In this document: positions 1 through 64,000 of the stretch, piece by piece | Layout: the number at the start of each line of letters is the position of its first letter | Numbering within the stretch: position 1 is the first letter of the stretch | Origin: Patescibacteria group bacterium | Lineage (GTDB): Bacteria; Patescibacteriota; Patescibacteriia; XYB2-FULL-38-15 | Direction of reading: 5' to 3' | Assembly (NCBI GenBank): GCA_041650995.1 | Contig: JBAZJZ010000001.1 | Location: 7,891-71,890, forward strand | DNA length: 64,000 nucleotides | Notes under the pieces: generated by a model | What the model was told of the DNA's origin: nothing | The model's database searches: none | The model's input: only the letters and a program-made list of their open reading frames with translations | Program-made: the position numbers and the translations under genes

Positions 1-1
1 G

Positions 2-805
2 GAAGTTGAAACGGTCTCTAATTTTCAAAACGGTTCTTTTGCTCGTGTTTTCGACGGTAACGGAAAACTTAAACGGACTGGCTTTTTTACTTATGATGGA
101 AAATATAAACCGGCAAGCCAGGTGATGATAGTTGATTTAAATCAGGATGGCCCGAAAGAAACCGTGGTGGCGGATTCGTCAAAAGTAGAAATTTTTGACA
201 GCAGCGGAAAAAAACTTTATTCATTTTTTCCGTATGACCAAAATTACGATAAAGGAATTAATTTTGCGGTCGGTGATTTAACCCATGATGGTAAAATGGA
301 AATTGTTACAGGAACTTTGCGCGGCGGCGGCCCGCATGTCAGGATTTTTAATTGGCAGGGGCGCCTGATTCATCCGGGATTTTTTGCTTACGGTAAAAAT
401 TTCCGCGGCGGAGTTTCTGTTGCCGTGGGAGATACCGATGGTAATGGCTGGCCGGAAATTATTACCGGCGCCGGTTTTGGCGGCGGACCGCATGTCAGGA
501 TTTTTTCCGGCGGGGGAAAATTAATGCATCCGGGATTTTTTGCCTATGACCCAGCTTTCCGCGGCGGAGTGAATGTGGCTATGGCTGATCTCAATGACGA
601 TGGACGAGCGGAAATAATCACGGGTCCGGGGATCGGCGGCAGTCCGGAAGTTAAAATTTTTGATGCCAAAGACCTTTCTCTTAAGGCTAAGTTTTTTGCC
701 TTTAGCGCGACGAGCCGTGGCGGGGTTGCCGTTTTTGCGGGAGATTTGGATAATGATGGAAAAGAAGAAATAGTTGCCCAAACTACAGATATATTTTCTT
801 TTTAA
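2..805 (+). CDS. FG-GAP repeat protein, 5'-truncated at the window edge. The reading frame is open from nt 2; the ORF track begins at an internal GTG at 122
   Basis: Four to five repeats of (G/A)D(L/T)xxDGxxEI(V/I)TGxGxGGGPHVRIF, characteristic of FG-GAP / integrin-alpha-like beta-propeller blades. There is no stop between nt 2 and 805 in frame 2. The same repeats occur at the C-terminus of the S8 peptidase at 22823..25051. Confidence 0.7.
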   Translation, partial: EVETVSNFQNGSFARVFDGNGKLKRTGFFTYDGKYKPASQVMIVDLNQDGPKETVVADSSKVEIFDSSGKKLYSFFPYDQNYDKGINFAVGDLTHDGKMEIVTGTLRGGGPHVRIFNWQGRLIHPGFFAYGKNFRGGVSVAVGDTDGNGWPEIITGAGFGGGPHVRIFSGGGKLMHPGFFAYDPAFRGGVNVAMADLNDDGRAEIITGPGIGGSPEVKIFDAKDLSLKAKFFAFSATSRGGVAVFAGDLDNDGKEEIVAQTTDIFSF

Positions 806-823
806 TATATAATTTAAATAATT

Positions 824-2146
824 ATGAAAAATATAAAAAATAAAAAAGAAAAAATAACAGCGTCTTCGCCAGAAGAAATGGTCTGTGTGGAATCGTCCGA
901 TAAAGAAGAAGTGGTTTGCGCAAAAGGCGGAGAAGTCGTTAGTGTTGAAGCGAAGGAATCGGAAAAACCGCAAACAAAAAATGGCGGAGTTTGGATTGGC
1001 ACAATAAATTTTTTCGCGGCTCCATATCAGGAGTTAAAAGAAAATTATGAAAAAAAATATGGCCAAGCTAAAAAATTATTTGTCATAGATTTGATTTTGC
1101 TGGGTATCATCGGACTTCTTTTTGGCTTTAATATTTATTTATTTTTAACCAAAACAACTGGCGGCTTGTCTTGGTTTAATTTTCCAGAAATTACAGCTCC
1201 CGGTGATGTTGTTTCCGAGCCGGTTGCCGGCTCGCTGCTTAAAACAGAAATGAAAATAAATGGTGAGGCACAAATAGTTTTAAATCCGGGAGAGGACCTG
1301 GAATATGTTGTTTCTTATTATAATGGCGGGAGTAAAGAACTTTATGACGTCGCTGTAAAAGTAGATTTAGCGGGCGCAGCGGTTGACCTTAGCCAATTTT
1401 CTTTGAGCCAAGGAACTTTGCGCGGCGGGGCAGTTGTTTGGACAAAAGACCAAATACCGGATTTTGTTAAATTATTGCCGGGCAAAAGCGGCGAATTAAA
1501 ATTTAAAGTCAGTACGAGCCAAATTGTGGAACCAGCCAGAGTTTTGAATTTTGGCAGTCTTCTTAAAAGTGAGTTAGAAATTTCTTATAAATTAGAAAGT
1601 AGTTTTGGGGAAGCGCATAATTTCAAAAGCGCCATCCGGGAAGATAAATTTAATTCGGATTTAGTTTTGGGAGATTACGCGAGGTATTACACGCCCGAGG
1701 GCGATCAACTGGGTTTGGGCCCCTTACCGCCGAAAGTCGGGGAGCGAACAACATATTGGGTTTTTTGGAATATAAATAATAATTTGAATGATTTAATCAA
1801 TGTTTCTGTTTCCGCGCTTTTACCGCCAAACGTTTCTTGGACAGGGAGGATGAGTGTGACTTTAGGCCAGCTAAATTACAATTCCGCCCGTCGCCAGATT
1901 AATTGGAAAGTTGGTGAAGTCGGGTGCTACACGGGGGAGGAATGGCCAAAGCTTGGCGTTGCCTTTGAGCTAGCTTTAGTGCCTACTGCGGAACAGCTTG
2001 GAAGCGAGCCGGCCCTTCTTGGCCAAGTTAAAGTTTTTGGAGAAGATAAGTTTACTGGCCAATTTTTAGAAAGAGAGGGGACGGTTCTGACGACAAATTT
2101 AATTTATGATAGTTTGGCGGAAGGAAAGGGGAGGGTGGCGAAGTAA
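824..2146 (+). CDS. hypothetical protein, N-terminal TM-anchored, 440 aa
   Basis: Complete ORF. It has a Lys/Glu-rich N-terminus followed by a hydrophobic helix (LFVIDLILLGIIGLLFGFNIYLFL). The remainder is predicted extracytoplasmic with no recognised motif. A rho-independent terminator follows. Confidence 0.45.
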   Translation: MKNIKNKKEKITASSPEEMVCVESSDKEEVVCAKGGEVVSVEAKESEKPQTKNGGVWIGTINFFAAPYQELKENYEKKYGQAKKLFVIDLILLGIIGLLFGFNIYLFLTKTTGGLSWFNFPEITAPGDVVSEPVAGSLLKTEMKINGEAQIVLNPGEDLEYVVSYYNGGSKELYDVAVKVDLAGAAVDLSQFSLSQGTLRGGAVVWTKDQIPDFVKLLPGKSGELKFKVSTSQIVEPARVLNFGSLLKSELEISYKLESSFGEAHNFKSAIREDKFNSDLVLGDYARYYTPEGDQLGLGPLPPKVGERTTYWVFWNINNNLNDLINVSVSALLPPNVSWTGRMSVTLGQLNYNSARRQINWKVGEVGCYTGEEWPKLGVAFELALVPTAEQLGSEPALLGQVKVFGEDKFTGQFLEREGTVLTTNLIYDSLAEGKGRVAK

Positions 2147-2177
2147 CTGGTAATTAGTAAATAGTAATTGGTAATTA
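2146..2177. repeat. GGTAA heptad-repeat block (NNGGTAA x4)
   Basis: ctggtaa|ttagtaa|atagtaa|ttggtaa|tt, immediately after the stop of 824..2146 and before a terminator hairpin. Confidence 0.75.
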
Positions 2178-2226
2178 AAATTTAAAGCCGGCCGAGAGGC
2201 CGGTTTTTTGTGTTGTAATTGTCCCC

Positions 2227-2255
2227 TTGACAAAACGTTTAAATTTTGCTATGAT
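2227..2255 (+). promoter_or_regulatory. sigma70-type promoter, TTGACA-N17-TATGAT
   Basis: Consensus -35 TTGACA (2227-2232), a 17-nt spacer, and -10 TATGAT (2250-2255) lie immediately upstream of the GT4 gene. This suggests translation may start at the second Met (nt 2306). Confidence 0.55.
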
Positions 2256-2269
2256 TTAGGGTCATAAAA

Positions 2270-3451
2270 ATGACAGAAATAGGCCTTTATTATAAGCCTT
2301 TTATTATGCGTATTGCCATGGTTGGACAAAAAGGAATACCAGCTGTCTACGGGGGCATTGAACGCCACGTAGAGGAATTAAGCGCTCGTTTAGCCGAGGG
2401 CGGTTTTGATGTTACGGTTTTTTGCCGGCCGTGGTATGGAAATAAATCAGAAGTAAAAAATGAAAAGTTAAAAGTTTATAAAGGTATTAATCTGGCTTAT
2501 TTGCCATCTTTAAAAACCAAACATTTTGACGCGATTTCTCATACTTTTTTGGCGACGATTTACGCGATGATTGGTAAGTTTGATATTATTCATTATCACG
2601 GTGTTGGACCAGCTTTACTCTCTTTTCTGCCTAGAATTTTTTGTCGCAAAACAAAAGTTATCACCACTTTCCATTGTATTGATCGCAAGCATCAAAAGTG
2701 GGGATTGTTTGCCAAGATTATGCTTCGGGCGGGGGAGTGGGCGGCTTGTCGTTTTGCTCACGAAACAATCACGGTTTCAAAAACCTTACAGCAATATTGC
2801 TCCGAGGCTTATGATAAGGATACGGCTTATGTTCCGAATGGCGTAAACGTGGTGGAGAGTTCTCCAAATCCGTCTTCGGAAATTTTGAAAAAATTTAATT
2901 TGGAAAAGAATAAATATTTATTGATGGTTTCCCGTTTGGTTCGCCACAAAGGCGCGCATTATTTAGTGCAAGCATTTCGCGATCTTAAAGAAAAAGACGC
3001 AACTTTCCGAGATTTGAAGTTGGTTTTTGCCGGGGATTCCGCCTTTACCGATGATTATGTAAAAGAATTAAAAAATTCAGCCAAAGATGATTTAAATATT
3101 GTGTTTGTCGGGTTTCAGTCCGGTCGGCCGCTTGAAGATTTATTTTTGAATTCTTTGGCAGTAGTCCATCCTTCAGAATCAGAAGGATTGCCCATTGCCG
3201 TGCTTGAAGCCATGAGTTATGGAAAAGTTGTTTTGGCCTCGGATATTCCGGAAAATATGGAATTGATTAAAGATTATGGTTTCAGTTTTCAAAATAAAAA
3301 TATCGGCGATTTAACACAACAGCTTAAGGAAGTTTTGCCGCGCCATGATCTTTGGGAAAAAGGAGAAGAAGCAAAAAAATTCGTTGCCAAAAATTACAGC
3401 TGGGATTTTGTTGTCTCGGAAGTGAGAAAAGTTTATCAAAGTTTATATTAA
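2270..3451 (+). CDS. glycosyltransferase family 4 (GT-B fold). The likely true start is at MRIAMVGQKG, nt 2306
   Basis: N-terminal MRIAMVGQKGIPAVYGGIERHVEEL and C-terminal ...HPSESEGLPIAVLEAMSYGKVVLASDIPEN (an EX7E-like motif) are typical of GT4 retaining glycosyltransferases. It is a paralog of 55902..57044. Confidence 0.8.
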   Translation: MTEIGLYYKPFIMRIAMVGQKGIPAVYGGIERHVEELSARLAEGGFDVTVFCRPWYGNKSEVKNEKLKVYKGINLAYLPSLKTKHFDAISHTFLATIYAMIGKFDIIHYHGVGPALLSFLPRIFCRKTKVITTFHCIDRKHQKWGLFAKIMLRAGEWAACRFAHETITVSKTLQQYCSEAYDKDTAYVPNGVNVVESSPNPSSEILKKFNLEKNKYLLMVSRLVRHKGAHYLVQAFRDLKEKDATFRDLKLVFAGDSAFTDDYVKELKNSAKDDLNIVFVGFQSGRPLEDLFLNSLAVVHPSESEGLPIAVLEAMSYGKVVLASDIPENMELIKDYGFSFQNKNIGDLTQQLKEVLPRHDLWEKGEEAKKFVAKNYSWDFVVSEVRKVYQSLY

Positions 3452-3508
3452 AATAGAAAGAATATAAAAAAGACTGGGGGTAATTCCTCAGTCTTTTTAT
3501 CCCCGAAA

Positions 3509-3784
3509 TTATTCCGTAGCCTTTGGGTTTGGAGAATAAAGAGTATTTTTTATCCGCCATTTTTCTACGTATTGCCCAAGTCCTTTTGTTTCAGTTTTAT
3601 ATTTTACAAGCGGTCGCTGTTGGGACCATTTCACAAGGCTCGCGAAGTCGATTTTATATCTTCCGCGGACGACGACATAACGCAGAGATTGATCTTTTAG
3701 TGCCCGGCGGATGGTGAGGGGGTTAACCCCAAAAAGGCGAGCGGCCTCCGACACGGAAACACGGATTGGATTTTGATTGGCCAT
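3509..3784 (-). CDS. helix-turn-helix DNA-binding protein (excisionase/MerR-like HTH)
   Basis: The N-terminal motif RVSVSEAARLFGVNPLTIRRAL matches the excisionase-family HTH pattern. It is 91 aa and sits adjacent to a REP repeat copy. Confidence 0.55.
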   Translation of the reverse strand: MANQNPIRVSVSEAARLFGVNPLTIRRALKDQSLRYVVVRGRYKIDFASLVKWSQQRPLVKYKTETKGLGQYVEKWRIKNTLYSPNPKATE

Positions 3785-3819
3785 AAGTTGATAATAATGT
3801 GTAAATTATTTATTAAGGA

Positions 3820-3870
3820 GTGACACGCTTTAGCGTGTTATCGGTGTAACAGCCTAAAGGCTGTCAGTCC
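3820..3870. repeat. REP-like double-hairpin repeat, solitary copy in reverse orientation
   Basis: gtgACACGCtttaGCGTGTtatcggtgtaACAGCCtaaaGGCTGTcagtcc is the reverse complement of the unit that is repeated many times at 10040-11166 around the RAYT gene. Confidence 0.8.
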
Positions 3871-4130
3871 AGCCCATTTGATAAATTAATTTTATTTAAT
3901 TATTTTATTGATTTAAAAATTTAAAATTAATAGATTAAAACCTTGCCAAAAGTTTATATTATTGTTAAGGTAATGTATAAATTAATGTCTACATTTATAT
4001 TATAAAACATTGATTTTATTTGTAAAGATTTGGGGTGTGGATAAATAAGATAATATTAATCTAAACATTTTGTATATAATATCTTTAACATCAAAATGGT
4101 AAAACACGGAAGTCGAGACAGTGAAATTAT

Positions 4131-4159
4131 TTGTAATTTTAGCGGTTTTTCTCTATAAT
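4131..4159 (+). promoter_or_regulatory. sigma70-type promoter, TTGTAA-N17-TATAAT, for the ECF sigma operon
   Basis: TTGTAA (4131-4136), a 17-nt spacer, and TATAAT (4154-4159) lie 34 nt upstream of the ATG at 4193. Confidence 0.5.
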
Positions 4160-4192
4160 GAGGCTGTAACAAAATTCTAAAAAATCGTCTCA

Positions 4193-4801
4193 ATGAGTAG
4201 AAGCTTGAAAGAACAATATCTTTTCCTTAAATTGCGCGCCACCCGTGACCCAGAGGTCTTCGGCAAACTTTACGATATTTATGTTGATCAGATTTATCGG
4301 TTTATCTATTTTAAAGTCGGCCGAAAGGAAGAAGCAGAAGATTTAACGGGTGATGTTTTCTTGAAAACCTGGCAATACATAAATGAAATGGGTTCGGAAG
4401 TGATTGATAATCTGCGCGCCTTTCTTTATCAAACCGCGAGAAATACTGTAATAGATTTTTACCGTTCGCGAGATCAAAAAGAATTTGTCGCCTTGCCGCA
4501 AGAAAGCGATGAAGAAAAATCGGCCGCTGTGGAAATAGTTGATGAGAAGCAGGATTTGGTGGAAAAAATTGAACTGGCCTCAGACCTTGAAGAAGTTAAA
4601 AAAGCTTTACAAAAAATAAGAGAAGAATATCGCGAAATAATAATTCTCAGATTTATTGAAGAAATGAGCGTGAAAGAAACAGCGGAAATTTTAGGAAAAT
4701 CGGAAGGGGCGGTTAGAGTTCTGCTCCACCGCGCCGTCGCCGCCTTAAAAGAAGAAGCCACGCGAAAAGTTTTAGCGAAAAATCAAAATTATGTCCACTG
4801 A
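4193..4801 (+). CDS. RNA polymerase sigma-70 family, ECF-type sigma factor
   Basis: Region 2 is recognisable (FGKLYDIYVDQIYRFIYFKV...TGDVFLKTW). Region 4 has an HTH (MSVKETAEILGKSEGAVRVLLHRAVAALK). The length is 202 aa. Confidence 0.85.
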   Translation: MSRSLKEQYLFLKLRATRDPEVFGKLYDIYVDQIYRFIYFKVGRKEEAEDLTGDVFLKTWQYINEMGSEVIDNLRAFLYQTARNTVIDFYRSRDQKEFVALPQESDEEKSAAVEIVDEKQDLVEKIELASDLEEVKKALQKIREEYREIIILRFIEEMSVKETAEILGKSEGAVRVLLHRAVAALKEEATRKVLAKNQNYVH

Positions 4802-6059
4802 TTTGATAAAAAAACTCAAAGGGCTAAAGAGAATTGAAGCAAGGACCGAATGGAAAAAATCCAATCGGGAATTTTTGATGTCGCAGATTGAGAATAATTT
4901 AAGTGAGAATTCTATAAATGAAGGTTGGGCGTTGGAGTTATCAAAAATCGTTTTTCCTTGGAAAGTAATGAAATTAGTAGCCCGTCCGGCCATGGCTCTT
5001 GTAACAGTTGCCGCACTTGTTTTGGGTAGCGGTCTGTCTGTTTCCGCTTCGCAATTGGCGTTGCCTGGCGACGCGCTTTATGGTTTGAAGATTGCTTCCG
5101 AAAAAGTGCAGGTGGCTCTGACTTTTGATAAAAAAGAATCGGCAAAAATGCACGTTGAGCTGGCTGGAAAAAGAATAAATGAAATAAAGAAAATAAAAGA
5201 AAATACTGATTCGGTTGAGAAAAAAACTAAGAAAATTAATGTTGCCATGGATAAATTTAAAGAAGAAATTTCTACAGTGCAAAATAAATTAGATAATCTA
5301 AACAAAGAATCGTCTCCTGAGGCTACGGTTGAGGTGGCTAAAATTATTGACAACAAAACAGCTGAGTATCAGAAAGATTTGGTTACGGCTACGAATGAAT
5401 TACCCACGTTGAATGGAGCGGCGAAAAACATAAATCAGAGTTTGGACTTAGCGGATAAAACAAGCGATGCAGCCTTGGCTTTAGTTGTGGAAAAACATGT
5501 TCAAGGAGTTGTGATTTTGACAGGAGAATCCGAGGGAGATGTTTTAAAAAGAGTCGGTGAAAAAATTGAAATCATAGAAGAAAAAGTAGAGGCAGTTTCG
5601 GGACAAGCAAGCGGCTTGACCTTACCAGTTGATCCGGCCGCGACCCTTGTGGCTCAACAGACGGTCGGCCAGGCAAAAGTTGTTTTAGGGGAAGCTCGCG
5701 AAGCTTTAAATAAAAAAGATTTGAGCATTGCCTTAACTAAAGCTATTGAAAGTAAAGAGTTGGCCAGGCAAGCGGAGCAGATAGCCACCGAAGCAGTTGC
5801 CGCTGTTCCCGCCCTGACAGAAGTTGCGGATTGTGGCGAAGCTTGTGGCGAGAATGTCACAGAACAAAATCCTGATTTGACGGATACCGCAGAGAATGTT
5901 ACAAACACTAAAACCGAAGTGAATACAAATACCAACACAGTAAAAACATACATCCCGGTCAAAGTTGTCACGCCGCCTCCGCCGGCCGAGCCAGTTATTG
6001 ATGAAAGCACTTTAAAAGTAGGGATTGACATAGTGCAGGAGCCGACAGCCACAGAGTAA
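4791..6059 (+). CDS. putative anti-sigma factor / DUF5667-like single-pass membrane protein
   Basis: Its start overlaps the sigma-factor stop (ATGTCCACTGA). It has a short cytoplasmic N-terminus, one TM helix (ARPAMALVTVAALVLGSGLSV), and a periplasmic segment (QLALPGDALYGLKIASEKVQVAL) resembling DUF5667, followed by a long coiled coil. Confidence 0.5.
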   Translation: MSTDLIKKLKGLKRIEARTEWKKSNREFLMSQIENNLSENSINEGWALELSKIVFPWKVMKLVARPAMALVTVAALVLGSGLSVSASQLALPGDALYGLKIASEKVQVALTFDKKESAKMHVELAGKRINEIKKIKENTDSVEKKTKKINVAMDKFKEEISTVQNKLDNLNKESSPEATVEVAKIIDNKTAEYQKDLVTATNELPTLNGAAKNINQSLDLADKTSDAALALVVEKHVQGVVILTGESEGDVLKRVGEKIEIIEEKVEAVSGQASGLTLPVDPAATLVAQQTVGQAKVVLGEAREALNKKDLSIALTKAIESKELARQAEQIATEAVAAVPALTEVADCGEACGENVTEQNPDLTDTAENVTNTKTEVNTNTNTVKTYIPVKVVTPPPPAEPVIDESTLKVGIDIVQEPTATE

Positions 6060-6194
6060 TTTTAATTTTTAATTCTTAAATTTATAAATCGATAAAAGCA
6101 TAAAGGTCGACCCAAATGGGGCTTTTGTCATTAATAAAAATAAACACGAATTGAAAACCAAGAAATAAACGCGAGTTTATTCTTAGTTTGGTTC

Positions 6195-9100
6195 GTGGCA
6201 AAACAAGAAATTTACTTTATGAACGATTTGATTAAAAGCGGGAAGAAAGTCTTCACGTTTGCCGTTGTTCTTACCACAATCGTTTGGTCAATCGGAGTTG
6301 GCGCTTTGGCACTGCCATTAGCTGCTAATGCCGTGACATCTGGCGATTTGATTAAGGGCTCTGGCACCGCCGTTTATTATTACGGCGCGGACGCGAAGAG
6401 ATATGTATTCCCATATCAGGCTGCTTATGCGTCATGGTATGGCTCCACCTTTGGTGCTGTCACCACTATGACCGACGCAGATTTAATTGCCATTCCTTTT
6501 GGCGGTAACGTGACTGTTCGTCCGGGCAAATTAGCCCAGATTGTCAGCATGGATTCTCCTTGGATGGTAATGGATCCTAAAGTTTACGCCGTAGAAAAAG
6601 ACAACGTTCTTCGCTGGGTTAAATCCGCGGACGTCGCTGTCGCCATCTTCGGCGCGACCTGGGAATCACAGATTGTCGCTATTCCAGAAGCTCTCCTCAC
6701 CAATTACACAATTGGCGCGGAAATCAATGCTGCTGGTGACTACAGTTTAGCCACTCAGCAAGCTGTTGCCTCAATCAATGAGTGCAAAGGTTTGACCGGC
6801 GTTTCCGGTGGTGGAGCCTTAACAGTCTCCTTAGCCTCCGACACTCCGGCTGCCGCTTCAGTGCCAAAGAGCGCGGCTGACGTTAACTTCACAAAGGTTA
6901 ACTTCACTGCTGGCGCCGCTGATGTTGTCATTACCGGCCTTAAGGTCACACGATCCGGTCTTGGTATTGACGCGAATTTAAGCGCCGTGAAACTTTTTGT
7001 TGATGGCGTGCAACGCGGCACTTCTCAGAGTTTAGGTTCGCTTCATCAAGCAACCTTCTCTTTGACCTCAAACCCGATTACGATTTCTGCCGGCACCACA
7101 AAAGCGGTTATGTTGGCTGCTGATATTGCTGCCGCGACCGCGTTTGATCAGCATATCTTGGGCATTGCCAATGTTGCTGATATTACCACAACTTCATCAG
7201 TTTCCGGCACGTTCCCAATCAATGGTAACGTGATGTCTTTGGTCAACACTTCAATCGGTTCCGCCACAATTTCAGGCGGTCCATTGAATCCGGGCTCTTC
7301 GTCAGGCGATGTCGGAATTGATCCGGCCGCGGTTGGTTTTAGATTTTCACAGATTAAAATTGCCGCTGGCTCAGTCGAGCCGATCGTTGTTGATCAGATC
7401 AGCGCCATCAAAAATGGCACTGCTGCCAACACTGATGTCAAAAATATTGAACTCTTCAACGATACAGCTGGCGTTTCTTTAGGAACTGTGACTGGTTTGG
7501 ATTCAAACGGCAAAGCCGTATTTTCAAACCTGAATCTAACAGTTGCCAAGGGCGCTTATGTTGAATTGTCAATTAAGGCCGATATGGCTGGCGGTTCTGG
7601 CAGAACAATCGGTTTTGACGTCCATGATGGCACATCATTCTCCGGCATGATAAAGGGTGGAACCTTTAACTTTGGTATTACCCCGACCTTTACCAACACG
7701 GTTGCTTTCTGCGACACTGGTGTTACAGATTACACCTGTCAAAGACAAACAATTAATCAGGGCTATTTAACAGTTTCAAAGAGCGCTTTAGCTCCGGCCA
7801 CTAGCAAAGTTGCCGTGGGCGGATCAAACGTTCCTTTGATGGCCTTTGATTTTGTCGTGGCTGGCGAGCCGATCAATGTCACTTCAACAGTGGTTCGTTA
7901 CACCACTGCCGATGGCACTGGTACAGGTGGAACTGGTATTAGAACGTATGTTACTAATTTCACATTAGTAACAGCTGACGGCACCATTTTGGCTGGTCCA
8001 AAAGATGGCGCTACCACCAACAACAGCGTTGGTACGGAAACATTGACCATTACTGATGGTTACACTTTGCCGGTTGGCACAACTGTGGTTTATGCTAAAG
8101 CGAATTTGGACACAAGAATGACCGCTGGAAACACGATTGTTGTTGATATGCAGACCAGCGCGATTACTGGCAAAGGCGCGAATTCTGGCAAAACCACTTA
8201 CACCACTTCAACCGGCGGAACCGTTCCTCCGGCATCTATAATCACTGGCAACACGATGACTTTGCAAGGTCCGGTATTAGCCGTCACCACAGCCGCGACT
8301 CCGGTTGTCGGCAATATGGTGGTTAACGCGCAGGATCAGGTTCTTGCCTATTTTGATTTGGATGCTTCAGGTGGTGGTGAAAACATCAGAATTTCAGCTA
8401 TTACCGTAACGGCTACTGACGCAGTAGCTGCCTCACGCCCGGTCGCTGACTTCAACAATTTTGAACTTTGGGGCGATCCGGATAACACTGACGCCACAGC
8501 AGTGAATGAACGCTTGGTGACTTCAAATTCAACCGCCACAATGGTTGACGGAGGCGCTACGACAGCGACACTGGCGTTTACGTTCCAAACCCCAATCGTT
8601 GTTTCTAAAACAGCAACTTCTCGCCTAACTTTAAAAGCAGATGTTGTTGGTAATACTACTTCTGTGACTGCATGGAATGTTGCCGCAGGCGGAGATGTTA
8701 CTGCGATTGGCGCGACTACTGGTAATACAGCCTCAAAGAGCGTTTCGGGGAATGGACAACAGCAGTCAACCCAGGCAAGCGGCACTTTGAAGGTTGAAAA
8801 AGCGGCTGATATGCCGTCTGCTGTTCAGCTCGTTTCGTCCTCAACCGGCAATGAAGTGATGAAATACAAATTCACCACTCAATATGAGCCAGTTGACATC
8901 ACGACGATCGGTCTCTTCTGCGGTAACAACGCTCAAGGCGGCACAAGCTGCACTTTGGGCAACATCGCGAAACTTTATGTTTATGCTGATGGTGTCTTGG
9001 TCGGCAATACCGGAGGCTACTCTTTAGATGCCAATGGTCTCGCTACCGTTGTCTTGGATAGCGGAACTTTGGTTATTCCAAAGGACAGCTATAAGACAAT

Positions 9101-9959
9101 CACCATCAAGGCTGATTTGCCTGACAAGACTCAGGTGACGACCTCTGCTGGTGCTTTGATCCAAATTGGTATTGAAGCCGCGAAGACAAATGGCACGGTC
9201 AGAGATGAGGATAATACTTGGGGCGATGGAGCTGGCGACCAGGACTACTGGATTATTGCGACTGGCCAATCTTCAGGCGCGATAATTGACAAAGATACCA
9301 TTAACAGTGCGGCGCATGCCACAACTGGCCAAGTCTTTGCTTCAAATGGCTTCAGTGCTCACAAAGGTATCTTAACTGTCAGCTTGAACGCTTCTTCACC
9401 TTCCGGCACTCAAACCGCTGGCTTGAATAAGGAAGTCTTAAGACTCAACCTTACTGCCACTGGTGATGATATCACTATCAGAGAATTGGAAATGGTGAAC
9501 AGCGGCACAGCGACTATCTCCGGTACTGGCGACTTAACCGTGAAGAGCGATGATCTTGGCACAACTTATGCCACGGTCGTGACTGCCAACGCCAACACTT
9601 ATGGCGGCAGCACTGCTCCTCTCGCGGCTCAGTTGTCAATTGGTCCGAATGGCTGCACCGTTGGTGCTGCTGACGGCACTGGTGATAAATGCGCTGCTGG
9701 TTGGGCTGCGGCCGACAATCTCCAGATTGCGGCTGGTACCACGAAAGTCATCAGAATCTTTGGTGACACGACTGGCGCCCTTTCAACCAAAACCTACCAG
9801 ATGTCAGTCAGCAACTCTGCCGCGAATAAGACCACCATGTTTGGTGTGACTTATCGCGACAGCTCTGGCACTGATGTCGGCGATAGGACTGGTTCAGCGG
9901 ACAGCACACATCCAGCAACCAAGAATCTGCCTTTGACTGGCGGAAGCTTGAGCTACTAA
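6195..9959 (+). CDS. giant secreted/surface protein (1254 aa), Thr/Ser/Gly/Ala-rich, with an N-proximal conserved ~150-aa module shared with four other surface proteins
   Basis: It has a signal/anchor sequence (FTFAVVLTTIVWSIGVGALALPLAANA). Residues ~50-195 (GDLIKGSGTAVYYYGADAKRYVFP...SW...VRPGKLAQIV...KVYAVE..VLRWV...VAIPE) are homologous to the C-terminal domains of 12306, 14910, 17833 and 20852. The rest is beta-rich low-complexity sequence. A terminator follows at 9986-10016. Confidence 0.7.
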   Translation: MAKQEIYFMNDLIKSGKKVFTFAVVLTTIVWSIGVGALALPLAANAVTSGDLIKGSGTAVYYYGADAKRYVFPYQAAYASWYGSTFGAVTTMTDADLIAIPFGGNVTVRPGKLAQIVSMDSPWMVMDPKVYAVEKDNVLRWVKSADVAVAIFGATWESQIVAIPEALLTNYTIGAEINAAGDYSLATQQAVASINECKGLTGVSGGGALTVSLASDTPAAASVPKSAADVNFTKVNFTAGAADVVITGLKVTRSGLGIDANLSAVKLFVDGVQRGTSQSLGSLHQATFSLTSNPITISAGTTKAVMLAADIAAATAFDQHILGIANVADITTTSSVSGTFPINGNVMSLVNTSIGSATISGGPLNPGSSSGDVGIDPAAVGFRFSQIKIAAGSVEPIVVDQISAIKNGTAANTDVKNIELFNDTAGVSLGTVTGLDSNGKAVFSNLNLTVAKGAYVELSIKADMAGGSGRTIGFDVHDGTSFSGMIKGGTFNFGITPTFTNTVAFCDTGVTDYTCQRQTINQGYLTVSKSALAPATSKVAVGGSNVPLMAFDFVVAGEPINVTSTVVRYTTADGTGTGGTGIRTYVTNFTLVTADGTILAGPKDGATTNNSVGTETLTITDGYTLPVGTTVVYAKANLDTRMTAGNTIVVDMQTSAITGKGANSGKTTYTTSTGGTVPPASIITGNTMTLQGPVLAVTTAATPVVGNMVVNAQDQVLAYFDLDASGGGENIRISAITVTATDAVAASRPVADFNNFELWGDPDNTDATAVNERLVTSNSTATMVDGGATTATLAFTFQTPIVVSKTATSRLTLKADVVGNTTSVTAWNVAAGGDVTAIGATTGNTASKSVSGNGQQQSTQASGTLKVEKAADMPSAVQLVSSSTGNEVMKYKFTTQYEPVDITTIGLFCGNNAQGGTSCTLGNIAKLYVYADGVLVGNTGGYSLDANGLATVVLDSGTLVIPKDSYKTITIKADLPDKTQVTTSAGALIQIGIEAAKTNGTVRDEDNTWGDGAGDQDYWIIATGQSSGAIIDKDTINSAAHATTGQVFASNGFSAHKGILTVSLNASSPSGTQTAGLNKEVLRLNLTATGDDITIRELEMVNSGTATISGTGDLTVKSDDLGTTYATVVTANANTYGGSTAPLAAQLSIGPNGCTVGAADGTGDKCAAGWAAADNLQIAAGTTKVIRIFGDTTGALSTKTYQMSVSNSAANKTTMFGVTYRDSSGTDVGDRTGSADSTHPATKNLPLTGGSLSY

Positions 9960-9985
9960 TCTCTGAATTCGTTGATATAGAAAAA

Positions 9986-10016
9986 GCAGGGCGCTTCGGC
10001 GCCCTGCTTTGATTTT
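9986..10016 (+). terminator. rho-independent terminator
   Basis: GCAGGGCGCttcgGCGCCCTGC hairpin followed by TTTGATTTTGT. Confidence 0.7.
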
Positions 10017-10039
10017 GTGGTAAAATAAATACAACGGGT

Positions 10040-10300
10040 TGACAGCCTCCACAATAAACACGGACTGACAGCCTTTAGGCTGTTACGATAACACGCTAAA
10101 GCGTGTCACTCCACAATAAACACGGACTGACAGCCTCCACAATAAACACGGACCGACAGCCTTTAGGCTGTTACAATAACACGCTAAAGCGTGTCACTCC
10201 AATTACTTCTATGTTCCCTCAAGATCGTAATGCCCATCGTCCGCCACATTTAAGTGGTAACACCCTAAAGGGTGTCACTCCGGGTGTCACTCCGGACAAT
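10040..10300. repeat. REP-like repeat array, upstream flank of the RAYT gene
   Basis: It contains repeated units of ccacaataaacacggactgacagcc and the double hairpin ACAGCCtttaGGCTGT...ACACGCtaaaGCGTGT, plus a variant ACACCCtaaaGGGTGT. Confidence 0.8.
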
Positions 10301-10789
10301 AATATTTATTTTATTACCGTGAGAACCGTGGATCAAAAACCATATTTTGACGCTGATTTTAAAAAGAAATTATTTTGTCTTTGCCTAAAGGCAGGACTCC
10401 AAAAATTTGAGATTCATTTATACGCCTGGGTGTTGTTGAATAACCATTATCATCTGTTATTTAAGATTCTGTCAGGGGAAAATTTATCTAAATTTATTAA
10501 TTTTATTAACGGCAAAAGCTCTTTTGAACTAAATAAATTGGAGAACGAACAAGGCCGTAAAATTTGGTACCAATATTTTGACCATTGTATTCGCGACGAA
10601 GCTGATTTTTGGAAACATTTTAATTACATTCACCAAAATCCGGTAAAGCATGGTTTGCGCACCGACTTGGCGGGCATTTTTGCTTATCCCTTTTCAAGCG
10701 CGAAAAATTGGAGTAAAATAAAAGGGGAAGAGTGGGTTGATTCGTGTTTTGAACTTTATCCGATTGTTGATTTTATTGCGGGGGAATAA
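10211..10789 (+). mobile_element. REP-associated tyrosine transposase (RAYT; IS200/IS605-like HuH Y1 transposase). The start is uncertain: the ORF is open from 10103 through the repeats
   Basis: It carries the HuH motif (LLNNHYHLLF) and the catalytic Tyr motif (NYIHQNPVKHGL) at the expected spacing. The N-terminal beta-strand region reads IYFITVRT. It is flanked on both sides by REP hairpin arrays, which is the classic RAYT/REP organisation. Confidence 0.75.
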
Positions 10790-10794
10790 CGCCG

Positions 10795-11166
10795 CGGTCG
10801 GAATGACAGCCTTCAGGCTGTTACGATAACACGCTAAAGCGTGTCATTCCACAAAAACATAGATTGACGGTCAGACTGACAGCGCCTGCAACTTTTCGGA
10901 ATGACAGCCTTCAGGCTGTTAAAACTAGATAACACGCTAAAGCGTGTCATTCCACAAAAACATAGATTGACGGTCAGACTGACAGCGCCTGCAACTTTTC
11001 GGAATGACAGCCTTCAGGCTGTTAAAACTAGATAACACGCTAAAGCGTGTCATTCCACAAAAACATAGATTGACGGTCAGACTGACAGCGCCTGCAACTT
11101 TTCGGAATGACAGCCTTCAGGCTGTTATGGTAACACCCTAAAGGCTGTCACTCCGGGTATTACTCC
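10795..11166. repeat. tandem array (~3.5 copies, period 98-103 bp) of REP double-hairpin units, downstream flank of the RAYT gene
   Basis: The unit is ggaatgACAGCCttcaGGCTGTtacgataACACGCtaaaGCGTGTcattccacaaaaacatagattgacggtcagactgacagcgcctgcaacttttc. It repeats head-to-tail at 10801, 10899, 11002 and 11105 (the last copy is partial and variant). Confidence 0.85.
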
Positions 11167-11210
11167 AAAATTTAATTTAAAAAACATTTTAATAATTAAT
11201 TTAAAAACCT

Positions 11211-11870
11211 ATGACCAAAAAAACAAAAATCATTATCCTTGTCGTAGTCCTCGTTTTAATTCTTGGCGGACTTCTTGCCTGGAAAACATGGAGTTGGCAA
11301 GGAAAGATGGGGGATCTGAGAAACTATGTTTCTTCCTTATTTTCCAGTGAAGAAGAAAATTTGCCTGAAGATATTAAAGCAGCTTATGAAACTCTAAAAA
11401 ATGATCCGTCGGACACAAGCTCTTACATAAAAATCGCACTCTGGAAAAGGGACAATGGCGATTTGGAAGAGGCGGTTAGATTGTATGAAAAAGCCTTGGA
11501 AATTAAACCGGACGACACGCTTCTTTTGATGAATATCGCTGATCTTTACATAAGAAATGAACAATACCCTGAGGCGGCCGGGGCTTATGTAAAAGTTATG
11601 GAAAGCAATCCAAAGTGGCTTGCCGCTTATCGCGGTTTGGCTGATCTCTACCGCTATCAAATGCCGGAGAGAAAAATTGAAATTCCAAGTATTTTGAAAA
11701 AAGGTCTGGAAGCCAATTCAGAAAATGAACTTTACTTTGTTGGGCCGCTTGCTATTTACTACAAAGATTTTGGTCCGGAAGACGAGGCCATTCGCTGGTA
11801 CGAGCGCTTGATTGAACTTGATCCGGAAAATACTACGGCGAAGAATGAACTTGAAGAATTGAAGAAATAA
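11211..11870 (+). CDS. tetratricopeptide (TPR) repeat protein with an N-terminal TM anchor
   Basis: It has a TM helix (IIILVVVLVLILGGLLAW) and TPR-like helices (AVRLYEKALEIKPDD, AAGAYVKVMESNPKW, AIRWYERLIELDPEN). Confidence 0.7.
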   Translation: MTKKTKIIILVVVLVLILGGLLAWKTWSWQGKMGDLRNYVSSLFSSEEENLPEDIKAAYETLKNDPSDTSSYIKIALWKRDNGDLEEAVRLYEKALEIKPDDTLLLMNIADLYIRNEQYPEAAGAYVKVMESNPKWLAAYRGLADLYRYQMPERKIEIPSILKKGLEANSENELYFVGPLAIYYKDFGPEDEAIRWYERLIELDPENTTAKNELEELKK

Positions 11871-11966
11871 ATAATAAAATTTTAATTTTTAATGTACCAA
11901 TCTTATTCCCTGAGCGAAGCGTAGCGGAGTCGAAGGGCGGCCTTCGACAAGCTCAGGCCGTAGCAT

Positions 11967-12236
11967 ATGCCAGGATGGAAGTGGTACATTTATATTATTC
12001 GGTGTAAAGATAAAAGTTATTACACTGGTTTGACATGGCAGCCAAGTGATCGCTGGGCACAGCACCTGTCCGGTTTTGGGGCGGAATACACCAAACTTCA
12101 TAAGCCGGAAAAAGTTGTCTTTTTGGAAGAATATGAAGATTTGGAAGAGGCGAGGAGGAGAGAAAAACAAATAAAGGGTTGGACAAGAAAAAAGAAAGAA
12201 AAATTGATTAAGGGTGAGTGGAGCAAATGGGAATAG
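11967..12236 (+). CDS. GIY-YIG nuclease-domain protein, 89 aa, stand-alone
   Basis: WYIYIIRCKDKSYYTGLT....R..QH is the GIY-YIG motif, and C-terminal ...EKQIKGWTRKKKEKLI resembles the UPF0213/YhbQ family. It is bracketed by near-identical 21-bp direct repeats (11939-11959 and 12236-12257). Confidence 0.75.
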   Translation: MPGWKWYIYIIRCKDKSYYTGLTWQPSDRWAQHLSGFGAEYTKLHKPEKVVFLEEYEDLEEARRREKQIKGWTRKKKEKLIKGEWSKWE

Positions 12237-12305
12237 CCCTTCGATAAGCTCAGGGCATAATATTTTATGTTATTTAAAAATTAAAAATTATAAAATTTAA
12301 AAATT

Positions 12306-13994
12306 ATGAAGAAGTTTTTTTCAGTTTTAATTTTCTTTTTAATTATAGCGGGTTTTTCTGCGCAGGCATCCGAAACCATCACCGTCACAAACACCTCCGC
12401 TCCGACCGCGATTTTTTACCCCTCGGAGTTTGACAAGTTAGTGATGGATTTTACAATCGCGCGGGCGGATGGAGCAGCTGATGTTTTAAACGCTTTAACT
12501 TTAAAAAATGAAGGAACAGCCTGGGGTTGGGATATTTCTAAAGTTGTGGTTTGGGCGGATATTGGACCAACGGGATTTCAGGGAATGGATATAGACAAAA
12601 AAATAGGCGAAGCAGTGCGTTATGAAACCGGCGGATATTGGTATTTGCAGGCGCTTCAGGAAACTGTACCCGCGACCGGGCTTCGAATTTTCGTAAGTAT
12701 CGAAACGGCATCAAGGAGCGTGATTTCATCCAACAAAACAATGCAAATGAAAGTGCCGGCGCTTGAAGATAGCGGAACAATCGGCAGGTTTGATTTGGGA
12801 GACACGGGTTTGTTTTTGGCTGGAACGACGGGAGTTTCCGAAGGGATTTTGAATCCACACGTTCAAACTATTTGGCCTTCAAACTATGACGCAAGCGCGC
12901 CGAAAACCGTGATTACTTCGCCTTCCGGCGGAGCAACGCTCACTGGCTCAAGTTACAAAATCATGGGCACTTCGCGCGATCAGGGCGGTTCAACTCCGGC
13001 CTCGGTGCAGATTTTAATTTCATCAGGAAGTTCGGCCGGCTCTTGGGTTGATGTCACAAATACCGGAACAAATTATTCAACCTGGGAATACAATTGGACA
13101 AATATTTCCGACGGAACTTATACGATTAAAACTCAGGGGTCGGATTGGATTGGCAATGTGGAGACTCTCGGAGAGGGGATCACAGTGACGGTTGACCAGA
13201 CCGCCGCGACCGCGGTTTCTGCCGCGCTTTCCACGGTTTCCGTTTCGCCGAATGTTTTGACTGCTGATGGCGTAGCAAGAGCTTTTGCCACAGTAACCGT
13301 TAAAAATTCCGCTGGCAGTACGCTTTCCGGGAAAACCGTTACTTTAACTTCAAACCGTTCAACCGATAGCATCACGGCAACAAAAGATTTAACCGGATCT
13401 GATGGCGTGGCTACCTTTGAAATAAAATCAACTTCGGCAGGCGATGCGACACTAAAGGCCATGGTCGGAACTGTAGAAATTTCAGAGCAGCCGGTTATAA
13501 CTTTTACTGCGGTAACTTTTGCCGCGGGAGATTTGATCAAAGGGTCTGGCAGCACCGCTGTTTACTATTACGCGGAGAATGGCAGAAGATATATTTTCCC
13601 GACCGCTGCGACTTATTCTTCCTGGTTTTCTAATTTTTCTTCAATTAAAACAATTTCCGACGCAGAACTCGCTTCAGTGCCGACAACCGGAAACGTGACA
13701 GTTCGTCCTGGAAAATTAGTCCAAATCGTGAGCATGGATACGCCGTGGAAAGTAATGGATCCCAAAGTTTATGCCGTAAGCCGCGAGGGAGTTTTACACT
13801 GGATTAAAACCGCCGAGGTGGCCGTCGCGATTTTTGGAGCGAACTGGGAGAGCCAAATCATTGCCGTGCCAGAAGTTTTTTCTACAAATTATAATTACGG
13901 CGCGGATATTTCCGCTACCGCCGATTATAATCTTTCCGCCGAGCAGGCGATAGCGACGATTGACGAGGATAAAAGAGCATGGGTGACGGAGTAA
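12306..13994 (+). CDS. secreted surface protein (562 aa) with a Big_1-type Ig-like domain and the C-terminal conserved ~150-aa module
   Basis: It has a signal peptide (MKKFFSVLIFFLIIAGFSAQA). A Big_1/invasin-like segment is present (SVSPNVLTADGVARAFATVTVKNSAGSTLSGKTVTLTS...DGVATFEIKSTSAGDATL). The C-terminal domain is GDLIKGSGSTAVYYYAENGRRYIFP...VRPGKLVQIVSMDTPWKVMDPKVYAVSREGVLHWI. Confidence 0.7.
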   Translation: MKKFFSVLIFFLIIAGFSAQASETITVTNTSAPTAIFYPSEFDKLVMDFTIARADGAADVLNALTLKNEGTAWGWDISKVVVWADIGPTGFQGMDIDKKIGEAVRYETGGYWYLQALQETVPATGLRIFVSIETASRSVISSNKTMQMKVPALEDSGTIGRFDLGDTGLFLAGTTGVSEGILNPHVQTIWPSNYDASAPKTVITSPSGGATLTGSSYKIMGTSRDQGGSTPASVQILISSGSSAGSWVDVTNTGTNYSTWEYNWTNISDGTYTIKTQGSDWIGNVETLGEGITVTVDQTAATAVSAALSTVSVSPNVLTADGVARAFATVTVKNSAGSTLSGKTVTLTSNRSTDSITATKDLTGSDGVATFEIKSTSAGDATLKAMVGTVEISEQPVITFTAVTFAAGDLIKGSGSTAVYYYAENGRRYIFPTAATYSSWFSNFSSIKTISDAELASVPTTGNVTVRPGKLVQIVSMDTPWKVMDPKVYAVSREGVLHWIKTAEVAVAIFGANWESQIIAVPEVFSTNYNYGADISATADYNLSAEQAIATIDEDKRAWVTE

Positions 13995-14039
13995 TTGGTA
14001 ACTGGTAAATAGTAATGGGTAATCATGGATATCGGGTCA

Positions 14040-14530
14040 AAATTTTTCCCCTCTTAAGATAAGAGGGGATTAAGGGGAGTTATGAAAATGCCTCGTTTGT
14101 GTAATAATGTTGTCATTAAAATAAGGCGGCGTATTCTGCGTAAAAACCAAACTGATGCAGAAAGAAAATTGTGGAGTATATTGCGAAACAAGCAAACGGA
14201 CAACTTAAAATTTTTTCGTCAGTATAGTGTCAGCCATTACATTCTTGATTTTTACTGCCCTAAACATAAGTTGGCCATTGAACTCGACGGCGGGCAGCAT
14301 GGAGAGGAGAAACAAAAGGCACATGATGACTAGCGTACTGGATATCTTCAACAATATAAGATTTATGTCCTGAGATTTTGGGATGATGAGGTGTTAACTA
14401 ATCTAGATGGAGTGGCGATGAGTATAAAAGAAAAAATTGATGGCCGTTCATAACCCCTCCCAACCTCCCCTTATCTTAAGGGGAGGGGAAAATCTCGTTA
14501 CTTATTACCCGTTACCCATTACATTCAAAT
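14040..14530. mobile_element. inverted-repeat-bounded mini-element carrying a DUF559 gene (putative non-autonomous or degenerate mobile element)
   Basis: The left arm (13991-14080) is gtaattggtaactggtaaatagtaatgggtaatc...ttttcccctcttaagataagaggggattaaggggag. The right arm (14455-14525) is its imperfect reverse complement (cccctccccttatcttaaggggaggggaaaatc...gttacttattacccgttacccattac). Each arm contains a GGTAA-heptad block and a G/C-rich palindrome. Confidence 0.4.
14082..14453 (+). pseudogene. DUF559 (Vsr-like, restriction-endonuclease-fold) domain protein interrupted by an in-frame TAG at 14331-14333
   Basis: The 83-aa ORF (..LRKNQTDAERKLWSILRN...FFRQYSVSHYILDFYCPKHKLAIELDGGQHGEEKQKAHDD*) continues in the same frame after the TAG (RTGYLQQYKIYVLRFWDDEVLTNLDGVAMSIKEKIDGRS*). 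Together they give a full-length ~125-aa DUF559 protein (R..Q..IG.YI.DFYC...KL.IE.DG..H ... V.RFWN.EV). Confidence 0.65.
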
Positions 14531-14699
14531 ACTGTGGATAACTTTCCTCTTGACCAACTCGTTTTTTCGTGATAAAATAAAAGAAGATTAAATTCTTATG
14601 AATCGTACCGTGCTTGTCGTTTCGCAAACAGGCGAATTAGTTTTAAGTTTCTCTAGGGGGAGAGACTGGTTTAATGCTTAATTTTAGGCATTTTTTTGT

Positions 14700-14750
14700 T
14701 GTTTTTTGTCATTGCGAGGAGTCCCGCCAGAGTGGGACGACGCGGCAATC
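14700..14750. repeat. GTCATTGCGAG...GCAATC palindromic dispersed repeat, copy 1
   Basis: tgtcattgcgag-gagtcccgccagagtgggacgacgcg-gcaatctc has conserved termini and a variable internal hairpin. It is shared with the inverted pair at 29392-29475. Confidence 0.6.
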
Positions 14751-14909
14751 TCTTAAAAAGACGTCTACTTACTAATAAATTTAATTAAATATAAATCTTA
14801 TCCCGCGAGAATTTACTTTCTGCGGGGAAAATAAAGACGAATTTCAGAATTAATCGCGAATAAATTTTTATTCGCGGTTCCCAATTCTTAATTCGTAATT
14901 TAGAAAAAT

Positions 14910-17663
14910 ATGGCAGAAAAAATCAAAAAAGGCTTTTTTAAAGTATTACCATTGTCGGTGGTAGTATTTTTAGTCATCGGCGTGTCCGTCGGTGTCTGGT
15001 ATAGTTTACCAGTTAACCCGGCTAAGGCAGCTGCCTTAGCGCCTTTGACTACCACATACCTAGACGCGGATGCCGACGGAACAGTTGATAATATCAGACT
15101 TACTTTCACTAATGTTACTGCCTGCACTTATGAAGCGGGTGATTGGGCAGTGGGCGCGGCTGGGACAATAAATGTTACGGCTGTAAATGGTTTTACTAAC
15201 GCTGCTTCTTGTACGACCGATGAATATATCGACGTAGCTGTTACAACTACTCCGGATATTACCGGCGGGGCAGTTGATCCGAGACTTGACTATACAGACG
15301 CGGGTGTGGCAGGAAGTGTAGTCGCCGATGGCAATCAGGATGCGGCTAATTTTACGGCGACTGACGCGGCTGCGCCATATCTTGTTTCCGCAACTTACGC
15401 AGATTCCGACGCGGGTGGTAATATCGATGAAGTTACTTTTGTATTTTCCGAGTCGACAACTTGGACCGCCATGACTGCTGCGGATTGGGCATTTTCAGCG
15501 GTCGGTGATGTTAATTTGGCGGGAGATTTTCTCATTGGCGATTGTACTGCCTCTCCGGCTGTAACCTATACCTGTACTGATGCGGCCAATGCGCACATTA
15601 CTTCCGACGCCAATAAAACCGGTAAACAAACCACGGGAGGAAGTGAGCCAACCTTTACTTATACTAATGCCCACAACGATATCAACGACACAGTCAACAA
15701 TACCGCCACTTTTGGGCCGAGATCTTTAGTTGATGGCGCCGCTCCGTTAATTTTGACGCGCGTCACTAAAGACACTAATTCAACTTCGGGCGCTGCGGGA
15801 ACAGCTGATGGTGATTTGGATGGCGTTCTTGCTACCTTTACCGAGGTCATGGATGCTTCCTCTGTCGCCGTCACGGATTTCGTTATTACTCTAAATGATG
15901 GTACGGCTAAAACCGAAGCATATGCAGACACAACCGATGACACTACTTTATTTTTTGGCTTGAGCAACCCAACTGCCAATGATACTTATGATCTTTTAAA
16001 GTTGCAGATCACTGGTGGTGATGGCATTTTGGATTATGCCGGCGTTAGTTTTGTTGCTGAAGGAGCTTCCTCGGCCGCAACCGATGGCGCTGCTCCAGTC
16101 ATTGTGACCACTTCTCCGGCCGACAACGCAACCGACGTGGCTTTAGACGCAAACCTTGTTATCACCTTCTCTGAACCAATGACTACAGCCTCTGTCACCG
16201 GCGCGATTGCCAGAGTTCCGTCCTTTACTCTTGGTGCGGCAGGTTGGACGGCTGGCAATACAGTCTTGACTTACGCGGCACATGATGCGTGGGCCGGCAT
16301 GCAGAACTACATTATTACCTTAGCTGGAACTATCGCTTCGGCTGCCGTGGGTGATCCTGATCTTGGAACTGGTCCGGTCGCCAATCCCTTTGACTTTACA
16401 ACAGTCGCGGCTTCAAGCGGCGGCAGCAGCGGCGGCAGCAGTTTACCTGCTTCTGTAACCGTCACTGCTCCGAATGGCGGGGAAACTTTGGTCGGCGGTT
16501 CAGCATATAGCATCACTTGGTCTGCGGCGGGTGTCACTGATACTGTGAGCATCTACTACTCCCTTGATTCCGGAATTAATTTCCCATACACCATTGCCAC
16601 GGGCGAAACAAATGATGGATCTTACATATGGACAGTGCCGAACATTGGGACAAGTACTGCTAAAATAAAAGTAGCTGCCGGTTCTTTAAATGATATTTCC
16701 GACGCGAATTTTACAATCACTTATTCTACAACAGAGGTTTCTGCCTCAAACTCTACGATTGTTGCTTCTCCAACCTCAGTTGTTGCCAATGGGACTTCTA
16801 AATCAACCGTTACAGTCACTGTCAAAGACACAAGCAACAATTTGCTTTCCGGCAAGACTGTGACCTTAGCCTCAAGTCGAGGCACTTCTGATACGGTCAC
16901 TACTGTGACGGGTACGACTGGCGCAAATGGCGTTGCCACTTTTGAAGTGAAGTCCGGTACTGCCGGCACTTCAACTTACACGGCGACTGCCGCGGGTGTA
17001 ATTCTTAGCCAAACCGTTTCAGTTGTCTTTTCAGCTCCTGGCGAAACTCCTCCAGTTGGCGAAACCCCAGTTTCTTTGAGCGTTGGCGATTTGATTAAGA
17101 GTAGTTTGAGTTCTTCTGTTTACTATTATGGCTCTGATGGTAAACGCCACGTCTTCCCAAATGAAAAGACTTACAAGAGTTGGTATGTTGATTTTACTGG
17201 CATTAAGATTATTCCCGCTTCTCAACTTCAGGGATTGGCTCTTGGTAACAATGTCACTATCCGCCCCGGCACTGTGCTTGTGAAAATCCAAACAGATCCT
17301 AAAGTTTACGCCGTTGAACCAGGCGGTCTTCTCCGCTGGGTGCCGACCGAAGCCCGCGCCACCACCTTGTACGGTTCTGCCTGGGCGACAAAGATTGTTG
17401 ATGTCCCGGTGGTTTTCTGGGGCGACTATACCTTTGGAAGCGACATAACAACTGATGCTCATCCAACAGGAGCAATAATCCAATATTCTGGCTCAACAGA
17501 CAAGTACTACATCCAGGGATCGGCAAGGCGATTAATCTCCACAGCTGGCTTTACTGCCAATCACTTCCAGCTCGGATACGTCCTTTCTGTTCCAACCACA
17601 TTGTCTTATTCTCTGGGTTCGCCCTTGACTGCTGAGGAGACTGCGCTTACGAGGATTTTTTAG
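14910..17663 (+). CDS. large secreted multidomain surface protein (917 aa), first member of a tandem paralog pair
   Basis: It has a signal peptide (MAEKIKKGFFKVLPLSVVVFLVIG). It carries repeated ~100-aa modules beginning with DADADGTVDNIRLTF / DSDAGGNIDEVTFVF (DxDxDG Ca-loop-like). An SbsA-type Ig-like module follows (APVIVTTSPADNATDVALDANLVITFSEPMTTASV). There is a beta-sandwich module (VTAPNGGETLVGGSAYSITWSAAG...GSYIWTVPN) and a Big_1 module (SNSTIVASPTSVVANGTSKSTVTVTVKDTSNNLLSGKTVTLASS). The C-terminal conserved domain is GDLIKSSLSSSVYYYGSDGKRHVFP...KVYAVEPGGLLRWVP. Confidence 0.7.
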   Translation: MAEKIKKGFFKVLPLSVVVFLVIGVSVGVWYSLPVNPAKAAALAPLTTTYLDADADGTVDNIRLTFTNVTACTYEAGDWAVGAAGTINVTAVNGFTNAASCTTDEYIDVAVTTTPDITGGAVDPRLDYTDAGVAGSVVADGNQDAANFTATDAAAPYLVSATYADSDAGGNIDEVTFVFSESTTWTAMTAADWAFSAVGDVNLAGDFLIGDCTASPAVTYTCTDAANAHITSDANKTGKQTTGGSEPTFTYTNAHNDINDTVNNTATFGPRSLVDGAAPLILTRVTKDTNSTSGAAGTADGDLDGVLATFTEVMDASSVAVTDFVITLNDGTAKTEAYADTTDDTTLFFGLSNPTANDTYDLLKLQITGGDGILDYAGVSFVAEGASSAATDGAAPVIVTTSPADNATDVALDANLVITFSEPMTTASVTGAIARVPSFTLGAAGWTAGNTVLTYAAHDAWAGMQNYIITLAGTIASAAVGDPDLGTGPVANPFDFTTVAASSGGSSGGSSLPASVTVTAPNGGETLVGGSAYSITWSAAGVTDTVSIYYSLDSGINFPYTIATGETNDGSYIWTVPNIGTSTAKIKVAAGSLNDISDANFTITYSTTEVSASNSTIVASPTSVVANGTSKSTVTVTVKDTSNNLLSGKTVTLASSRGTSDTVTTVTGTTGANGVATFEVKSGTAGTSTYTATAAGVILSQTVSVVFSAPGETPPVGETPVSLSVGDLIKSSLSSSVYYYGSDGKRHVFPNEKTYKSWYVDFTGIKIIPASQLQGLALGNNVTIRPGTVLVKIQTDPKVYAVEPGGLLRWVPTEARATTLYGSAWATKIVDVPVVFWGDYTFGSDITTDAHPTGAIIQYSGSTDKYYIQGSARRLISTAGFTANHFQLGYVLSVPTTLSYSLGSPLTAEETALTRIF

Positions 17664-17682
17664 CATAAGGTTAGATAGTTAA

Positions 17683-17716
17683 AAACCAGGCTGGGTTTAT
17701 TCCGGCCTGGTTTTGT
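17683..17716 (+). terminator. rho-independent terminator, identical to the one at 20689-20724
   Basis: AAAACCAGGCTGGGTttattCCGGCCTGGTTTTGTG. Confidence 0.7.
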
Positions 17717-17832
17717 GGTATAATAAAAAAACCATTCATTAGGGCGTGTGGATAAATTTATTTTTAAAAATAATTAATTTTTCAGTTTGGCCATTTTTAA
17801 TTTTTACATTTGGCTAAATTAACTAAAAAAAT

Positions 17833-27200: not shown

Positions 27201-28259
27201 ATGCCAAAGGTTGCCGTAATTCTCATAAATTATAAAGACTACGCAAAAAAATATTTGCCGGAATGCATCGCGAGTCTCCGAAATCAAAGCTATCCCAAGG
27301 ATAGCTTTAAGGTTTTTATAGTTGATAACGCGACAACGGCTGAGACGGAAAAATATTTATGTGAAATCGCGCCGGAGGCGGAGATTATTTTGGAAGAAAA
27401 AAATACGGGTTTTGCCTTGGGAAATAATTTAGCGATGGAAAGGGCGCTCGCGGCGGACTATGATTACATAGTTCTTTTCAATATGGATACAGTGGCCGAT
27501 CCCGAGTGGCTCCGAGAATTAGTGGCCGCGACCGAAGCCAATAAAAATGTTGGCGCGGCGCAGTCGTTAATTCGGCTTCATCCGGAAAAAGAAAAAATTA
27601 ATTCGCTTGGCAACGAGATGCATTTTCTTTGTTTTGGTTTTTGTCGGGGTTATGGAGAACAAGTATCTAATATAAAATATCCCATATCTAATGATTTTTT
27701 TTACGCGTCGGGCGCGGCCGTTCTTTATCCCGTGAAAGTTTTGCGTGAAATAGGAATTTTTGATCCGGAATTTTTTATGTATCACGAGGATACAGATCTC
27801 TCTTGGCGCGTTAGACAAGCTGGTTATAAAATAATCCTCGCAGAAAAATCAATAATGTATCATAAATATCAGTTTTCCCGGAGTATTTTGCAATTTTATT
27901 ATATGGAACGGAATCGGCTGATTATGATATTTGAAAATTATAGGCTTGGCACTTTAATTTTGATTTTTTTGCCGTTCTTTTTTATGGAACTCGGAATGCT
28001 CGCTTATGCGGCGCTCCGCGGATTGTTTACGACGAAATTAAAAGTTTACGGATATTTTTTCCACTTCAAAAATTGGCAGAGAATGATTAAAAATAAAAGG
28101 GCAAAAGCAAAATCAAGAAAAGTTAAAGATAGAGAATTAGCGCGTTTGATTGTCGGTAAGTTAGAATTTCAGGAGATTGCCAACCCGATTTTAAAATATA
28201 TTGTTAATCCAGTTTTTAATATTTATTGGCGCGCCGTCCGAAATTTAATTTTTTGGTAA
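27201..28259 (+). CDS. glycosyltransferase family 2 with C-terminal membrane helices
   Basis: VAVILINYKDYAKKYLPECIASLRNQSYP...FIVDNATT, plus an FNMDT (DxD-like) motif. C-terminal hydrophobic segments are present (LGTLILIFLPFFFMELGMLAYAAL). Confidence 0.75.
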   Translation: MPKVAVILINYKDYAKKYLPECIASLRNQSYPKDSFKVFIVDNATTAETEKYLCEIAPEAEIILEEKNTGFALGNNLAMERALAADYDYIVLFNMDTVADPEWLRELVAATEANKNVGAAQSLIRLHPEKEKINSLGNEMHFLCFGFCRGYGEQVSNIKYPISNDFFYASGAAVLYPVKVLREIGIFDPEFFMYHEDTDLSWRVRQAGYKIILAEKSIMYHKYQFSRSILQFYYMERNRLIMIFENYRLGTLILIFLPFFFMELGMLAYAALRGLFTTKLKVYGYFFHFKNWQRMIKNKRAKAKSRKVKDRELARLIVGKLEFQEIANPILKYIVNPVFNIYWRAVRNLIFW

Positions 28260-28262
28260 ATT

Positions 28263-29474
28263 ATGAAGATAGCAATTATTTCTCCGGTTTTTCCGCCGTA
28301 TCGTGGCGGGATTGGAACGGCGGCGTACACCGAAGCGCGAGAATTGGCGCGCCGTGGCCATGACGTTTCGGTTTTTGTGCCGCGTCGACCGGGAGGCCAG
28401 GGCCATGAATTAAAAGAAAAATTTAAACTCTTTTGCCCCGGGCCGTTTTTAAGATATGGCAACGCCGCTTTTTTGCCGCAGCTTCGATGGAAATTAAAAA
28501 ACTTTGATGTGATTCATCTGCATTACCCATTTTTCGGCGGAGCAGAAGTGGTTTATAAGTTAAAAGTTAAAAGTGAAAAGTTAAAAGTTGGGACAAAATT
28601 AGTTATTACTTATCATCATGACGTCGTGGGTAGTGGCTGGCTCGGGAAAATATTTCGTTGGCATACAAAAAATTTAATGCCGAAAATTTTGGGGCGAGCG
28701 GATAAAATTATTGTTTCATCGCTTGATTACGCAAAAAATTCAAATGTCAAAGAAATTTTAGAAAAAAATCCGGAGAAATTTGTTGAAGTTCCTTTCGGTG
28801 TGGACACAGAAAAATTTGCGCCAGCTGAGGCAAAGCAAGATCTTTTTAAAAAATTTAATCTGTTTGCCACTCGGACGATTTTATTTGTCGGCGGGCTGGA
28901 CCGAGCGCATTATTTTAAGGGATTAGAAGTTTTGATTAAGGCAAGGGCAGAAGTGGCGAACGCTAAAATTTTGGTAGTGGGCGACGGTGATCTTCGGCCG
29001 CATTATGAAAAAATGGTGGAAGAATTAAATTTGAAAGACCAAGTAATTTTTGCCGGTTCGGTCACGGCAAAAGATTTACCGGATTATTATAATCTGGCCG
29101 ATGTTGTGGTTTTGCCCTCACTTGACCAGTCCGAAGCGTTTGGCATAGTTTTAATTGAAGCGGCGGCTTGCGGCAAGTCAATAATCGCTTCAAATCTTCC
29201 CGGCGTTCGGAGTGTAGTTCAATACGGCGTGAACGGGTTTACTTTCCCGCCGGGCAATGCCAAAGAGCTCGCGGAAAAAATAAATTATTTTTTAGATAAT
29301 CCCGCCGCGGCCAAAGATTTTGGCAAACACGGCCGGGAAATAGTTTTGGAAAAATATGATTTAAAAAAAGTGGGGGAGAGGTTAGAATCTGTCATTGCGA
29401 GCGCCGTAGGCGCGTGGCAATCTTATTCCAATGATAACGACGGGATTGCTTCGTCGCTACGCTCCTCGCAATGA
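28263..29474 (+). CDS. glycosyltransferase family 4
   Basis: MKIAIISPVFPPYRGGIGTAAYTEARELARRGHDV...PSLDQSEAFGIVLIEAAACGKSIIASNLPG is the GT4 EX7E region. The C-terminal 27 aa are encoded by an inserted GTCATTGCGAG palindromic repeat pair. An in-frame AAGTTAA heptad block lies at 28557-28592. Confidence 0.8.
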   Translation: MKIAIISPVFPPYRGGIGTAAYTEARELARRGHDVSVFVPRRPGGQGHELKEKFKLFCPGPFLRYGNAAFLPQLRWKLKNFDVIHLHYPFFGGAEVVYKLKVKSEKLKVGTKLVITYHHDVVGSGWLGKIFRWHTKNLMPKILGRADKIIVSSLDYAKNSNVKEILEKNPEKFVEVPFGVDTEKFAPAEAKQDLFKKFNLFATRTILFVGGLDRAHYFKGLEVLIKARAEVANAKILVVGDGDLRPHYEKMVEELNLKDQVIFAGSVTAKDLPDYYNLADVVVLPSLDQSEAFGIVLIEAAACGKSIIASNLPGVRSVVQYGVNGFTFPPGNAKELAEKINYFLDNPAAAKDFGKHGREIVLEKYDLKKVGERLESVIASAVGAWQSYSNDNDGIASSLRSSQ

Positions 29475-29475
29475 C
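29392..29475. repeat. inverted pair of GTCATTGCGAG...GCAATC palindromic repeats, spanning the 3' end of the GT4 CDS and the start of the next gene
   Basis: tGTCATTGCGAGcgccgtaggcgcgtgGCAATCt ... gATTGCttcgtcgctacgctcCTCGCAATGACc. The second copy is the reverse complement of the first family member. Confidence 0.65.
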
Positions 29476-30670
29476 CAAAAGAATGAAAATTTGTCTTATT
29501 TCCAATTTGTATCCGCCAATTTCCCGCGGGGGAGCGGAAAAAGTGGCCGAACGCGTAGCGAAAGGTTTGCGCGGCGAGGGCCACGAAGTTTTTGTTATTT
29601 CCACAAAACCGTGGGGCGGATGGAAAAGTTTAAAACCGGTTGCGGCAGAAGAGAACGGAATAAAAGTTTATCGTTTTTATCCCGCGAATATTTTTTATTA
29701 TCTTAATGATTTTAAGCACAACGCCTTGTGGCGCGCGAAATGGCATTTTTTGGACATGTTTAATTTTCAGAGCGCAAGAGCAGTAAAAAAGATTTTGCGC
29801 GCCGAAAAGCCTGATCTGGTTCTGACGCACAATTTGATGGGCATTGGCTTTTTAATTCCCCGCGCGATTCGTGGGCTCGGCATAAAACACATTCATACGC
29901 TTCATGATGTACAGCTGGCTGTGCCGAGCGGTTTGATAATTTTCGGTCAGGAAAAAAACTGGGAGCAGAGAACTTGGCTTAGAAAAATTTATGAATCCGT
30001 TTGCCGGCGGCTATTTAATTCGCCGGACGTTGTAGTCTCACCATCAAAATGGCTTCTGGATTTTTATTTAGAAAAAGGATTTTTTAGAAAATCAAAAAAA
30101 GTCGTGCTGCCAAATCCCGTGGAGCGAATTTATCCGGCTGGGATTCCCATGGACAATAGTATTTTAAAACTTCTTTATCTCGGGCAGATCGAAGAGCATA
30201 AAGGAATTTTATTTTTAGTAGAAATTTTAAAAAAGTTAGATATTGGGTTTAAACTCCATATTGCCGGCGACGGGTCAAAATTGGAAGAGCTGAAAAAAAT
30301 GGTTGGCGACGATTTACGATTTGTCGTTCACGGAAAATTGGTTGGAGAAGAAGTGATTAAAATTTTTGATTTGGTTGATTTGACTGTTGTTCCCTCGCTT
30401 TGCTACGAAAATTCGCCGAGCGTGATTTACGAAAGTTTAGCTGCCGGCGTGCCGGTCATTGCCGCAAAAATTGGGGGAGTAGCGGAATTAGTGCATGACA
30501 AAGAAAATGGTTTTGCTTTTGAAGCGGGCAATGCTGAGGATTTAGAGCGCGTTCTAAAACACGCCGCCACCAGCCGTGAAAATTTACAAAAGATGCGTCC
30601 CGCTGCCGCAAAGTCGGTGGAGAATTTTGGGATTGAAAATTATATTGGGGGACTGTTAATGAAAATTTAA
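29471..30670 (+). CDS. glycosyltransferase family 4
   Basis: MKICLISNLYPPISRGGAEKVAERVAKGLRGEGHEV...PSLCYENSPSVIYESLAAGVPVIAAKIGG. Its start overlaps the previous stop (ATGA). Confidence 0.8.
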   Translation: MTKRMKICLISNLYPPISRGGAEKVAERVAKGLRGEGHEVFVISTKPWGGWKSLKPVAAEENGIKVYRFYPANIFYYLNDFKHNALWRAKWHFLDMFNFQSARAVKKILRAEKPDLVLTHNLMGIGFLIPRAIRGLGIKHIHTLHDVQLAVPSGLIIFGQEKNWEQRTWLRKIYESVCRRLFNSPDVVVSPSKWLLDFYLEKGFFRKSKKVVLPNPVERIYPAGIPMDNSILKLLYLGQIEEHKGILFLVEILKKLDIGFKLHIAGDGSKLEELKKMVGDDLRFVVHGKLVGEEVIKIFDLVDLTVVPSLCYENSPSVIYESLAAGVPVIAAKIGGVAELVHDKENGFAFEAGNAEDLERVLKHAATSRENLQKMRPAAAKSVENFGIENYIGGLLMKI

Positions 30671-30699
30671 ATGACCAGCGTGTGGGCGTTAGACATAAA

Positions 30700-30732
30700 C
30701 AAATCGACATCTCATTAAGATGTCGATTTTGG
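30700..30732. terminator. bidirectional hairpin terminator between convergent genes
   Basis: AAATCGACATCTcattaaGATGTCGATTTT. Confidence 0.6.
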
Positions 30733-30750
30733 AAAATAAGTTATGCTATT

Positions 30751-31428
30751 TTAAAATTTATTTTTTGATTTTAATATTTTAATAATTTTGGCAGTTTCGT
30801 AATAAGCCGTAGTCATAACGCGGGTCATAAATTTTACGGCGGGAATAAAATCGTTCGAATCGGACGCGTTTAGACAATCCAGATATTGACATCGATTATC
30901 TTTAATGATGAAATTTATTAAAATAGGAAATGACTTCTCAGATAAATCCTCGGATCTTAAAATTAGGCACATTAATAAACGAGCAGTTCGTCCATTGCCG
31001 TCAGTGAATGGATGTATGGCGACAAACTGATGGTGGATATACCACGCCATAAACACCTTACGAAGAATTTCATACTGTTTGTCCGTGAATGTATTTTTTT
31101 CTATTTTGTTTAAGAAAAGTAGCTTAAACTTATTTTTCCATAGGCGTTTGTTGTTAATAAAATCAATTAGATCTAGAATTTTGTATTCTATTTGCCATGC
31201 CTCACAGGGCGAGAAAGTTTTTTTATGAATTTCTATTTTATCCGTGGCTGTTCTGTATCTTCCTGCTTCTTTTGGCTTGTCGGCTAATACTTCTTTATGC
31301 AGCATAAGAAAAAAGCTCTTTGGTATAAAGAGTTTTTTTCTTTTTGCTTGTTTAAAGTAAGAAAGAGCCACGGCCGTCGCCTCGGTTAGATTTTCTGTTT
31401 CTATTTTTAGGTTGGCATTCTTTCTCAT
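30751..31428 (-). CDS. Fic/DOC family protein (canonical AMPylation motif)
   Basis: It has the Fic core motif HPFTDGNGRTARLL (HxFx[DE]GNGRxxR). It is 225 aa. No intramolecular [ST]xxxE[GN] inhibitory motif was found. Confidence 0.85.
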   Translation of the reverse strand: MRKNANLKIETENLTEATAVALSYFKQAKRKKLFIPKSFFLMLHKEVLADKPKEAGRYRTATDKIEIHKKTFSPCEAWQIEYKILDLIDFINNKRLWKNKFKLLFLNKIEKNTFTDKQYEILRKVFMAWYIHHQFVAIHPFTDGNGRTARLLMCLILRSEDLSEKSFPILINFIIKDNRCQYLDCLNASDSNDFIPAVKFMTRVMTTAYYETAKIIKILKSKNKF

Positions 31429-31435
31429 ACCCGTT

Positions 31436-31636
31436 TTAACATTGCTGGTGTTCTATTTCCACAGAGCTGCGATTTTCCAATTCTAAAAGATGGTCTGAAA
31501 TTTTTTCGCGGATTGATTTTTCTAAAATTTCAAGTTGCTTAAAGGATTTTTGATATTCCCTGTGGGCTTTTTGAAATTTGTTGAGATTTTCTTTATTTAT
31601 TTTTGATGCCATAATTATATTGTATAGCGTAAACAA
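31436..31636 (-). CDS. small coiled-coil protein immediately upstream of fic (candidate Fic partner/antitoxin)
   Basis: It is 66 aa and lies 7 nt upstream in the same orientation. It contains SVEIEH, which has the S-x-x-x-E spacing but not the [GN] residue of the canonical Fic inhibitory motif. The antitoxin role is inference only. Confidence 0.3.
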   Translation of the reverse strand: MFTLYNIIMASKINKENLNKFQKAHREYQKSFKQLEILEKSIREKISDHLLELENRSSVEIEHQQC

Positions 31637-31782
31637 TGTATTCGTATTTAAATATATTATACCATAAGTTTTAAATATTTACAATTAATATTAAAATTTA
31701 AATTTTTTTACAAAAAAGCCACCGGTTGAAAGGTGGTGGGTAGCCGTCGGGATTCCCGGCGGTTTTTTTGTTTTAATTTTAT

Positions 31783-33915
31783 TTAAAACTGATATTTGAA
31801 CATCCAAATTTTTCCGTTGCCGATTTCCAGAGTTTCGTCGGCAGTGGGGCGGGCGGCCTCCATGATTTTGTCCGAATCGGTCCAATATTTGTTTAAGACA
31901 AAATAAACAAGTTTTACGCCGGTTAAGTTTGCCGCTTCTTTCGCCGTGGCGCGTGTCGGCGCTTCGTAGACCATTTTTAAATAATATTGGTAAAGCGGAT
32001 CGCCGGTTGGGATCGGATAATAAAAATACGGTCCGTAGTATTTGTCAAATCCAAATTCTTTGACGGCCGCGGCGGAAACGCTTTGATTGGCAAGAACTAC
32101 ATAATCTTCCGCGCCGGCATCGTCGGCAATTGCGCGAACAGCATTTAAATCAAAAAGTGAAACAGAATATCCGCGGTCAATTGGATAGTCTTCGCCGTCG
32201 TCCTTGGGGTAAGAATAATAAAGAGAAAAGGTTAAAAACGCGGCAAAAATTAAAATGAAAAATAATTTTAATCCTTTACTCTTGCCCCCCATTAATTTTT
32301 CAAAAAATTTAAAAAGGGCGAAAAGGAAGAGGGGAATCAGAAAATAAAAACTGATTTCTAAAATACGGCTAGGAAAAATTCCTTGCTCATATTTTATAAG
32401 AGAAGGAAAGTCGGCAAAAAGTTTTATTAAAATGTAGTTTACAATTAAACAAAAAAAAGCAGTGATATAAACTAAAACAGCAGGCAAGTGTTTTCGGAGG
32501 ATAAAATATCCGGCAAAACCGACGAGTAGAAGAATAAAAGGGATATTTTGTCCATAAGTATAAGCTAGGTCGTAGAGCGGCCGGAAGTGATCAACTAAAA
32601 GCGGCGCGGACCAGCCGAGAGCAGAGAGAAAATTATTTGCCCCTTCAATGGTTTTTAAGGAAATTATTGCCGCTGGGCCTTTAAAAAATAGAATTGCCGC
32701 AAGAAAAACCAGTGGGATAGCTATGGCTCCGAGAAGCGTGCTCATAATAAAAACAACGTGGCGGATAAATTCAAAAATGCCTTGTTGTTTTTTGAAAAAA
32801 GTAAAAATGGTAAGAAGAAACAAAAATATGAGAGCGGGGAGGCCAGCGAGAGGATGGATTAGAAGTGTGGTAAAACCCAAAAACCAAAGGGCGGAAATCG
32901 GGAATTCGCGGCGCAAGGCAAGAATACCGAAGAAAACTATAACGAGAAGAAAAAAGTTGGCGAGGCCTTGCGGGGTTGTGGCGATAAAAGCCGTGAAGGG
33001 TAAAAGAAAAATAAGGAGCGCGGCCAAACTCGCGCCAGGAGTTTTATTTCGGTCGGTGTAAGAGCGGAGAGAAAAATAAATTGTGGCGGGGAGAAAAATA
33101 GAAATTAAAGTTGGGAGAAGAAGGCGGTCTACCCAAATAACCGATGTATGAAAAATTTTCGCCAAAAAAACGACAAGCGAGTATTGGCCAAGATAATAAA
33201 GAGGTTTTGGTAAAATAAAACCTTGCGCCAAGATAATTTTTTCCGTAGTTTGATGAATGAAAGGATCAAAACCATAACCGATGCGATAGACAAAAAGGGC
33301 GAGCGCCACGGTCAAAAAGGTATGAACGGAAATTAAAATTAAATTTAAACCTTCTTTTTGACTTTTTAAAACAAAATAAAGAAGAACGGCTGTGGCGAAA
33401 AAATAATTTATAAAAAATTCAAATGGCAGAATTTTCCAGGGAGTGCGGATTGCTTCAACTGTCCCGGCAGTCAAGAGATGGCGGACATTTAAAATTGTTA
33501 AAAAAATAAACGCCGCCAAAAGGAGCGTCGTGCGCAAAATGTGGGGATTAATCTGAACGGGATTAAAATGTTTTTCCGATTCAGGATGATTGCCGAAACG
33601 TAAGAATGGGAGAATTACGAATGGCGGAAAAAGCACAAGTCCGGCGAGGGCCAAAGTATTTAGTTTATAAAAAAAGTAAATTATAGCGCCGAAAAGGGAA
33701 AGGCCGGCGAGAAAAAATAAAAGTCCGTAGAGAAATTTAAAAAGATCGGGTCGTCCGCGGAAAAGGACAAAACCCAGTAAAAATCCGTAAAAAATGAGGT
33801 AGGCCGGGCCGAAAGTCAGGCCTAAAATAGCATTTTCCCAAAGGAAAAAATTGCCGAGCAGGCCGACTATTAAAATCAAAGAAATGATGATACAATAAGG
33901 TAATCTGAGGGTCAT
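31783..33915 (-). CDS. large polytopic membrane protein (710 aa, >=14 TM) with a C-terminal soluble domain; putative GT-C-type glycosyltransferase
   Basis: It has many hydrophobic helices and a ~170-aa C-terminal soluble domain. It is adjacent and divergent to a second GT-C/PMT-like membrane protein and sits within the glycosyltransferase cluster. Assignment is by architecture only. Confidence 0.4.
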   Translation of the reverse strand: MTLRLPYCIIISLILIVGLLGNFFLWENAILGLTFGPAYLIFYGFLLGFVLFRGRPDLFKFLYGLLFFLAGLSLFGAIIYFFYKLNTLALAGLVLFPPFVILPFLRFGNHPESEKHFNPVQINPHILRTTLLLAAFIFLTILNVRHLLTAGTVEAIRTPWKILPFEFFINYFFATAVLLYFVLKSQKEGLNLILISVHTFLTVALALFVYRIGYGFDPFIHQTTEKIILAQGFILPKPLYYLGQYSLVVFLAKIFHTSVIWVDRLLLPTLISIFLPATIYFSLRSYTDRNKTPGASLAALLIFLLPFTAFIATTPQGLANFFLLVIVFFGILALRREFPISALWFLGFTTLLIHPLAGLPALIFLFLLTIFTFFKKQQGIFEFIRHVVFIMSTLLGAIAIPLVFLAAILFFKGPAAIISLKTIEGANNFLSALGWSAPLLVDHFRPLYDLAYTYGQNIPFILLLVGFAGYFILRKHLPAVLVYITAFFCLIVNYILIKLFADFPSLIKYEQGIFPSRILEISFYFLIPLFLFALFKFFEKLMGGKSKGLKLFFILIFAAFLTFSLYYSYPKDDGEDYPIDRGYSVSLFDLNAVRAIADDAGAEDYVVLANQSVSAAAVKEFGFDKYYGPYFYYPIPTGDPLYQYYLKMVYEAPTRATAKEAANLTGVKLVYFVLNKYWTDSDKIMEAARPTADETLEIGNGKIWMFKYQF

Positions 33916-33923
33916 ATTTATTT

Positions 33924-35552
33924 ATGTATTCTATCATAAAATGGATAAAGGGAAATAGGGCGGAAACGGCGTTGATTTTTTTTGCCGTTATTTTTTTCTT
34001 TATTTATTCATGGTTTTATTTGGGAACAGCGGTCGAAACGGCAAAATTTAATTCGCCGGACGAGGCGGCTAATTATTTTTTTATAAAAAATTACGTTTCA
34101 GAGGGGTCGCTTAAAATTTTTGAGCCGTTGAACCTTACAACTGGAGGAATTATCCATCCGCGGAGCATTACGACAGTAGGCGGATATCTTGTGCCAGGGA
34201 GTTTTTTGGGGTTAATTTTGATTTATGGATGGCTGGCGAAGATTTTTACGCTGGGCGTAATTTGGTGGCTTACGCCGTTTTTTGCCCTTGCGGCAGTTTT
34301 GTTTTTTTATGGAATTATAAAAAATATTTTTGATCGGCGGATTGCTCTTTGGTCATCCTTTTTGCTTTTGGTCCATCCGGCTTTTTGGTATTATGCGAGC
34401 CGAGGTCTTTTTCCAAATATTTTATTTATTTCGCTTTTGCTTGCGGGATTTTATTTTTTAGTGGGACATAAGAAATCAAAAGCGTGGGTATTAAATTATC
34501 TAGATTATATTTTGGCTGGTTTATTTTTTGGGTTAGCGCTGACCGTGCGGTTGTCGGAAATAATTTGGGTTGGCGCCGCGCTTCTTTTACTATTTTTAAT
34601 TTATAGAAAAAATGTAAAATGGTTCGAATTGATTATTTTTATTTTCTCCGCTGGCGTAGCTTTTGTTCCAGTATTTCTTTATAACAGGACGATTTACGGC
34701 GACCCGCTTACCACCGCCTATAATTTGGGTGGGGAGAGCGCCGCAGCGGGCGAGGTGGCGTGGCATGTTTCAGCAGGAAAATTTATTTTTCCCTTTGGCC
34801 TTGAAATAAAAAATGTTTTGAATAATTTTTCCACATATTTTGTTGGGATGTTTTGGTGGTTTGTAGTTCCTGCGACTTTTGGCACCGTAGTTTTTATAAA
34901 AAAATTGATTGCTGGTAAATTAGATAAGAAAATTATAACTTATTTATCCATCGGCGGATTTATTTCTTTGTTTTTATTTTTGTATTATGGCAGTTGGGTT
35001 TTTTATGACAATCCGGCCAAAGAAGCGTCAATCGGAACTTCTTACGTGCGTTATTGGCTGCCGATTTATATTTTGTCATTGCCGCTCGTCGCGTTTACTC
35101 TCATAAAATTAGTTGATTTTATTCGTCCCCTAAAAGAAAAGATTTTCGCCGGCGTTCTTTGTTTAATTTTTATTCTCTTCGGGATGAAACTTACTTTTTT
35201 TGATAAAAATGACGGTTTGGCTTATGTTTATAAAAACGTGCATGATTACGCCATGATTGCCAAAGAAGTTAATTTACTCGTTCCATCCGAGGCAGTGATT
35301 ATTGTTGACCGCGGTGATAAAATATTTTTTCCCGAGCACAGGGTTGTCTCGCCGTTTCGTGAAGAAAGTACTTATGCGGCAATCCCAAAACTTGCGAAAA
35401 CTTTACCGCTTTATTATTACGGCCTGCCGCTCACCGAAAAAGAAATGGATTATCTTTATGATGACGGGAGGATTAATGGGGAAGAGATAAAAATAATTGA
35501 AATAAAAAATTTTGGAGCGGAGACGCTTTATCAATTGGAATATTTAAAATAG
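33924..35552 (+). CDS. polytopic membrane protein (542 aa), ArnT/PMT-like GT-C glycosyltransferase (GT39/GT83-like)
   Basis: It has an N-terminal TM helix, then an extracytoplasmic loop (KFNSPDEAANYFFIKNY) resembling the first periplasmic loop of PMT/ArnT-family enzymes. There are more than 10 TM helices. Confidence 0.45.
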   Translation: MYSIIKWIKGNRAETALIFFAVIFFFIYSWFYLGTAVETAKFNSPDEAANYFFIKNYVSEGSLKIFEPLNLTTGGIIHPRSITTVGGYLVPGSFLGLILIYGWLAKIFTLGVIWWLTPFFALAAVLFFYGIIKNIFDRRIALWSSFLLLVHPAFWYYASRGLFPNILFISLLLAGFYFLVGHKKSKAWVLNYLDYILAGLFFGLALTVRLSEIIWVGAALLLLFLIYRKNVKWFELIIFIFSAGVAFVPVFLYNRTIYGDPLTTAYNLGGESAAAGEVAWHVSAGKFIFPFGLEIKNVLNNFSTYFVGMFWWFVVPATFGTVVFIKKLIAGKLDKKIITYLSIGGFISLFLFLYYGSWVFYDNPAKEASIGTSYVRYWLPIYILSLPLVAFTLIKLVDFIRPLKEKIFAGVLCLIFILFGMKLTFFDKNDGLAYVYKNVHDYAMIAKEVNLLVPSEAVIIVDRGDKIFFPEHRVVSPFREESTYAAIPKLAKTLPLYYYGLPLTEKEMDYLYDDGRINGEEIKIIEIKNFGAETLYQLEYLK

Positions 35553-35555
35553 AAT

Positions 35556-36149
35556 ATGCTTTCTTTTTGGCATAAATTTATCCGTACAATTTTAATTTTT
35601 ATTCCCATGATCGCTTTGGGCTGGCTTTCCGTAAAAGCAATCGCGCCTAGCGGTAGGATGGAAGCAGTTTATGATATGCGGAGCGAAACGCCCTTTATTT
35701 CCAAACTTTATCCAAAAGATAGAGTTTCCGAAATAGAAGAAGATATTGACGGTGAAACTTATCGGACAATGCTTTCCGAGCCGGTTTATTTTGATTTGAG
35801 TCCGAATAGCAATTTTTCCGAGGTGGCCGTGACTATAAAATATAAAAATTCAGCCGATGTGCCAATAAAATTTGGTGGTCTCGCGAATAAAGATGCCTGG
35901 ACATTTGATTTTCGCGAATTACCGCCGACCGAGGGAGCTTTGCAAACAAAAACAGAAATTTTTGAGTTGGGAAAACTTTCCCCGGAAGGAAAAAAGTTTA
36001 GATTTGGTTTTTCCGCGCCGGAACTTCAAGCGGGCGATATTATGATTTATAAAATTAGGGCACTTTTTATCCGCAAACCGATGACCGAAAAAGAAATAGC
36101 CAATAAAGTTCTGGAAGAAATAATCGAGCGGTTAAACAAAATTTTATGA
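35556..36149 (+). CDS. hypothetical protein with an N-terminal TM anchor
   Basis: 197 aa, co-directional and 3 nt downstream of the GT-C gene. Confidence 0.35.
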   Translation: MLSFWHKFIRTILIFIPMIALGWLSVKAIAPSGRMEAVYDMRSETPFISKLYPKDRVSEIEEDIDGETYRTMLSEPVYFDLSPNSNFSEVAVTIKYKNSADVPIKFGGLANKDAWTFDFRELPPTEGALQTKTEIFELGKLSPEGKKFRFGFSAPELQAGDIMIYKIRALFIRKPMTEKEIANKVLEEIIERLNKIL

Positions 36150-36343
36150 CAATAAAAGAATTTTTTTACAAAATTTTTAGAGATGCGTTTGTGGTTTCCT
36201 TTATTGCCCTTATTGTTTTTTGTATTTTGGATTGGATTGAACCTGGGTTTGTGAGTTTTTATATTAGTTTTAATTTACTCTTGATAATCCCGCTAGTTTC
36301 TGGTATTCTGACGGTAATATTGGATAAAAAAATCAAGACATAA
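36146..36343 (+). CDS. small hydrophobic membrane protein (65 aa)
   Basis: Two TM helices. Its start overlaps the previous stop. Confidence 0.3.
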   Translation: MTIKEFFYKIFRDAFVVSFIALIVFCILDWIEPGFVSFYISFNLLLIIPLVSGILTVILDKKIKT

Positions 36344-36347
36344 AATT

Positions 36348-36758
36348 ATGGACTGCATTTTTTGTAAAATCATCAGAGGAGAATTGCCCTCGGTAAAAGT
36401 TTATGAAAATCACAAAGTGGTGGCCTTTTTGGACATTAATCCGGTGAATCCCGGACATACACTTGTCGTACCCAAAGAGCATTTTGAAAATTTGCTTGAC
36501 GGAGGAGAGGAAATTTTAAAAGAAATAATGATTACAATAAAAAAAGTGGCGTGGGGAATTACCAGGGCGTTTGATTTGAAGGGTTTTAATGTCGGACAAA
36601 ACAACGGCGCGATCGCCGGTCAAGTCGTTCCGCATTTACATTGGCACATTATTCCACGCTTTGAAAACGACGGTTTGCATCCGTGGTCAAGGACAAAACA
36701 ATATCAGGAAGGGGAGATGGCAGAAATCGGGGAAAAGATTAAAAAATTTATAGAATAA
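36348..36758 (+). CDS. HIT family protein (histidine triad nucleotide hydrolase/transferase)
   Basis: It has the HIT motif (VVPHLHWHIIPR) and an N-terminal MDCIFCKII. Confidence 0.85.
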   Translation: MDCIFCKIIRGELPSVKVYENHKVVAFLDINPVNPGHTLVVPKEHFENLLDGGEEILKEIMITIKKVAWGITRAFDLKGFNVGQNNGAIAGQVVPHLHWHIIPRFENDGLHPWSRTKQYQEGEMAEIGEKIKKFIE

Positions 36759-36772
36759 ATAAAAATAAAATT

Positions 36773-37786
36773 ATGAATTTATTAGTTTGTGGAGGCGCCG
36801 GATTTATTGGTTCAAATTTTGTCCGGCAAATGTTAAAAAAATATCCGGATTATAAAATCGTAAATTACGACAAGCTAACTTACGCGGGAAATCTGGATAA
36901 TTTGCGCGACGTAGAAAATAATCCCAACTACACTTTTGTCCAAGGTGATATTTGCGATTTGGAAAAATTAAACCAAGTTATTGCCGAGCACAAAATTAGC
37001 CATGTGATTAATTTTGCCGCGGAAACTCACGTTGACCGTTCAATCCATGGTGGCTGCAAAGATTTTGTTATGACAAATACGCTCGGTGTGCAGATGATTT
37101 TAGACGCCGTGCGAGCCAATAATATAGAAAAATTTGTAAATGTTTCAACCGATGAAGTTTACGGCGCGTTGAGACTTGATGAAGATAGAAAATTTATTGA
37201 GTCCACTCCGATCTGGCCCAATATGCCTTATGCCGCGGCCAAGGCCGGCGGAGATTTAATGTGTAACGCATATTTTGTCACCCACAAAGTTCCGGTCGTG
37301 GTGACTCATTGTTCAAATAACTACGGACCATATCAATTTCCCGAAAAATTAATTCCATTCTTTATTTTCCGCTTGATTAATAATCAAAAAGTTCCGGTTT
37401 ACGGCGATGGACTTTATGTCCGCGACTGGATTCATGTTACAGACCATGCTGCCTCTCTGGATTTGCTGCTTCACAAGGGCGTGCCAGGAGAAGTTTATAA
37501 TATCGGTGTTGATAATGAACGCAGCAACATGGAGATTACAAAGATGATGTTAGAAATTATGGGCAAGGGAGAAGAGATGATTGAGTACGTTACTGATCGT
37601 CCGGGACACGATCGCCGCTATGCGATTGATGCTTCAAAAATTTTGACTTTGGGATGGCAGCCAAATTATACGCGTGATAAATTTGAGCAAGGCTTGAAAG
37701 AAACTGTGGAATGGTACTTGGCGAATAAAGAATGGGTAGAAAAATTGCAAAAGCGAAAAGAAGAGTTAAATCCGCATATTAAATAA
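36773..37786 (+). CDS. rfbB: dTDP-glucose 4,6-dehydratase
   Basis: LLVCGGAGFIGSNFVRQML...NYDKLTYAGNLDNL...YAAAKAGGDLM is a high-identity pattern for RmlB. Confidence 0.9.
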   Translation: MNLLVCGGAGFIGSNFVRQMLKKYPDYKIVNYDKLTYAGNLDNLRDVENNPNYTFVQGDICDLEKLNQVIAEHKISHVINFAAETHVDRSIHGGCKDFVMTNTLGVQMILDAVRANNIEKFVNVSTDEVYGALRLDEDRKFIESTPIWPNMPYAAAKAGGDLMCNAYFVTHKVPVVVTHCSNNYGPYQFPEKLIPFFIFRLINNQKVPVYGDGLYVRDWIHVTDHAASLDLLLHKGVPGEVYNIGVDNERSNMEITKMMLEIMGKGEEMIEYVTDRPGHDRRYAIDASKILTLGWQPNYTRDKFEQGLKETVEWYLANKEWVEKLQKRKEELNPHIK

Positions 37787-37789
37787 TTT

Positions 37790-38203
37790 ATGGCAAAAGA
37801 ATTTAAAATTTTTGAATTAAAGAAAGTTGACACGCCGAAATTTGTGATGAGTCCGATGGAGTTGAAAGATTATATTGATTTTGAAGTGAAGAGAGTTTAT
37901 TTTATTACAAAGCCCCAATCTCCGACCGGGGCGCACTGCCATAAAGTTGAAGAAGAATTTTTTGTTTTGGTTCAGGGAACATGCACAGCAGTTATCGATC
38001 GCGGACAGGGTCTTGAGGAAATCCCGCTTACCGGACCGACCGGAGCGCTTTATGTTCCAAATTTTGTCTGGCATCATTTTAAAGATTTTTCCCCGGACGC
38101 GGTACTTTTGGCCTTGTCATCTACAAATTATAGTCCCGACCGGAGTGATTATGTTGAAGACTACGAAGAATTTAAAATAGTGAATCCTCATTATCAAAAA
38201 TAA
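37790..38203 (+). CDS. WxcM-like cupin / dTDP-4-keto-6-deoxyhexose 3,4-isomerase (FdtA)-like protein
   Basis: It is 137 aa with a cupin core (PTGAHCHKVEEEFFVLVQGTC...D) typical of FdtA/WxcM C-terminal domains. It takes the place of rfbC in the operon. Confidence 0.55.
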   Translation: MAKEFKIFELKKVDTPKFVMSPMELKDYIDFEVKRVYFITKPQSPTGAHCHKVEEEFFVLVQGTCTAVIDRGQGLEEIPLTGPTGALYVPNFVWHHFKDFSPDAVLLALSSTNYSPDRSDYVEDYEEFKIVNPHYQK

Positions 38204-38426
38204 ATTATAAATATATGCGAGAAGGAATAAATCCGGAAAGAGAAAAAGAGAGAATAAGAGAACGTTTTCGAAGTTTAGAGGGCATGATTTTAAGAGGAGG
38301 AAAACAGGGTGAAGACGCAAAAAAGGCGTTATTTAGAGAATTTGGTTCCCAGGTTTTGGGGATTATTGTAGAATTGGAGAGGGAAGCAAAGAAAAAGAAA
38401 AGATAATTAGTTTGGATTAAACAAAA

Positions 38427-38447
38427 ACGGCCGGGTGGCCGTTTTTT
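38427..38447 (+). terminator. rho-independent terminator after the fdtA-like gene
   Basis: ACGGCCGGGTGGCCGTTTTTT. Confidence 0.7.
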
Positions 38448-38531
38448 AGTATTGACATTTTTCAGTTTTTGTTTTAATTTATTTGTATCAGCAAGAAGCC
38501 AAAAGGTGGCTTCAGGGAAGGAGAAGAAGGA

Positions 38532-39119
38532 ATGAAAGAGACCATCACCTTGGCGGAGGCGCGCAAGCGCTTGGGCGAGAATGTCGTCGTCTGTCTCGAG
38601 CCCGATGCGGTCCGCGAGAAGAAGGTCACGGAGAACAAGGCGGCCGAGCTCTGGATTTTCGATCCGGCTACCGGATGGAGCTGCCGGGGCGACGGCAAAT
38701 TCCACGACGCCCGCTACGTGGATCGCGGCGGCTGGGGACAGATCGCGCTCTACGAGGAGCCGAACGTGCCGCAGCCGGAGGACGGTAGTCCGCGCGTTGT
38801 GGGCCATGTCGTGATCGAGATGAACAGGTACGGCGCGCCGCGGGTGCGGGTGCGGAGGACCAAGGGTCTGAATGGCGAGGTCTTGGAACTGAAGCCGTCC
38901 AGTATCTCCAAGGGAGAATTGGCCGACAAGGGCAAGCTCGTCGGTACGTTCTACGATTCGAACTTCGTCGAGTCGAACCCCCAGCGCATCATGGGGATGA
39001 TAGCCATCTATCTCGTGAATGCTGACTTCCCGGACGAAGAGGGCATGACTCCGGACGAGTTCCGGAGGCAGTCCACCGACGGTCGCTCGCTTTCGGCCTT
39101 GGCCAAGGCCGGGCTGTAG
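38532..39119 (+). CDS. hypothetical protein (195 aa) encoded by a GC-rich (~65 %GC, strongly GC3-biased) foreign insert
   Basis: It has a strong RBS (GGAAGGAGAAGAAGGA-ATG), an upstream TTGACA, and its own terminator (39174-39207). Its codon usage is unlike every neighbouring gene. There is no motif recognisable from sequence alone. Confidence 0.55.
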   Translation: MKETITLAEARKRLGENVVVCLEPDAVREKKVTENKAAELWIFDPATGWSCRGDGKFHDARYVDRGGWGQIALYEEPNVPQPEDGSPRVVGHVVIEMNRYGAPRVRVRRTKGLNGEVLELKPSSISKGELADKGKLVGTFYDSNFVESNPQRIMGMIAIYLVNADFPDEEGMTPDEFRRQSTDGRSLSALAKAGL

Positions 39120-39173
39120 TCGTCCGTGGCCTGATCCGGGCAAGAACAAGGAGGAAGAACACTACACCGTTTT

Positions 39174-39207
39174 GGCAACTAGCAGTTGCCGAGGCGGTGT
39201 CTTTTTT
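39174..39207 (+). terminator. rho-independent terminator of the GC-rich insert
   Basis: GGCAACTagcAGTTGCCgaggcggtgtCTTTTTTATT. Confidence 0.6.
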
Positions 39208-39283
39208 ATTGTTAAGGATTGACGAAAAGCAGCGATTTTAGTAAAGTAGAAAGAGTAGTAAAATGTTAAAATTTAGCTTAAAT

Positions 39284-40126
39284 ATGAAGGTTTTAATCAT
39301 TGGGGCAAAGGGGATGTTGGGGCAAGAGTTAGCGCGGGAATTTAGCGGAAACGGCTATGAGGTTTTGACGTGGGATAAAGAGGAAATTGATATTACAAAA
39401 AAAGATTTAGTTTTGGAAAAAATAAAATCTGCGAGGCCAGAAATTATTATTAACGCCGCGGCTTATAATGCGGTGGATAAAATTGAAGAGGGAGAGAAAG
39501 ATTTGGCTGAAGCGGTTAATGGTTATGCTGTTGGGAATTTATCTTTAACAGCCGAGGTGGTTGGCGCGATTTTGGTTCATTATAGCACCGACTATGTTTT
39601 TGACGGAAAAGAGATTGATGGTTATAAAGAAGATGACGAGCCAAGACCGCAAAGCGTGTACGCCGCGTCAAAACTTTTGGGAGAAGGGCAATTGAAAAAT
39701 GAAAAATATTATTTGATAAGAACCTCGCGGTTGTTTGGCAAACCGGCAACAAGCGAAGGAGCAAAGAAAAGTTTTGTTGATGTAATGTTAAAATGCGCCG
39801 AGGAAAAAGATTGTCTGGAATTGGTTGATGAAGAAGTGAGTTCGCCGACTTATGTTTTGGATCTCGCGAAACGAACGAGAGAAATTATTGAATGGGAAAA
39901 ACCGTTTGGCATTTATCACGTAACGAACTCCGGCTGCTGCACCTGGTACGGTTGGGCCAAGAAGACATTTGAATTATCCGGAAAAAGTATTAAATTGGCG
40001 CCGGTTGGCGCCGAGAGATTTCCTCGTCCCGCCAAGAGGCCAAAATATTCGGTTTTGTTAAATACCAAACTTCCGCCAATGCGAAAATGGGAAGAAGCGT
40101 TGTTGGATTATCTAAAAACGAAATAA
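39284..40126 (+). CDS. rfbD: dTDP-4-dehydrorhamnose reductase (alternative start at 39263)
   Basis: MKVLIIGAKGMLGQEL...YNAVDKIEE...YAASKLLGE is an RmlD-type SDR. Confidence 0.8.
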   Translation: MKVLIIGAKGMLGQELAREFSGNGYEVLTWDKEEIDITKKDLVLEKIKSARPEIIINAAAYNAVDKIEEGEKDLAEAVNGYAVGNLSLTAEVVGAILVHYSTDYVFDGKEIDGYKEDDEPRPQSVYAASKLLGEGQLKNEKYYLIRTSRLFGKPATSEGAKKSFVDVMLKCAEEKDCLELVDEEVSSPTYVLDLAKRTREIIEWEKPFGIYHVTNSGCCTWYGWAKKTFELSGKSIKLAPVGAERFPRPAKRPKYSVLLNTKLPPMRKWEEALLDYLKTK

Positions 40127-40130
40127 ATTT

Positions 40131-41201
40131 ATGAAAGCCCTGATTACGGCCGGAGGAAGAGCAACAAGGCTCAGACCAATTACTTATACAACCAATAAAC
40201 ATTTGATTCCCATCGCTAACAAACCGATGTTGTTTTACGCGTTGGAAAAAATAGCAGAAACCGGTGTGAAAGAAGTCGGGATAAATATTAATCCTGGAGA
40301 AAAAGAAATTCAGCCGGTAGTTGGCGACGGCAGTCGCTGGGGTTTAAAAATTTCCTATATTGAGCAATCCGGCGGGCCGAAAGGATTGGCGCATATTGTC
40401 CGGAACGCCAAGGATTTTTTGGGCGATGAACCTTTTATTTTTTATCTCGGCGATAATATTATTTTGGGAAGCATCAAAAGATTTGTTGATAAATTTGTCA
40501 ACGAAAAACTTAACGTTCTTTTGGCTTTCGCCCGCGTATCTGATCCGGAAAGATTCGGTGTGCCAGTTATTTCTAACGGAAAAGTTCTCCGCGTTGAAGA
40601 AAAACCAAGTCAGCCCAAAAGCAATTTTGCCCAGACGGGAATTTATATTTATGACCACCGTATTTTTGACGCCGTAGAAAATATTCCACCCTCACCGCGC
40701 GGTGAGTATGAAATTTCCGATGCCAACACTTATTTGATTGAAAAAGGTTTTAATGTTGGTTATGAGGAAATTACCGGTTGGTGGAAAGACACGGGAAAGC
40801 CGGAAGATTTGCTTGAAGGAAATCAATTAATTTTGCATGATTTGTCAGATATAAAAAATGAGGCCGATGTGGCCCCAGGAGTAATTATTCAGGGAAAAGT
40901 AAAAATTGAAAAAGGAACTTACATTGGCGGGAAATCTCTGATCCGCGGACCGGTTGTAATCGGAGCGAATTGTGTAATTAATGACAGCTACATCGGACCC
41001 TATACTTCAGTAGGCAATAACACAAAAATCACCAATACGGAAATTGAGCACTCAATTATTTTTGATAATGCGGAAATAAAATGCGGCAAGAGAATTGTTG
41101 ATAGCTTGGTTGGCCATAACACAGTCGTTGCTTCGTCCTGTGATAGTTTACCGCTCGGCCATAAAATGATTATCGGCGATAATTCAATAGTGGAGTTATA
41201 G
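40131..41201 (+). CDS. rfbA: glucose-1-phosphate thymidylyltransferase, long form (nucleotidyltransferase plus C-terminal left-handed beta-helix)
   Basis: MKALITAGGRATRLRPITYTTNKHLIPIANKPMLFYALE is the sugar-1-P nucleotidyltransferase signature. The C-terminal hexapeptide-repeat region (IGANCVINDSYIGPYTSVGNNTKI) is typical of archaeal/CPR-type long RmlA. Confidence 0.8.
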   Translation: MKALITAGGRATRLRPITYTTNKHLIPIANKPMLFYALEKIAETGVKEVGININPGEKEIQPVVGDGSRWGLKISYIEQSGGPKGLAHIVRNAKDFLGDEPFIFYLGDNIILGSIKRFVDKFVNEKLNVLLAFARVSDPERFGVPVISNGKVLRVEEKPSQPKSNFAQTGIYIYDHRIFDAVENIPPSPRGEYEISDANTYLIEKGFNVGYEEITGWWKDTGKPEDLLEGNQLILHDLSDIKNEADVAPGVIIQGKVKIEKGTYIGGKSLIRGPVVIGANCVINDSYIGPYTSVGNNTKITNTEIEHSIIFDNAEIKCGKRIVDSLVGHNTVVASSCDSLPLGHKMIIGDNSIVEL

Positions 41202-41272
41202 CAGATTAATTAGTGATTGCTAATAAGTGATTTTTTAATAATCAGTTTACTCGTTACCTGTTACGCGTTACT
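41189..41272. repeat. heptad-repeat blocks (reverse orientation, TTACNNG x4, plus ATTAGTG-type)
   Basis: attagtg|attgcta|ataagtg ... ttactcg|ttacctg|ttacgcg|ttacttc, followed by the bidirectional hairpin cgGGAGTTcaaaAACTCCCttttt. Confidence 0.7.
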
Positions 41273-42427
41273 TCAATACGGGAGTTCAAAAACTCCCTTT
41301 TTGTTTCCGATAATACCGGAAAAATAAATGCTTTGCTTGGCTCCATCTACAAAAAAATTATTGAGCTCTTCTGGAGTTATAAGATCCAATACGTTCCTCT
41401 GATCGCGTTCATCAAGTTCAATAATTTTGATGGTTCCGCCAAGAAGGACAGCAATATAATTTTCATTAATCCACCCTATTTTTTTTATTTCCTGCCCATA
41501 ACGACTGACAAATATTTTTTTATCAGCGGAAAAGTCGTAAACCCAGATTTCAAAATCAATAGTATAGAGAAGTTTTTTTCCATCTGCTGACCAGGCAAAT
41601 TGGTCAGCCTTTGTTTCAAAGAGAGCTTCCAACGAAGTAGGGCGAACCACAGAAAGATTTTTTGTTTTTTGATCAAGGACGGCGACTACGCCGGAATATC
41701 CCGCCGAGACATCTAAATCCGGAAGAAGATGAGCGTCGGCGATATTTATAGGAACGCCCTTGAAAGTAAAATAAAAATCAGACAGTTTTTGATAGACTGA
41801 AATTTCATTATTTCCCGGATTTATCATAATATATTTATGAGTTTGAGGTGCCTCGGAGAAGTCAATAGTAATCAGAATTTTTTGGTTATCATTGCTCCAT
41901 TCCAAATTAACAATATTACTTTTTTCTTCAGAAATTCTGTAAATTAAACTGCTTTTATTATTTTTAAAATTTAAAAGCCAGATTTCATCTCCAGTTTCTT
42001 TTTTATTTAGGTAAATAATTTTTTCCTTGTTAGGCGCGAGACTGAATAATTCCGAATTGGTCTCTACAACTTCGGCGGGTAATGTTTTTTCAAAGAGAGT
42101 AATATTTTCCGCGAAAGTAGTCAGGCTGCTTTCTACGGGAAGAATTTTTTGCCAAGGATAAAAATTTTTCTTTTCAATTTTGATGGTATAATCATCGGGA
42201 AGGAGATTCGCGATTCTGGCTGGAGTTTTTTCTGTTCGTAATTTTCCGTTTAAGTAAATTTCTGCTCCTGCCGGATTTGATTTTAAAATTAAAATTCCGG
42301 TTTTTTGGATTCTGTTGGTTTGGAAATTATAACGATATCCAGCCGTATAGAGAATAACGACAGGAGTAATTAATAAAAATATTATGATGAATGCCAGGTA
42401 AACTATTCGACGGAAAGGAAGGGTCAT
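41273..42427 (-). CDS. PEGA-domain protein with an N-terminal TM anchor and a C-terminal beta-propeller-like region
   Basis: It has a TM helix (IVYLAFIIIFLLITPVVILYTAGY) and a PEGA motif (ILILKSNPAGAEIYLNGKLRTEKTPARIANLLPDDYTIKIEKKNFYPW). Confidence 0.55.
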   Translation of the reverse strand: MTLPFRRIVYLAFIIIFLLITPVVILYTAGYRYNFQTNRIQKTGILILKSNPAGAEIYLNGKLRTEKTPARIANLLPDDYTIKIEKKNFYPWQKILPVESSLTTFAENITLFEKTLPAEVVETNSELFSLAPNKEKIIYLNKKETGDEIWLLNFKNNKSSLIYRISEEKSNIVNLEWSNDNQKILITIDFSEAPQTHKYIMINPGNNEISVYQKLSDFYFTFKGVPINIADAHLLPDLDVSAGYSGVVAVLDQKTKNLSVVRPTSLEALFETKADQFAWSADGKKLLYTIDFEIWVYDFSADKKIFVSRYGQEIKKIGWINENYIAVLLGGTIKIIELDERDQRNVLDLITPEELNNFFVDGAKQSIYFSGIIGNKKGVFELPY

Positions 42428-42508
42428 TTTATGGATTGGGTTATGAGTTAAATTTACGAAGTTTTATCTTGATATTTTGAAGCAATAACGCTATACTAAA
42501 ATAATTAT

Positions 42509-43762
42509 ATGTCCAAATTTATCATTGAGGGCGGTAAACCAATAAACGGAAAAATTAGAGCTTCTGGCATGAAAAACGCGGCGACTCCGATTATCGCGGC
42601 GGCTCTTTTGACTTCTGAAGAATGTGTAATTTCAAATGTCCCGAAAATTTCCGATGTACTGCGAATGCTTGAGATTTTGAAAAGTTTGGGAGCGAGCGTG
42701 GAATGGACAGGGGATCATGAAGTAACGATTTGCGCAAAAAATGTTGATATAAAATTACTTGATGAAAAATTGGTTAAAAGTATGCGTTCGTCAATTCTTT
42801 TTTTGGGGCCGCTTTTAGCCAGATTTAGAAGAGTAACGATTCCCGAACCAGGAGGTTGTATTATTGGCAACCGTCCGCCAGACACGCATTTTTACGCCCT
42901 GGAAAAAATAGGCGCAAAAGTTACAAGAGAAAATGGACATTTTTGCCTGGAGACAGACGGTCTTATTGGTTCCCTTATCATTTTACCAGAATTTTCTGTT
43001 ACAGCAACAGAGAATCTTTTGATGGCCGCTTCTTTGGCCAAGGGTGAAACAGAGGTGCACCTGGCCGCTGCTGAGCCGCATGTTCAGGATTTGATAAAAT
43101 TTTTAACGAACATGGGAGCAAAAATTTCCGGCGCGGGCACTCACACTCTTAAAATTTCAGGTGTGGAAAAATTGCACGGTGCGTGTCACACTTTGATTCC
43201 CGATCAGATTGAAATTGGGACTTTGGCCGTGGCTGCGGCCGTGTCTGGCGGTGAGGTCACAATCGAAAATATTATCCCGGAACATCTTGAAATAATTTTA
43301 CTTAAATTAGAAGAGGCAAGCGTGAATTTGGAAGTCGGCAAGGATTATTTAAAAATTAAACCGTCAAAACGTTTGCGAGCTTTCCGTTTACAAACTTTGC
43401 CATACCCGGGTTTTCCAACCGACCTACAGGCGCCATTTGGAGTTTTAGCGACGCAATGTCAAGGAACGACTTTAATTGCCGATCCGCTTTTTGAAGGAAG
43501 AATGGGTTATGTCAGTGAACTTATAAAAATGGGGGCAAATGCCATCGTTGCCGATCCCCACCGCGTAATTATCACCGGTCCGACTCCGCTTGTCGGCCAA
43601 GAAATAAAAAGTTTTGATTTGCGCGCCGGCGCGACATTGATTATTGCCGGGCTCATAGCTTCTGGACAAACGATTATTAACGAGGCGGAAATTGTTGACC
43701 GAGGGTATGAGAGAATTGACGAAAGGCTCCGGGAGCTCGGTGCGGATATTAAAAGAGTTTAA
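42509..43762 (+). CDS. murA: UDP-N-acetylglucosamine 1-carboxyvinyltransferase
   Basis: FIIEGGKPINGKIRASGMKNAATPIIAAALLTSE...; 417 aa; full-length EPSP-synthase-fold MurA. Confidence 0.9.
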   Translation: MSKFIIEGGKPINGKIRASGMKNAATPIIAAALLTSEECVISNVPKISDVLRMLEILKSLGASVEWTGDHEVTICAKNVDIKLLDEKLVKSMRSSILFLGPLLARFRRVTIPEPGGCIIGNRPPDTHFYALEKIGAKVTRENGHFCLETDGLIGSLIILPEFSVTATENLLMAASLAKGETEVHLAAAEPHVQDLIKFLTNMGAKISGAGTHTLKISGVEKLHGACHTLIPDQIEIGTLAVAAAVSGGEVTIENIIPEHLEIILLKLEEASVNLEVGKDYLKIKPSKRLRAFRLQTLPYPGFPTDLQAPFGVLATQCQGTTLIADPLFEGRMGYVSELIKMGANAIVADPHRVIITGPTPLVGQEIKSFDLRAGATLIIAGLIASGQTIINEAEIVDRGYERIDERLRELGADIKRV

Positions 43763-43777
43763 AAATTTAAAATATTT

Positions 43778-45028
43778 ATGATATATAAATTTCCCGAAAG
43801 ATATAAATTTATTTTTAGGTACACCGCGATCTACGTCGTGGTAACTTTGGTTTTGGGAGGATTTTTGGGCGGCATGGCCTTGGGAGCGCGGCAGGGACGC
43901 GTCGGGGCGGAAAAAGAATTTTACGGCGGGGAAATTAAAAATGAAAAAAAAGTTTCGGAATATTTATCTAAAGATATTGATTTTAATCTTTTTTGGGAAG
44001 TCTGGAATTTAGCAAAAACCAATTACGTTCATCAGCCGGTCCGAGACACGGAACTTTTTTACGGAGCTCTTTCGGGAATTATTTCTTCCCTTGGTGACCC
44101 ATATTCTGTTTTTTTTGATCCAGAAACAGCGGCGGATTTTAAACAAGAGTTGGAGGGAACTTTTTCCGGAATTGGCGCCGAACTTGGCATAAAAAAGAAT
44201 CAGCTTACCATTATTGCGCCGTTGCCCGATACACCGGCCGAAAGAGTTGGTCTTAAGGCGGGCGACCAGATTTTATCTATTGACGGCCGCGATACGACTG
44301 ACATGGCATTAGATTATGCTGTGAGTATTATTCGCGGAGAAAAAGGCACGGATGTTACTTTAACAATTTGGCGTGAAGGCTGGGATAAAATAAGAGATTT
44401 TAAGATTACGCGTGATAAAATTGAAGTTGCGAGTGTCAAATGGGAAATGAAGGATGGCATCGCTTATATTGAAATTAATCATTTTAACGAAGACACTTCA
44501 AGAAGATTTAATCAGGCCGTGATAGAACTTCTCGCAAAAAATCCCAAAGGTTTAATTTTAGATTTAAGAAATAATCCCGGCGGATTTTTAAACACAGCCG
44601 TCGAGATTGCCGGCGAGTGGATTCCAAATGACATTGTAGTAATAGAACAGATGGACGACGGCAAAAAAAATGAGGAGCGTTCCGAGGGTTTGGCCCGGTT
44701 TCAAAATTTAAAGACCGTAGTTTTAGTTAATCAAGGTTCAGCTTCAGCTTCAGAGATCGTTGCCGGCGCTCTTCAGGATTACGAAAAGGCAACGCTTATC
44801 GGTGAAAAAACTTTTGGGAAGGGTTCAGTGCAAAATTTAGAACCGTTGCCCGATGGTTCGGCCGTGAAAATTACCGTGGCTGAATGGCTGACACCAAAAG
44901 GGAGATTAATCGACAAAGAGGGGATAGTTCCGGACGTGGAAATTTTTCTGACAGAAGATGATTACAACGCCAATCGCGATCCACAAATGGACAAAGCAAC
45001 CGAAATTATCAACAGCCCAACGGAGTAA
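43778..45028 (+). CDS. ctpA: carboxyl-terminal processing protease (S41 family) with a PDZ domain
   Basis: It has an N-terminal TM, a PDZ domain (GLKAGDQILSIDGRDT), and the S41 catalytic region (LVNQGSASASEIVAGALQDYEKATLIGEKTFGKGSVQ). Confidence 0.85.
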   Translation: MIYKFPERYKFIFRYTAIYVVVTLVLGGFLGGMALGARQGRVGAEKEFYGGEIKNEKKVSEYLSKDIDFNLFWEVWNLAKTNYVHQPVRDTELFYGALSGIISSLGDPYSVFFDPETAADFKQELEGTFSGIGAELGIKKNQLTIIAPLPDTPAERVGLKAGDQILSIDGRDTTDMALDYAVSIIRGEKGTDVTLTIWREGWDKIRDFKITRDKIEVASVKWEMKDGIAYIEINHFNEDTSRRFNQAVIELLAKNPKGLILDLRNNPGGFLNTAVEIAGEWIPNDIVVIEQMDDGKKNEERSEGLARFQNLKTVVLVNQGSASASEIVAGALQDYEKATLIGEKTFGKGSVQNLEPLPDGSAVKITVAEWLTPKGRLIDKEGIVPDVEIFLTEDDYNANRDPQMDKATEIINSPTE

Positions 45029-45075
45029 AAACCAAAAAAGAGGCTTATCACCTCTTTTTTGGTTTCAAGGTTTAA

Positions 45076-45345
45076 TTAAGCGAAGGTGTTTTGATAGTGG
45101 GCGTCGACTTTTGCCTTTGCTTGTATTGTGCGAGTGCAGTCCGGTTCATGAGCTCCACATTTTGCGCAAAGATACCAATCACAAGAACGGCAGGTAGAAG
45201 AAAATCTTCCGTCAATCGGTTCGCCGCAATTCCAGCAATGGGTTATTTCCCATTCGCTGCCGCAAGCGGGGCAGGACATTGTGTTCCGAAGCAGTCCCTC
45301 GCCGCGGACGGCTCGTTCGCCGCAATAGCACAGATCTTGATTCAT
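45076..45345 (-). CDS. cysteine-rich zinc-ribbon protein (89 aa)
   Basis: MNQDLCYCGE...CPACGSEWEITHCWNCGEPIDG...CRSCDWYLCAKCGAHEPDC has about eight Cys in CxxC-like pairs. The ORF track's longer N-terminal extension is not supported. Confidence 0.45.
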   Translation of the reverse strand: MNQDLCYCGERAVRGEGLLRNTMSCPACGSEWEITHCWNCGEPIDGRFSSTCRSCDWYLCAKCGAHEPDCTRTIQAKAKVDAHYQNTFA

Positions 45346-45454
45346 ATGTTTAATCTTTAATTTTTTCCACCTTTTATTATATGTTTTTTTTATGACGAAA
45401 AGATGAAAAGAGATGTTTTTGCTTTTTAAATTTTTTGCTATAATGAAGTGATAT

Positions 45455-45901
45455 ATGAAAGTTATTCTTCTTAAAAATGTGGATAAAGTCGGAAAAGTGG
45501 GGGAAACGAAAGAAGTGGCCGAAGGATACGGTCGCAATTTTTTGATACCTCGGGGTTTGGCGCGGTTGGCTACGGTTGGCTTTGTGGCAAAAGTGGAAGC
45601 TCAAAAAAAAGCGGCGGCGGAAAAAGCAGTAAATGAAGAGAAAAAAATAAAAAAAATAGCTAAAGAGCTTTTGGGCGCGGAAATTAAAATCGCGGCCAAG
45701 GTTGGGGAGGGCGGAAAGCTTTACGGTTCGGTCGGGATAGAGGAAGTGGCGGTTGAATTAAAAAAGAAGGGGTTTGAAATAGAAAAAAATCAGATAAAAA
45801 TGGAAAAACCAATCAAAGATGTCGGCGGCCACGAAATTATGATAAAATTACGGGAAGGACTGGAAACAAAAATTTTAGTAAGGGTTATCGGAGAAAATTA
45901 A
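45455..45901 (+). CDS. rplI: 50S ribosomal protein L9
   Basis: [36 protein letters not shown] is the L9 N-domain signature. TGcTATAAT lies 12 nt upstream. Confidence 0.9.
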
Positions 45902-45974
45902 TCTTTGCAACCTGAAAGGTGTAACTCATCAAAACCATGAGTTATAAGTTTTAAGTTGTAAGTTTCAAGATATT

Positions 45975-47600
45975 ATGACCAAGTTTATTTTTGTCGTGGG
46001 CGGAGTGATGTCCGGGGTAGGAAAGGGCACGGCCGCTGCTTCTATCGGAAAAATTTTGCAGGGTAAAGGTTTTAGGGTGACGGCGGTGAAAATTGATCCT
46101 TACATTAATGTTGATGCCGGCACCATGAATCCAGTTGAGCATGGAGAGGTTTTTGTAACTGAGGACGGCGATGAAACGGATCAGGACATAGGAAATTACG
46201 AAAGATTTTTAGACACGAACATTTATTCGGACAACTACATGACCACTGGCCGGGTTTATCAGACGGTTATCCAAAAAGAAAGAAATTTGGAATATGGCGG
46301 ACGGTGCGTGGAAGTCGTTCCCCACGTTCCGGAAGAAGTAATTAGAAGAATTCGCCGAGCGGCAAAAATTGCTAAAGCAGATTTTGTAATTGTGGAAGTT
46401 GGCGGGACAGTCGGTGAATATCAAAATGTTTTATTCTTGGAAGCAGCAAGAATGCTTCATCAGCGGCGTCCGGACGACGTCCTTTTTGTTTTAGTGAGCT
46501 ATTTACCGATTCCGTCAAAAATTGGTGAGATGAAAACCAAGCCTACTCAGCAGGCGGCTCAACTTCTAAACGCCGCCGGGATCCAACCGGATTTTATTTT
46601 GTGCCGCGCCGAGCAGCAGATTGACGAGCCGAGAAAAAGAAAAATTTCAATTTTTTGCAACGTGGATAAGCGCGATATTATTTCCGCGCCGGATATAGAT
46701 TCAATTTACGAAGTGCCACTTAATTTTGAAAAAGAACAGTTGGGGCAGAGAATTCTTTCAAAATTTTATATGCGCGCGCGGCAAAAGGATTTAGTAGAAT
46801 GGAAAAAGCTTGTCAAAACCATAAAAACAGCTAAGGGCGAGGTGCGAGTTGGCGTTGTGGGAAAATATTTTACCACAGGAAATTTTGTTTTGTCTGACGC
46901 CTACATCTCCGTGATTGAGGCAATAAAGCACGCGGCTTGGGCGCATAACCGTAAGCCGGTTTTGACCTGGTTAAATTCTGAAGAGTATGAAAAAGATCCG
47001 TCAAAACTTAAAGAATTAAAAAGTCTTGACGGAATAATCGTGCCGGGCGGTTTTGGTTCGCGCGGCGTGGAAGGAAAGATAAAAGCGATTCAATATTGTC
47101 GAGAAAATAAAATTCCTTATTTTGGATTATGTTACGGTATGCAAATGGCAGTGGTAGAATTTGCGAGAAATATTTGTGGTCTTGCAGACGCTAACACGGC
47201 GGAAATTAATCCAAAAACGACGAATCCGATTATTCATATTATGGAAAATCAAAGTGATTTGGTGAAAAATAAAAAATACGGCGGGACGATGCGACTTGGC
47301 GCGTACCCTTGCATTTTAAATAAAAAATCTTTGAGTTATAAAGCTTACGGCCAAAAAAATATTTCTGAACGCCATCGCCACCGCTACGAATTTAATAATA
47401 CTTATCGTGAACAATTTGAAAAAGCAGGGCTTGTGATTGCCGGTGCGTCGCCAGACAATAGTTTGGTAGAGATAATTGAAGTGAAGGATCATCCATTCTT
47501 CGTTGGAGTGCAATTTCATCCCGAGTTTAAATCTCGCCCGCTAAATCCACATCCGCTTTTTAAAGAATTTATTTCTGCCTGTTTAAAGTCTCGCGGATAA
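45975..47600 (+). CDS. pyrG: CTP synthase
   Basis: FIFVVGGVMSGVGKGTAAASIGKIL...; a GATase domain with GLCYGMQ; 541 aa. Confidence 0.95.
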   Translation: MTKFIFVVGGVMSGVGKGTAAASIGKILQGKGFRVTAVKIDPYINVDAGTMNPVEHGEVFVTEDGDETDQDIGNYERFLDTNIYSDNYMTTGRVYQTVIQKERNLEYGGRCVEVVPHVPEEVIRRIRRAAKIAKADFVIVEVGGTVGEYQNVLFLEAARMLHQRRPDDVLFVLVSYLPIPSKIGEMKTKPTQQAAQLLNAAGIQPDFILCRAEQQIDEPRKRKISIFCNVDKRDIISAPDIDSIYEVPLNFEKEQLGQRILSKFYMRARQKDLVEWKKLVKTIKTAKGEVRVGVVGKYFTTGNFVLSDAYISVIEAIKHAAWAHNRKPVLTWLNSEEYEKDPSKLKELKSLDGIIVPGGFGSRGVEGKIKAIQYCRENKIPYFGLCYGMQMAVVEFARNICGLADANTAEINPKTTNPIIHIMENQSDLVKNKKYGGTMRLGAYPCILNKKSLSYKAYGQKNISERHRHRYEFNNTYREQFEKAGLVIAGASPDNSLVEIIEVKDHPFFVGVQFHPEFKSRPLNPHPLFKEFISACLKSRG

Positions 47601-47635
47601 AATATTACCCCATATTATAATTTTATTTTAGATCC

Positions 47636-48448
47636 ATGAAGCGTATTATTTTTCCAATATTAGCAATTTTATTTCTTTCCGGCTGTTTAATACAACAGCC
47701 GACTGTTGTTAATAAAAATATTTCTGGTAATCAAAATAGTGTTAGTCCGCCCGCGGTTAACTTAGCCTCAAATGTAAATCAAGAAAATAATGAGCTGGCC
47801 AACGCGAATACTAACACTAATACTAATATTAATAATGAAACGCCGGCAGTCGTTTTGCCTGTTAAATTTGATCTCAAAGTTCCTTTCGCCTCTCAAGCTC
47901 CTCAGGGTGATTGGAGTATGCCATACCAGGAAGCCTGTGAAGAAGCTTCAATGATTATGGTGGCGCGGTATTTCAAAAATGAAAAATTGGACAATAATAT
48001 AATGGCAGAGGAAATTTTGAAGTTAGCGCAATGGGAAGAGGATAATGGCTATCCGATAGATTTAACTGCCGAGCAGACAGCCGAGGTTCTCCAGAAATAT
48101 TTTGGACTTAAGGCGACCCTCAACAAAATGGTTTCGGAAGCGGAGATAAAGAAACAATTGATCGCGGGAAATTTGATTATTGTTCCTTTGGCCGGACGAG
48201 ACATTGGCAATCCTTATTACACTCAACCCGGGCCGCTTTATCACATGCTTTTGATTCGCGGCTTTGACGAAGATGAATTTATTACAAACGACCCTGGAAC
48301 AAAACGCGGTGAGGCATATCGTTATAAATATGGTGATCTGCTTTGGGCAGTACACGATTGGGTAGGCGGTGATCGAGAGTTTCATGATCCCAGGCCAGAG
48401 CCGGATATGCGGACTGGGGAGCGAATAATGATAGTTGTAGAAAAATAA
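47636..48448 (+). CDS. lipoprotein with a C39-like (papain-fold) peptidase domain
   Basis: It has a lipobox (FLSGC) and then FASQAPQGDWSMPYQEACEEASMIMVARYF, which resembles the Peptidase_C39_2 / BtrH-like Cys-containing segment. Confidence 0.4.
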   Translation: MKRIIFPILAILFLSGCLIQQPTVVNKNISGNQNSVSPPAVNLASNVNQENNELANANTNTNTNINNETPAVVLPVKFDLKVPFASQAPQGDWSMPYQEACEEASMIMVARYFKNEKLDNNIMAEEILKLAQWEEDNGYPIDLTAEQTAEVLQKYFGLKATLNKMVSEAEIKKQLIAGNLIIVPLAGRDIGNPYYTQPGPLYHMLLIRGFDEDEFITNDPGTKRGEAYRYKYGDLLWAVHDWVGGDREFHDPRPEPDMRTGERIMIVVEK

Positions 48449-48516
48449 AGGGTATTCGACCTTTGTTGATTGTGCTCACCGTCCCGCAGTACTGCGGGAT
48501 CTCACTCGCTTATCAA

Positions 48517-48547
48517 TAAAAAAAAACAAAAGAAGGCTACTCCAGCC
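48517..48547. terminator. bidirectional hairpin terminator between the convergent lipoprotein and rpmA genes
   Basis: AAAGAAGGCTactccAGCCTTCTTTTA. Confidence 0.6.
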
Positions 48548-48580
48548 TTCTTTTAATGTTAATGGAATCTTTTCTATTTT

Positions 48581-48865
48581 TTACGCTTTCTTGGGGAGGA
48601 CATTCACGATTTTGGTCAGACGTAAATGTCCATCAAATTTTGTTTTCTTCTTCGTAGCGAATTTGACCATACCGTCAGCAACTGAATACAAAGTATCATC
48701 ACTGCCGCGCCGGACATTTTGTCCGGGATGAATTTTTGTGCCGCGTTGGCGGACTAAAATACAGCCGGGATGGGCCATCTGGCCTTCGGTCATTTTTACG
48801 CCTAATCTTTGAGCTTGTGAATCGCGGCCTAAACTAGTAGAACCGCCTGCTTTTTTATGAGCCAT
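48581..48865 (-). CDS. rpmA: 50S ribosomal protein L27 (true start at MAHKK; the ORF-track N-terminal extension derives from tandem repeats)
   Basis: [24 protein letters not shown]...[16 protein letters not shown] is the L27 signature. Confidence 0.9.
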
Positions 48866-48867
48866 AT

Positions 48868-48925
48868 TTTTTAGCCGATAAGCTAATAAGCTGGTAAGCC
48901 GATAAGCTAATAAGCTGGTAAATTG
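48868..48925. repeat. 2.3 tandem copies of a 24-bp unit (GCCGATAAGCTAATAAGCTGGTAA), heptad-structured, in the rpmA leader
   Basis: agccgataagctaataagctggtaagccgataagctaataagctggtaaattgataag, immediately 5' of the rpmA start. Confidence 0.8.
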
Positions 48926-49071
48926 ATAAGTTTCAGATGTTTTATATGTTATCAAAGAGTTTTTAGGCTGTCAACCTTATTTTAGGTCTACCCTTGAATT
49001 TAAAAGATAAATGAGATATAATTGAAAAATAGATTAAAGATTTTTGGTTAAAAAATAAACAAAATAAATAT

Positions 49072-49293
49072 ATGAAAACAGAATCTTTCAGAATGGCTTT
49101 TGAGACAGAGAAGGACATTACATGGATGGTAGTTATTGAAGAATTGTTTAAACATCTAAAGGGTGAATCAGACGTTGAAAAAAGGAAAAATATTGAGGAT
49201 GAAATCAGAGAGCAGTTAAAGAGATATCGAAGAGAGTTTGGCAAAACAGCGGTCGAGCCTTATTATGAAGAATTAAAAAAATTTAAAAAGTAG
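49072..49293 (+). CDS. hypothetical small charged protein (73 aa)
   Basis: Complete ORF upstream of nifU; no motif. Confidence 0.3.
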   Translation: MKTESFRMAFETEKDITWMVVIEELFKHLKGESDVEKRKNIEDEIREQLKRYRREFGKTAVEPYYEELKKFKK

Positions 49294-49300
49294 CAGTTTT

Positions 49301-49696
49301 ATGTCTCAAATTATGTATTCAAAGGAAGTTATAAAACATTTTAAAACTCCGCATAATCAAGGGGTGATTAAAAATCCGACGGTTGTCGGAGAGTCGGGAA
49401 ACCCTCTCTGCGGTGATATGATGAAATTATATTTAAAAATTGATAAGAAAAAAGTCGGCGGGAAAATAGTTGATTATATTAAAGACATTAAATTTGAAAC
49501 TCTGGGTTGCGCCGCGGCCATTGCCACGTCGTCCATGATTACTGATTTAGTAAAGGGAAAGGAAGTAGAAGAAGCAGCCAAGGTGACGAAAGCCAATATA
49601 GCCGATTCATTGGGCGGTCTGCCGCCAATAAAGTTACACTGCTCGGTTTTGGCGGTTGAGGCCCTGCATGACGCGATTAAAAAATTAAATAAATAA
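49301..49696 (+). CDS. nifU: Fe-S cluster assembly scaffold protein (IscU/SufU/NifU N-domain)
   Basis: It has the three conserved Cys ([27 protein letters not shown]) and [11 protein letters not shown]. Confidence 0.8.
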
Positions 49697-49700
49697 ATTT

Positions 49701-49925
49701 ATGAAAAATAAAGTTAAAAAAATTTTAGACGAAATACGGCCGGCTCTTCAAGCTGATGGAGGAGATGTGGAATTAGTTGATGTCGATGAAAAAACCGGCG
49801 TGGTGAAAGTTAAACTTGTTGGTGCTTGTCATCATTGCCCAATGGCGGCGATGACCCTTGAGCAGGGAATCGCGAGAGTCTTGAAAGCAAAAATTAAAGA
49901 AGTGAAAGAAGTGCAAGCGGTGTAA
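49701..49925 (+). CDS. NifU C-terminal (Nfu-like) domain protein
   Basis: [42 protein letters not shown] carries the CxxC Nfu motif. Confidence 0.7.
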
Positions 49926-49929
49926 ATTT

Positions 49930-51129
49930 ATGAAGCGAATATATTTTGATCATTCGGCTACGACGTCAGTTGACCCGCAAGTTTTGCGGGCGATGTTGCC
50001 GTATCTAAAAAATAATTTTGGCAACGCGTCGTCGCTTCATTTTTTTGGTCAAAAAGCGCGAATCGGGGTCGAAAAAGCGCGGGAGCAAGTGGCAAAATTT
50101 TTGTCTTGCAAATCTAAGGAAATTATTTTTACTTCTGGAGGGACAGAAAGTAATAATCTGGCGATAGTTGGTTTTGTCCGTCGGGCGCGCGCGCTTGATC
50201 CGAAAAGAAAAATTCACGTAATCACTTCGGCGATTGAACATCCGGCGGTTTTTGAGGTTTGTCGCGAATTAAAAAAAGAAGAAGTTGAAGTTACATATTT
50301 GCCTGTCAGTCGCAAGGGAATAGTAAAATTGGAAGATTTCAAAAAGGCAATTCAGCCAGAAACGATTTTAGTTTCCATAATGTATGTTAATAATGAAGTC
50401 GGCACAATCCAGCCGATACAAGAAATTAGCCGGATTGTCAAAGAGGTAAACGCCGGTCGCGGTAATGAAGACAAAATTTATTTTCATACCGACGCGGTTC
50501 AGGCGGTAAATTTTTGTAATTGCCGAGTTGATTTTTTGGGAGTTGATATGTTATCTTTTTCGGCACACAAAATTTACGGACCAAAGGGAACGGGTATTCT
50601 TTTTGTGCGAGAAGGCACGCCACTTTTCCCAATTATTTTTGGTGGCCATCAGGAACGGGGGATCCGCTCCGGGACGGAAAATGTCGCGGGGATAGTTGGG
50701 CTTGGCAAGGCAGTGGAACGATTGAGTGAAAAGTTAAAAGTTAAAAGTGAAAATTTAAGGATAAAAAAATTGCGTGATAAATTGGTAAAGGGAGTTTTAC
50801 AAAAGATTCCCGGCGTAATTTTTAACGGTGATTTAAAACAGCGTGTACCGGGAAATATTAATTTCTGTTTCAAAAATGTAGAGGGTGAGAGTATTTTATT
50901 GATGCTTGACATGGAAGGCATCGCCATCTCTACTGGTTCAGCTTGCTCTTCCGGATCGCTTGAGCCGTCGCACGTCCTTTCCGCCATGGGAATTTCTCCA
51001 GAGATTTCTCACGGAAGCGTGCGCATCACTTTAGGAAAAAACAATACCGAAGAAGAAGTGCGCCGCTTAATTAAAGTATTGCCTGGCATTGTGGCGAAAT
51101 TACGCGAGATGTCGCCCATCAAAAACTAG
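49930..51129 (+). CDS. nifS: cysteine desulfurase (NifS/IscS type)
   Basis: IYFDHSATTSVDPQVLRAMLPYL; a PLP lysine region (SFSAHKIYGPKG); catalytic Cys (STGSACSSG). An in-frame AAGTTAA heptad block lies at 50727-50755. Confidence 0.9.
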   Translation: MKRIYFDHSATTSVDPQVLRAMLPYLKNNFGNASSLHFFGQKARIGVEKAREQVAKFLSCKSKEIIFTSGGTESNNLAIVGFVRRARALDPKRKIHVITSAIEHPAVFEVCRELKKEEVEVTYLPVSRKGIVKLEDFKKAIQPETILVSIMYVNNEVGTIQPIQEISRIVKEVNAGRGNEDKIYFHTDAVQAVNFCNCRVDFLGVDMLSFSAHKIYGPKGTGILFVREGTPLFPIIFGGHQERGIRSGTENVAGIVGLGKAVERLSEKLKVKSENLRIKKLRDKLVKGVLQKIPGVIFNGDLKQRVPGNINFCFKNVEGESILLMLDMEGIAISTGSACSSGSLEPSHVLSAMGISPEISHGSVRITLGKNNTEEEVRRLIKVLPGIVAKLREMSPIKN

Positions 51130-51141
51130 ATTGCCTTTCAA

Positions 51142-51534
51142 ATGATTTTTTTCATCGCCATTAAAAATTTTTTCAGACTTTTCACCGTCCTTATTTTTAA
51201 AGACGGATTTTTTAGATTACTATTTTTTTTCTCGCTGGCGGTGAATTTATTTATTTGGGGTTTTCTTTATTTAAAATTTTCTCCACTTCGGGCGCTGGGA
51301 GAAAATTTTCCCCTGCATTATAATATTTATTTTGGAGTTGATTTTATTGGCAGGTGGTACGAAATATTTATTATGCCGCTTATCGGTACTTTTTTTATCG
51401 CCATCAATTTTATTTTGGCGGATATAATTTATTTAAGAGATAAAATCACAAGTTATTTCTTGACGGGAGCCGGCGCTTTTATTCAAATTTTACTTCTTTT
51501 AGCCGCTTATTCGGTCGTTATGATTAATCAATGA
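51142..51534 (+). CDS. hypothetical integral membrane protein (130 aa)
   Basis: Four hydrophobic helices; no motif. Confidence 0.35.
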   Translation: MIFFIAIKNFFRLFTVLIFKDGFFRLLFFFSLAVNLFIWGFLYLKFSPLRALGENFPLHYNIYFGVDFIGRWYEIFIMPLIGTFFIAINFILADIIYLRDKITSYFLTGAGAFIQILLLLAAYSVVMINQ

Positions 51535-51537
51535 AAT

Positions 51538-52587
51538 ATGGACAATTTTTCAATCATTAAAATTTTTATTCTCACGACTTTTTCGTTTATCATGGCTATG
51601 TCCTGGACACCGGCTCTGACTTATTTTTTGTTTAAATATAAATTGGGCAAGCAAATCAGGGATGAAAAATCGGCGCCGATAATGTCGGCGCTCCATAAAG
51701 CGAAATCCGGCACGCCGACCATGGGCGGAGTTTTAATTTGGGTTACAGTTTTAGTTTTAGCTTTGTTGGTTTTTTATCTTGGGGAGTGGACGGGCTCGGA
51801 GTTGCTAAAAAAATTTAATTTTTTAACGCGTTCTCAAACGCTTTTACCTTTGGGGGCGCTCGTCGCTTCGGCAATAGTTGGTTTAGTTGATGACTATTTA
51901 AACGCGCGGAGAATTGGACCGAACGGCGGGGGTTTTAGAATGCGCCACAGGCTTTTGATGTATACCTTGATCGCAGCGGTTGGCGCGTGGTGGTTTTATT
52001 TTAAACTTGATTGGGATTTTATCCACGTTCCTTTTTTAGGAAGTTTTTCTATCGGATGGTGGTATATTCCTATTTTTATTTTTATAATTGTCGCGACATC
52101 TTTTTCAGTAAACGAAAGCGACGGTCTGGATGGTCTGGCCGGGGGACTGCTTTTAGCCGCTTTTGCCGCATATGGCGCGATTGCTTTTTCTCAGGGGAAA
52201 ATGGATTTAGCTGCTTTTTGCGGCGTGATTGCCGGGTCTCTCCTGGCTTTTCTTTGGTTTAACATCAACCCCGCTAGATTTTTTATGGGTGATACAGGGG
52301 CGATGTCGCTCGGCGTGACGCTTGGCATCGTGGCTATGCTTACGAATTCAGTTTTACTTTTACCAATCATCGGATTTTTGTTCGCAGTAGAATCAATTTC
52401 CGTGATTATTCAAATTATTTCCAAAAAAATTAGAAGAAAAAAGGTTTTTCTTTCAACCCCCCTCCATCATCACCTCGAGGCTATTGGTTGGCCCGAGCCC
52501 AAAATTGTTATGCGCTTCTGGGTCATTGCCGGAGTGATGGCAGTCGTGGGTTTTATTATTTCGCTCATGGATGTTGGCTTGGGATAA
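51538..52587 (+). CDS. mraY: phospho-N-acetylmuramoyl-pentapeptide transferase
   Basis: It has DDYLNARR, NESDGLDGLAGG and HHHLE motifs. Confidence 0.9.
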   Translation: MDNFSIIKIFILTTFSFIMAMSWTPALTYFLFKYKLGKQIRDEKSAPIMSALHKAKSGTPTMGGVLIWVTVLVLALLVFYLGEWTGSELLKKFNFLTRSQTLLPLGALVASAIVGLVDDYLNARRIGPNGGGFRMRHRLLMYTLIAAVGAWWFYFKLDWDFIHVPFLGSFSIGWWYIPIFIFIIVATSFSVNESDGLDGLAGGLLLAAFAAYGAIAFSQGKMDLAAFCGVIAGSLLAFLWFNINPARFFMGDTGAMSLGVTLGIVAMLTNSVLLLPIIGFLFAVESISVIIQIISKKIRRKKVFLSTPLHHHLEAIGWPEPKIVMRFWVIAGVMAVVGFIISLMDVGLG

Positions 52588-52611
52588 AAAGTGATTTATG
52601 TTTTTTAAAGT

Positions 52612-53709
52612 ATGAAAAAACCGGATTACGTTTTTATTGGGATTATTGGTGCGCTTTTAGTTTTCGGTTTGATGATGCTTTCGTCGGCGAGTTCGCCGGC
52701 AGCTTATGAAAAGTTCGATGATAATTATTGGTATTTGAAACACCAAGTTTTTTTTGGTTTGTTGCCTGGCCTTGGCGCATTTTTTTTAATGTCGCGTTTG
52801 GATTACAGAAAATGGAAAAAGTACGCATTGCCCTTTTTGGTTATTTCTGTCGTGCTCCTGCTTTTAGTTTTTATTCCAGGCCTCGGCGCCGGCTATGGAA
52901 AAGCTAAAAGTTGGATAAATATTTTGGGCATGTCGCTCCAGCCGTCGGAAATAGTTAAATTAACTTTTTTAATTTATCTCGCGGCTTGGCTTGGTCCAAA
53001 ACGCGGCGGGCGGGATATGCAAGAAGCGGGCGCGAGTTTTATTCCTTTTATAGTGGTTTTTGGCATCATAGCTATTTTAATGATTTTACAGCCGGACATC
53101 GGCACTCTTTCCGTTATCGCGATAATTTCGGTAATTGTTTATTTTTCCGCCGGAGCGCCTCTTTTACACCTTGCCTGGATTTCCGGAGCGGGGGCGTTTT
53201 TATTTTTTCTTTTGGTAAAACTTGCTCCATATCGAACTGCGCGTTTAACGACTTTTTTACATCCAGAACTTGATCCGCAGGGAGTCGGTTATCATATCAA
53301 TCAGGCATTGCTCGCGATTGGCTCGGGCGGGTTTTTCGGATTGGGTTTGGGTCTTTCGCGACAAAAATTTCAATATCTTCCCGAAGTGGCCGGTGATTCC
53401 ATTTTTGCCGTCATGGCCGAAGAGTTGGGTTTTATTTTTATGATTTTATTTGTCGCGGCGTTGGTGGGTTTGGCGATTCGCGGATTTAAAATTGCCAAAA
53501 ACGCTCCGGATGGTTTTGGCCGGTTGCTCGCGATTGGTATTACGAGTTGGTTTGTTTTACAATCATTTATAAATATTGGGGCAATGCTTGGAATTTTGCC
53601 CTTGACCGGAATTCCTTTGCCTTTTGTAAGTTATGGCGGCACGGCGCTTACGGTTTGTCTTGCCGCAGCGGGAATTATGGCAAATATTTCAAAATATTCT
53701 AGGGAATAA
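52612..53709 (+). CDS. ftsW: FtsW/RodA/SpoVE family peptidoglycan glycosyltransferase
   Basis: It is a 10-TM SEDS protein with SEIVKLTFLIYLAAWL...PLPFVSYGGTA. Confidence 0.85.
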   Translation: MKKPDYVFIGIIGALLVFGLMMLSSASSPAAYEKFDDNYWYLKHQVFFGLLPGLGAFFLMSRLDYRKWKKYALPFLVISVVLLLLVFIPGLGAGYGKAKSWINILGMSLQPSEIVKLTFLIYLAAWLGPKRGGRDMQEAGASFIPFIVVFGIIAILMILQPDIGTLSVIAIISVIVYFSAGAPLLHLAWISGAGAFLFFLLVKLAPYRTARLTTFLHPELDPQGVGYHINQALLAIGSGGFFGLGLGLSRQKFQYLPEVAGDSIFAVMAEELGFIFMILFVAALVGLAIRGFKIAKNAPDGFGRLLAIGITSWFVLQSFINIGAMLGILPLTGIPLPFVSYGGTALTVCLAAAGIMANISKYSRE

Positions 53710-53713
53710 TTTT

Positions 53714-54784
53714 ATGAAAATAATTTTGGCTGGTGGAGGGACAATGGGGTCGGTAACGCCGCTACTGGCTGTGGCCGAAGAATTGCAAAAACGCACACCC
53801 GACGCGGAATTTTTGTGGATTGGAACAAAGAATGGTCCGGAGAAAAAAGTTGTTGAGGTTTATAACATTAAATTCATAAGTGTGCCGGCGGGAAAATTAC
53901 GCCGATATTTTTCCGGTTGGAATTTTTTAATGCCATTTTTGATTGCGGCGGGATTTTTCAAATCTCTTCGGTTGATTTTAAAATTCAAGCCGCAGATGAT
54001 TTTGTCGGCCGGCGGGTTTGTTGCCGTACCTGTTATTTGGGCCGGCTGGGTTTTGCGCGTGCCGAGTTTAGTTCATCAGCAAGATGTTCGGCCAGGTTTG
54101 GCAAATAAACTGACGGCGCGATTTGCAAAAATTATTACTGTAACATTTTCGGAATCTTTAAAATATTTTCCCCGCGCCATTGTGACGGGAAACCCGGTGC
54201 GTCCGGAAATTTTTTCCGGAAATAAAGATCGCGCCGCAGAAATTTTTAATTTAGAGAAAAATATTCCGGTAATTTTAATCTTAGGAGGTGGGACAGGTGC
54301 GTTTAGTTTGAATAAAATCGTCGTGGCTGCCGCGCTTCGTCTTGCCGAATTTTGTCAGGTTGTTCACATGACCGGAGGAAGAGTTGATGTGCCGCTGCAA
54401 TCGAAAATAGAAACAATAAAAAGAGAAACTGCTCGCTATCATTCAGTGGAGTTTTTGATGAAAGATTATTCTGACACCCTTGCCGTAGCGGATCTCGTGA
54501 TTTCCCGCGCAGGATTAGGAACATTATCTGAGCTTGCTATGCTCGGTAAACCAACAGTGCTTATCCCAATCCCTGGCAGTCACCAAGAAGATAACGCCTA
54601 TTATTTTAAAAAACAAAATGCTGTTGTTATTTGGAACGAACGGAATATTACGCCGGAAAATTTTTCTGAAGCAATCCGCGAACTGTTAAACAATAAAGTA
54701 GAATTAGAAAGCTTGGGCAGAAATATTAAAAAGATAATGCCAATTGATGCGGCAAAGAAGATGGCTGACGAAATTTTAAGATAA
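53714..54784 (+). CDS. murG: undecaprenyldiphospho-muramoylpentapeptide beta-N-acetylglucosaminyltransferase
   Basis: MKIILAGGGTMGSVTPLLAVAEEL...; the C-terminal domain has GGTGAFSLN...SRAGLGTLSELAMLGKPTVLIP. The ORF track's upstream extension is ignored. Confidence 0.85.
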   Translation: MKIILAGGGTMGSVTPLLAVAEELQKRTPDAEFLWIGTKNGPEKKVVEVYNIKFISVPAGKLRRYFSGWNFLMPFLIAAGFFKSLRLILKFKPQMILSAGGFVAVPVIWAGWVLRVPSLVHQQDVRPGLANKLTARFAKIITVTFSESLKYFPRAIVTGNPVRPEIFSGNKDRAAEIFNLEKNIPVILILGGGTGAFSLNKIVVAAALRLAEFCQVVHMTGGRVDVPLQSKIETIKRETARYHSVEFLMKDYSDTLAVADLVISRAGLGTLSELAMLGKPTVLIPIPGSHQEDNAYYFKKQNAVVIWNERNITPENFSEAIRELLNNKVELESLGRNIKKIMPIDAAKKMADEILR

Positions 54785-54866
54785 AAAGTATTACTTTTTG
54801 TTATCCACGCTCGTTCGGAAATGAAATTAAAATTTCATTTCTCTCACTCGCTTGATAATAAAAAAA

Positions 54867-54917
54867 CAAGGACAGAATTTTGTGAAACCTTTCCTCCCGG
54901 AGGGTTTTTCTGTCCTT
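54867..54917 (-). terminator. rho-independent terminator of the GGDEF gene (minus strand)
   Basis: On the minus strand it reads CAAGGACAGAAaaaccctccgggaggaaaggtttcacaaaaTTCTGTCCTTG followed by TTTTTTTATT. Confidence 0.6.
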
Positions 54918-54926
54918 GAGGTTCTT

Positions 54927-55607
54927 CTAGCGCTTGACGGCGACCACGCGGTTGCGGCCCCCACGCTTCGCGCGGTACATCATCATGTCGGCTGCGTGGA
55001 TCAGGGGAGCCGAGAGTTCGGGGCGATACCATTCAGCCACGCCGATGCTGATTGTGACAGGGATCTCGTGTTCAGCGCAGTCGAAGGGTTTGTCGGCTAC
55101 CGCCTTGCGTAGCCGTTCTGCCGCGATCGCGGCTTGTTCCAGAGTGTTGTTGCGGAGAACTCCGAGAAATTCTTCGCCGCCGTGCCTGCCGATGACATCG
55201 TAGTCTCGCAGGGTTTCGCGGAAACGTTTCGCCAGTTCGACGAGGACGGCGTCCCCGACTTCGTGGCCGAGTTCGTCGTTGACGGCCTTGAAGTGGTCAA
55301 CGTCGACAAAGAGAACCGAGAGAGGCGTGCCGTAGCGCCGGGCGTAAGCTACTTCTGCTTCGACGGTTTCGTCGATGCGGTAGCGGTTGGGCAGGCCGGT
55401 CAGAGGGTCGGTCCCGACCATCTCTTGAAGGTCGGTATTTTTGGACCGAAGTGTTTCGTTCTCATCAAAGAGTCTTCCGTTTTCTGCCCGAAGACTCCGG
55501 ATCAACGCCTCGTCCTCCGCGAGTGCTTCGTATGCCGCTGCAAGAGCGATCCACAGCTGCCGCGGCTTGAGTTTCCCGAATTGGTCAAAAACCCACTCAA
55601 GATTCAT
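54927..55607 (-). CDS. GGDEF-domain diguanylate cyclase (GGEEF active site) with an N-terminal coiled coil; GC-rich (~58-60 %GC) foreign-composition gene
   Basis: DPLTGLPNRYRIDE...LFVDVDHFKAVNDELGHEVGD...RHGGEEFLGVL...ISIGVAEW is the complete GGDEF signature. It has an RBS (GGGAGG) and a consensus promoter on the minus strand (see next feature). Confidence 0.85.
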   Translation of the reverse strand: MNLEWVFDQFGKLKPRQLWIALAAAYEALAEDEALIRSLRAENGRLFDENETLRSKNTDLQEMVGTDPLTGLPNRYRIDETVEAEVAYARRYGTPLSVLFVDVDHFKAVNDELGHEVGDAVLVELAKRFRETLRDYDVIGRHGGEEFLGVLRNNTLEQAAIAAERLRKAVADKPFDCAEHEIPVTISIGVAEWYRPELSAPLIHAADMMMYRAKRGGRNRVVAVKR

Positions 55608-55634
55608 GATTACCTCCCTCTGCTGTTATCTATC

Positions 55635-55663
55635 GCAACTTTTTATTTTAGGATAAAGTATTG
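55635..55663 (-). promoter_or_regulatory. sigma70 consensus promoter (TTGACA-N17-TAAAAT) driving the GGDEF gene
   Basis: On the minus strand: TTGACA aaaccaatactttatcc TAAAAT, then ...GGGAGGtaatc ATG. Confidence 0.5.
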
Positions 55664-55727
55664 GTTTTGTCAAGATAAAATAAAACCTCTCAATCTAAGG
55701 TTTTATTGAATTTAAGGAAATAAAAAA

Positions 55728-55800
55728 TGACCCGGCTGGGGCTCGAACCCAGGACCCTCTGCTTAAAAGGCAGATGCTCTACCAGCTGAGCTACCGGGTC
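55728..55800 (-). tRNA. tRNA-Lys (anticodon UUU)
   Basis: The reverse complement GACCCGGTAGCTCAGCTGGTAGAGCATCTGCCTTTTAAGCAGAGGGTCCTGGGTTCGAGCCCCAGCCGGGTCA folds into a canonical cloverleaf: 7-bp acceptor, 4-bp D stem, 5-bp anticodon stem with loop CTTTTAA, and a 5-bp T stem with TTCGAGC loop. Confidence 0.85.
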
Positions 55801-55901
55801 ATAATAAAATTTTAAAAAAAGAACGAGAAAGTCGTTAATAGCCGTTTTAGTCTTAATTTGATATAATAATACCAAGACATTTTATTTTTGGCAATAGTTT
55901 T

Positions 55902-57044
55902 ATGAAAATTGCCATGATTGGCCAAAAAGGCATCCCTTTTATCAGGGATGGGGGAATAGAGCGCCATGTGGAAGAATTGTCAGTTCGGCTTGTCGCGAAC
56001 GGCCACGAAGTTTACGCTTATGTCAGGCCTCGTTTTATTATAAATGGCCAAAAAAAATATAAAGGAGTTCAACTGATCTCTCTGCCGTCAATTGCTACAA
56101 AAAATCTGGACACAATCACCCATACTTTTTTAGCAACGATTCATGTTCTTTTTAAAAAAGTTGACATTATCCACTATCACGGAGTTGGCCCGTCAACTTT
56201 GGCTTGGATTCCTAGAATTTTTAAACCACACGCAAAAATTGTTGTTACTTTTCATAGTATTGATCGCTTCCATAAAAAATGGGGACGGTTCGCCAGAACC
56301 TATCTCGGGTGGGGAGAATGGACGGCTTGTCGTTTTGCGCACATAACCATCGCCGTTTCCCAGTCAATCCAAAAATATTGCAAGGAAAAATTTAAAAAAA
56401 ATTTAGTTTATATACCAAACGGGGTTAGCGTAGAAAAAGTCAGCGGGACCGAAGAAATAAAAAAATTCGGGTTTAAAAAGGGGTCATACATTTTAACGGT
56501 AGCGCGGCTCATCAAACATAAGGGGATTCATTATTTGATTCAGGCCTATCGCAAAATGGAAAAAATTTTTGGTGATGATCCAAAAAATTGGCCTGGCGGA
56601 AAAATAAAAAAATTAGTAATTGTCGGCGCGCCGAGTTTTACCGATGATTACTACGCTTATTTGAATAAACTCGCCGAGCAGAGTCCCAATATTATTTTTA
56701 CCGGATTTAAAACGGGCGAACCCTTGAAACAACTTTTTGCGAACGCCTATCTCTATGTCCATCCGTCCGAAGCCGAGGGGCTTTCCATCACGATCTTGGA
56801 AGCAATGTCTTATGGAACTTGCGTCTTAATCAGCAATATTCCGGAAAACATGGAAACAATTGATCATTCAGGATTTTCTTTTGAAACGAAAAATATTGAC
56901 GATCTTTACGAAAAATTAATTTATCTTTTTAATGTCCCCGAAATCGTAGTGGGGAGGGGCGAACGGGGGAGGGAATTTATTAAGAAAAATTTTAATTGGG
57001 ATAAAATTGTTGAAGAAACAGAAAAAGTTTACAAAACTAAATAA
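55902..57044 (+). CDS. glycosyltransferase family 4, paralog of 2270..3451
   Basis: MKIAMIGQKGIPFIRDGGIERHVEELSVRLVANGHEV...HPSEAEGLSITILEAMSYGTCVLISNIPEN. Confidence 0.8.
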   Translation: MKIAMIGQKGIPFIRDGGIERHVEELSVRLVANGHEVYAYVRPRFIINGQKKYKGVQLISLPSIATKNLDTITHTFLATIHVLFKKVDIIHYHGVGPSTLAWIPRIFKPHAKIVVTFHSIDRFHKKWGRFARTYLGWGEWTACRFAHITIAVSQSIQKYCKEKFKKNLVYIPNGVSVEKVSGTEEIKKFGFKKGSYILTVARLIKHKGIHYLIQAYRKMEKIFGDDPKNWPGGKIKKLVIVGAPSFTDDYYAYLNKLAEQSPNIIFTGFKTGEPLKQLFANAYLYVHPSEAEGLSITILEAMSYGTCVLISNIPENMETIDHSGFSFETKNIDDLYEKLIYLFNVPEIVVGRGERGREFIKKNFNWDKIVEETEKVYKTK

Positions 57045-57067
57045 AGATTTTTAAATTAAAAATATTT

Positions 57068-58177
57068 ATGCATAATTCTTTTTCATTGGGGAGAATTAAA
57101 AATATAGAAATAAAAATTCATTTTTCTTGGTTTTTAATTTTATTTCTTATTGTCTGGTCGCTGGCGGAATTTTATTTTCCCGCAAATTATCCCGGCTGGA
57201 CGCAAACAGCTTATTGGCTTTCCGGCAGCATCGCCGCGTTTTTGCTTTTTGTGTCCGTTTTGCTTCATGAGCTTTCTCATTCATTCGTGGGTAAGAGAAA
57301 AAATATTATTGTAAAAAGCATAACTCTGTTTGTTTTTGGGGGCGTGGCGGAAATGGTGAGCGAGCCGAAGAAGCCGGCTGATGAATTTGATATGGCAATC
57401 GCTGGTCCGATTGCGAGCATTGTTTTGGCCGGATTTTTTTGGGGAATTACCGGTTTTGAAATCGGCGTTGCTGGCGTGGCTATTGCTCATTATCTTTTTT
57501 TGATAAATGGTATTTTGGCGGTATTCAATTTAATTCCCGCTTTTCCTCTGGATGGCGGCAGAATTTTTCGTTCGGCGCTTTGGGCAAAATATAAAGATAT
57601 TGAAAGAGCAACTCGTCGGGCGGTCGGCGCAAGCCGTTTTATCGCGTTTCTTTTTACTCTTTGGGGAATTAAATTACTGCTTGAAAATAATTTTTTGAGC
57701 GGGGTATGGATAATTTTAATCAGTTGGTTTCTTCTCCAAGCCGCTGGATCAAGTTTAAAACAGCAAAGAATGGAAGAAGTGCTTTCGCGGTTTAATATTG
57801 GACGAATTATGGAAAAGGATTTTAAAAGTGTTCCGCCCGAGATGTTGCTTAAAGATTTGGCAAAGGCTTTTTTGGATTATAAACAAGGCGGATTCCCCGT
57901 TGAAGAAAATGATCAACTTATTGGTATTGTTACAATTGAAGATTTAAGGAGAACGCCGCGGACAAAATGGTCAAAAATTAAAGTGGGAGAAATAATGACC
58001 GGAGCGGAAAAGCTTTTAACGCTTCGAACGAACGATACGGCTTACGATGCTTTCTTGAAAATGGCCAATAATGAGTTTGGTCGTTTACCGGTTGTGGAGA
58101 ATAATAAGGTTGTTGGCCTTGTGACCAGAAATTCCATCATTTTGCTTTTAGCCGTGAAGTGCGACAAGTGTGTTTAG
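57068..58177 (+). CDS. site-2 protease (M50) family metalloprotease with tandem CBS domains
   Basis: It has HExxH (LLHELSHSFV), FPLDGGRIF, and two C-terminal CBS modules (IGIVTIEDL..., VGLVTRNSII). Confidence 0.8.
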   Translation: MHNSFSLGRIKNIEIKIHFSWFLILFLIVWSLAEFYFPANYPGWTQTAYWLSGSIAAFLLFVSVLLHELSHSFVGKRKNIIVKSITLFVFGGVAEMVSEPKKPADEFDMAIAGPIASIVLAGFFWGITGFEIGVAGVAIAHYLFLINGILAVFNLIPAFPLDGGRIFRSALWAKYKDIERATRRAVGASRFIAFLFTLWGIKLLLENNFLSGVWIILISWFLLQAAGSSLKQQRMEEVLSRFNIGRIMEKDFKSVPPEMLLKDLAKAFLDYKQGGFPVEENDQLIGIVTIEDLRRTPRTKWSKIKVGEIMTGAEKLLTLRTNDTAYDAFLKMANNEFGRLPVVENNKVVGLVTRNSIILLLAVKCDKCV

Positions 58178-58244
58178 ATTTAATTTATAAATAAAAATTG
58201 ACAACTGACAACTTACAACTTGAAGTTTTTAAATTCAACGCCAG

Positions 58245-58853
58245 TTGTTTGTCGTCAGTCGTCTGTCGTTAGTCAAAAACATGATTAATCAAAAATTATT
58301 TCAGAGTTTAAAAAAAGAGTTTGAATTTTACGGAGAAGAAAGAAGAAAATTGATTGGGGTTTCCAATGAAGCGTTGATGAGGGCAAAGCAGGCGATTTTT
58401 GCTTTTCACCGGAATGATTTAAAAGGTGGCAATGCATTGCTCGCCGAGGTGGAGAAGATTTTTTTAGATTTGGAAAAAAAGTTTAAACAAGAGCCGGAGT
58501 TGCGTTACGAGGGGGCGTATAGGGCGGCGCTTGAAGAATATGTGGAAGCGAAATTTTTTGGGAGATTTTTGGAAGATGGAAAAATAGATTTTATAAAAGG
58601 GACGGAAATTGATGCCGATACTTACTTGGGTGGGATTTGTGATTTTACCGGTGAACTTGTTCGGAAAGCGGTTCTCGCGGCCACGGAGAAAAAATTTAAA
58701 AAGGTTGAAGAATTTGTGGCGGGAGTCCGCGATGTGATCGGCGAGTTGATCAAAATTAATTTGACTGGATATTTGCGGACAAAATACGATCAGGCTAAAC
58801 AAAATTTGCGGCGAGCGGAAGAAGTTTTGTATGATGTGAAGATGAGGGAGTAG
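58245..58853 (+). CDS. hypothetical all-alpha protein, possibly translin-family (likely start at MINQ, nt 58281)
   Basis: DTYLGGICDFTGELVRKAV resembles the translin/TRAX Y..G..D..GEL.R motif. This is weak, memory-based. Confidence 0.35.
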   Translation: MFVVSRLSLVKNMINQKLFQSLKKEFEFYGEERRKLIGVSNEALMRAKQAIFAFHRNDLKGGNALLAEVEKIFLDLEKKFKQEPELRYEGAYRAALEEYVEAKFFGRFLEDGKIDFIKGTEIDADTYLGGICDFTGELVRKAVLAATEKKFKKVEEFVAGVRDVIGELIKINLTGYLRTKYDQAKQNLRRAEEVLYDVKMRE

Positions 58854-58871
58854 GGGTTCATGATATAAAAT

Positions 58872-58950
58872 TTAATTACTTAATTACTAGTTACCAATTA
58901 CTCTATGGTTAGTATAATTTGGTAATTAGTAAATAGTAACTGGTAATTAA
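58872..58950. repeat. inverted pair of GGTAA-type heptad-repeat blocks
   Basis: aattact|agttacc|aattact ... ttggtaa|ttagtaa|atagtaa|ctggtaa|tt: a reverse-oriented block followed by a forward block. Confidence 0.75.
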
Positions 58951-58971
58951 TGTTTTTGTTTTTAGTAATTT

Positions 58972-59382
58972 ATGCCAAAAGAAATTTCCGCCGGAGCAGT
59001 AATCTTTAAACGCAACGGCGAAATAAAATATTTGCTTTTGCGCTACGAATCCGGACATTGGGATTTTCCGCGGGGAGCGATTGAGATTGGGGAAAAAGAA
59101 GAAGACACGGTCGTGCGGGAAGCAAAAGAAGAAACGGGAATTTCCGATTTGGTTTTTTTTCCTTTATTCCGGGAGAAAATTTTTTGGTTTTATAAAAAGG
59201 AAGGAAGAACAATTTACAAAGAAGCGATTTTTTATTTAGCCGAAACAAAAATGGAAGAGGTGAAGCTTTCCGATGAGCACGTTGATTTTAAATGGCTGCC
59301 TTACGCGGAGGCGATGGAACAGATTACTTTTCCAAATGGGAAAAAGGTTTTAGAGAAGGCAAATGAATTTTTAAATAAATAA
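58972..59382 (+). CDS. NUDIX hydrolase
   Basis: It has the Nudix box (GAIEIGEKEEDTVVREAKEETGI). Confidence 0.85.
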   Translation: MPKEISAGAVIFKRNGEIKYLLLRYESGHWDFPRGAIEIGEKEEDTVVREAKEETGISDLVFFPLFREKIFWFYKKEGRTIYKEAIFYLAETKMEEVKLSDEHVDFKWLPYAEAMEQITFPNGKKVLEKANEFLNK

Positions 59383-59394
59383 AATATTTTTTTT

Positions 59395-60630
59395 ATGAAA
59401 ATTGAGAAAATATACACGGGTAGTTGGTTCCCAAGAACAAAGTTGCACCTTCAAGAGTTTTTTAATTTTTTGAAGTATCAACGATCAGAACTCGATTTGG
59501 ATAAAAAAAAGATTACTACCCTGCATGATTCATTAAAAATAAAAAAGGCCAACTACGCCGGAGGTACCTTTGATCAAATTTCGGTAAATTGCGAAGGCTG
59601 TGATTTTGAATATTTTGAGGATGGTCTTTTGGTTTTAGAAAAAAAATTTAAAAAAATTGAGGAAGATTTATCCTTTTTAGAAAATTTTTATCAGAAAAAA
59701 TTAGCCGAAATTCTCACTTTTATTTATAGTAAAGGCGCCCCGCTTCCGCTTTTGACAATGCTTGCCCCGGTGCATCGAGTGAGGACAACTGTGATAGTAA
59801 TGAGCCAGGCAAAGGAGTCTGAGATAAATAATTTATTGGAAGGCTTGGGAAGTAGCTTGCCGCACGCGAAAGTTATTGATAAAAATTATCAAATTTATTT
59901 TTCCTCTCAATATATTTGTATTGTTTCAAAGAAAATCAAAACTAAAGAATGTCTTAATCTCATCCGTCATTATATTTTTTTCAGAGAATACGAAGCGCAA
60001 ATGCATAAATTTTTGAATATTAATCGTTATCTTTGGGATAATGTGGCTGACATTTTAAAAAAGGAAGTTATTAAATACAAAGAACTGCCAAACCTGAGAG
60101 AAAGATTATTGGATTATAAGGAAAAAAATACGTTAATTAAAAATAGGATAAAGCAAATGGATAATTATATATCTGCCAGACAGATTGAGGCAAAAGATTC
60201 TGGTTATCTTGAATTTTTAAATAGGTATAGAGCGGACAGGTTTGTAAAAACCATGAGCATACATAATTACATTATAAAGCTTTGGGAAATGACTGATGAA
60301 TCCCTTAGTTCCGCGGCCGATTTGATAAATTCTCTTTATCAGGAAAATACACAAAAAGAATTGACTACGCTGCAAGCAATTTTTCTAATTGGCACAACCG
60401 CGAGTTTTTTGACTTTAGGAGCTATGCCGGGCGCTATGCTTAAATTTTTCAATCCTGATGGTAATTTAATCGCCGGCGGAGAATTTATCTCTTTTGATTT
60501 TATAACCATGATTAAGTTTGGCTTCACGGCGTTGGTGGTAAGTTTTGGTATTTATCTTTTGTGGGATGTATTTTTTAAAAATGTCAGAAAATTTAAAGTT
60601 ATCAGCATTATAAAGGGTTTAAAAAAATAG
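59395..60630 (+). CDS. hypothetical protein with C-terminal TM helices
   Basis: 411 aa with a Lys-rich soluble N-terminal region and about three C-terminal TM helices. Confidence 0.35.
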   Translation: MKIEKIYTGSWFPRTKLHLQEFFNFLKYQRSELDLDKKKITTLHDSLKIKKANYAGGTFDQISVNCEGCDFEYFEDGLLVLEKKFKKIEEDLSFLENFYQKKLAEILTFIYSKGAPLPLLTMLAPVHRVRTTVIVMSQAKESEINNLLEGLGSSLPHAKVIDKNYQIYFSSQYICIVSKKIKTKECLNLIRHYIFFREYEAQMHKFLNINRYLWDNVADILKKEVIKYKELPNLRERLLDYKEKNTLIKNRIKQMDNYISARQIEAKDSGYLEFLNRYRADRFVKTMSIHNYIIKLWEMTDESLSSAADLINSLYQENTQKELTTLQAIFLIGTTASFLTLGAMPGAMLKFFNPDGNLIAGGEFISFDFITMIKFGFTALVVSFGIYLLWDVFFKNVRKFKVISIIKGLKK

Positions 60631-60664
60631 AAAATGATTTTAATTCAGTAATTAATATTAATCA

Positions 60665-61159
60665 ATGATTGATTACGTCGGCTGGTTTCAAAATTTTCCT
60701 CCTGAGGCAGCAGTAATGTTTATTGCCGCAATTCCGATTGCCGAACTGCGTGCGGCCTTGCCGGTCGCGCTTTTAGTTTACAAAATGCCTTTTTGGTCAG
60801 CTTTTTTTTGGTCGGTTTTGGGGAATATGCTTCCCATTTTTTTTATTGTTTATTTTATCAAACCGGCAGCGAATTTTTTGAAGAAACACTGGCGGGTGGC
60901 AGAGAGATTTTTCGATTGGTGGTTCGCTCGCGTGCGCCGTAAATTTGAAAAGGGTATTTTAAAATATGGAATTAACTTAGCGCTCATTATTTTTGTAGCG
61001 ATTCCATTGCCCATCACCGGCGCTTGGTCCGGAGCCGTTGCTTCATTTCTTTTCGGAATTCCGCCGCGGCGCGCCTTGATTTTAATCGCGTTTGGCGTTA
61101 TAATAGCGGGAATTATTGTTGGACTTTTAACCGGCGGAGGAGTGTATATTTTTAGATAA
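60665..61159 (+). CDS. small multidrug-export-like membrane protein (COG2426-like)
   Basis: It is a 164-aa 4-TM protein with IAAIPIAELRAALPVAL and a C-terminal Gly-rich TM; this resembles the Sm_multidrug_ex family. Confidence 0.45.
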   Translation: MIDYVGWFQNFPPEAAVMFIAAIPIAELRAALPVALLVYKMPFWSAFFWSVLGNMLPIFFIVYFIKPAANFLKKHWRVAERFFDWWFARVRRKFEKGILKYGINLALIIFVAIPLPITGAWSGAVASFLFGIPPRRALILIAFGVIIAGIIVGLLTGGGVYIFR

Positions 61160-61162
61160 AAT

Positions 61163-62500
61163 ATGGAATTTAAAGATAAAAAAATAACTGTAATGGGGCT
61201 CGGCCTTTTGGGGCGGGGAGTTGGTGTTGTAAAATATTTAGCGGGAAAGGGTGCGAGAGTGACTGTAACTGATTTAAAGAGTGCGAAAGATTTGGCGTTG
61301 TCAGTTCGGGAAATTAAAAAATTTTTGAAAAATAAAAAGGGAGCGTATCCGGTTAAATTTATCTTAGGAAAACATCGACTGCAAGATTTTAAAAATGTTG
61401 ATATGGTTTTTAAGGCCGCAGGCGCGCCGCTTAATTCGCCTTTTATTGCCGAAGCCAAGAAAAATGGAGTGCCAATTTTTATGGATGATGCATTATTTGC
61501 CCGCGAGACAGAAGGTAAAATTATTGGCATTACGGGAACGCGCGGAAAAACAACGACCTCAAATTTAATTTATGAAATTGCCAAAGCAACCGGTAAAAAA
61601 ACGTATTTCGGCGGCAATGTCCGTGGCATGGCCACGCTTCCGCTTTTAGAGAAAGTTAAAAAAAATGATCTCGCGGTTTTGGAACTTTCAAGCTGGCAAC
61701 TGCAGGGTTGGCGGGATTTAAAAATTAGTCCGGAAATTTCAGTCGTAACAAATATTTATCCCGACCACCAGAACTATTATAAAAATAGTATGGCAAAATA
61801 TGTTTATGATAAAGAAGCAATTTTTGCCAATCAGAAAAAAAATGATTTTTTGGTGTTGAATAAAAATTGCGCATGGTGCAAGAAAATGGCGAAACGGGCG
61901 CCAAGCAAAGTGGTTTGGTTTTCCTTAAACGACGTTTCACGCAAATGGAAAATAAAAATTTTAGGAGAACATAATTTAGAAAATGTTGCCGCAGCCGTGG
62001 CAGTGGGAAAAATTTTAGATTTGCCCACAGTGAAAATAAAAAAGGCCGTGGAAAACTTTCGTGGAGTTCCTGGTCGGCTAGAATTTGTGCGTGAGATTCA
62101 CGGCGTGAAATATTATAATGATACGACAGCTACGATGCCCGAGGCGACGATCGCGGCGTTGCGAGCGATTGGTGGAATAAATATTGTTTTGATCGCCGGC
62201 GGAGCGGACAAGAATTTGAATTTTAAAAATCTGGCGCCGGAAATTAAAAAATATACCAAGGCAGTCGTGCTTTTATCTGGCACCGCGACCCCCAAACTCC
62301 AAAAGCAATTACTAATTACCAATTACCGATTACCAATTATTGTCGTCCGCAGTATGTCTGACGCCGTCGAAACCGCGCAAAAATTTGCCACACGCGGCGA
62401 CGTGGTCTTATTGTCTCTCGCCGCCGCCAGTTTTGGAATGTTTAAAAATGAGTTTGATAGAGGAGATCAATTTTTGAGAGAAGTTAAAAAAATAAAATGA
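61163..62500 (+). CDS. murD: UDP-N-acetylmuramoylalanine--D-glutamate ligase
   Basis: KITVMGLGLLGRGVGVVKYL...GITGTRGKTTTS...DTTATMPEA. A GTAAT heptad block is inserted in-frame at 62300-62340. Confidence 0.9.
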   Translation: MEFKDKKITVMGLGLLGRGVGVVKYLAGKGARVTVTDLKSAKDLALSVREIKKFLKNKKGAYPVKFILGKHRLQDFKNVDMVFKAAGAPLNSPFIAEAKKNGVPIFMDDALFARETEGKIIGITGTRGKTTTSNLIYEIAKATGKKTYFGGNVRGMATLPLLEKVKKNDLAVLELSSWQLQGWRDLKISPEISVVTNIYPDHQNYYKNSMAKYVYDKEAIFANQKKNDFLVLNKNCAWCKKMAKRAPSKVVWFSLNDVSRKWKIKILGEHNLENVAAAVAVGKILDLPTVKIKKAVENFRGVPGRLEFVREIHGVKYYNDTTATMPEATIAALRAIGGINIVLIAGGADKNLNFKNLAPEIKKYTKAVVLLSGTATPKLQKQLLITNYRLPIIVVRSMSDAVETAQKFATRGDVVLLSLAAASFGMFKNEFDRGDQFLREVKKIK

Positions 62501-63846
62501 ATATAAAAGAATTAATAAAAAAAATTATTCCGGGATTTTTGCTCCGGTGGTATCATAAGACGCTCGCTCTCGCGGCGAATATTTTTTATGGTTTTCCATC
62601 AAATAAACTCGTAGTGATTGGTGTGACCGGCACGAACGGAAAATCCACGACCGTGCACTTAATCGCAAAAATGTTTGAGGGTGCCGGTTTTAAAGTCGGG
62701 TCAACTTCTACGGTTGGTTTTAAAGTGGCGGACAAAGAATGTTTGAATAAAAAAAAGATGACCATGCTCGGCCGATTTGCTTTGCAAAAATTATTGCGGC
62801 GAATGGTCGCGGCCGGATGTCGGTACGCGGTTATTGAGACGTCTTCGCAAGGCGTAGAGCAATTCAGGCATCTCGGCGTAAATTATGATGTCGCGGTTTT
62901 TACTAATTTAACACCAGAACATATTGAAGCACACGGGGGCTTTCTTAATTATAAAAAAGCCAAAGGGAAATTTTTCGCGCATCTGACGGCGAAGCCAAAA
63001 AAAATGATTGACGAGAAAACGGTGTCCAAAGTTAGTGTGGTAAATCTTGATGACGAGCATGCGGAATATTTTGCGGAATTTCCGGCGGATGAAAAATATG
63101 GTTATAAAATCCAAAATCCAAAATTACAAATTCCAAATAAATTTCAAAATCCAAATTTCAAAATTGTTGAAGCCGAAAATGTGGAAATGGGGCCAGGCGG
63201 TTCCATCTTTAAGCTTCAAACTTCCAACTTCATAATTCATTTGTTGGGCGAATTTAATGTTTATAATTCTTTGGCTGCGGCGGCAGTCGGTTTGTCGCAA
63301 GGATTAAGTCTGGAAATTATTTCAAAATCACTGGCAGAAGTTCGCGGTGTGCCAGGTCGGATGGAGTTTATTGATGGAGGACAGAATTTTAAAATTTTAG
63401 TTGATTACGCGCCAGAGCCGGCTTCAATGGAAAAACTTTATGAAACCGCGTGTGGTCCGCAATTTATGGTTTCTAGAGGAAAAATTATTCATGTCCTCGG
63501 TTCGGCTGGCGGCGGGAGAGATAAATCTCGTCGGCCGATTTTGGGACGAATCGCCGGAGAGAACGCCGACTATGTTATAATTACGAACGAAGATCCCTAC
63601 GATGAAAATCCAATGGAAATTATAAATCAAGTGGCGGCCGGAGCGACGAGCAAAGAAGATGGTGTGAATTTATTTAAAATTTTGGACCGCGGCGAAGCTA
63701 TTACTAAGGCATTAAGTCTTGCCCGTGAAAACGATTTGGTGATTATTACCGGCAAGGGATCGGAGCAGGCGATTTGCGTAGCCAATAATAAAAAAATTCC
63801 ATGGGATGACCGGGGAAAAGTCAGGGAAATTTTAAGAAAAAAATAA
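62497..63846 (+). CDS. murE: UDP-N-acetylmuramoyl-tripeptide synthetase (Mur ligase, MurE-like)
   Basis: VIGVTGTNGKSTTVHLIAKMF...TNLTPEHIEAHGGF...DYAPEP. An in-frame AAATCCA heptad block (63106-63165) encodes YKIQNPKLQIPNKFQNPNFKI. Confidence 0.8.
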   Translation: MNIKELIKKIIPGFLLRWYHKTLALAANIFYGFPSNKLVVIGVTGTNGKSTTVHLIAKMFEGAGFKVGSTSTVGFKVADKECLNKKKMTMLGRFALQKLLRRMVAAGCRYAVIETSSQGVEQFRHLGVNYDVAVFTNLTPEHIEAHGGFLNYKKAKGKFFAHLTAKPKKMIDEKTVSKVSVVNLDDEHAEYFAEFPADEKYGYKIQNPKLQIPNKFQNPNFKIVEAENVEMGPGGSIFKLQTSNFIIHLLGEFNVYNSLAAAAVGLSQGLSLEIISKSLAEVRGVPGRMEFIDGGQNFKILVDYAPEPASMEKLYETACGPQFMVSRGKIIHVLGSAGGGRDKSRRPILGRIAGENADYVIITNEDPYDENPMEIINQVAAGATSKEDGVNLFKILDRGEAITKALSLARENDLVIITGKGSEQAICVANNKKIPWDDRGKVREILRKK

Positions 63847-64000
63847 TGAAAGATTTAATCATCAAAAAAATAAGCCTCAAAGCTGGTGAGGAAATTATTG
63901 CCGTTGTTCGGCATTACGGTCTGACACTTTGGCCAAAAATTTTGGCCGTGATTTTACTTTTAGTTTTGCCATTCTTTTTTATTTTTCCACTTTTCAAATG
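63846..64000 (+). CDS. hypothetical protein, 3'-truncated at the window end (membrane-associated, bacterial-PH/YdbT-like N-terminus)
   Basis: The ATG overlaps the murE stop (TAATG): MKDLIIKKISLKAGEEIIAVVRHYGLTLWPKILAVILLLVLPFFFIFPLFK... Confidence 0.3.
   Translation, partial: MKDLIIKKISLKAGEEIIAVVRHYGLTLWPKILAVILLLVLPFFFIFPLFK

Follow-up and report, generated by a model that had tools for sequence, protein, structure and literature searches.

A family of heptanucleotide tandem arrays was identified in the window, a 64,000-nt stretch of an uncultured, metagenome-assembled Falkowbacteria-like Patescibacteria genome. In murD and the cysteine desulfurase gene (nifS/iscS), the repeat units are homogenised within each genome without change in length. 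No tandem period other than 7 is strongly enriched in the window. With the comparison length fixed at 21 or 28 nt and a self-match of approximately 80–85%, 8–11 blocks were detected at lag 7, whereas other lags from 4 to 15 mostly gave 0–2 blocks each in the same scan, and lag 14, the double heptad, gave at most 5. Approximately 0 period-7 blocks were found in local dinucleotide shuffles of the window (n = 40). The pattern (GTAA-N3)x3, GTAANNNGTAANNNGTAA, has 17 occurrences, spread over 8 arrays, in the window, where 0.00 are expected, and 4-mers repeated three times at fixed spacing number 60 at period 7 compared with 4–22 at periods 5, 6, 8, 9, and 10. The detector also returned two blocks, 827–857 and 12272–12296, that are merely A-rich. 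The test covered the window with 8.5 kb beyond it and 19 loci from relatives, the latter containing 40 period-7 blocks in 208 kb vs 0–4 at other periods. The density is approximately 19 period-7 blocks per 100 kb in the clade vs 3.8 in more distant Patescibacteria. The host lineage is especially rich in heptanucleotide SSRs.

The sequences stated in a preliminary description of this DNA are present in all 13 of its listed stretches, and its view of the blocks as a real, non-random DNA-level family agrees with the shuffles and with the 0–2 blocks at most other periods. Its term "genome-wide" holds as enrichment in the window, the 8.5 kb beyond it, and the 19 relatives' loci. The 23-mer that it described as common to the GT4 and nifS blocks, AAGTTAAAAGTTAAAAGTGAAAA, was recovered as exact copies at 28557 and 50731 in a shared reading frame. 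Assembly artefacts were rejected as a source of the arrays, since the compared arrays are identical in independent assemblies of near-identical strains.

Four bases of each unit form a fixed core (GTAA/TTAC, or A-rich), 84–99% invariant, and the other three vary. The arrays are short, with 3–5 units. They follow a placement pattern, with sense GTAA arrays in spacers and TTAC-orientation or A-rich, stop-free arrays in genes. Because TAA occurs in every frame of sense GTAA arrays, these are confined to spacers, and approximately 11 of 18 arrays fall within the non-coding 11% of the window. Isolated spacer arrays are mostly in sense orientation, begin at stop codons (four sense arrays start at one), and end 4–22 nt before start codons, with no obvious Shine-Dalgarno sequence. 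For example, the array in the epimerase-to-GT2 spacer extends from the stop codon (26109) to a point 8 nt short of the next start codon (ATG, 26157); relatives L130 and L132 lack an array in this spacer. The first array in the window is followed by a canonical hairpin and T-run terminator (approximately 2187–2209). Stop-free arrays sit within murD, murE, nifS/iscS, and two GT4 genes. The same variable triplet recurs in separate arrays of one genome in 25 of 63 pairs vs 4.7% between genomes, and separate arrays likewise share units in relative L129.

Inverted array pairs in spacers fold as hairpins and, at approximately 80–95 nt, occupy spacers that measure 4–31 nt in close relatives. The Translin-to-NUDIX spacer is 118 nt in the window vs 23–31 nt in relatives, and its pair folds into a long hairpin (z −3.6); this spacer holds three GTAA units in L002 and none in L004 and L005. 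The pair in the spacer that separates the M50 protease and Translin-family genes also folds as a hairpin (z −2.9), and the corresponding spacer of L004 carries a different inverted heptad pair (ACAAATT/AATTTGT). Arrays are present in 4 of 19 spacers flanking the Translin-family gene vs 4 of 133 other spacers, a comparison in which spacer length and common descent are confounding factors. The rpmA repeat, located in the 5' leader immediately ahead of the start of this minus-strand gene, was previously counted in the family; its period is 8/24 rather than 7, and it was rejected as a heptad array.

Table 1. Heptanucleotide arrays and one further tandem repeat in the window.
Position	Strand	Repeat	Location and remarks
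2143..2177	+	GTAA core: GTAACTG GTAATTA GTAAATA GTAATTG GTAATTA	ORF 824..2146 ends on the TAA of the first unit
2451..2476	+	AAGTTAA type	Second GT4 gene 2270..3451; encodes NEKLKV; absent from preliminary description
13991..14025	+	GTAA core, 5 units	First TAA is the stop of Big_1-domain ORF 12306..13994
14495..14522	-	GTAA core, 4 units (TTAC on + strand)	Non-coding stretch downstream of truncated DUF559 gene
26110..26150	+	GTAA core	Fills epimerase-to-GT2 spacer
28552..28590	+	AAGTTAA type	GT4 gene 28263..29474; encodes KLKVKSEKLKVG
41244..41271	-	GTAA core, 4 units	Directly after TGA stop of minus-strand PEGA-domain gene 41273..42427
45937..45969	+	TAAGTTN (TAA in three frames)	rplI-to-pyrG spacer; ends ~6-9 nt before ATG at 45975
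48868..48930	.	Octamer (nnTAAGCT) / 24-nt tandem repeat	rpmA leader; outside heptad family
50724..50755	+	AGTGAAA AGTTAAA AGTTAAA AGTGAAA	Cysteine desulfurase gene (nifS/iscS); encodes SEKLKVKSEN
58196..58274	+	Inverted pair, (TGACAAC)3 and GTTGTTT/GTCGTCA units	M50-Translin spacer; partners 58196-58222 and 58242-58274, the second absent from preliminary description
58872..58950	.	Inverted pair of AATTAC / GTAATT arrays	Translin-to-NUDIX spacer
62306..62340	+	CAATTAC TAATTAC CAATTAC CGATTAC CAATTAT	murD; TTAC orientation
63103..63165	+	Degenerate AAAATCC type	murE; encodes KIQNPKLQIPNKFQNPNFKI

The murD array has no stop codons and encodes QLLITNYRLPII. This segment is equally long in 14 relatives and in outgroups, whose sequence there is non-repetitive, and the nifS array is likewise constant in length among relatives and matches the non-repetitive segment of outgroups. 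Both blocks were thus rejected as insertions. At this fixed length, the units change jointly. Among the five murD units, three show a shift from AA to CG within the first three bases, and another shows one from GA to CG; the units occupy three different codon phases, and each parallel change is therefore a different amino-acid substitution. Identity of murD units is 0.764 within a genome vs 0.728 between orthologous units, and none of 5000 permutations reaches the observed value. The nifS units are (AGTCAAA)4 in L139, (AATCAAA)4 in L142, AGTGAAA/AGTTAAA in the window, and AGTCAAA/AGCCAAA in L002. Concerted unit change in these two genes therefore requires a homogenising process at the DNA level. 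Directly after the third TTAC-C of the murD array, L002 and L142, two genomes with differing array types, carry GC-rich hairpin inserts, one of 33 nt and one of 21 nt.

Length changes seen in in-gene arrays were 21 nt (7 codons) or none, and the reading frame is kept in every genome examined. The first-described GT4 array (28552..28590) is shorter by exactly 21 nt (three heptads, seven residues) in L130, and in L132 (64% identity) it equals that of the window in length with other units. The murE block is degenerate (67% matches, 14% indels) and is a lineage-specific insertion of 13 residues relative to the close relatives L004 and L005. As earlier proposed, blocks in essential genes (MurD, MurE, cysteine desulfurase) give 7-residue-periodic peptides. 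The further proposal that they are in-frame insertions fits murE and the GT4 gene and fails for murD and nifS, where outgroup length is equal. Placement in surface loops agrees with the structure model of murE, where the insertion forms a low-confidence loop between two strands, but not with that of murD, where the block is folded with confidence as the end of a helix, a turn, and the beginning of a strand.

Repeats of this kind are already known from cyanobacteria, Xanthomonas, and Beggiatoa. A 7-bp period had been considered unusual; for bacteria it is not, as heptanucleotides reportedly outnumber every other class of long SSR in the majority of prokaryotic genomes (Mrazek 2007, as cited in PMC4679880 and PMC4692102). 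According to the same citations, long SSRs are patchy across phyla, units in multiples of three are likeliest in coding regions, and polymerase slippage is the proposed, standard hypothesis for heptanucleotide SSRs. Slippage was also among the mechanisms suggested in the preliminary description; the other two, a periodic DNA-binding protein and sequence-specific insertion, stand as rivals to it. The present arrays resemble the long SSRs so cited in heptamer over-representation among longer units and patchy phylum distribution; they differ in having 7-nt units within conserved genes, and Patescibacteria genomes became available only after that survey. The repeat class is widespread: when other genomes were scanned for (GTAA-N3)x4-GTAA, the matches listed included cyanobacteria, Chloroflexota, Bacteroidota, Planctomycetota, and other Patescibacteria. 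The commonest unit among the matches listed is GTAATTG, and GTAATTG-type arrays are common in cyanobacterial genomes.

Among described systems, the nearest match is the TAACTGA repeats, direct heptamer repeats found in marine Beggiatoaceae, cyanobacteria, and Bacteroidetes that form mostly intergenic arrays of 2–6 units, sometimes more, scattered across phyla (MacGregor 2015, PMC4679880). In forward orientation they carry all-frame stops, overlap the stop of the upstream gene, and lie just upstream of start codons; in reverse orientation they are translated within ORFs, including a mur gene (PMC4679880). Short arrays of TAA-containing heptamers, stop-codon overlap, translation of the opposite orientation in genes, and multi-phylum scatter are shared by the arrays described here. 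In contrast, the unit here is a degenerate GTAA plus three variable bases, with GTAACTG as one variant, and the host is a Patescibacterium. The arrays also lie mid-enzyme in essential genes, not only at protein ends, constant-length concerted change is documented, and inverted pairs are common vs one indirect repeat reported for TAACTGA.

Xanthomonas GGGAATC and Nostoc GGGGA(T/C)T are genome-specific, intergenic heptamer families, and (GGGANTN)n arrays have conserved and variable positions, mostly four units, and convergent inverted pairs; arrays differ between related species at one intergenic site (Rehm et al. 2015, PMC4692102). Genome-specific families, part-variable units, arrays of mostly four units, site variation between relatives, and inverted pairs recur here. 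However, those units are G-rich and can form quadruplexes, whereas the units here are AT-rich GTAA or A-rich without G-runs, and several arrays lie within genes. Cyanobacterial STRR heptanucleotides of Calothrix PCC 7601 are tandem families dispersed through the genome, as cited in PMC4692102. The present arrays are likewise dispersed tandem heptanucleotide families, in a different phylum. Three named STRR units are CCCCAGT, TTGGTCA, and CAACAGT, from which the present units differ. Small dispersed repeats of Nostoc are reportedly very small hairpin elements nested in tandem heptamers, sometimes in genes. They resemble the 21–33-nt hairpin inserts in murD, which were seen in the relatives L002 and L142 and not in the window. 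These Nostoc repeats (Elhai et al. 2008) are named in PMC3116915.

It is hardly credible that the blocks reflect chance low complexity in AT-rich genomic DNA or arose as a side effect of selection for repetitive peptides. Some detector blocks beyond the earlier list are indeed merely A-rich, but the shuffles and most other periods refute chance. The units are perfectly periodic in DNA yet lie in three codon phases, where parallel base changes give different amino-acid changes, and selection on the protein is thus ruled out. It is also very improbable that the arrays are contingency loci, i.e., hypermutable repeats switching genes on or off through unit number. Like the phase-variable SSRs of Haemophilus and Neisseria, they are tandem repeats in or beside cell-envelope genes (GT4, GT2, and mur genes), and one GT4 array differs by three units between relatives. 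However, phase-variation-type length differences, as suggested earlier, were not seen at any array examined in four near-identical strain pairs (L005/L006, with 20 SNPs and no indels; L002/L003 and L129/L144, identical; L139/L140, 98.4% identical). Furthermore, unlike in those pathogens' SSRs, the frame is always kept, the short arrays have heterogeneous units, and housekeeping genes carry them.

A possible, if unlikely, reading is that the arrays are functional cis-elements with one binding site per 7 nt for a single-stranded RNA- or DNA-binding protein, candidates being a cold-shock protein, ribosomal protein S1, or the clade's Translin-family protein. Once bound, the protein would modulate termination, the processing of mRNA, or the initiation of translation, and the all-frame stops would form a translational insulator between tightly packed genes. 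This would fit the invariant core with three variable positions across sites and genomes, the unit preferred by each genome, the hairpins of inverted pairs, the Translin-flanking excess, and the stop-to-start placement, which TAACTGA repeats share (MacGregor 2015, PMC4679880). However, relatives with approximately 85% protein identity differ in whether a given spacer holds an array, and thus none of the arrays is a conserved regulatory site. One site can hold wholly different units between genomes (TGACAAC vs ACAAATT vs GTTACGC), the same repeats occur within coding sequence, a setting in which this role is difficult to envisage, and the Translin excess is confounded as noted. It appears improbable that the arrays, and the inverted pairs above all, represent mobile elements of very small size, or their footprints or landing pads, for example through Y1 (IS200/IS605-like or RAYT-like) transposases inserting beside a short motif such as TTAC. 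TTAC is a target of IS608-type elements. The size of the inverted pairs relative to spacers of relatives, the murD hairpin inserts, and units common to arrays within one genome point this way. So do the ftsE-ftsX spacer, which holds a 23S_rRNA_IVP-family gene between inverted TAGAAAn arrays in L004 and an empty inverted AATTAC pair in the window's genome, and a Y1_Tnp gene of L004 flanked by REP-like hairpins, which also occur at window 10034–11160. Against this, no near-identical dispersed copies or recognisable target-site duplications were found, the GTAA arrays of the window share unit order no more than shuffled ones do, and units at one site change in place, in murD and nifS without length change.

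We hold with about even confidence that the arrays are heptanucleotide SSRs of a known kind (long SSRs, STRRs, TAACTGA repeats), arising and kept uniform by repeat-unit misalignment plus selection. Misalignment during DNA synthesis or repair would be the source of both the arrays and their internal uniformity. Whole-unit slippage would alter unit number, a component supported by the GT4 difference of exactly three units. Transient one-unit misalignment with realignment, or short-patch conversion, could copy a base change to neighbouring units and keep the length. Such a conversion-like step is hypothetical and has to be assumed, because a single 7-nt slip in murD or nifS would be a frameshift and 21-nt steps would homogenise only units three apart. 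Selection would set the sites of survival: sense GTAA arrays would survive in spacers only, from the upstream stop and often reaching the next start, and TTAC-orientation and stop-free A-rich arrays would persist in tolerant gene segments. Plain slippage does not explain the invariant core beside three variable bases or the triplet sharing between separate arrays of one genome, and the inverted pairs in spacers that are short in relatives look more like block insertion than local growth. The arrays have few units, and unit number does not differ within the four strain pairs. We infer the misalignment or conversion mechanism together with the absence of a dedicated function. Collectively, the repeats are of a known kind, but here the units demonstrably change jointly while gene length stays fixed.

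The heptad stretches listed in the preliminary description are all present with the sequences given there, and the 23-mer common to the GT4 and nifS blocks is an exact match in the same reading frame. Its names for the genes murD, murE, nifS and GT4 were upheld as well. At a fixed comparison length, 8–11 blocks of the window are self-similar at a lag of 7 nt, against mostly 0–2 at the other lags from 4 to 15 and approximately 0 in forty local dinucleotide shuffles, which bears out the period-7 enrichment proposed from the sequence alone. Lag 14, the double heptad, gives up to 5 blocks. The word GTAANNNGTAANNNGTAA occurs 17 times in eight arrays, with 0.00 occurrences expected. Triple occurrences of a 4-mer at constant spacing number 60 at period 7, compared with 4–22 at periods 5, 6, 8, 9 and 10, and GTAA and TTAC make up 17 of the 39 non-trivial cases at period 7. 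Chance and low complexity are ruled out as the origin by the shuffles and by the comparison with other periods. The repeat in the rpmA leader, which had been counted as a member of the heptad family, has a period of 8/24 and not 7; it is an octamer, nnTAAGCT (approximately seven units), or a 24-nt tandem repeat, directly upstream of the rpmA (L27) start codon.

By protein comparison, the MurD of the window is identical to one from a metagenome-assembled Patescibacteria group bacterium and has its closest named relatives in Candidatus Falkowbacteria. Among ENA contigs, ERZ27247363:k141_335293 (161.6 kb) contains the window. The coding share of the window is approximately 89%. One tRNA is the only threshold-level Rfam match in the window, and no Rfam match was found at the arrays.

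Coordinates of genes, arrays and other elements (window positions unless a locus is named; L001 is the window genome reaching beyond the window end, and L002 and L004 are loci of relatives)
Feature	Position	Remarks
MurD gene	61163..62500	Pfam and PDB comparison
MurE gene	62497..63846	Pfam and PDB comparison
Class-V aminotransferase / cysteine desulfurase (nifS) gene	49930..51129	Pfam and PDB comparison
GT4 glycosyltransferase gene	2270..3451	Pfam and PDB comparison
GT4 glycosyltransferase gene	28263..29474	Pfam and PDB comparison
C-terminal extension of the latter GT4	29385-29474	~23 residues
Ribosomal protein L27 (rpmA) gene	48581..48868	minus strand
rpmA leader repeat	48868-48930	
Array	2143	provides upstream gene's stop codon; not within a few nt upstream of a start codon
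Array	13991	provides upstream gene's stop codon; not within a few nt upstream of a start codon
Array	26110-26150	begins directly after stop codon; stops 6-22 nt short of next ATG
Array	41244-41271(-)	begins directly after stop codon; not within a few nt upstream of a start codon
Array	45937-45969	stops 6-22 nt short of next ATG
Array	58922-58949	stops 6-22 nt short of next ATG
Inverted pair	58196-58274	z-score -2.9
Inverted pair	58872-58950	z-score -3.6
Promoter-like match	58891-58918	TTACCA-16-TATAAT (10/12)
Translin-family gene	58245-58853	Pfam E = 8.7e-22
REP-like twin-hairpin cluster	10034-11160	GGAATGACAGCCTTCAGGCTGTTA / TAACACGCTAAAGCGTGTCATTCC
103-nt unit of the cluster	10798-11127	x3.3
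88-nt unit of the cluster	10040-10201	x1.8
DUF559 endonuclease-like gene region	14082-14541	83 residues
Large ORF	22823..25051	
Tandem repeat in the large ORF	24276-24609	153 nt, 2.2 copies, 87% matches
'Empty' inverted pair, ftsE-ftsX spacer	L001 15845-15937	past window end; 93 nt
Inverted arrays, ftsE-ftsX spacer	L004 16624-17031	
Y1_Tnp (IS200-like) gene	L004 3255..3788	
GC-rich murD insert with hairpin element	L002 11165-11197	

Reports of heptanucleotide repeats in bacteria go back decades. Heptamers are described as the most abundant long simple-sequence repeat (LSSR) in most prokaryotic genomes, with polymerase slippage proposed as their cause (Mrazek 2007, as cited in PMC4679880 and PMC4692102). 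The units described here lie head to tail in runs of three or more (TRF rows and explicit unit lists), as in heptanucleotide LSSRs, and heptads are commoner than expected by chance in the window and commoner than other periods both there and in the clade. Like the (GGGANTN)n repeats of Xanthomonas and the GGGGA(T/C)T repeats of Nostoc, they combine conserved and variable unit positions and vary between species at a given site (PMC4692102). A further likeness is to the TAACTGA repeats, whose forward form carries stops in three frames and overlaps upstream stop codons, and whose reverse form is translated inside ORFs, including MurG, as the TTAC array is in murD (MacGregor 2015, PMC4679880). Four arrays of the window (2143, 13991, 26110 and 41271(-)) begin at or in a stop codon. 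The unit TAACTGA, however, is not the unit here, which is GTAA plus a variable triplet alongside other families. The TAACTGA arrays are mostly found a few nucleotides before a start codon, repetition of related heptamers is rare, and no mechanism is evident (MacGregor 2015, PMC4679880). No paper on such repeats in Patescibacteria or the candidate phyla radiation was among the results listed in a literature search of incomplete coverage, which is weak evidence of absence. Taken together, the heptad arrays are real and belong to the already-known class of bacterial heptanucleotide repeats.

The triplets that follow GTAA in the window include TTG, TTA, ATA and CTG, among others, and the further families include AAGTTAA, AAAATCC and TGACAAC. 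The fixed part of the unit is the 4-base core only, and the word census contains few shifted registers of GTAA arrays. Among 70 murD-array units from 14 genomes, the TTAC core is 84–99% invariant and the first three bases are variable. Approximately 11 of 18 arrays lie within the non-coding 11% of the window (binomial P = 3e-7). Sense-strand GTAA arrays present TAA in all three frames, and the arrays found in genes belong to types without stops or lie in the stop-free orientation. One array of L002, like three in the window (26110–26150, 45937–45969 and 58922–58949), lies a short distance upstream of a start codon. Single (direct) arrays show no significant folding, which is confined to inverted pairs; of these, the two in the window and one in L004 (z-score -4.9) form long hairpins. 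A simple terminator scan of 57900–59200 gave no match because the stems are AT-rich. The inverted pair that precedes the NUDIX gene contains the promoter-like match in its loop, and the -35-like hexamer of this match belongs to a TTAC unit; matches of this kind are no commoner there than in shuffles.

The blocks inside genes had been taken for insertions. This holds for murE and GT4 and fails for murD and nifS, where length is constant. Compared with L004 and L005, the window has 13 extra residues in the murE block, an insertion that L002 also has. A comparison of 36 orthologues marks this loop as a hot spot: several close relatives have a short form, and others have heptad-type peptides belonging to several families; in the predicted structure, the insertion region (206–220) is a low-confidence coil between two strands. 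The GT4 array is shorter by exactly 21 nt (3 units, 7 residues) in the relative L130, and another relative with 64% identity has an array of equal length made of other units. The murD segment, translated in the TTAC orientation as QLLITNYRLPII, has equal length in 34 relatives, including outgroups (56–60% identity) with ordinary sequence there, and encodes a helix end, a turn and a strand start (pLDDT approximately 90, predicted structure). The nifS segment is also constant in length among relatives and is 2 residues longer than in solved structures. Further true heptad insertions were found in murD and murE of relatives, for example (AAAATTC)5, translated as KIQNSKFKIQN, and (AAATGTC)n, translated as KCQMSNV.

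Inserts of other kinds were also seen. Relatives' murD and murE carry GC-rich in-frame inserts (L002; L142; P0011/P0017/P0025, P0027/P0036, P0269/P0278), which are small elements living within essential genes. Those of L002 and L142 are hairpin elements of 33 nt and 21 nt directly 3' of the third TTAC|C in the murD heptad array, and longer ones are translated as GLRQAQAINLFPERAKRVEG..., VYPHTNKEIGANFLADEAGANNR... and PLRSAQGINLSPEQ.... The C-terminal extension of the GT4 encoded at 28263..29474 (...AVGAWQSYSNDNDGIASSLRSSQ) is missing from all 22 aligned relatives. It is encoded by a palindromic element with the ends GTCATTGCGAG ... CTCGCAATGAC and resembles a small inverted-repeat element that entered the gene at its 3' end.

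At the sites of constant length, the units change together. The nifS array is a perfect (AGTCAAA)4 in L139, a perfect (AATCAAA)4 in L142, AGTGAAA AGTTAAA AGTTAAA AGTGAAA in the window and AGTCAAA AGCCAAA AGCCAAA AGTCAAA in L002; L004 has no repeat there, and the length is equal in all five. The murD site has five units and a constant total length in 14 genomes, with units of the types YAATTAC, YCGTTAC, alternating TCATTAC/CCGTTAC, GCGTTAC, AAATTAC and GAATTAT. In the L139 type, positions 2–3 read CG where the window type has AA (three of the five units) or GA (a fourth unit). Since the murD units stand in three codon phases, the protein changes differ per unit (I to V, N to R, R to S). The likeness of units within one genome (0.764) exceeds that of orthologous units from different genomes (0.728), and none of 5000 permutations came up to the figure observed. 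Protein selection could not produce this likeness, which therefore indicates a DNA-level homogenising process on arrays of fixed length. Since murD, nifS/iscS, murE and GT4 have to remain in frame, the length stays constant, and the units change together nonetheless. Given this concerted change, plain slippage by 7 nt or 21 nt cannot be the full explanation, and the evidence points towards a conversion-like or templated step. In the murD arrays, unit position 6 is almost always A, and positions 1–3 vary among all bases. A diversity-generating retroelement was rejected as the source of the variable triplets, the variation not being adenine-specific, and neither a template repeat nor a reverse transcriptase was seen in the loci examined.

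Spacer arrays are gained and lost among relatives. In the window, the Translin-NUDIX spacer measures 118 nt and contains an inverted pair; in L002 it measures 31 nt and contains three GTAA units, and in L004 and L005 it is approximately 25 nt long and free of arrays. The epimerase-GT2 spacer carries an array only in the window among the relatives compared. The ftsE-ftsX spacer is 4–6 nt in L002 and L005, and in the window genome it holds an AATTAC/GTAATT pair; in L004, inverted arrays of TAGAAAn and nTTTCTA surround a 23S_rRNA_IVP-family (PF05635) gene. In 19 loci (208 kb) of relatives with 66–86% MurD identity, 40 period-7 blocks were found (19.3 per 100 kb; other periods 0–4). In 67 loci (660 kb) of Patescibacteria with 44–52% identity, there were 25 (3.8 per 100 kb), period 7 still being the commonest. 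In a scan across phyla with one genome per species, the matches listed with five GTAA units at 7-nt spacing include cyanobacteria, Chloroflexota, Bacteroidota, Planctomycetota, Omnitrophota and other Patescibacteria, and GTAATTG is the commonest unit among them. Also among the matches listed, separate arrays of one locus have the same variable triplet in 25 of 63 pairs, compared with 4.7% between loci. A 24-mer adjoining the murD array had no match in the metagenome collection scanned, so the source species is absent from that collection.

Length variation of the phase-variation kind, which the preliminary description had considered, was not borne out. Array lengths do not differ in four near-identical strain pairs (L005/L006, L002/L003, L129/L144 and L139/L140), and one exact change in unit number, the 3-unit GT4 difference, was seen between relatives. 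Phase-variable contingency loci were rejected, as unit number is constant in these strain pairs and the frame is intact in all orthologues examined.

The likeliest account, with about an even chance of being correct, is that misalignment drives the repeat dynamics and that selection for reading frames filters the outcome. Plain slippage does not explain the fixed core, the genome-specific units, the block-like inverted pairs or the homogenisation without length change. These features keep two rivals alive, a binding protein acting on the arrays, which is unlikely, and a micro-mobile element, which is quite unlikely. It is improbable that an active, sequence-directed system, for example a binder of the (GTAA-N3)n register or a Y1-type transposase landing on TTAC cores, maintains the arrays in place of passive slippage. 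Orthologous spacers of relatives differ in whether they contain the inverted pairs. Dispersed REP, REPIN or MITE copies with defined ends were rejected, as the sharing of unit order between arrays is not above that of shuffles and no target-site duplications were seen. Block copying between the GTAA arrays of the window was also rejected by the unit-shuffle test, in which the longest shared run is 2 units and 88% of shuffles reach 2. Arrays 2150–2177 and 58922–58949 are approximately 27/28 identical by eye, and no copying is claimed. A Y1_Tnp gene is present in L004, and nothing ties it to the arrays.

Eukaryotic translin binds single-stranded repeat DNA and RNA. The window encodes a bacterial Translin-family protein, and heptad arrays flank its gene in most clade genomes examined (window; L002, L004, L128, L129). 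Arrays occur in 4 of 19 Translin-adjoining spacers compared with 4 of 133 other spacers (P = 0.009, a value that ignores shared ancestry and spacer length). As a putative binder of single-stranded nucleic acid, this protein could be one candidate reader of the (GTAA-N3)n register.

Several other elements were observed. Hairpins of the same type as the REP-like cluster of the window flank the Y1_Tnp gene of L004, which suggests a REPIN/RAYT-like system in the clade. The DUF559 endonuclease-like gene covers profile positions 6–71 of 109 and seems truncated, with a further fragment (…PSQPPLILRGGE…) downstream in another frame; it is probably a pseudogene. The 153-nt repeat is presumably a repeated protein domain.

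The arrays generate lineage-specific peptide segments as well as stop-codon cassettes, which can lead gene callers and alignments astray in Patescibacteria genomes. This clade is an unusually clean natural experiment, with arrays at fixed positions in murD, nifS/iscS, murE and GT4 of dozens of sequenced relatives, and its in-gene arrays separate homogenisation from expansion and contraction. If an active system were at work, the heptad arrays would amount to micro-elements that propagate and homogenise themselves and are able to colonise essential genes and persist there.

Follow-up and report, generated by a model that had tools for sequence, protein, structure and literature searches.

The gene at 10211..10789 and the palindromic repeats around it very probably form a REPtron, that is a vertically inherited, domesticated HUH/Y1 transposase (RAYT, or TnpA-REP) lying amid arrays of its cognate REPs, in a Falkowbacteria-like bacterium of the Patescibacteria (CPR). 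The REP/RAYT system is ordinary but complete, and it is no new kind of element; the canonical organisation proposed in the initial annotation is supported by protein profiles, a fold match, REPs on both sides of the gene and a solitary doublet. The features of the window (the whole stretch of DNA that was analysed, 64 kb) are as follows.

3817..3870, minus strand: solitary REP doublet (REPIN-like), from exact or one-mismatch matches
10040..10050, plus strand: half-REP TGACAGCCTCC, a 5' foot and half stem without loop or return arm, from sequence; part of 26-nt and 88-nt repeats
10062..10112, plus strand: 5' REP doublet 1, GGACTGACAGCCTTTAGGCTGTTA-CGA-TAACACGCTAAAGCGTGTCACTCC, from pattern matches
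10124..10138, plus strand: second half-REP, GGACTGACAGCCTCC, from sequence and tandem repeat
10150..10200, plus strand: 5' REP doublet 2, ending 10 nt ahead of the RAYT start codon, from pattern matches
10211..10789, plus strand: RAYT / TnpA-REP gene, 192 aa, from Pfam, NCBIfam, homologue alignments and 4ER8
10253..10294, plus strand: in-frame REP-derived segment, codons 15-28, SGNTLKGVTPGVTP, from homologue alignment
10377..10400, plus strand: REP-B-like hairpin GTCTTTGCCTAAAGGCAGGACTCC, encoding CLCLKAGL, with 1 mismatch to the REP-B pattern
10798..11127, plus strand: 103-nt tandem array, 3.3 copies, from repeat finding
11104..11166, plus strand: terminal variant doublet GGAATGACAGCCTTCAGGCTGTTA-TGG-TAACACCCTAAAGGCTGTCACTCC, then GGGTATTACTCC, from repeat family D3 and patterns

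Regarding the gene, the ORF had been read as a Y1 transposase from its motifs, and both are intact: NNHYHLL contains the HuH (H79-Y80-H81) and NYIHQNPVKHG the catalytic tyrosine (Y139), with a further HRPPH motif at the N-terminus. Profile searches, which the initial annotation had proposed as a check, agree with this assignment; the ORF scored 37 bits with Y1_Tnp (PF01797, cut-off 23) and 99.9 bits with REP_Tyr_transpos (NCBIfam NF047646, cut-off 80), and it did not pass the IS200 model (NF033573), reaching 19.1 bits against a cut-off of 55. In the alignment of 107 homologues, H79, H81, Y139, N138, K146 and H147 are invariant or nearly so. The only solved structure that matches the protein by sequence is that of Escherichia coli TnpA-REP (4ER8), to which both the HuH and the Tyr align; the AlphaFold2 model, with pLDDT above 94 across the core (residues 30-185), had the same structure as its top Foldseek match (E 1.8e-9), and the IS608 and ISDra2 TnpA structures ranked below it. 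The start codon, ATG at 10211, was set by the N-termini of homologues, a check proposed in the initial annotation, and lies 10 nt 3' of the last 5' REP. The window holds one RAYT copy, with no tnpB-like ORF next to it among the ORFs of the window; more than 120 homologues were found, in Patescibacteria and elsewhere in metagenomic data, JGI labels some of them RayT, and the closest protein match found is 86% identical.

As for its inheritance, the slot of the gene (large surface protein - RAYT - TPR - Big_1) is shared by the related metagenomic contigs L053, L054, L055, L078 and L079, whose RAYTs have 50-86% identity to that of the window; comparison with these syntenic orthologues gave dN/dS of 0.09-0.21, with dS of at least 0.7. 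The RAYT is single-copy in the window, vertically inherited and under purifying selection. REPs stand on both sides of the orthologous gene in all these contigs and in L081, and the families beside it differ among the relatives (A, B, C and D); the gene is fixed and the repeats change, with turnover of REPs between relatives. In this lineage the gene is not strictly immobile, because a close relative has a paralogous RAYT, with one inverted REP per side, in its ftsW-murG junction, which is empty in the window.

The REP of the window (REP-A) is 24 nt long, GGAVTGACA-SS-CTTYAG-SS-TGTTA, and it is arranged as inverted doublets: two at the 5' side of the RAYT, four at the 3' side (three of them in the 103-nt tandem array) and one solitary. 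With up to three mismatches, the 24-nt patterns TAACACGCTAAAGCGTGTCAYTCC and GGARTGACAGCCTTYAGGCTGTTA had 8 and 9 matches in the window, respectively; all 17 are confined to 3817-3870 or 10062-11154, which makes two REP loci in the 64 kb of the source genome covered by the count, and 100 shuffles gave no match. REP stems have 6-8 bp and the loop 4 nt. Each unit had been described as a two-hairpin element: the hairpins are there, and they are two REPs in inverted orientation, with stems (AGCC/GGCT and ACGC/GCGT) that differ compensatorily. Across copies and families the stems vary yet stay complementary (AGCC/GGCT, ACGC/GCGT, ACCC/GGGT, AGGC/GCCT, ACAC/GTGT), and the spacer within a doublet is 3-8 nt in the window and 3-25 nt in the relatives. 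With inverted REPs and a short spacer as the dispersed unit, these doublets are REPIN-like.

The doublets give stable folds (z -4 to -5), and the predicted fold is either an outer stem with two hairpins or one long imperfect hairpin; the presence of two different stems per doublet favours the two small hairpins under an outer stem. The values were -11.4 kcal/mol (z -4.0) for 5' doublet 1, with two 6-bp hairpins, -13.5 kcal/mol (z -5.1) for the array doublet, with the outer stem GGAATG/CATTCC around two hairpins, and -12.8 kcal/mol (z -4.8) for the solitary doublet. Some REP hairpins fit a terminator-like pattern on the minus strand, and Rfam gave no matches at the repeat positions. The canonical GT[AG]G foot is absent, every REP-A copy having GGA[A/C/G]TGAC instead; REP-A differs in this from the family-D REPs of the orthologue L078, which carry GGAGTAGC. 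Some RAYT subclasses are recognised as having non-canonical REP feet (PMC6006769).

Around the gene, Tandem Repeats Finder detected an 88-nt period (1.8 copies) at 10040-10201 and a 103-nt period (3.3 copies, 97% matches) at 10798-11127; the latter bears out the 3' tandem array, first annotated as about 3.5 copies of about 100 bp, with slightly different values. The 5' array had been placed at 10040-10300; it is present and shorter than that, as its extragenic copies stop at 10200 and the copy at 10258-10293 lies within the ORF, in frame. Half-REPs comparable to those of the window stand before doublets in L053, L054 and L081. The 103-nt unit consists of a REP doublet (10800-10850, 10898-10953 and 11001-11056) and a 47-nt linker with the half-REP GACTGACAGCGCCTGC; two of the units are 100% identical, which points to recent amplification, and metagenome assembly could in principle distort the copy number of such perfect repeats. 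In the terminal variant doublet, the right half matches the REP element found in the ORF.

The solitary copy, already recognised as reverse-oriented and adjacent to an HTH gene, is a full doublet (plus strand, GGAGTGACACGCTTTAGCGTGTTA-TCGGTG-TAACAGCCTAAAGGCTGTCAGTCC) in the divergent spacer between an HTH_17/excisionase-family gene (3509-3784, minus strand), whose start is 33 nt away, and a sigma-70 gene. The orthologous spacer of L078 and L079 has no doublet, with a clean alignment gap of ~56 nt against the 54-nt doublet of the window; as for the direction of this gain or loss, we infer from the aligned sequences an insertion relative to L078 and L079. Uniqueness to the RAYT locus would have spoken against a REP, and the repeat is not confined there: besides the solitary doublet, it is extragenic and dispersed at no fewer than 8 loci in a Falkowbacteria MAG and on 22 metagenome contigs. 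On other contigs, 52 of the 53 copies are outside open frames of at least 100 aa, and most have no RAYT inside the fetched locus (about 1.5-14 kb). A solitary doublet of REP-B occurs in L079, 6 kb from the L079 RAYT, and more distant RAYTs (L026 and L073, 39-43% identity) are flanked by the same REP core.

Within the coding region, the in-frame segment is composed of the REP variant TAACACCCTAAAGGGTGTCACTCC (10258-10281) and a 12-nt direct duplication, GGGTGTCACTCC, with a net gain of ~12 aa compared with homologues; it is missing in 105 of the 107 family members and present in P0001/L053. Between the window and L053 it is identical at 42/42 nt (84.5% in the rest of the gene), it falls in a disordered tail (pLDDT <50) N-terminal to strand beta-1, and a copy, 92% identical, is located at 11128-11166. 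The REP-B-like hairpin is instead conserved coding sequence, of unchanged length with respect to homologues, and it folds weakly when taken alone (z -0.6); REP-B itself is an extragenic family, with copies 5' of the RAYT in L054 and around it in L079. The counterpart of the hairpin in L079 is TGTCTGAAGACAGGACTCC, with a C-G to T-A change that keeps the pairing. Among the sequences examined, no in-ORF REP copies occurred in genes other than RAYT. In-frame REP insertions in tnpA-REP genes have already been published, for subclass 2.4 (Quentin et al. 2018, PMC6006769). That the copies inside the RAYT are functional cis-elements, and not passive passengers, is unlikely on the whole; pointing to it are the complete identity of the REP-A insert despite heavy divergence at the other synonymous sites, and the placement of the REP-B-like hairpin in conserved coding sequence with pairing kept in a family-B relative. 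If so, the RAYT might adjust its expression by binding to the gene or transcript that encodes it; another possibility is that the 10377-10400 segment of the RAYT gene gave rise to REP family B. Either reading, if true, would bear on REP-RAYT co-evolution, as feedback between the two or as an account of how a REP family arose.

On the model of E. coli TnpA-REP and IS608, the RAYT would recognise REPs in single-stranded DNA, binding the short hairpin together with the conserved foot (GGAxTGACA...TGTTA), and would cut and rejoin beside the hairpin by means of Tyr139 and a HuH-bound metal. Such reactions, which would probably take place at the replication fork, could copy REP doublets (REPINs) to further extragenic positions, while the RAYT gene itself would normally not move. 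The catalysis, the specificity for the window REP and the route of amplification are all inferred. The tandem arrays near the gene are best explained as recent local amplifications, produced either by slippage or unequal exchange or by strand transfer that the RAYT carried out between adjacent REPs, and one REP has entered the disordered N-terminal tail of the RAYT in frame and is tolerated there.

The same superfamily fold and motifs would also suit an autonomous IS200/IS605-type insertion sequence, with the hairpins as left and right ends and with gene and ends transposing together; most of the gene lies between two direct copies, the in-ORF element (10255-10293) and the terminal one (11128-11166), and the ftsW-murG junction filled by a REP-flanked paralogous RAYT in the close relative, and empty in the window, fits as well. 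This explanation is very improbable and was rejected: the score with the IS200 model is below threshold (19 bits versus 55), the window has one copy and no tnpB, the slot is the same across relatives with RAYTs 50-86% identical at dS of at least 0.7, the flanking doublets also occur alone at other sites, and the "left end" would fall within the coding sequence. The regular 103-nt period and the palindromic repeats near 10800-11170 might suggest something that has no connection with the ORF, either an array with spacers, CRISPR-like or of another type, or an artefact of assembly; the probability of this is close to negligible, as these hairpins recur around the orthologous RAYT on contigs assembled independently from other samples (L053, L054 and L081) and Rfam is silent at the repeat positions. 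A CRISPR array in particular was rejected because the entire 103-nt unit, "spacer" included, is repeated identically, which leaves no unique spacers.

It is likewise hardly probable that a REP insertion has disabled the RAYT and left it as a decaying relic, with REPs that are inert fossils or serve the host only (termination, mRNA stability, DNA structuring). The foreign segment of 36-42 nt inside the ORF, the finding of only two REP loci in 64 kb and the terminator-like pattern of some minus-strand hairpins are in its favour; however, the ORF is unbroken and keeps its reading frame, the catalytic residues show conservation, the insert sits in the disordered tail outside the folded core, and the window and L053, both insertion-bearing, show dN/dS of 0.10 at dS 0.71. 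Moreover, the two identical array units imply recent amplification, and host use of REPs is compatible with their RAYT-dependent spread.

REP/RAYT systems have been studied almost solely in Proteobacteria and Cyanobacteria, and genomes of the Falkowbacteria-like group are small and streamlined. The REPtron described here is a complete REP/RAYT system, under purifying selection and in a fixed slot, in such a lineage; text searches of the literature found no paper on RAYT/REP systems in Patescibacteria. The genome had been called AT-rich, which does not hold for the window, since its GC content is about 36-50% with a mean of about 42%. According to a survey of complete genomes, tnpA-Y1 genes are enriched in larger genomes (PMC6006769). 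With four REP families at one locus, the syntenic relatives make up a compact natural series for following the co-evolution of REP specificity and transposase, the entry of REPs into coding sequence, and host benefit as a possible reason for retention.

Compared with E. coli TnpA-REP (RayT/YafM; 4ER8), the window protein, a predicted nuclease, likewise has the HUH/Y1 single-domain nuclease fold with HuH and Tyr aligned; both are single-copy chromosomal genes (one copy in 64 kb for the window), and both loci have REPs on either side, as inverted pairs of two subtypes (the Y/Z2 BIMEs of E. coli). The two proteins share only ~20% identity, the window RAYT carries additional segments at the N-terminus (HRPPH) and the C-terminus, its REPs have short stems (6-8 bp, 4-nt loop), the host belongs to Patescibacteria, and the foot is GGA[ACG]TGAC and not GTAG. 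The guide-recognition residue Q95 of E. coli is replaced by Tyr, and E100 by Asp; given this Tyr and a REP without the GT[AG]G guide, details of the recognition may differ. The TnpA of IS200/IS608 shares the fold and, by analogy, the HuH/Tyr chemistry and the recognition of ssDNA hairpins would be common too; unlike it, the window RAYT is below the IS200 cut-off, single-copy and syntenic, and its hairpins are dispersed without the gene. Rickettsia palindromic elements (RPE) are about 100-150 nt long, are present in many unrelated genes and have, to our knowledge, no cognate transposase; they are reportedly inserted in frame in protein genes, an account credited to Ogata et al. 2000. The RPE and the in-ORF REP of the window are both small palindromic repeats tolerated in frame, adding peptide in a permissive region, whereas the window type was seen only in the RAYT gene in the sequences examined.

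Among the TnpA-Y1 subclasses of Quentin, Siguier, Chandler & Fichant 2018, who reported close relatives in other phyla (PMC6006769), subclass 2.8 is characterised by HYH, W[YH], YIHYNP and a proline-rich N-terminus; the window protein has NHYH, W119-Y120 and HRPPH, but YIHQNP. Long canonical REPs are reported for subclass 2.8, in contrast to the short doublets without GT[AG]G found here, and the in-frame insertion is in the N-terminal tail of the window RAYT, whereas in Quentin et al. 2018 it lies between HuH and Tyr. Finally, as to the REPIN-RAYT systems of Pseudomonas fluorescens SBW25 and Enterobacteria (Bertels & Rainey 2011; Bertels et al. 2017, PMC5581495), the window doublet is unlike their REPINs in that its two REPs have different stems, and its copy number appears low (2 loci in the 64 kb of the window and, in one related MAG, no fewer than 8 loci with the exact pattern, versus hundreds in Pseudomonas). 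The systems have in common the inverted REP doublet as the dispersed unit and a single-copy RAYT flanked by its own REPINs; in each of them the RAYT is inherited vertically, under purifying selection like that on a housekeeping gene, and the REP family shifts along with the RAYT lineage.

By curated model, the locus is a RAYT/REPtron, i.e., a gene for a REP-associated tyrosine transposase amid its own REPs, and it most likely works like one. Regarding the gene, the ORF that the initial annotation had placed at about 10211-10789, with HuH and catalytic Tyr motifs, was confirmed; its protein scored 37 bits with the Pfam profile Y1_Tnp (cut-off 23) and 99.9 bits with the NCBIfam RAYT model REP_Tyr_transpos, NF047646 (cut-off 80), against 19 with the NCBIfam IS200 model, whose cut-off is 55. 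The elements of the locus are the following:

Features of the RAYT locus (window coordinates)
9983-10010, strong, bidirectional intrinsic-terminator-like hairpin (12 bp, 8 G-C pairs), between the gene of a 1254-aa surface protein and the 5' REP array
10040-10201, 5' tandem array, 88-nt period x 1.8, 97% matches (Tandem Repeats Finder)
10040-10050 and 10124-10138, half-REPs, GGACTGACAGCC joined to TCC, ~10 nt 5' of full doublets
10211 (ATG) to stop 10787-10789, + strand, RAYT ORF, 192 aa, motifs NNHYHLL and NYIHQNPVKHG
10253-10294, + strand, in-frame REP-derived segment, codons 15-28, encoding SGNTLKGVTPGVTP between HRPPH and the first β-strand (DNNIYFIT)
10377-10400, REP-B-like hairpin GTCTTTGCCTAAAGGCAGGACTCC in conserved RAYT coding sequence, encoding CLCLKAGL, same length as in the homologues
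10798-11127, 3' tandem array, 103-nt period x 3.3, 97% matches (Tandem Repeats Finder)
~10876-10891, half-REP GACTGACAGCGCCTGC, in each 103-nt unit, ~10 nt 5' of the full doublet
11104-11166, terminal variant doublet, whose right half plus trailing GGGTATTACTCC is 92% identical to the 39-nt in-ORF element 10255-10293

E. coli TnpA-REP (PDB 4ER8) was the sole solved structure matched by sequence (E 3e-6), with the HuH motif and the Tyr helix aligned. It was also the top PDB fold match (E 1.8e-9) of the AlphaFold2 model, ahead of the TnpA structures of IS608 and ISDra2; the model, built with 107 homologues, had a mean pLDDT of 87 and values above 94 over residues 30-185. In these 107 sequences H79, N108, N138, Y139, K146 and H147 are invariant, and H81 and the N-terminal P11 and H13 nearly so. 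As for the start of the protein, the N-termini of the homologues (MLPEDRNIHRPPH...) support the ATG at 10211; a 228-aa ORF with a GTG start (10103) was rejected because the homologues begin at the Met equivalent to 10211, and REP sequence accounts for its 36 additional codons.

Consensus scans for promoters and terminators found no convincing candidate for RAYT, and just two REP hairpins of the 3' array matched the terminator pattern, on the minus strand only. A hairpin comparable to that at 9983-10010 occupies the same position in the compared loci L053, L054, L055, L078 and L079; its sequence is identical in L053 and L079, and the stem is different in the other three. RAYT probably needs its own promoter, inside or downstream of the REP array.

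The REP unit is a 24-nt hairpin, GGA[A/C/G]TGACA-SS-CTT[T/C]AG-SS-TGTTA. Two 24-nt hairpin patterns gave 8 and 9 matches in the 64-kb window at three mismatches or fewer, all within 3817-3870 or 10062-11154, and none in 100 dinucleotide-preserving shuffles; together with Tandem Repeats Finder, they bear out the arrays proposed on both sides of RAYT. The solitary reverse-oriented copy was likewise found, as a doublet at 3817-3870, and so was the HTH gene beside it, an HTH_17/excisionase-family gene (3509-3784, minus strand) with its start 33 nt downstream; the doublet lies in the spacer between this gene and a divergent sigma-70 gene. Not borne out was the description of the genome as AT-rich, its GC content being ~42%.

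The two-hairpin element consists of two REPs in inverted orientation with a short spacer (3-8 nt), and is therefore a REPIN-like doublet. The stems within one doublet differ compensatorily (ACAGCC/GGCTGT and ACACGC/GCGTGT), and in the predicted single-stranded fold of a 3'-array doublet the outer stem GGAATG/CATTCC closes two 6-bp hairpins (-13.5 kcal/mol, z = -5.1); for the solitary doublet, one long imperfect hairpin is an alternative predicted fold. No known RNA family was found at any REP with Rfam. The half-REPs comprise the 5' foot and half a stem, joined to TCC or to unrelated sequence, and resemble footprints left by the deletion or excision of doublets; their layout, half-REP then doublet, recurs in the orthologous flanks of L053, L054 and L081. 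As for other repeats in the window, a 153-nt tandem repeat (x 2.2, 87% matches) at 24276-24609, inside the 742-aa ORF 22823-25051, is unrelated to REPs and probably encodes FG-GAP-like protein repeats, and at 48873-48930, apparently between genes, 24 nt are duplicated perfectly in tandem (AGCCGATAAGCTAATAAGCTGGTA x 2).

REP sequence is also found inside the RAYT gene. The segment at codons 15-28 is a REP variant (TAACACCCTAAAGGGTGTCACTCC) followed by a 12-nt duplication of its 3' half; it lies outside the folded core (pLDDT below 50), and among the 107 family members only P0001, the closest homologue (86% identity), shares it. Between the window and L053 the insert is identical at 42 of 42 nucleotides, with 84.5% identity in the remaining gene (P ~8e-4); at third codon positions, the figures are 14 of 14 in the insert and 71% elsewhere in the gene (P ~0.009). 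Constraint at the nucleotide level or gene conversion among REPs could account for such identity. The gene is not in decay: the two orthologues with the insertion have a dN/dS of 0.10 and a dS of 0.71. Inserts of at least 8 aa are common in the family (~30 of 107 sequences) and cluster after residues 14, 42, 88-89 and 111; at the DNA level, the insert of homologue P0012 proved to be a complete doublet from its own REP family (L055 3176-3236), and that of P0013 consists of REP copies of its own family throughout (L078 ~10204-10340). As for the hairpin at 10377-10400, the L079 orthologue preserves its pairing through a compensatory change (TGTC/GACA). Extragenic REPs of family B occur in L079 and upstream of the L054 RAYT, and the window has just this copy; it may be an old insertion that was exapted, the sequence from which family B arose, or a cis-element.

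Searches with the RAYT protein gave 128 matches at E ≤ 1e-3, the named sources being Patescibacteria (Falkowbacteria, Magasanikbacteria and Buchananbacteria); one homologue carries the JGI label "REP element-mobilizing transposase RayT". The host is a Falkowbacteria-like CPR bacterium, since the window is collinear over 45975-63846 with a Candidatus Falkowbacteria contig (GCA_016214745.1), and most of the housekeeping proteins compared are 78-95% identical. In five metagenomic contigs RAYT occupies the same slot, in the order large surface protein, terminator, RAYT, TPR protein and Big_1 protein, and in L078 and L079 synteny reaches back to the GT4, HTH_17, sigma-70 and DUF5667 genes. L053 and L055 come from samples SRR22387961 and SRR22387967. 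Small accessory genes turn over around the locus: the slot between the TPR and Big_1 genes (window 11967-12236) is occupied in the window and L054 by a stand-alone GIY-YIG nuclease of 89 aa, and in L078 by a 23S_rRNA_IVP-family gene (11645-12025), and is empty in L079; a bAvd/23S_rRNA_IVP gene follows the DUF5667 gene in L078 and L079 and is absent from the window.

A second RAYT, P0028, 51% identical to that of the window, lies in the ftsW-murG junction of GCA_016214745.1 (L082 9953-10586) with one REP on each side, inverted; the flanking FtsW and MurG are 88% and 78% identical to those of the window. The same junction is empty in the window (53690-53720; ftsW stop 53700-53702, murG ATG 53714), which indicates that gain or loss of a RAYT gene in this lineage involves its REPs too.

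At the fixed RAYT slot, the REP family changes, and array sizes vary among close relatives:

REP families
A, window, L053, L081 and 3' side of L054: GGAVTGACA-SS-CTTYAG-SS-TGTTA
B, 5' side of L054, and L079: GGAGTCCGCCCTTTAGGGCGAGAC (L054), GGACTCCTCACTTTAGTGAGG (L079)
C, L055: GGAATGACAGCGCCTTGCGCTGTTA
D, L078: longer, with the canonical GGAGTAGC foot

The REP unit is not unique to one locus, given the solitary doublet of the window and the dispersed copies in relatives. The former is absent from the otherwise well-conserved spacers of L078 and L079, where it corresponds to one clean alignment gap of ~56 nt; in L079, one REP-B doublet stands alone, 6 kb away from the RAYT gene. With a degenerate REP-A pattern, Candidatus Falkowbacteria RIFOXYA2_FULL_38_12 has at least eight separate loci, six being inverted doublets, and matches extend to other Parcubacteria/Patescibacteria, WOR-3 and one "Gammaproteobacteria" MAG. 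An exact REP 20-mer was found on 22 metagenome contigs, almost always in doublets of an AGCC-stem and an ACGC-stem; 52 of the 53 copies fall outside open frames of at least 100 aa, and for most of them the fetched locus (~1.5-14 kb) contains no RAYT. Singleton matches to the degenerate pattern (Bacteroidales, Bacillus, Dinoroseobacter and others) were set aside for non-complementary stems or location in coding sequence, ~35 being expected by chance, by our estimate, given the pattern and the size of the database. In L026 and L073, more remote RAYTs (39-43% identity) have the same REP core in their flanks. The core TGACA-stem-CTTYAG-stem-TGTTA, with a GGAGT or GGTG foot, is also present in multiple copies in unrelated phyla, namely in Gaiella MAGs (L016, L006, L040) and WOR-3 UBA3073 (L022, L029, L032, L047), and this recurrence suggests a widely distributed RAYT clade with conserved hairpin specificity.

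E. coli TnpA-REP and IS608 provide the established basis for the mechanism proposed here. By analogy, the most likely target of RAYT is the REP hairpin with its foot, in single-stranded DNA; Tyr-mediated cleavage and rejoining would then copy REP doublets into new extragenic sites, the RAYT gene itself being kept vertically. The 100% identity of two 103-nt units points to a recent amplification in place, through strand transfer by RAYT or through slippage. Against an autonomous IS200-type element stand the model scores, the presence of just one copy, the synteny kept among relatives and the fact that the flanking elements also occur on their own. A dead relic fits poorly with the dN/dS value, the intact motifs and the recent amplification of the array, and a CRISPR-like array or an assembly artefact is disfavoured too, as whole units repeat and the same architecture is seen in independent assemblies.

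Databases already hold, and partly label, many RAYT proteins of Patescibacteria; text searches combining RAYT with Patescibacteria or CPR returned no paper describing RAYT/REP systems there, only false word matches and one unrelated archaeal-context mention. The interest of the system lies in its maintenance in a small-genome lineage, in the turnover of four REP families at a single syntenic slot, in the N-terminal in-frame REP conserved at the nucleotide level, and in the REP-B-like hairpin within conserved coding sequence. In-frame REP insertions within tnpA-REP genes have already been described for subclass 2.4, and some subclass 2.8 members carry one (Quentin et al. 2018, PMC6006769). Judged by sequence motifs, subclass 2.8 appears to be the TnpA-Y1 subclass closest to the window RAYT, short of an assignment to it: HYH, W-Y and a proline-rich N-terminus are present, but the Tyr motif reads YIHQNP, and the REPs are of a short, non-GTAG type. 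Finally, the REP foot is GGA[ACG]TGAC in the window instead of GT[AG]G, and the guide-contact residue Q95 of E. coli TnpA-REP is replaced by Tyr, which is consistent with an altered specificity.

Follow-up and report, generated by a model that had tools for sequence, protein, structure and literature searches.

A long-resident GC-rich gene in the dTDP-sugar cluster of a Patescibacteria group bacterium and its relatives

Sharp departures of a gene from the composition of its genome are familiar from classical horizontally transferred islets, which combine a composition jump with accessory functions and variable co-cargo in the slot, and from recombination hotspots under GC-biased conversion (gBGC), of which the mouse Fxy gene is a known case and which are marked by very high GC3, GC-rich amino-acid codons, fast protein evolution, and clear recombination. 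Among enzymes acting on sugar nucleotides, the Nudix NDP-sugar/ADP-ribose pyrophosphatases, such as NUDT5, the GDP-mannose hydrolase YffH/NudK of E. coli, and the NDP-sugar hydrolase of Bdellovibrio, carry the Nudix box. The NDP-hexose 2,3-dehydratase EvaA is built from a pair of Nudix-like domains in tandem, about 450-480 aa in all, which form pockets A and B (PMC8987622).

In the window analyzed here, a 64-kb stretch of DNA from a Patescibacteria group bacterium, a gene denoted X (38532..39119, plus strand; 588 nt), which encodes a cytoplasmic protein of 195 aa with a pI of 5.8, resembles each of these systems in part. With classical islets, the X locus shares the sharp composition jump, the accessory function, and the variable co-cargo; unlike them, X is universal and syntenic in its clade and about as old as its neighbors, the locus is devoid of integrase, transposase, tRNA, and flanking repeats, and the GC-rich anomaly is seen again in other hosts, whatever their own GC content. 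All the marks of a gBGC hotspot listed above are found in X as well, but the elevation stops at AT-rich regulatory spacers, and the effect is far larger than any known for bacteria. With EvaA, X shares a likeness of fold and the RfbA/RfbB gene context. The interpretation that we favor, at about even chances, is that X is a long-resident, separately transcribed, NDP-sugar-linked accessory gene of the rfb cluster, the GC content of which is most likely kept high by recombination.

Layout and composition of the rfb locus

The upstream unit of the cluster consists of genes for an RfbB-type dTDP-glucose 4,6-dehydratase (36773..37786) and an FdtA-like cupin (37790..38203; 137 aa; PF05523, E 4.5e-27), with a small variable ORF (38215..38406) as its last member, all on the plus strand, like the other elements described in this section unless stated otherwise, and all of host-like composition. 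The unit ends with a hairpin followed by a T-run, AAAAACGGCC-gggt-GGCCGTTTTT (38423..38446), a perfect 10-nt inverted repeat, of which GCGGCC..GGCCGC-TTTTT is kept in four relatives (L002-L005). X is equipped with its own signals. A promoter-like site (38452..38480) comprises the -35 element TTGACA (38452-38457), a 17-nt spacer, and a weak -10 element, TAATTT (38475-38480); in a five-genome DNA alignment, TTGACA is invariant, as is TAA within the -10 element, and the site, judging from its sequence, probably acts as the X promoter. A 5'UTR hairpin, GAAGCC-aaaaggt-GGCTTC (38495..38513), the stem of which is kept without covariation in L002-L005, lies just 5' of the strong Shine-Dalgarno region GGAAGGAGAAGAAGGA (38516..38531), which directly precedes the ATG at 38532. 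The unit is closed by an intrinsic terminator, a 17-pair hairpin with a T-tract (39164..39210), which is also kept in L002-L005 and, in L005, occurs a second time behind an additional cargo gene. Scanning 38100..39400 with Rfam yielded nothing near threshold.

Downstream, a second promoter-like site, TTGACG-17-TAAAGT (39219..39247), conserved in relatives, precedes the genes for an RmlD-type reductase (rfbD; 39263 or 39284..40126) and an RmlA-type nucleotidyltransferase (rfbA; 40131..41201), both of host-like composition. The earlier note on this DNA credited X with a ribosome-binding site, an upstream TTGACA, and its own terminator, and all three were confirmed on reading the sequence. It was also right to place X between rfbB/fdtA-like and rfbD/rfbA; however, the cluster is not just one operon split by X, as the note had it, because the upstream unit has its own terminator, rfbD has its own promoter-like site, and these elements are conserved.

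Between X and its terminator, the 3'UTR, itself GC-rich (57%), contains a relic intercistronic ribosome-binding motif, AGAACAAGGAGGAAGAACACT (39143..39163), at the position where relatives encode a second small GC-rich gene, Y (~71 aa). The motif GAACAAGGAGG flanks Y on both sides in L002, L004, and L005; in the window and in L003, there is one hybrid copy of the motif and Y is absent.

X has a GC content of 62.8% (GC1/2/3 of 0.61/0.43/0.84) vs 41.8% for the whole window, which bears out the compositional jump reported from first inspection, as do the G/C third positions. GC3 is 0.36-0.41 in the four rfb neighbors and 0.29-0.47 in the other genes of the window, and GC at four-fold sites (GC4) is 0.88 in X vs 0.45-0.53 in the neighbors. 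Codon usage is shifted along with base composition, two of the features by which recently acquired genomic islands are recognized: lysine is encoded by AAG in 10 of 12 cases in X compared with 18 of 94 in the neighbors, and glutamate by GAG in 15 of 18 compared with 25 of 90. A sliding-window GC analysis, suggested earlier as a check, placed the GC peak of the entire 64 kb on X (300-nt windows; maximum 0.673, about 4 sd from the mean of 0.418, sd 0.061), and GC3 identified two outliers among ~55 long ORFs, namely, X and a GGDEF gene (54927..55607). The GC-rich block extends from the start codon of X to the terminator, 3'UTR included, whereas the promoter, 5'UTR, and inter-cassette spacers remain host-like (27-35% GC) up to the start codon. 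Long antisense ORFs in this region, which had been proposed to be artefacts, are without the coding GC1/2/3 pattern; an example is the 314-aa ORF at 38205..39149 on the minus strand (GC3 0.51).

Age, synteny, and mosaic structure of X

The earlier note interpreted the compositional anomaly as the mark of a recent acquisition, an interpretation that did not hold. X was present in all the relatives examined, in the same slot; neither the patchiness nor the younger divergence typical of recently acquired islands is observed. At least 10 further assemblies of Patescibacteria, from different samples, have the arrangement fdtA-like/X/rfbD-rfbA with an equally GC-rich X, and L002-L005 and L012 share the order glycosyltransferase, h197, HIT, rfbB, fdtA, X, rfbD, rfbA, PEGA, murA, ctpA. 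X is linked to rfb genes also in L006-L010, L014, L016, L017, L019, L023, L024, and L029-L031, and stays adjacent to rfbA/rfbD even in lineages with RfbA only 54-58% identical. Synonymous divergence from close relatives (dS) amounts to 0.5-0.95 in X, of the same order as the 0.8-1.4 of the neighboring genes. No integrase or transposase genes were detected between 34 and 44 kb of the window, and no att-like or flanking direct repeats or tRNA were found at the X slot, the only tRNA of the window being located at 55.7 kb. A mobile-element origin was considered and rejected given this lack of flanking direct repeats and the zero matches to X in IMG/VR, INPHARED phages, and PLSDB plasmids. Nevertheless, X may have originated, in the distant past, in a foreign, higher-GC source.

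X evolves 3-6x faster than its neighbors at nonsynonymous sites (dN of 0.17-0.32 vs 0.03-0.13). It is coding and under constraint, as attested by its GC1/2/3 pattern, a dN/dS of ~0.25-0.35, and the 9 invariant and 18 near-invariant residues in an alignment of 27 sequences. The gene is a mosaic shaped by recombination: between L005 and L011, nucleotide identity is 48-54% in the first 45 codons and 93-97% thereafter, and a PHI-like permutation test is significant (p<0.0005).

In relatives, up to five GC-rich genes occupy the X slot, each with AT-rich regulatory spacers; among this co-cargo, Y, a 233-aa gene, and a T2SSE-like gene are patchily distributed, and searches of the co-cargo against PHROGs and PADLOC were empty, save for one PHROG of unknown function matching the T2SSE-like fragment. 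In the clade, X forms the invariable core of a small GC-rich islet that otherwise varies, and the window represents the minimal, one-gene form.

Persistence of the high GC content and its possible causes

Across the family, the GC3 of X exceeds the flanking median in 17 of 20 loci, by +0.11 to +0.45, and in hosts with 58-64% GC it reaches 0.92-0.97, still above the genome. These observations suggest that GC-richness is a persistent property of the family rather than the mark of a recent arrival. Recombination may maintain this property, or it may go back to an ancient import from relatives with a higher GC content.

X alleles are exchanged between lineages by recombination, with the AT-rich flanks, in which promoter and terminator are conserved, possibly serving as homology arms; under the reading that we prefer, this exchange would most likely sustain the high GC, by continual allele flow and/or GC-biased conversion. 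We know of no GC-biased conversion of such size (+45 points of GC3) in bacteria. The sharp AT-rich spacers between the cassettes are also awkward for a process that operates through conversion tracts.

The possible alternative, to which we give distinctly less than even odds, is that the ancestor of this clade of ~40% GC took X, together with Y and other cargo, from higher-GC Patescibacteria, perhaps replacing a resident allele, and that amelioration has been slow, with occasional GC-rich re-import retarding the decay. The slot cargo has the profile classically associated with horizontal acquisition, all of it being GC-rich, accessory, and variably present, and some hosts in the clade that is sister to the X of the window have 51-59% GC, with a GC3 of 0.83-0.94 in X. 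The rfb block evidently moves between lineages: the RfbB of L004 is 95% identical to that of the window, whereas the flanking HIT and glycosyltransferase are just 54-56% identical. Basal family members (L018, L021, and L022) have host-like GC3 (0.29-0.36), and a decay model with an equilibrium of 0.40 and a root GC3 of ~0.96 agrees with the summary statistics and recovers the observed singleton counts and site spectrum. However, given that X exceeds the genomic GC3 even in hosts with 58-64% GC, import would require a still richer donor, and the family is found just in Patescibacteria. Furthermore, the S/W turnover of the neighbors (pairwise 0.30 at third positions) predicts a GC3 of at most 0.77 even from a start at 100%, compared with the observed 0.84-0.85; the promoter, 5'UTR, and spacers are host-like right up to the start codon; and the slot is without mobility genes, att-like repeats, or tRNA. 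A two-state nonstationary maximum likelihood analysis also disfavors import, rejecting the host equilibrium of 0.40 (2dlnL of 25.7 for seven taxa and of 6.5 for five) and not an equilibrium GC3 of ~0.85 for X, a result that is only suggestive because recombination in X violates the single-tree assumption. Singletons in X show a pronounced excess of GC->AT changes (26:1 by nucleotide; 33:2 S->W by S/W class), but in simulations the 33:2 excess is expected under stationarity and amelioration alike and is therefore uninformative; the polarized singleton test was accordingly dropped as evidence of amelioration, the same ratio being obtained at a GC-rich equilibrium.

Another explanation, which appears improbable, is that monocistronic accessory or regulatory genes, including X, the GGDEF gene, and the other cassettes, are kept GC-rich by selection acting on the mRNA or on how it is decoded, which might either stabilize the message against AU-preferring RNases or toxins or make its translation depend on G/C-ending rare codons tied to tRNA state. 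The same succession of terminator, TTGACA, AT-rich 5'UTR, GGAGG, GC-rich coding sequence, and strong hairpin indeed recurs at independent loci, namely, X, the GGDEF gene, and, in L002, a gene for a 92-aa protein; the GC-rich block coincides with the span from start codon to terminator, 3'UTR included; and the pattern persists over dS of ~1. Yet the basal family members manage without high GC, which is therefore not required for the protein, and GC1, GC2, and amino-acid composition are shifted as well, pointing to a mutational or conversion-type pressure and not codon choice alone.

It is conceivable, and we advance it tentatively, that X belongs to a class of accessory genes that are self-contained, evolve fast, recombine, and are actively held 15-25 GC points above the genome, across the clade and more weakly across the phylum, over periods long enough for synonymous sites to saturate, the elevation being confined to the stretch between start codon and terminator. 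Besides X, this class would comprise the GGDEF cyclase gene of the window and, in relatives, Y, the 233-aa protein, a fragment of the PilB N-terminus, and a membrane protein of 92 aa. If so, the class would reflect unusually strong bacterial gBGC at hotspots, or regulation based on composition (mRNA stability or codon-dependent translation), and not the footprint of transfer.

Finally, contamination, or the assembly chimera or engineered insert that the earlier note had raised, would be favored by the sharp compositional boundaries and textbook expression signals taken alone, but can be practically dismissed: over 37867..39294 (1428 nt), the window is matched at 100% identity by L001, an independent Logan assembly that hence spans both junctions, at least 10 further MAGs and metagenome contigs contain GC-rich homologues, the AT-rich flanks of which are homologous as well, and the X protein has diverged to 61-76% identity among relatives, as natural evolution predicts. 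X is a genuine, old, recombining gene, neither an artefact nor a recent arrival.

Protein family, fold, and likely ligand

The X family comprises 57 homologues, and 83 clusters at 50% identity, almost all of 170-270 aa, and every named source is a Patescibacteria MAG. The statement that X has no recognizable sequence motif was upheld: searches of Pfam, NCBIfam, PADLOC, and PDB sequences were empty, Pfam searches with 36 other family members, including 10 distant ones, likewise gave no match, and the sole PHROG hit was a weak one to a family of unknown function (phrog_5273, E 1.3e-3). The function of the gene had been described as unknown, but a fold can now be assigned to X, a Nudix-like alpha/beta/alpha sandwich, with EvaA (PDB 4J7G) as the closest solved relative, at TM-scores of ~0.35.

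Whereas the Nudix pyrophosphatases possess the Nudix box (GX5EX7REUXEEXGU), strict and relaxed regular expressions for it turned up no copy in X or across the 130 members of the family, X has no match to PF00293 at E<=1, and TM-scores with these enzymes, too, are only ~0.35. EvaA (~470 aa) contains pockets A and B in its tandem pair of domains, whereas X (195 aa) has one domain, and the catalytic residues of EvaA cannot be mapped onto X. The two show no HMM-level homology: neither X nor the 36 family members match PF03559, and PDB profile searches with the family profiles A1 and A5 gave nothing at E<=10. A bona fide single-domain PF03559 gene adjoins X in L006, L009, and L016, and hhalign of the X family against these three proteins gave pairwise E values of 5.7e-4 to 2e-3, with a probability of just 14-30%, and registered the motifs W..TG.i.RgDGkF..W.Q and G.N..vLe..PS..S between the two families. 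NDP-hexose 2,3-dehydratases of the EvaA type act on dTDP-4-keto-6-deoxyglucose and have a catalytic pair of glutamates; in X, two glutamates, E76 and E119, are invariant.

RfbB and RfbA, the 4,6-dehydratase and dTDP-glucose synthase from which a 2,3-dehydratase would receive its substrate, flank X in the window and in most of the related loci. X most likely binds a dTDP-(4-keto-6-deoxy)hexose provided by these adjacent enzymes and would be either a half-size dehydratase-like or isomerase-like enzyme, presumably dimeric, or a noncatalytic sugar-nucleotide-binding partner. Replacement of RmlC by X was also considered, given that RmlC is apparently missing between rfbB and rfbD, and was rejected: X has no match to PF00908 and its fold is Nudix-like, not a cupin barrel, the cupin of the locus being the adjacent 137-aa FdtA-like gene.

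For the calling of genomic islands, X is a warning, in that a textbook 'foreign' island has proved to be a clade-wide gene that is both old and syntenic; a GC anomaly alone neither dates nor proves transfer in these genomes. If the GC content is actively maintained, the X locus and its sister cassettes would provide a tractable system for the study of recombination-associated GC bias or composition-based regulation. Overall, X defines a protein family that had no annotation, is apparently specific to Patescibacteria, has a Nudix/EvaA-like fold, and is tightly linked to dTDP-sugar genes, which gives rise to a concrete biochemical hypothesis on the sugar chemistry of the cell surface in these host-attached organisms.

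Composition, residence and mosaicism of a GC-rich gene in the rfb locus

The gene at 38532..39119 (+), denoted X, encodes a 195-aa protein between an FdtA-like cupin gene and rfbD and has a GC content of 62.8%, compared to 41.8% for the whole window. Its GC content at the three codon positions is 0.61, 0.43, and 0.84, respectively, whereas the third-position value (GC3) is 0.36–0.41 in the four rfb neighbors, identified as an RfbB-type 4,6-dehydratase, the FdtA-like cupin, RmlD, and RmlA. The GC content of four-fold sites is 0.88 in X vs. 0.45–0.53 in the neighbors, and codon preference is inverted, with AAG used for 10 of the 12 lysines in X vs. 18 of 94 in the neighbors. The GC maximum of the 64 kb falls on 300-nt windows over X, ~4 SD above the mean, and among ~55 long open reading frames (ORFs), the only GC3 outliers are X and a GGDEF gene (54927..55607, −). 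The GC-rich block extends from the start codon through a 3′ untranslated region (UTR) with 57% GC to the terminator, with 35% GC in the 5′ UTR and 27% in the spacer toward rfbD. The compositional jump and the location between rfbB/fdtA-like and rfbD/rfbA genes described in the earlier note are thus borne out, and the signals claimed for X were all found: a TTGACA box (38452-38457, +) and a Shine-Dalgarno sequence (SD; 38516-38531, +), both read from the sequence, and a terminator hairpin of 17 pairs (39164-39210, +). The ORFs antisense to X, taken to be GC artifacts, indeed lack coding composition.

Between the fdtA-like gene and the terminator upstream of X lies a small AT-rich ORF (38215..38406, +) for a charged, coiled-coil-like protein of 63 aa without a match in family searches; in all close relatives, this position is filled by a 55–72-aa ORF, with at least three unrelated sequence types.

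Homologs of X turned up at 23 loci when genome and metagenome collections were scanned, and exact-protein look-ups added 3 more. The X protein itself has an exact match already on record, a hypothetical protein on a 567-kb contig of a Patescibacteria metagenome-assembled genome (MAG), and an independent Logan contig (L001) matches window positions 37867..39294 at 100% identity, covering both X junctions. The close relatives L002–L005 and L012 all carry the gene in the same order as the window (glycosyltransferase-rfbB-fdtA-X-rfbD-rfbA-murA-ctpA), with 63–67% GC and a GC3 of 0.76–0.92 against a background of ~40–42% GC. DNA alignment of close relatives shows that the entire cassette is conserved, including the upstream terminator, TTGACA, AT-rich 5′ UTR with a small hairpin, SD, GC-rich coding sequence, terminator, and a promoter-like site for rfbD. 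Synonymous divergence (dS, Nei-Gojobori) is 0.5–0.95 for X vs. 0.8–1.4 for the neighbors, so that X has been in this clade for roughly as long as the surrounding genes. X adjoins rfbA or rfbD even where RfbA is only 54–58% identical to that of the window (L006–L010, L016, L017, L019, and L024). The independent assembly, the clade-wide synteny, and the neighbor-like dS lead us to reject the proposal that X is a recent acquisition or an assembly or engineering artifact.

X evolves rapidly at the protein level (dN 0.17–0.32 vs. 0.03–0.13 for the neighbors; dN/dS ~0.25–0.35) and is mosaic (PHI-like permutation test, p<0.0005). The X genes of L005 and L011 share 93–97% nucleotide identity over the last two-thirds vs. 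48–54% over the first 45 codons, and those of the window and L002 are 90–92% identical in the core, exceeding their flanking genes, with 64–81% identity at the 5′ end. Furthermore, RfbB and RfbA of L004 are 95% and 89% identical to those of the window, but the adjacent HIT and glycosyltransferase proteins only 54–56%, so the rfb block as a whole has moved between fairly distant lineages. X has long resided in the Patescibacteria rfb neighborhood, where it is syntenic and recombines.

A variable islet and other GC-rich slots

The fdtA–rfbD slot is a small variable islet in which X is the sole constant member, and the window contains its minimal, one-gene form. The additional genes in relatives, namely, Y (~71 aa), a 233-aa gene, a 65-aa gene, and a 120-aa secretion-ATPase fragment, are all GC-rich (GC3 0.63–0.82), and the islet genes are individual cassettes, set apart by AT-rich spacers that contain promoters and terminators. 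Y (~67–76 aa), with a basic N terminus and a conserved RW..LC.EELRAMV motif, lies directly 3′ of X in L002 (10611-10829), L004 (10612-10827), L005 (~10588-10806), and L031 (2306-2536), is missing from the window, L003, and L011, and has no match in Pfam, PHROG, or PADLOC. The GAACAAGGAGG motif brackets Y in relatives, and a single hybrid copy is left in the window (39143-39163) and L003, consistent with the loss of Y through recombination or deletion between the two GAACAAGGAGG repeats. The stand-alone ATPase fragment (120–129 aa; L005 10943-11329, equivalent to L012 4429-4815; L030 5199-5561; L031 2689-3051), absent from the window, is GC-rich, and its similarity to the type II/IV secretion ATPase profile (PF00437, E 2.8e-6) is confined to the N-terminal 110 profile positions. 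It is a cassette in its own right, equipped with a second copy of the X terminator, and might act on the pilus ATPase as a regulator or decoy. The 233-aa gene (GC 0.57–0.59), a variable member upstream of X (L030 3014-3715; L029 64-765), has no match in Pfam, PHROG, or PADLOC.

Unrelated, AT-rich small genes are also inserted in the rfb neighborhood of two relatives: a PaaX-middle/Cas2-like protein (PF20803, E 2e-14) is encoded between X and the PF03559 gene described below (L009 10820-11341, −), and a bAvd/23S-rRNA-IVP four-helix protein encoded between rfbD and rfbA (L029 2633-2974).

The GGDEF gene (PF00990, E 1.4e-44; flanks 54790-55700), which encodes a 226-aa coiled-coil and GGDEF diguanylate cyclase, has 59% GC, a GC3 of 0.69, and the same architecture as X, with a terminator, TTGACA-17-TAAAAT, AT-rich UTR, GGAGG, GC-rich coding sequence, and long hairpin. 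This slot, between murG and tRNA-Lys/GT4, is common to the window, the genomes of L002 and L005, and L028, in which the homologs have 57–60% GC and the flanks 40–42%. The GGDEF proteins are only 42–51% identical (dN 0.44–0.52, dS 1.2–2.2) between genomes in which FtsW and GT4 are 87–95% identical. In the genome of L002, an IS200/IS605-type Y1 transposase (PF01797; L025 7892-8425) is located between murG and ftsW, a position at which the window has none.

Further GC-rich segments (57–60% GC) are found in L002, L003 (2251-2575), and L005 (2151-2475), and the corresponding window slot is AT-rich. In L002, between a GT4 gene and that of a 710-aa membrane protein, a monocistronic GC-rich cassette (2143-2421, −) with a TTGACA promoter and a AAGGAGGG SD encodes a predicted membrane protein of 92 aa; this region of the window contains an AT-rich 225-aa ORF (30751..31428) instead. 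Given these segments and the GGDEF island, X is one instance of a pattern recurrent in the clade. Two adjacent large ORFs (14910..17663 and 17833..20670, +; 917 and 945 aa) that share their first 24 residues (MAEKIKKGFFKVLPLSVVVFLVIG) and have a raised second-position GC (0.51–0.54) explain the moderate peaks in GC close to 16 kb; they look like paralogous surface proteins.

Protein family and likely role of X

Consistent with the failure of the earlier note to recognize any motif, sequence searches of X against Pfam, NCBIfam, PADLOC, and PDB returned no match. A word-indexed search recovered 57 family members, whereas an exhaustive search gave 83 clusters (50% identity); nearly all members are 170–270 aa long. 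The named sources are all Patescibacteria (Falkowbacteria, Uhrbacteria, and Paceibacterota), and searches of viral contigs, phages, and plasmids found no members. The family alignment displays strongly conserved motifs, W41, R52-G-D54, E75-E76-P-N, L113-N-G, and E119, in addition to P122-S-S-x-S-K127, N149-P-Q-R-I, and D183-G-R185. The homolog in a Falkowbacteria MAG (P0004; L002 10001-10648) has a divergent C terminus in a 215-aa product, and the normal residues 161–186 were located by tblastn in another frame (10482-10559), indicating a frameshift due to a sequencing error or pseudogenization.

In L006, L009, and L016, X adjoins a single-domain gene matching the NDP-hexose 2,3-dehydratase profile PF03559 (E 1.4e-18; E 8e-14 to EvaA, a solved member of that family), which in L009 is its own island of 57–58% GC in a host with 40% GC. 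When the X family was compared with these three proteins, profile against profile, the expected motifs lined up, but the match was weak (pairwise E 6e-4 to 2e-3, probability 14–30%). In our reading, X is a very divergent, half-size Nudix/EvaA-fold protein, a putative enzyme or noncatalytic partner in the rfb pathway, and we slightly favor a role in binding a dTDP-hexose of that pathway. X represents a hitherto unannotated family with a Nudix/EvaA-like fold, and has parallels of two known kinds: Nudix-fold proteins for sugar nucleotides, among which it is divergent, and compositional islets.

Possible maintenance or decay of the GC-rich composition

The GC content of X might be actively maintained, through recombination or GC-biased gene conversion or through selection on the transcript, an explanation that we put forward tentatively. 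The high GC3, the shift toward GC-rich amino acid codons, the fast protein change, and the recombination are together what recombination-associated GC bias would produce, but we know of no bacterial case in which such a bias is this large. An ancient import followed by incomplete amelioration is, in our estimate, somewhat less likely. It would fit the accessory, variable presence of the islet cargo, the higher-GC hosts of the clade that is sister to the window's X, and the host-like GC3 (0.29–0.36) of three basal family members, which implies that the protein can do without GC-rich codons; a decay model also reproduces the summary statistics of X. However, the family was found in Patescibacteria only, and in 17 of 20 loci, the GC3 of X is 0.11–0.45 above the flanking-gene median, reaching 0.92–0.97 even in hosts with 58–64% GC. 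Moreover, given the third-position S/W turnover of the neighbors (pairwise 0.30), the GC3 of X under host mutation pressure should be at most 0.77 even from a 100% start, compared to the observed 0.84–0.85. A two-state maximum-likelihood model, which presumes a single tree, a premise violated by recombination in X, is compatible with a stationary GC3 of 0.85 but rejects an equilibrium of 0.40 (2ΔlnL 25.7 with 7 taxa and 6.5 with 5 taxa). An excess of GC-to-AT singletons in X was dropped as evidence because both models predict it equally. The persistence of the composition of X is unusually long and merits a proper population-genomic test.

Follow-up and report, generated by a model that had tools for sequence, protein, structure and literature searches.

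Diguanylate cyclases (DGCs) in which a long N-terminal helix runs straight into a canonical GGDEF domain include Caulobacter DgcB (6ttr), P. aeruginosa SiaD (7e6g), the engineered GCN4-WspR (3i5c) and the linker-GGDEF part of PadC (6et7/5llw). In WspR, PadC and DgcB, stalk dimerisation brings two GTP-loaded domains together. The cyclase gene described here was found in a 64-kb window (the whole stretch of DNA that was analysed, belonging to a 567-kb contig of a Patescibacteria group bacterium). Its product has the same architecture, with a GGEEF A-site and an RxxD I-site like those of the above enzymes, and the same mechanism is predicted for it. It shares just 30-37% sequence identity with them and differs from them in lacking any input module (REC, phytochrome or membrane), in having a stalk which is hypervariable between close relatives, and in belonging to a reduced Patescibacteria host.

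The nearest neighbours outside the family are REC-GGDEF proteins of the PleD/WspR type, which have the catalytic and I-site residues in common with the cyclase; identity of non-family GGDEFs over the domain is only about 50% (44-52% for these nearest ones). However, PleD/WspR-type proteins have 300-460 aa, while the cyclase has 226 aa and no receiver domain, and it is therefore not under phosphorylation control.

Two kinds of genomic loci are also comparable. Like tRNA-linked genomic islands, the cyclase gene follows closely on the 3' side of a tRNA gene and is atypical in composition, but it is a single gene without integrase and without att direct repeats, and every relative examined has it in that slot. 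Like the exchanged hypervariable loci for capsule/O-antigen or pilin, it shows divergent alleles in near-identical backgrounds, breakpoints in conserved flanks and a local divergence peak, but it encodes a cytoplasmic signalling enzyme and not a surface structure, and its alleles are all homologous.

Protein sequence and predicted structure

The 226-aa protein matched the Pfam GGDEF model (PF00990) with E=1.4e-44 and 152.2 bits (gathering cut-off 23.8), and the match covered profile positions 3-161 of 161 (protein residues 66-220). RHGGEEF occupied residues 141-147, and in the alignment of 19 family members G143, G144 and E146 were invariant, as were R134, Y136 and D137 of the I-site (19/19). 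Read from the sequence, the I-site R134-D-Y-D137 is followed by VIGRH and then by GGEEF, giving a spacing of five residues between RxxD and GGEEF. The GTP and metal residues D102, D104, N110, D119, K214 and R218 were invariant or nearly so across the family alignment and align with the same residues of solved active DGCs (equivalents of PleD D327, N335, D344, K442 and R446). Ser at the position of PleD D344, the mark of cGAMP-producing Hypr-GGDEF enzymes, was absent; the cyclase has Asp119 in GHEVGD, which is invariant in the family. A sequence search of PDB gave active DGCs, among them GcbC, PadC, PleD, WspR and DosC, with E down to 7e-33, and dN/dS of the cyclase against its orthologues was 0.14-0.23. 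From its sequence the cyclase is apparently catalytically intact and would make c-di-GMP.

The AlphaFold (AF2) model had a pLDDT of 91.7 and contained a single long helix of coiled-coil type (residues 15-63, pLDDT 86-96) followed by the GGDEF fold. The top Foldseek matches were coiled-coil-GGDEF structures, namely 3i5c (GCN4-WspR), 6ttr (DgcB), 7e6g (SiaD) and 6et7 (PadC), with E of about 1e-20 and target-normalised TM-scores of 0.80-0.85 for 3i5c and 6ttr. The stalk would thus serve for dimerisation by comparison with these structures. No other part of the protein varies as much: N-termini were non-homologous even among close relatives, and between family members N-terminal identity was 30-66% where GGDEF domain identity was 71-91%. 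The preliminary description, made from the sequence alone, had reported a GGDEF protein with RHGGEEF, intact metal and GTP residues and an N-terminal coiled coil, and the Pfam match, family alignment and AF2 model agree with it in all these points; its coordinates and sequence details were all accurate.

Expression signals and flanking genes

The cyclase gene forms a self-contained monocistronic unit between its own promoter and its own terminator, adjoining tRNA-Lys (Table 1). The consensus-like promoter, RBS and hairpin terminator noted earlier were all recovered. The TTGACA hexamer was invariant upstream of the cyclase in all loci compared. Of the 14 loci shown, 12 kept GGAGG ahead of the start codon, and it was not visible in the stretch shown for L087 and L170. 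The conserved box in the 5'-UTR is possibly an operator or leader element. An Rfam scan of 54700-55900 found the tRNA only, with no riboswitch in the leader and no match for the box.

Table 1. Coordinates of the cyclase gene, its signals and neighbouring features in the window.
Feature	Position	Strand	Evidence
Nudix-fold protein, 195-aa ORF, monocistronic, GC3 0.84; outside the cyclase unit	38532..39119	+	composition, fold
murG, convergent downstream neighbour	53714..54784	+	Pfam Glyco_transf_28 N and C domains; synteny in all loci
Nested hairpin + T7, bidirectional terminator common to cyclase (-) and murG (+)	54860..54918	-	inverted repeat, terminator call, alignment
CDS of 226-aa minimal diguanylate cyclase (stalk helix + GGDEF)	54927..55607	-	ORF list, Pfam, composition, dN/dS
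GGDEF catalytic domain, residues 66-220	54948..55412	-	Pfam envelope; PDB sequence matches
A-site GGEEF, residues 143-147	55167..55181	-	translation
I-site RDYD (RxxD, allosteric product-inhibition site), residues 134-137	55197..55208	-	alignment, sequence
N-terminal helical stalk, codons 1-63, predicted coiled-coil dimerisation module	55419..55607	-	AF2 helix 15-63; Foldseek
Shine-Dalgarno GAGGGAGG, 5 nt before ATG	55613..55620	-	sequence
Conserved 5'-UTR / initial-transcript box (A/G)GT(C/T)GCGATAGATAAC	55625..55639	-	side-by-side upstream sequences, 14 loci
Sigma-70-type promoter TTGACA-17-TAAAAT	55645..55673	-	11/12 consensus positions matched
Small hairpin + T-run after tRNA-Lys	55679..55707	-	inverted repeat, 10-nt arms, 100% complementary
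tRNA-Lys(UUU)	55727..55801	-	ARAGORN; Rfam tRNA 73 bits

The tRNA-Lys(UUU), whose adjacency had also been noted, lies 119 nt upstream of the cyclase and is the sole tRNA of the window; it was likewise found upstream of the cyclase in L003, L005, L086, L087 and L088. The small hairpin stands between it and the cyclase promoter, and related loci have a comparable hairpin. At the other end, the inverted repeat of the terminator has perfect 11-nt arms (54867-54877 and 54908-54918) followed by T7, and a plus-strand terminator was called at 54889-54904. Its outer stem AGGACAGA/TCTGTCCT (8 bp) was invariant in 12 loci (consensus fold, 8/8 pairs invariant), while two variants of the inner hairpin occurred among loci. 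That this outer stem at the 3' end might be a dispersed repeat or a site of recombination was also considered and ruled out, as the motif is unique in the window.

The surroundings of the cyclase comprise murG, a GT4 glycosyltransferase gene and an M50-CBS protease gene. The right-hand flank of the slot is conserved murG, the 3' part of which falls within the local divergence peak (identity dips).

Conservation of the locus and phylogenetic position

The gene order GT4, tRNA-Lys, GGDEF and, convergently, murG-ftsW-mraY was found in all 17 related loci fetched (L001-L005, L086-L088 and L166-L174, from independent Logan, JGI and NCBI assemblies), down to 49% identity. The slot was filled in 17/17 of them, a count blind to empty sites because the loci were retrieved via the cyclase gene itself. 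Flanking genes co-diverged with the cyclase. In class I pairs the dS of the cyclase was similar to or below that of murG (0.35 vs 0.41, 1.05 vs 1.06 and 1.07 vs 1.46), and agreement over this range of about 0.35-1.1 means a long residence in AT-rich genomes.

The nearest relatives of the cyclase all belong to the same Patescibacteria lineage. A search through 5.8 billion proteins and through viral contigs gave no closer homologue, and no viral relative exceeded 45% identity. When genome contigs were searched with the family alignment by means of generic GGDEF patterns, only unrelated GGDEFs (51% identity or less) were found among the matches listed. One candidate from the metagenome scan, L093, was rejected as a family member; it is an unrelated GGDEF on a 71%-GC contig. 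In a neighbour-joining (NJ) tree of GGDEF domains the family, consisting of three allele classes, was monophyletic with weak bootstrap support (51/100). A GGDEF phylogeny nested within the lineage of the host had been named beforehand as an argument against horizontal acquisition, and the placing of all nearest relatives in that lineage, with the weakly supported monophyly in the tree, corresponds to it.

The preliminary description had regarded the gene as recently inserted at a tRNA hotspot, that is, as a foreign GC-rich gene integrated at tRNA-Lys as a single-gene island. In favour of this, the cyclase is a strong composition outlier (GC3 0.69 vs 0.39; Arg-rich, Lys-poor), adjoins the 3' side of the tRNA and forms a self-contained expression unit. 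Against this, no integrase or recombinase was found among the window proteins scanned, and the only transposase, IS200-like, lies 45 kb from the cyclase. The 22-nt 3' end of the tRNA occurred once in the window with up to 3 mismatches allowed, so it has no repeat at the distal boundary, and no relevant direct repeat was present within 54700-55900. The identical slot in 17/17 related loci with co-diverging flanks, the lack of any non-CPR or viral homologue above about 50% identity, and a promoter, UTR and terminator which are host-like and conserved across the clade contradict a recent acquisition as well. We regard it as very unlikely. The cyclase is a long-term resident of the tRNA-Lys/murG slot in this Patescibacteria clade and not a recently integrated island.

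The abrupt compositional boundaries could in principle also come from GC-rich reads of a contaminant mis-joined into an AT-rich contig. But the Logan, JGI and NCBI assemblies, which are independent of each other and come from many samples and pipelines, showed the same junctions, and the boundaries coincide exactly with the two ends of a complete expression unit, the RBS/start and the terminator. These contradict a chimera, whose probability is negligible.

Allele replacement

Near-identical hosts were found to hold cyclase alleles which are merely 50-80% identical. Between L001 and L002 the flanks were 97-100% identical, while the segment which starts at the tRNA and ends some 60 nt short of the stop codon was 27-88% identical, with identity falling from 97% immediately past tRNA-Lys. 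Between L167 and L173 the flanks were 93-98% identical and the start of the CDS, over roughly 65 nt, was 97% identical, whereas the remaining CDS was 45-62% identical. One breakpoint is at the tRNA or early in the CDS, and the other is in the conserved stretch of about 60 nt with which the CDS ends. The cyclase gene is a local hotspot at which homologous recombination between members of the clade replaces alleles. Of the horizontal movement proposed earlier, this exchange within the clade, with the tRNA as one breakpoint, is the part which stands; the island is not.

The two independent allele replacements in near-identical host pairs, together with the mosaic N-termini, would also agree with an ancient acquisition followed by source-sink flow. 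In that case the family would be native to a reservoir of higher GC that has escaped sampling, either a GC-rich CPR sublineage or a mobile element, and fresh alleles brought into AT-rich relatives by homologous recombination would outpace amelioration. An amino acid composition typical of GC-rich genomes fits with it, and the equilibrium GC, if fitted on the gene tree, would mirror the reservoir. On the other hand, all host contexts fetched were AT-rich (0.385-0.47; the set covers the fetched loci, with P0011, P0014, P0019 and P0181-P0183 left out), the class I dS values point to long residence in such genomes, and the protein and viral searches gave no closer homologue. We consider the source-sink explanation unlikely, though it is the strongest of the competitors.

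Base composition of the coding sequence

The GC content of the cyclase CDS was 0.593 (GC1/2/3 = 0.70/0.39/0.69), compared with 0.418 for the window and a median gene GC3 of 0.39, so a GC-rich gene in AT-rich DNA had been described correctly. GC dropped steeply at both ends of the CDS, to 0.31 in 55600-55699 and to 0.36 in 54800-54899, and only one other comparable outlier, at 38532-39119, was present among the window genes. In 16/16 loci tabulated, cyclase GC was 0.555-0.60 and GC3 0.64-0.73 vs flanks of 0.385-0.444; in L087 the cyclase had 0.61 vs flanks of 0.47. In every locus the elevation was confined to the CDS.

The synonymous sites of the cyclase have turned over, with dS up to about 1. 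Polarised synonymous changes were 143 GC>AT to 83 AT>GC, which mirrors the flanks (127:231) and is far off the ratio of about 3.5:1 that neutral decay would yield; under neutral decay, an ancestral four-fold GC of 0.9 to >1 would be required. A two-state non-stationary ML fit, made with 89 synonymous sites of eight sequences of a recombining gene on a midpoint-rooted NJ tree, gave an equilibrium GC3 of 0.74 for the cyclase (observed 0.73) vs 0.36-0.46 for murG, ftsW and mraY. Fixing the cyclase value at 0.35-0.50 cost 2dlnL of 11.6-6.9. Because its sites have turned over while equilibrium GC3 stays at 0.74, the composition is maintained and is not a residue of transfer: the high GC of the cyclase CDS is at equilibrium. 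The same equilibrium signal is expected if an unsampled GC-rich reservoir lineage feeds alleles into AT-rich genomes.

The third-position enrichment was almost all C (C3 0.37-0.48, G3 unchanged), which is not the pattern expected if selection simply favoured a GC-rich structure. The protein contained 9.7% Arg and 4.0% Lys, vs 4.0% Arg and 7.9% Lys for host genes; an Arg-rich, Lys-poor composition is what a foreign origin would leave. The minimum free energy (MFE) of the mRNA was below that of synonymous-codon shuffles in 3/4 alleles (z = -2.6, -2.7 and -2.2), and the fourth had z = -0.4. Mild negative folding z is common among native mRNAs, and the mRNA-structure signal is modest.

GC-biased gene conversion, in which biased heteroduplex repair at a recombination hotspot drives local W>S fixation, might account for a GC island coinciding with the peak of recombination and divergence, for a shift in amino acid composition besides synonymous sites, and for a raised equilibrium GC. 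The promoter and UTR inside the exchanged tract nevertheless remain at GC 0.27-0.40, the part of murG within the divergence peak is not GC-rich, and the coding-strand enrichment is specific to C. The effect size of +0.3 in GC3, far above the values known for biased gene conversion in bacteria, also speaks against this process. We find this cause improbable.

A conserved antisense ORF was rejected as a cause of the high GC, as stop-free antisense stretches varied between 68 and 227 codons among alleles and sense dN/dS was low. Ordinary translational selection, considered as NNC codons dominate, was rejected too, with C/(C+T) of 0.36 and 0.43 in ribosomal L9 and L27 vs 0.77 in the cyclase. With modest confidence we favour selection on the transcript or on codons, for example for a GC-rich, structured and RNase-resistant mRNA, over residual foreign composition as the cause of the maintenance.

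The second GC-rich gene and partner genes

The 195-aa ORF lies 16 kb from the cyclase, and it stands within a dTDP-sugar cluster in three lineages. Pfam and PDB sequence searches with it gave no match, while its fold is Nudix-like. Its orthologues were persistently GC-rich like the cyclase, and its family (57 clusters) is broader than the cyclase family (about 22). The cyclase had been counted as a second foreign-composition single-gene cassette beside this ORF, and the ORF is indeed a monocistronic GC outlier. The speculative proposal that both genes form a signalling module was not borne out. Nothing marks the ORF as a c-di-GMP effector, as it shows neither a known c-di-GMP-binding domain nor genomic linkage to the cyclase.

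For partner genes, 36 window proteins were scanned directly and most others via Pfam matches for position-matched genes of L173 and L175 (ORF 36348-36758 was left out of the direct scan). No EAL, HD-GYP, PilZ or MshEN domain, and so no receptor or phosphodiesterase, was found within the window, which covers 64 kb of the 567-kb contig; the preliminary description had it so for EAL, HD-GYP and PilZ. PADLOC gave no defence-family match for either GC-rich gene. An anti-phage system of CBASS, Pycsar or mCpol type was not indicated, as no defence cyclase model matched and the monocistronic unit of the cyclase contains no effector gene. Literature searches gave no report of c-di-GMP in Patescibacteria, and none of genes that stay GC-rich in them.

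Proposed explanation and implications

Taken as a whole, we think it likely that the cyclase is a lineage-specific minimal DGC which is a long-term resident of its slot, is kept GC-rich in its CDS only and forms a hotspot of allele replacement. A helical stalk of about 60 residues probably zips two subunits together and would thereby join canonical GGDEF domains with GGEEF and RxxD. The gene would be transcribed alone from its near-consensus promoter, with transcription stopping at the terminator common to murG. Because the protein has no sensor domain, its output would depend on transcription and I-site feedback, and possibly also on a stalk-binding partner, which may exist by analogy with SiaD/SiaC. 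The cyclase is lodged inside a cell-envelope gene neighbourhood of the clade, and its CDS alone is kept GC-rich in every lineage, with equilibrium GC3 near 0.74 against about 0.4 for the neighbours.

A wider reading is offered tentatively. Selection on transcripts may keep a small number of monocistronic genes of these Patescibacteria, including at least the cyclase and the Nudix-fold ORF, GC-rich strictly within the CDS. It could favour, for example, mRNAs which AU-directed RNases or toxins do not cut and which can still be translated under stress, or codons tuned to a reduced set of tRNAs and modifications; the cyclase may in addition be under diversifying, stalk-centred allele exchange. Atypical GC would then be a functional heritable trait and not a mark of transfer.

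Genes of atypical GC next to a tRNA are routinely taken for newly acquired islands; the locus is a counter-example, as the composition here is at equilibrium and clade-wide. If this is general, horizontal gene transfer would be overcalled in CPR genomes wherever the calls are based on composition. One would not expect near-identical genomes to swap alleles of a cytoplasmic signalling enzyme, and the swapping suggests a partner or antagonist which reads the stalk. Judged by its sequence, a cyclase pared down to a stalk and a catalytic domain and placed among cell-wall and division genes suggests that c-di-GMP is made in a lineage which is reduced and probably episymbiotic.

Domain structure and expression unit of the cyclase

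The ORF listing of the window gives a 226-aa protein that covers the full Pfam GGDEF model (E=1.4e-44, 152 bits). Its A-site is RHGGEEF and its I-site RxxD (R134-D-Y-D137) lies five residues before, and the PleD-type metal- and GTP-binding residues are invariant or nearly so in 19 homologues. In the AlphaFold model from the family alignment (pLDDT 91.7), residues 15-63 form a single long helix that leads into the GGDEF fold; the structures most like it are those of coiled-coil-GGDEF proteins, namely GCN4-WspR (3i5c), DgcB (6ttr), SiaD (7e6g) and PadC (6et7). The promoter TTGACA-17-TAAAAT agrees with 11 of 12 consensus positions, the RBS is GAGGGAGG, and the terminator, shared with the convergent murG on the opposite strand, consists of a nested hairpin (perfect 11-nt outer arms) and T7. 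The CDS has GC 0.593 and GC3 0.69, versus 0.418 for the window and a median gene GC3 of 0.39. The preliminary description is therefore confirmed in its observations: the GGDEF domain with intact active-site residues, the N-terminal coiled coil (matched with the predicted helix), promoter, RBS, hairpin terminator, adjoining tRNA-Lys and outlying composition are all in the region as described.

Coordinates of features in the window and in two related loci
Feature	Position	Strand	Remark
Cyclase ORF	54927-55607	-	226 aa
Terminator hairpin	54860-54918		stem AGGACAGA/TCTGTCCT invariant in 12/12 loci (alignment A3)
UTR box (A/G)GTCGCGATAGATAAC	55625-55639	-	equivalents in L001, L086, L167, L168, L172, L173
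tRNA-Lys(UUU)	55727-55801	-	sole tRNA of the window
murG, longest ORF	53633-54784		likely true start ATG at 53714 (MKIILAGGG...)
ftsW	52612-53709
Region compared with L166	49000-55771		95-100% identity over most of it
Dip in nifS against L166	50771-50871		73-79% identity
Dip in murG against L166	54271-54571		71-86% identity
195-aa ORF	38532-39119	+	GC 0.63, GC3 0.84
Relative of 195-aa ORF, L175	6001-6648
Relative of 195-aa ORF, L176	6001-6573
Fic/DOC-domain protein	30751-31428	-	low GC (0.336); PADLOC SoFic defence model E=2e-27
IS200-like Y1 transposase	10103-10789	+	Pfam Y1_Tnp, E=4e-9
ECF-type sigma factor, then DUF5667 protein	4193-6059	+
Very large proteins	6195-22735	+	GC 0.47-0.49

The -35 hexamer, the 5'-UTR box, the SD and the 8-bp outer terminator stem are kept across the related loci. 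This stem is invariant despite saturated synonymous sites nearby, and the inner hairpin has two variants among the 12 aligned loci. The inner hairpin of L170 is the reverse complement of that of L001 and L002 (loop ACCAAGGAGG versus CCTCCTTGGT), so that either one transcript or the other presents an SD-like AAGGAGG. The UTR box follows directly on the -10 element, contains the palindrome TCGCGA and had no Rfam match. Most loci carry a short hairpin of variable sequence just 5' of the SD, which is absent from the window and L166.

Genomic position

The cyclase is flanked by murG-ftsW-mraY on one side and by genes for GT4, an M50-CBS protease, translin, NUDIX and murD/murC-like proteins on the other. 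In the protein search its family was compact (about 22 clusters, 203-243 aa), with several members named Patescibacteria, and outside the family identity was down to about 50% and limited to the domain. The arrangement GT4, tRNA-Lys, GGDEF and convergent murG-ftsW-mraY holds the cyclase in every family member with DNA fetched (L001-L005, L086-L088 and L166-L174; protein identity 49-87%). Independent assemblies (Logan, JGI and NCBI) contain the same junctions, so an assembly chimera is ruled out.

The gene had been proposed to be an island inserted at a tRNA hotspot. By the criterion set out with that proposal, this is refuted: the Pfam scan of window proteins gave no integrase or recombinase among the neighbours, a search of the window found no repeat of the tRNA-Lys 3' end, the slot is the same in all related loci fetched and the nearest relatives are Patescibacteria. 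No close relative was found in viral contigs, and the cyclase had no match in PADLOC. The Y1 transposase lies 45 kb away, and no other mobile-element gene was seen in the window.

Many short-read assemblies stop within or beside tRNA-Lys, and six contigs (L001, L002, L004, L166, L170 and L171) end 160-250 nt upstream of the cyclase. These breaks probably reflect graph branching at a tRNA sequence common to co-occurring relatives, and may hide variation upstream.

Allele exchange at the cyclase locus

The locus is a recombination hotspot, where almost identical hosts have strongly divergent alleles. Across murG-ftsW, L001 and L002 are 97-100% identical; from just past the tRNA until some 60 nt ahead of the stop codon they reach only 27-88%, and their N-termini are unrelated. 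Between L167 and L173 the flanks are 93-98% identical and the promoter, UTR and first ~65 nt of CDS 97%, and the remaining CDS is 45-62% identical; at the protein level GT4 has 97%, M50 99% and the GGDEF domains only 50% identity. Compared with L166, its closest relative, the window shows drops in identity in the cyclase's 3' half, in the terminator (the other inner-hairpin variant) and inside murG. This mosaic of identity, which also includes nifS, indicates that short recombination tracts are frequent in the lineage.

There are three allele classes: class I with GGEEF (including the window), class II with GGDEF or GGDEL, and class III. A neighbour-joining domain tree with the ~95 nearest outside GGDEFs supported class I at 100/100, class II at 90/100 and all three as one clade weakly, at 51/100. 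Taken with the stalk motif QLxxALAAAY and the regulatory flanks, both common to the classes, this makes it more likely that the alleles diversified inside the clade than that they were repeatedly imported.

In its longest form the murG ORF shares 77 nt with ftsW. Among relatives MurG is clearly the more divergent, with 72-91% amino acid identity, and FtsW and MraY have 86-99%; identity dips in the 3' end or interior of murG suggest that it is linked to the variable cyclase locus.

Persistence of the GC-richness

In each of 16 tabulated loci the cyclase had GC 0.555-0.60 and GC3 0.64-0.73, versus GC 0.385-0.444 in the rest of the locus; L087, measured separately, had 0.61 versus 0.47. The step is limited to the CDS, with 0.27-0.40 in the 100 nt upstream and 0.27-0.39 in the 100 nt past the terminator. 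Class I orthologues showed dS of 0.35-1.07 to the window allele, thus synonymous sites have largely turned over. Because murG dS in the same pairs was 0.41-1.46, with that of the cyclase similar or lower, and cyclase dN/dS was only 0.14-0.23, the gene has diverged in step with the genes around it, under purifying selection.

Polarised synonymous changes in the cyclase were 143 GC to AT versus 83 AT to GC, and in flanking genes 127 versus 231. The two mirror each other, which is the parsimony bias expected at equilibrium, and the cyclase ratio is well below the ~3.5:1 expected under neutral decay toward 0.39. With the S/W turnover measured in the flanks, such decay would have had to start from a four-fold GC of 0.87-1.08 in most pairs. 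A two-state non-stationary likelihood model of eight class I alleles gave the cyclase an equilibrium GC3 of 0.74 (observed 0.73, root 0.70), versus 0.42 for murG, 0.46 for ftsW and 0.36 for mraY; forcing it to 0.35-0.50 cost 11.6-6.9 in 2dlnL and required a root GC3 of 0.92-0.97. The three tests agree in direction and, on few sites (89) of a recombining gene, are indicative, not final, that the composition is conserved and not residual.

Possible causes of the bias

C makes up nearly all of the third-position excess: C3 was 0.37-0.48, versus 0.09-0.21 in most neighbour copies (up to 0.37 in the GC-richer L087), and C/(C+T) 0.70-0.80 versus 0.22-0.39 (at most 0.59 in L087), with G3 unchanged. 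The protein has 9.7% Arg and 4.0% Lys, versus 4.0% Arg and 7.9% Lys for host genes. The ribosomal protein genes L9 and L27 barely have the codon bias, which makes ordinary translational selection unlikely. No conserved antisense ORF was found across the alleles. Compared with synonymous-codon shuffles, mRNA folding was somewhat stabler in three of four alleles (z -2.6, -2.7, -2.2 and -0.4), which weakly supports selection on the transcript. Selection on transcript or codons is our leading explanation, at slightly under an even chance. Flow of alleles from an unsampled GC-richer reservoir, which would keep the gene GC-rich, seems about half as probable. gBGC is disfavoured and rather improbable, because the promoter and UTR inside the exchanged tracts stay AT-rich and the bias is specific to strand and codon. 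The remaining weight goes to some other cause.

The second GC-rich gene and other features

The 195-aa ORF, the other compositional outlier, is equipped with a promoter (TTGACA-17-TAATTT), RBS and terminators of its own. Its family (57 clusters) is found only in Patescibacteria, Falkowbacteria and Uhrbacteria being among the names, and its predicted fold is Nudix-like. It is flanked by FdtA-like and RmlD/NTP-transferase genes of a dTDP-sugar cluster, and relatives are in the same sugar-nucleotide cluster on one Falkowbacteria and one Uhrbacteria contig. Both are GC-rich (0.647 versus 0.408 and 0.675 versus 0.506), so persistent CDS-restricted GC-richness is not unique to the cyclase. The gene is confirmed as the second outlier; the signalling module that it was suggested to form with the cyclase is unsupported. 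As had been stated, no EAL, HD-GYP or PilZ partner was found in the window, nor was MshEN; the window is 64 kb of a 567-kb contig, and 36 of its proteins were scanned directly, most others only through precomputed Pfam hits at matching L173/L175 positions.

Some of the very large proteins carry Big_1, Big_5 or invasin-type Ig domains. Their raised GC comes from second codon positions, which means amino-acid composition and not GC3.

Proposed role

On homology, the following model seems most likely. The cyclase would be transcribed alone from a strong promoter, form dimers by way of the N-terminal helix, like DgcB, WspR and PadC, and make c-di-GMP, with product binding at the RxxD site limiting output. 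As it has no sensor domain, control would come from transcription or from a stalk-binding protein, in the manner of SiaC with SiaD. The conserved box at the transcript start is a candidate operator. The stalk (codons 1-63) is the most variable part, which would fit an interaction surface subject to diversifying pressure. What remains is an enzyme of ordinary kind with two unusual evolutionary properties: a gene-specific GC-richness that appears to be maintained, and allele exchange in a fixed slot.
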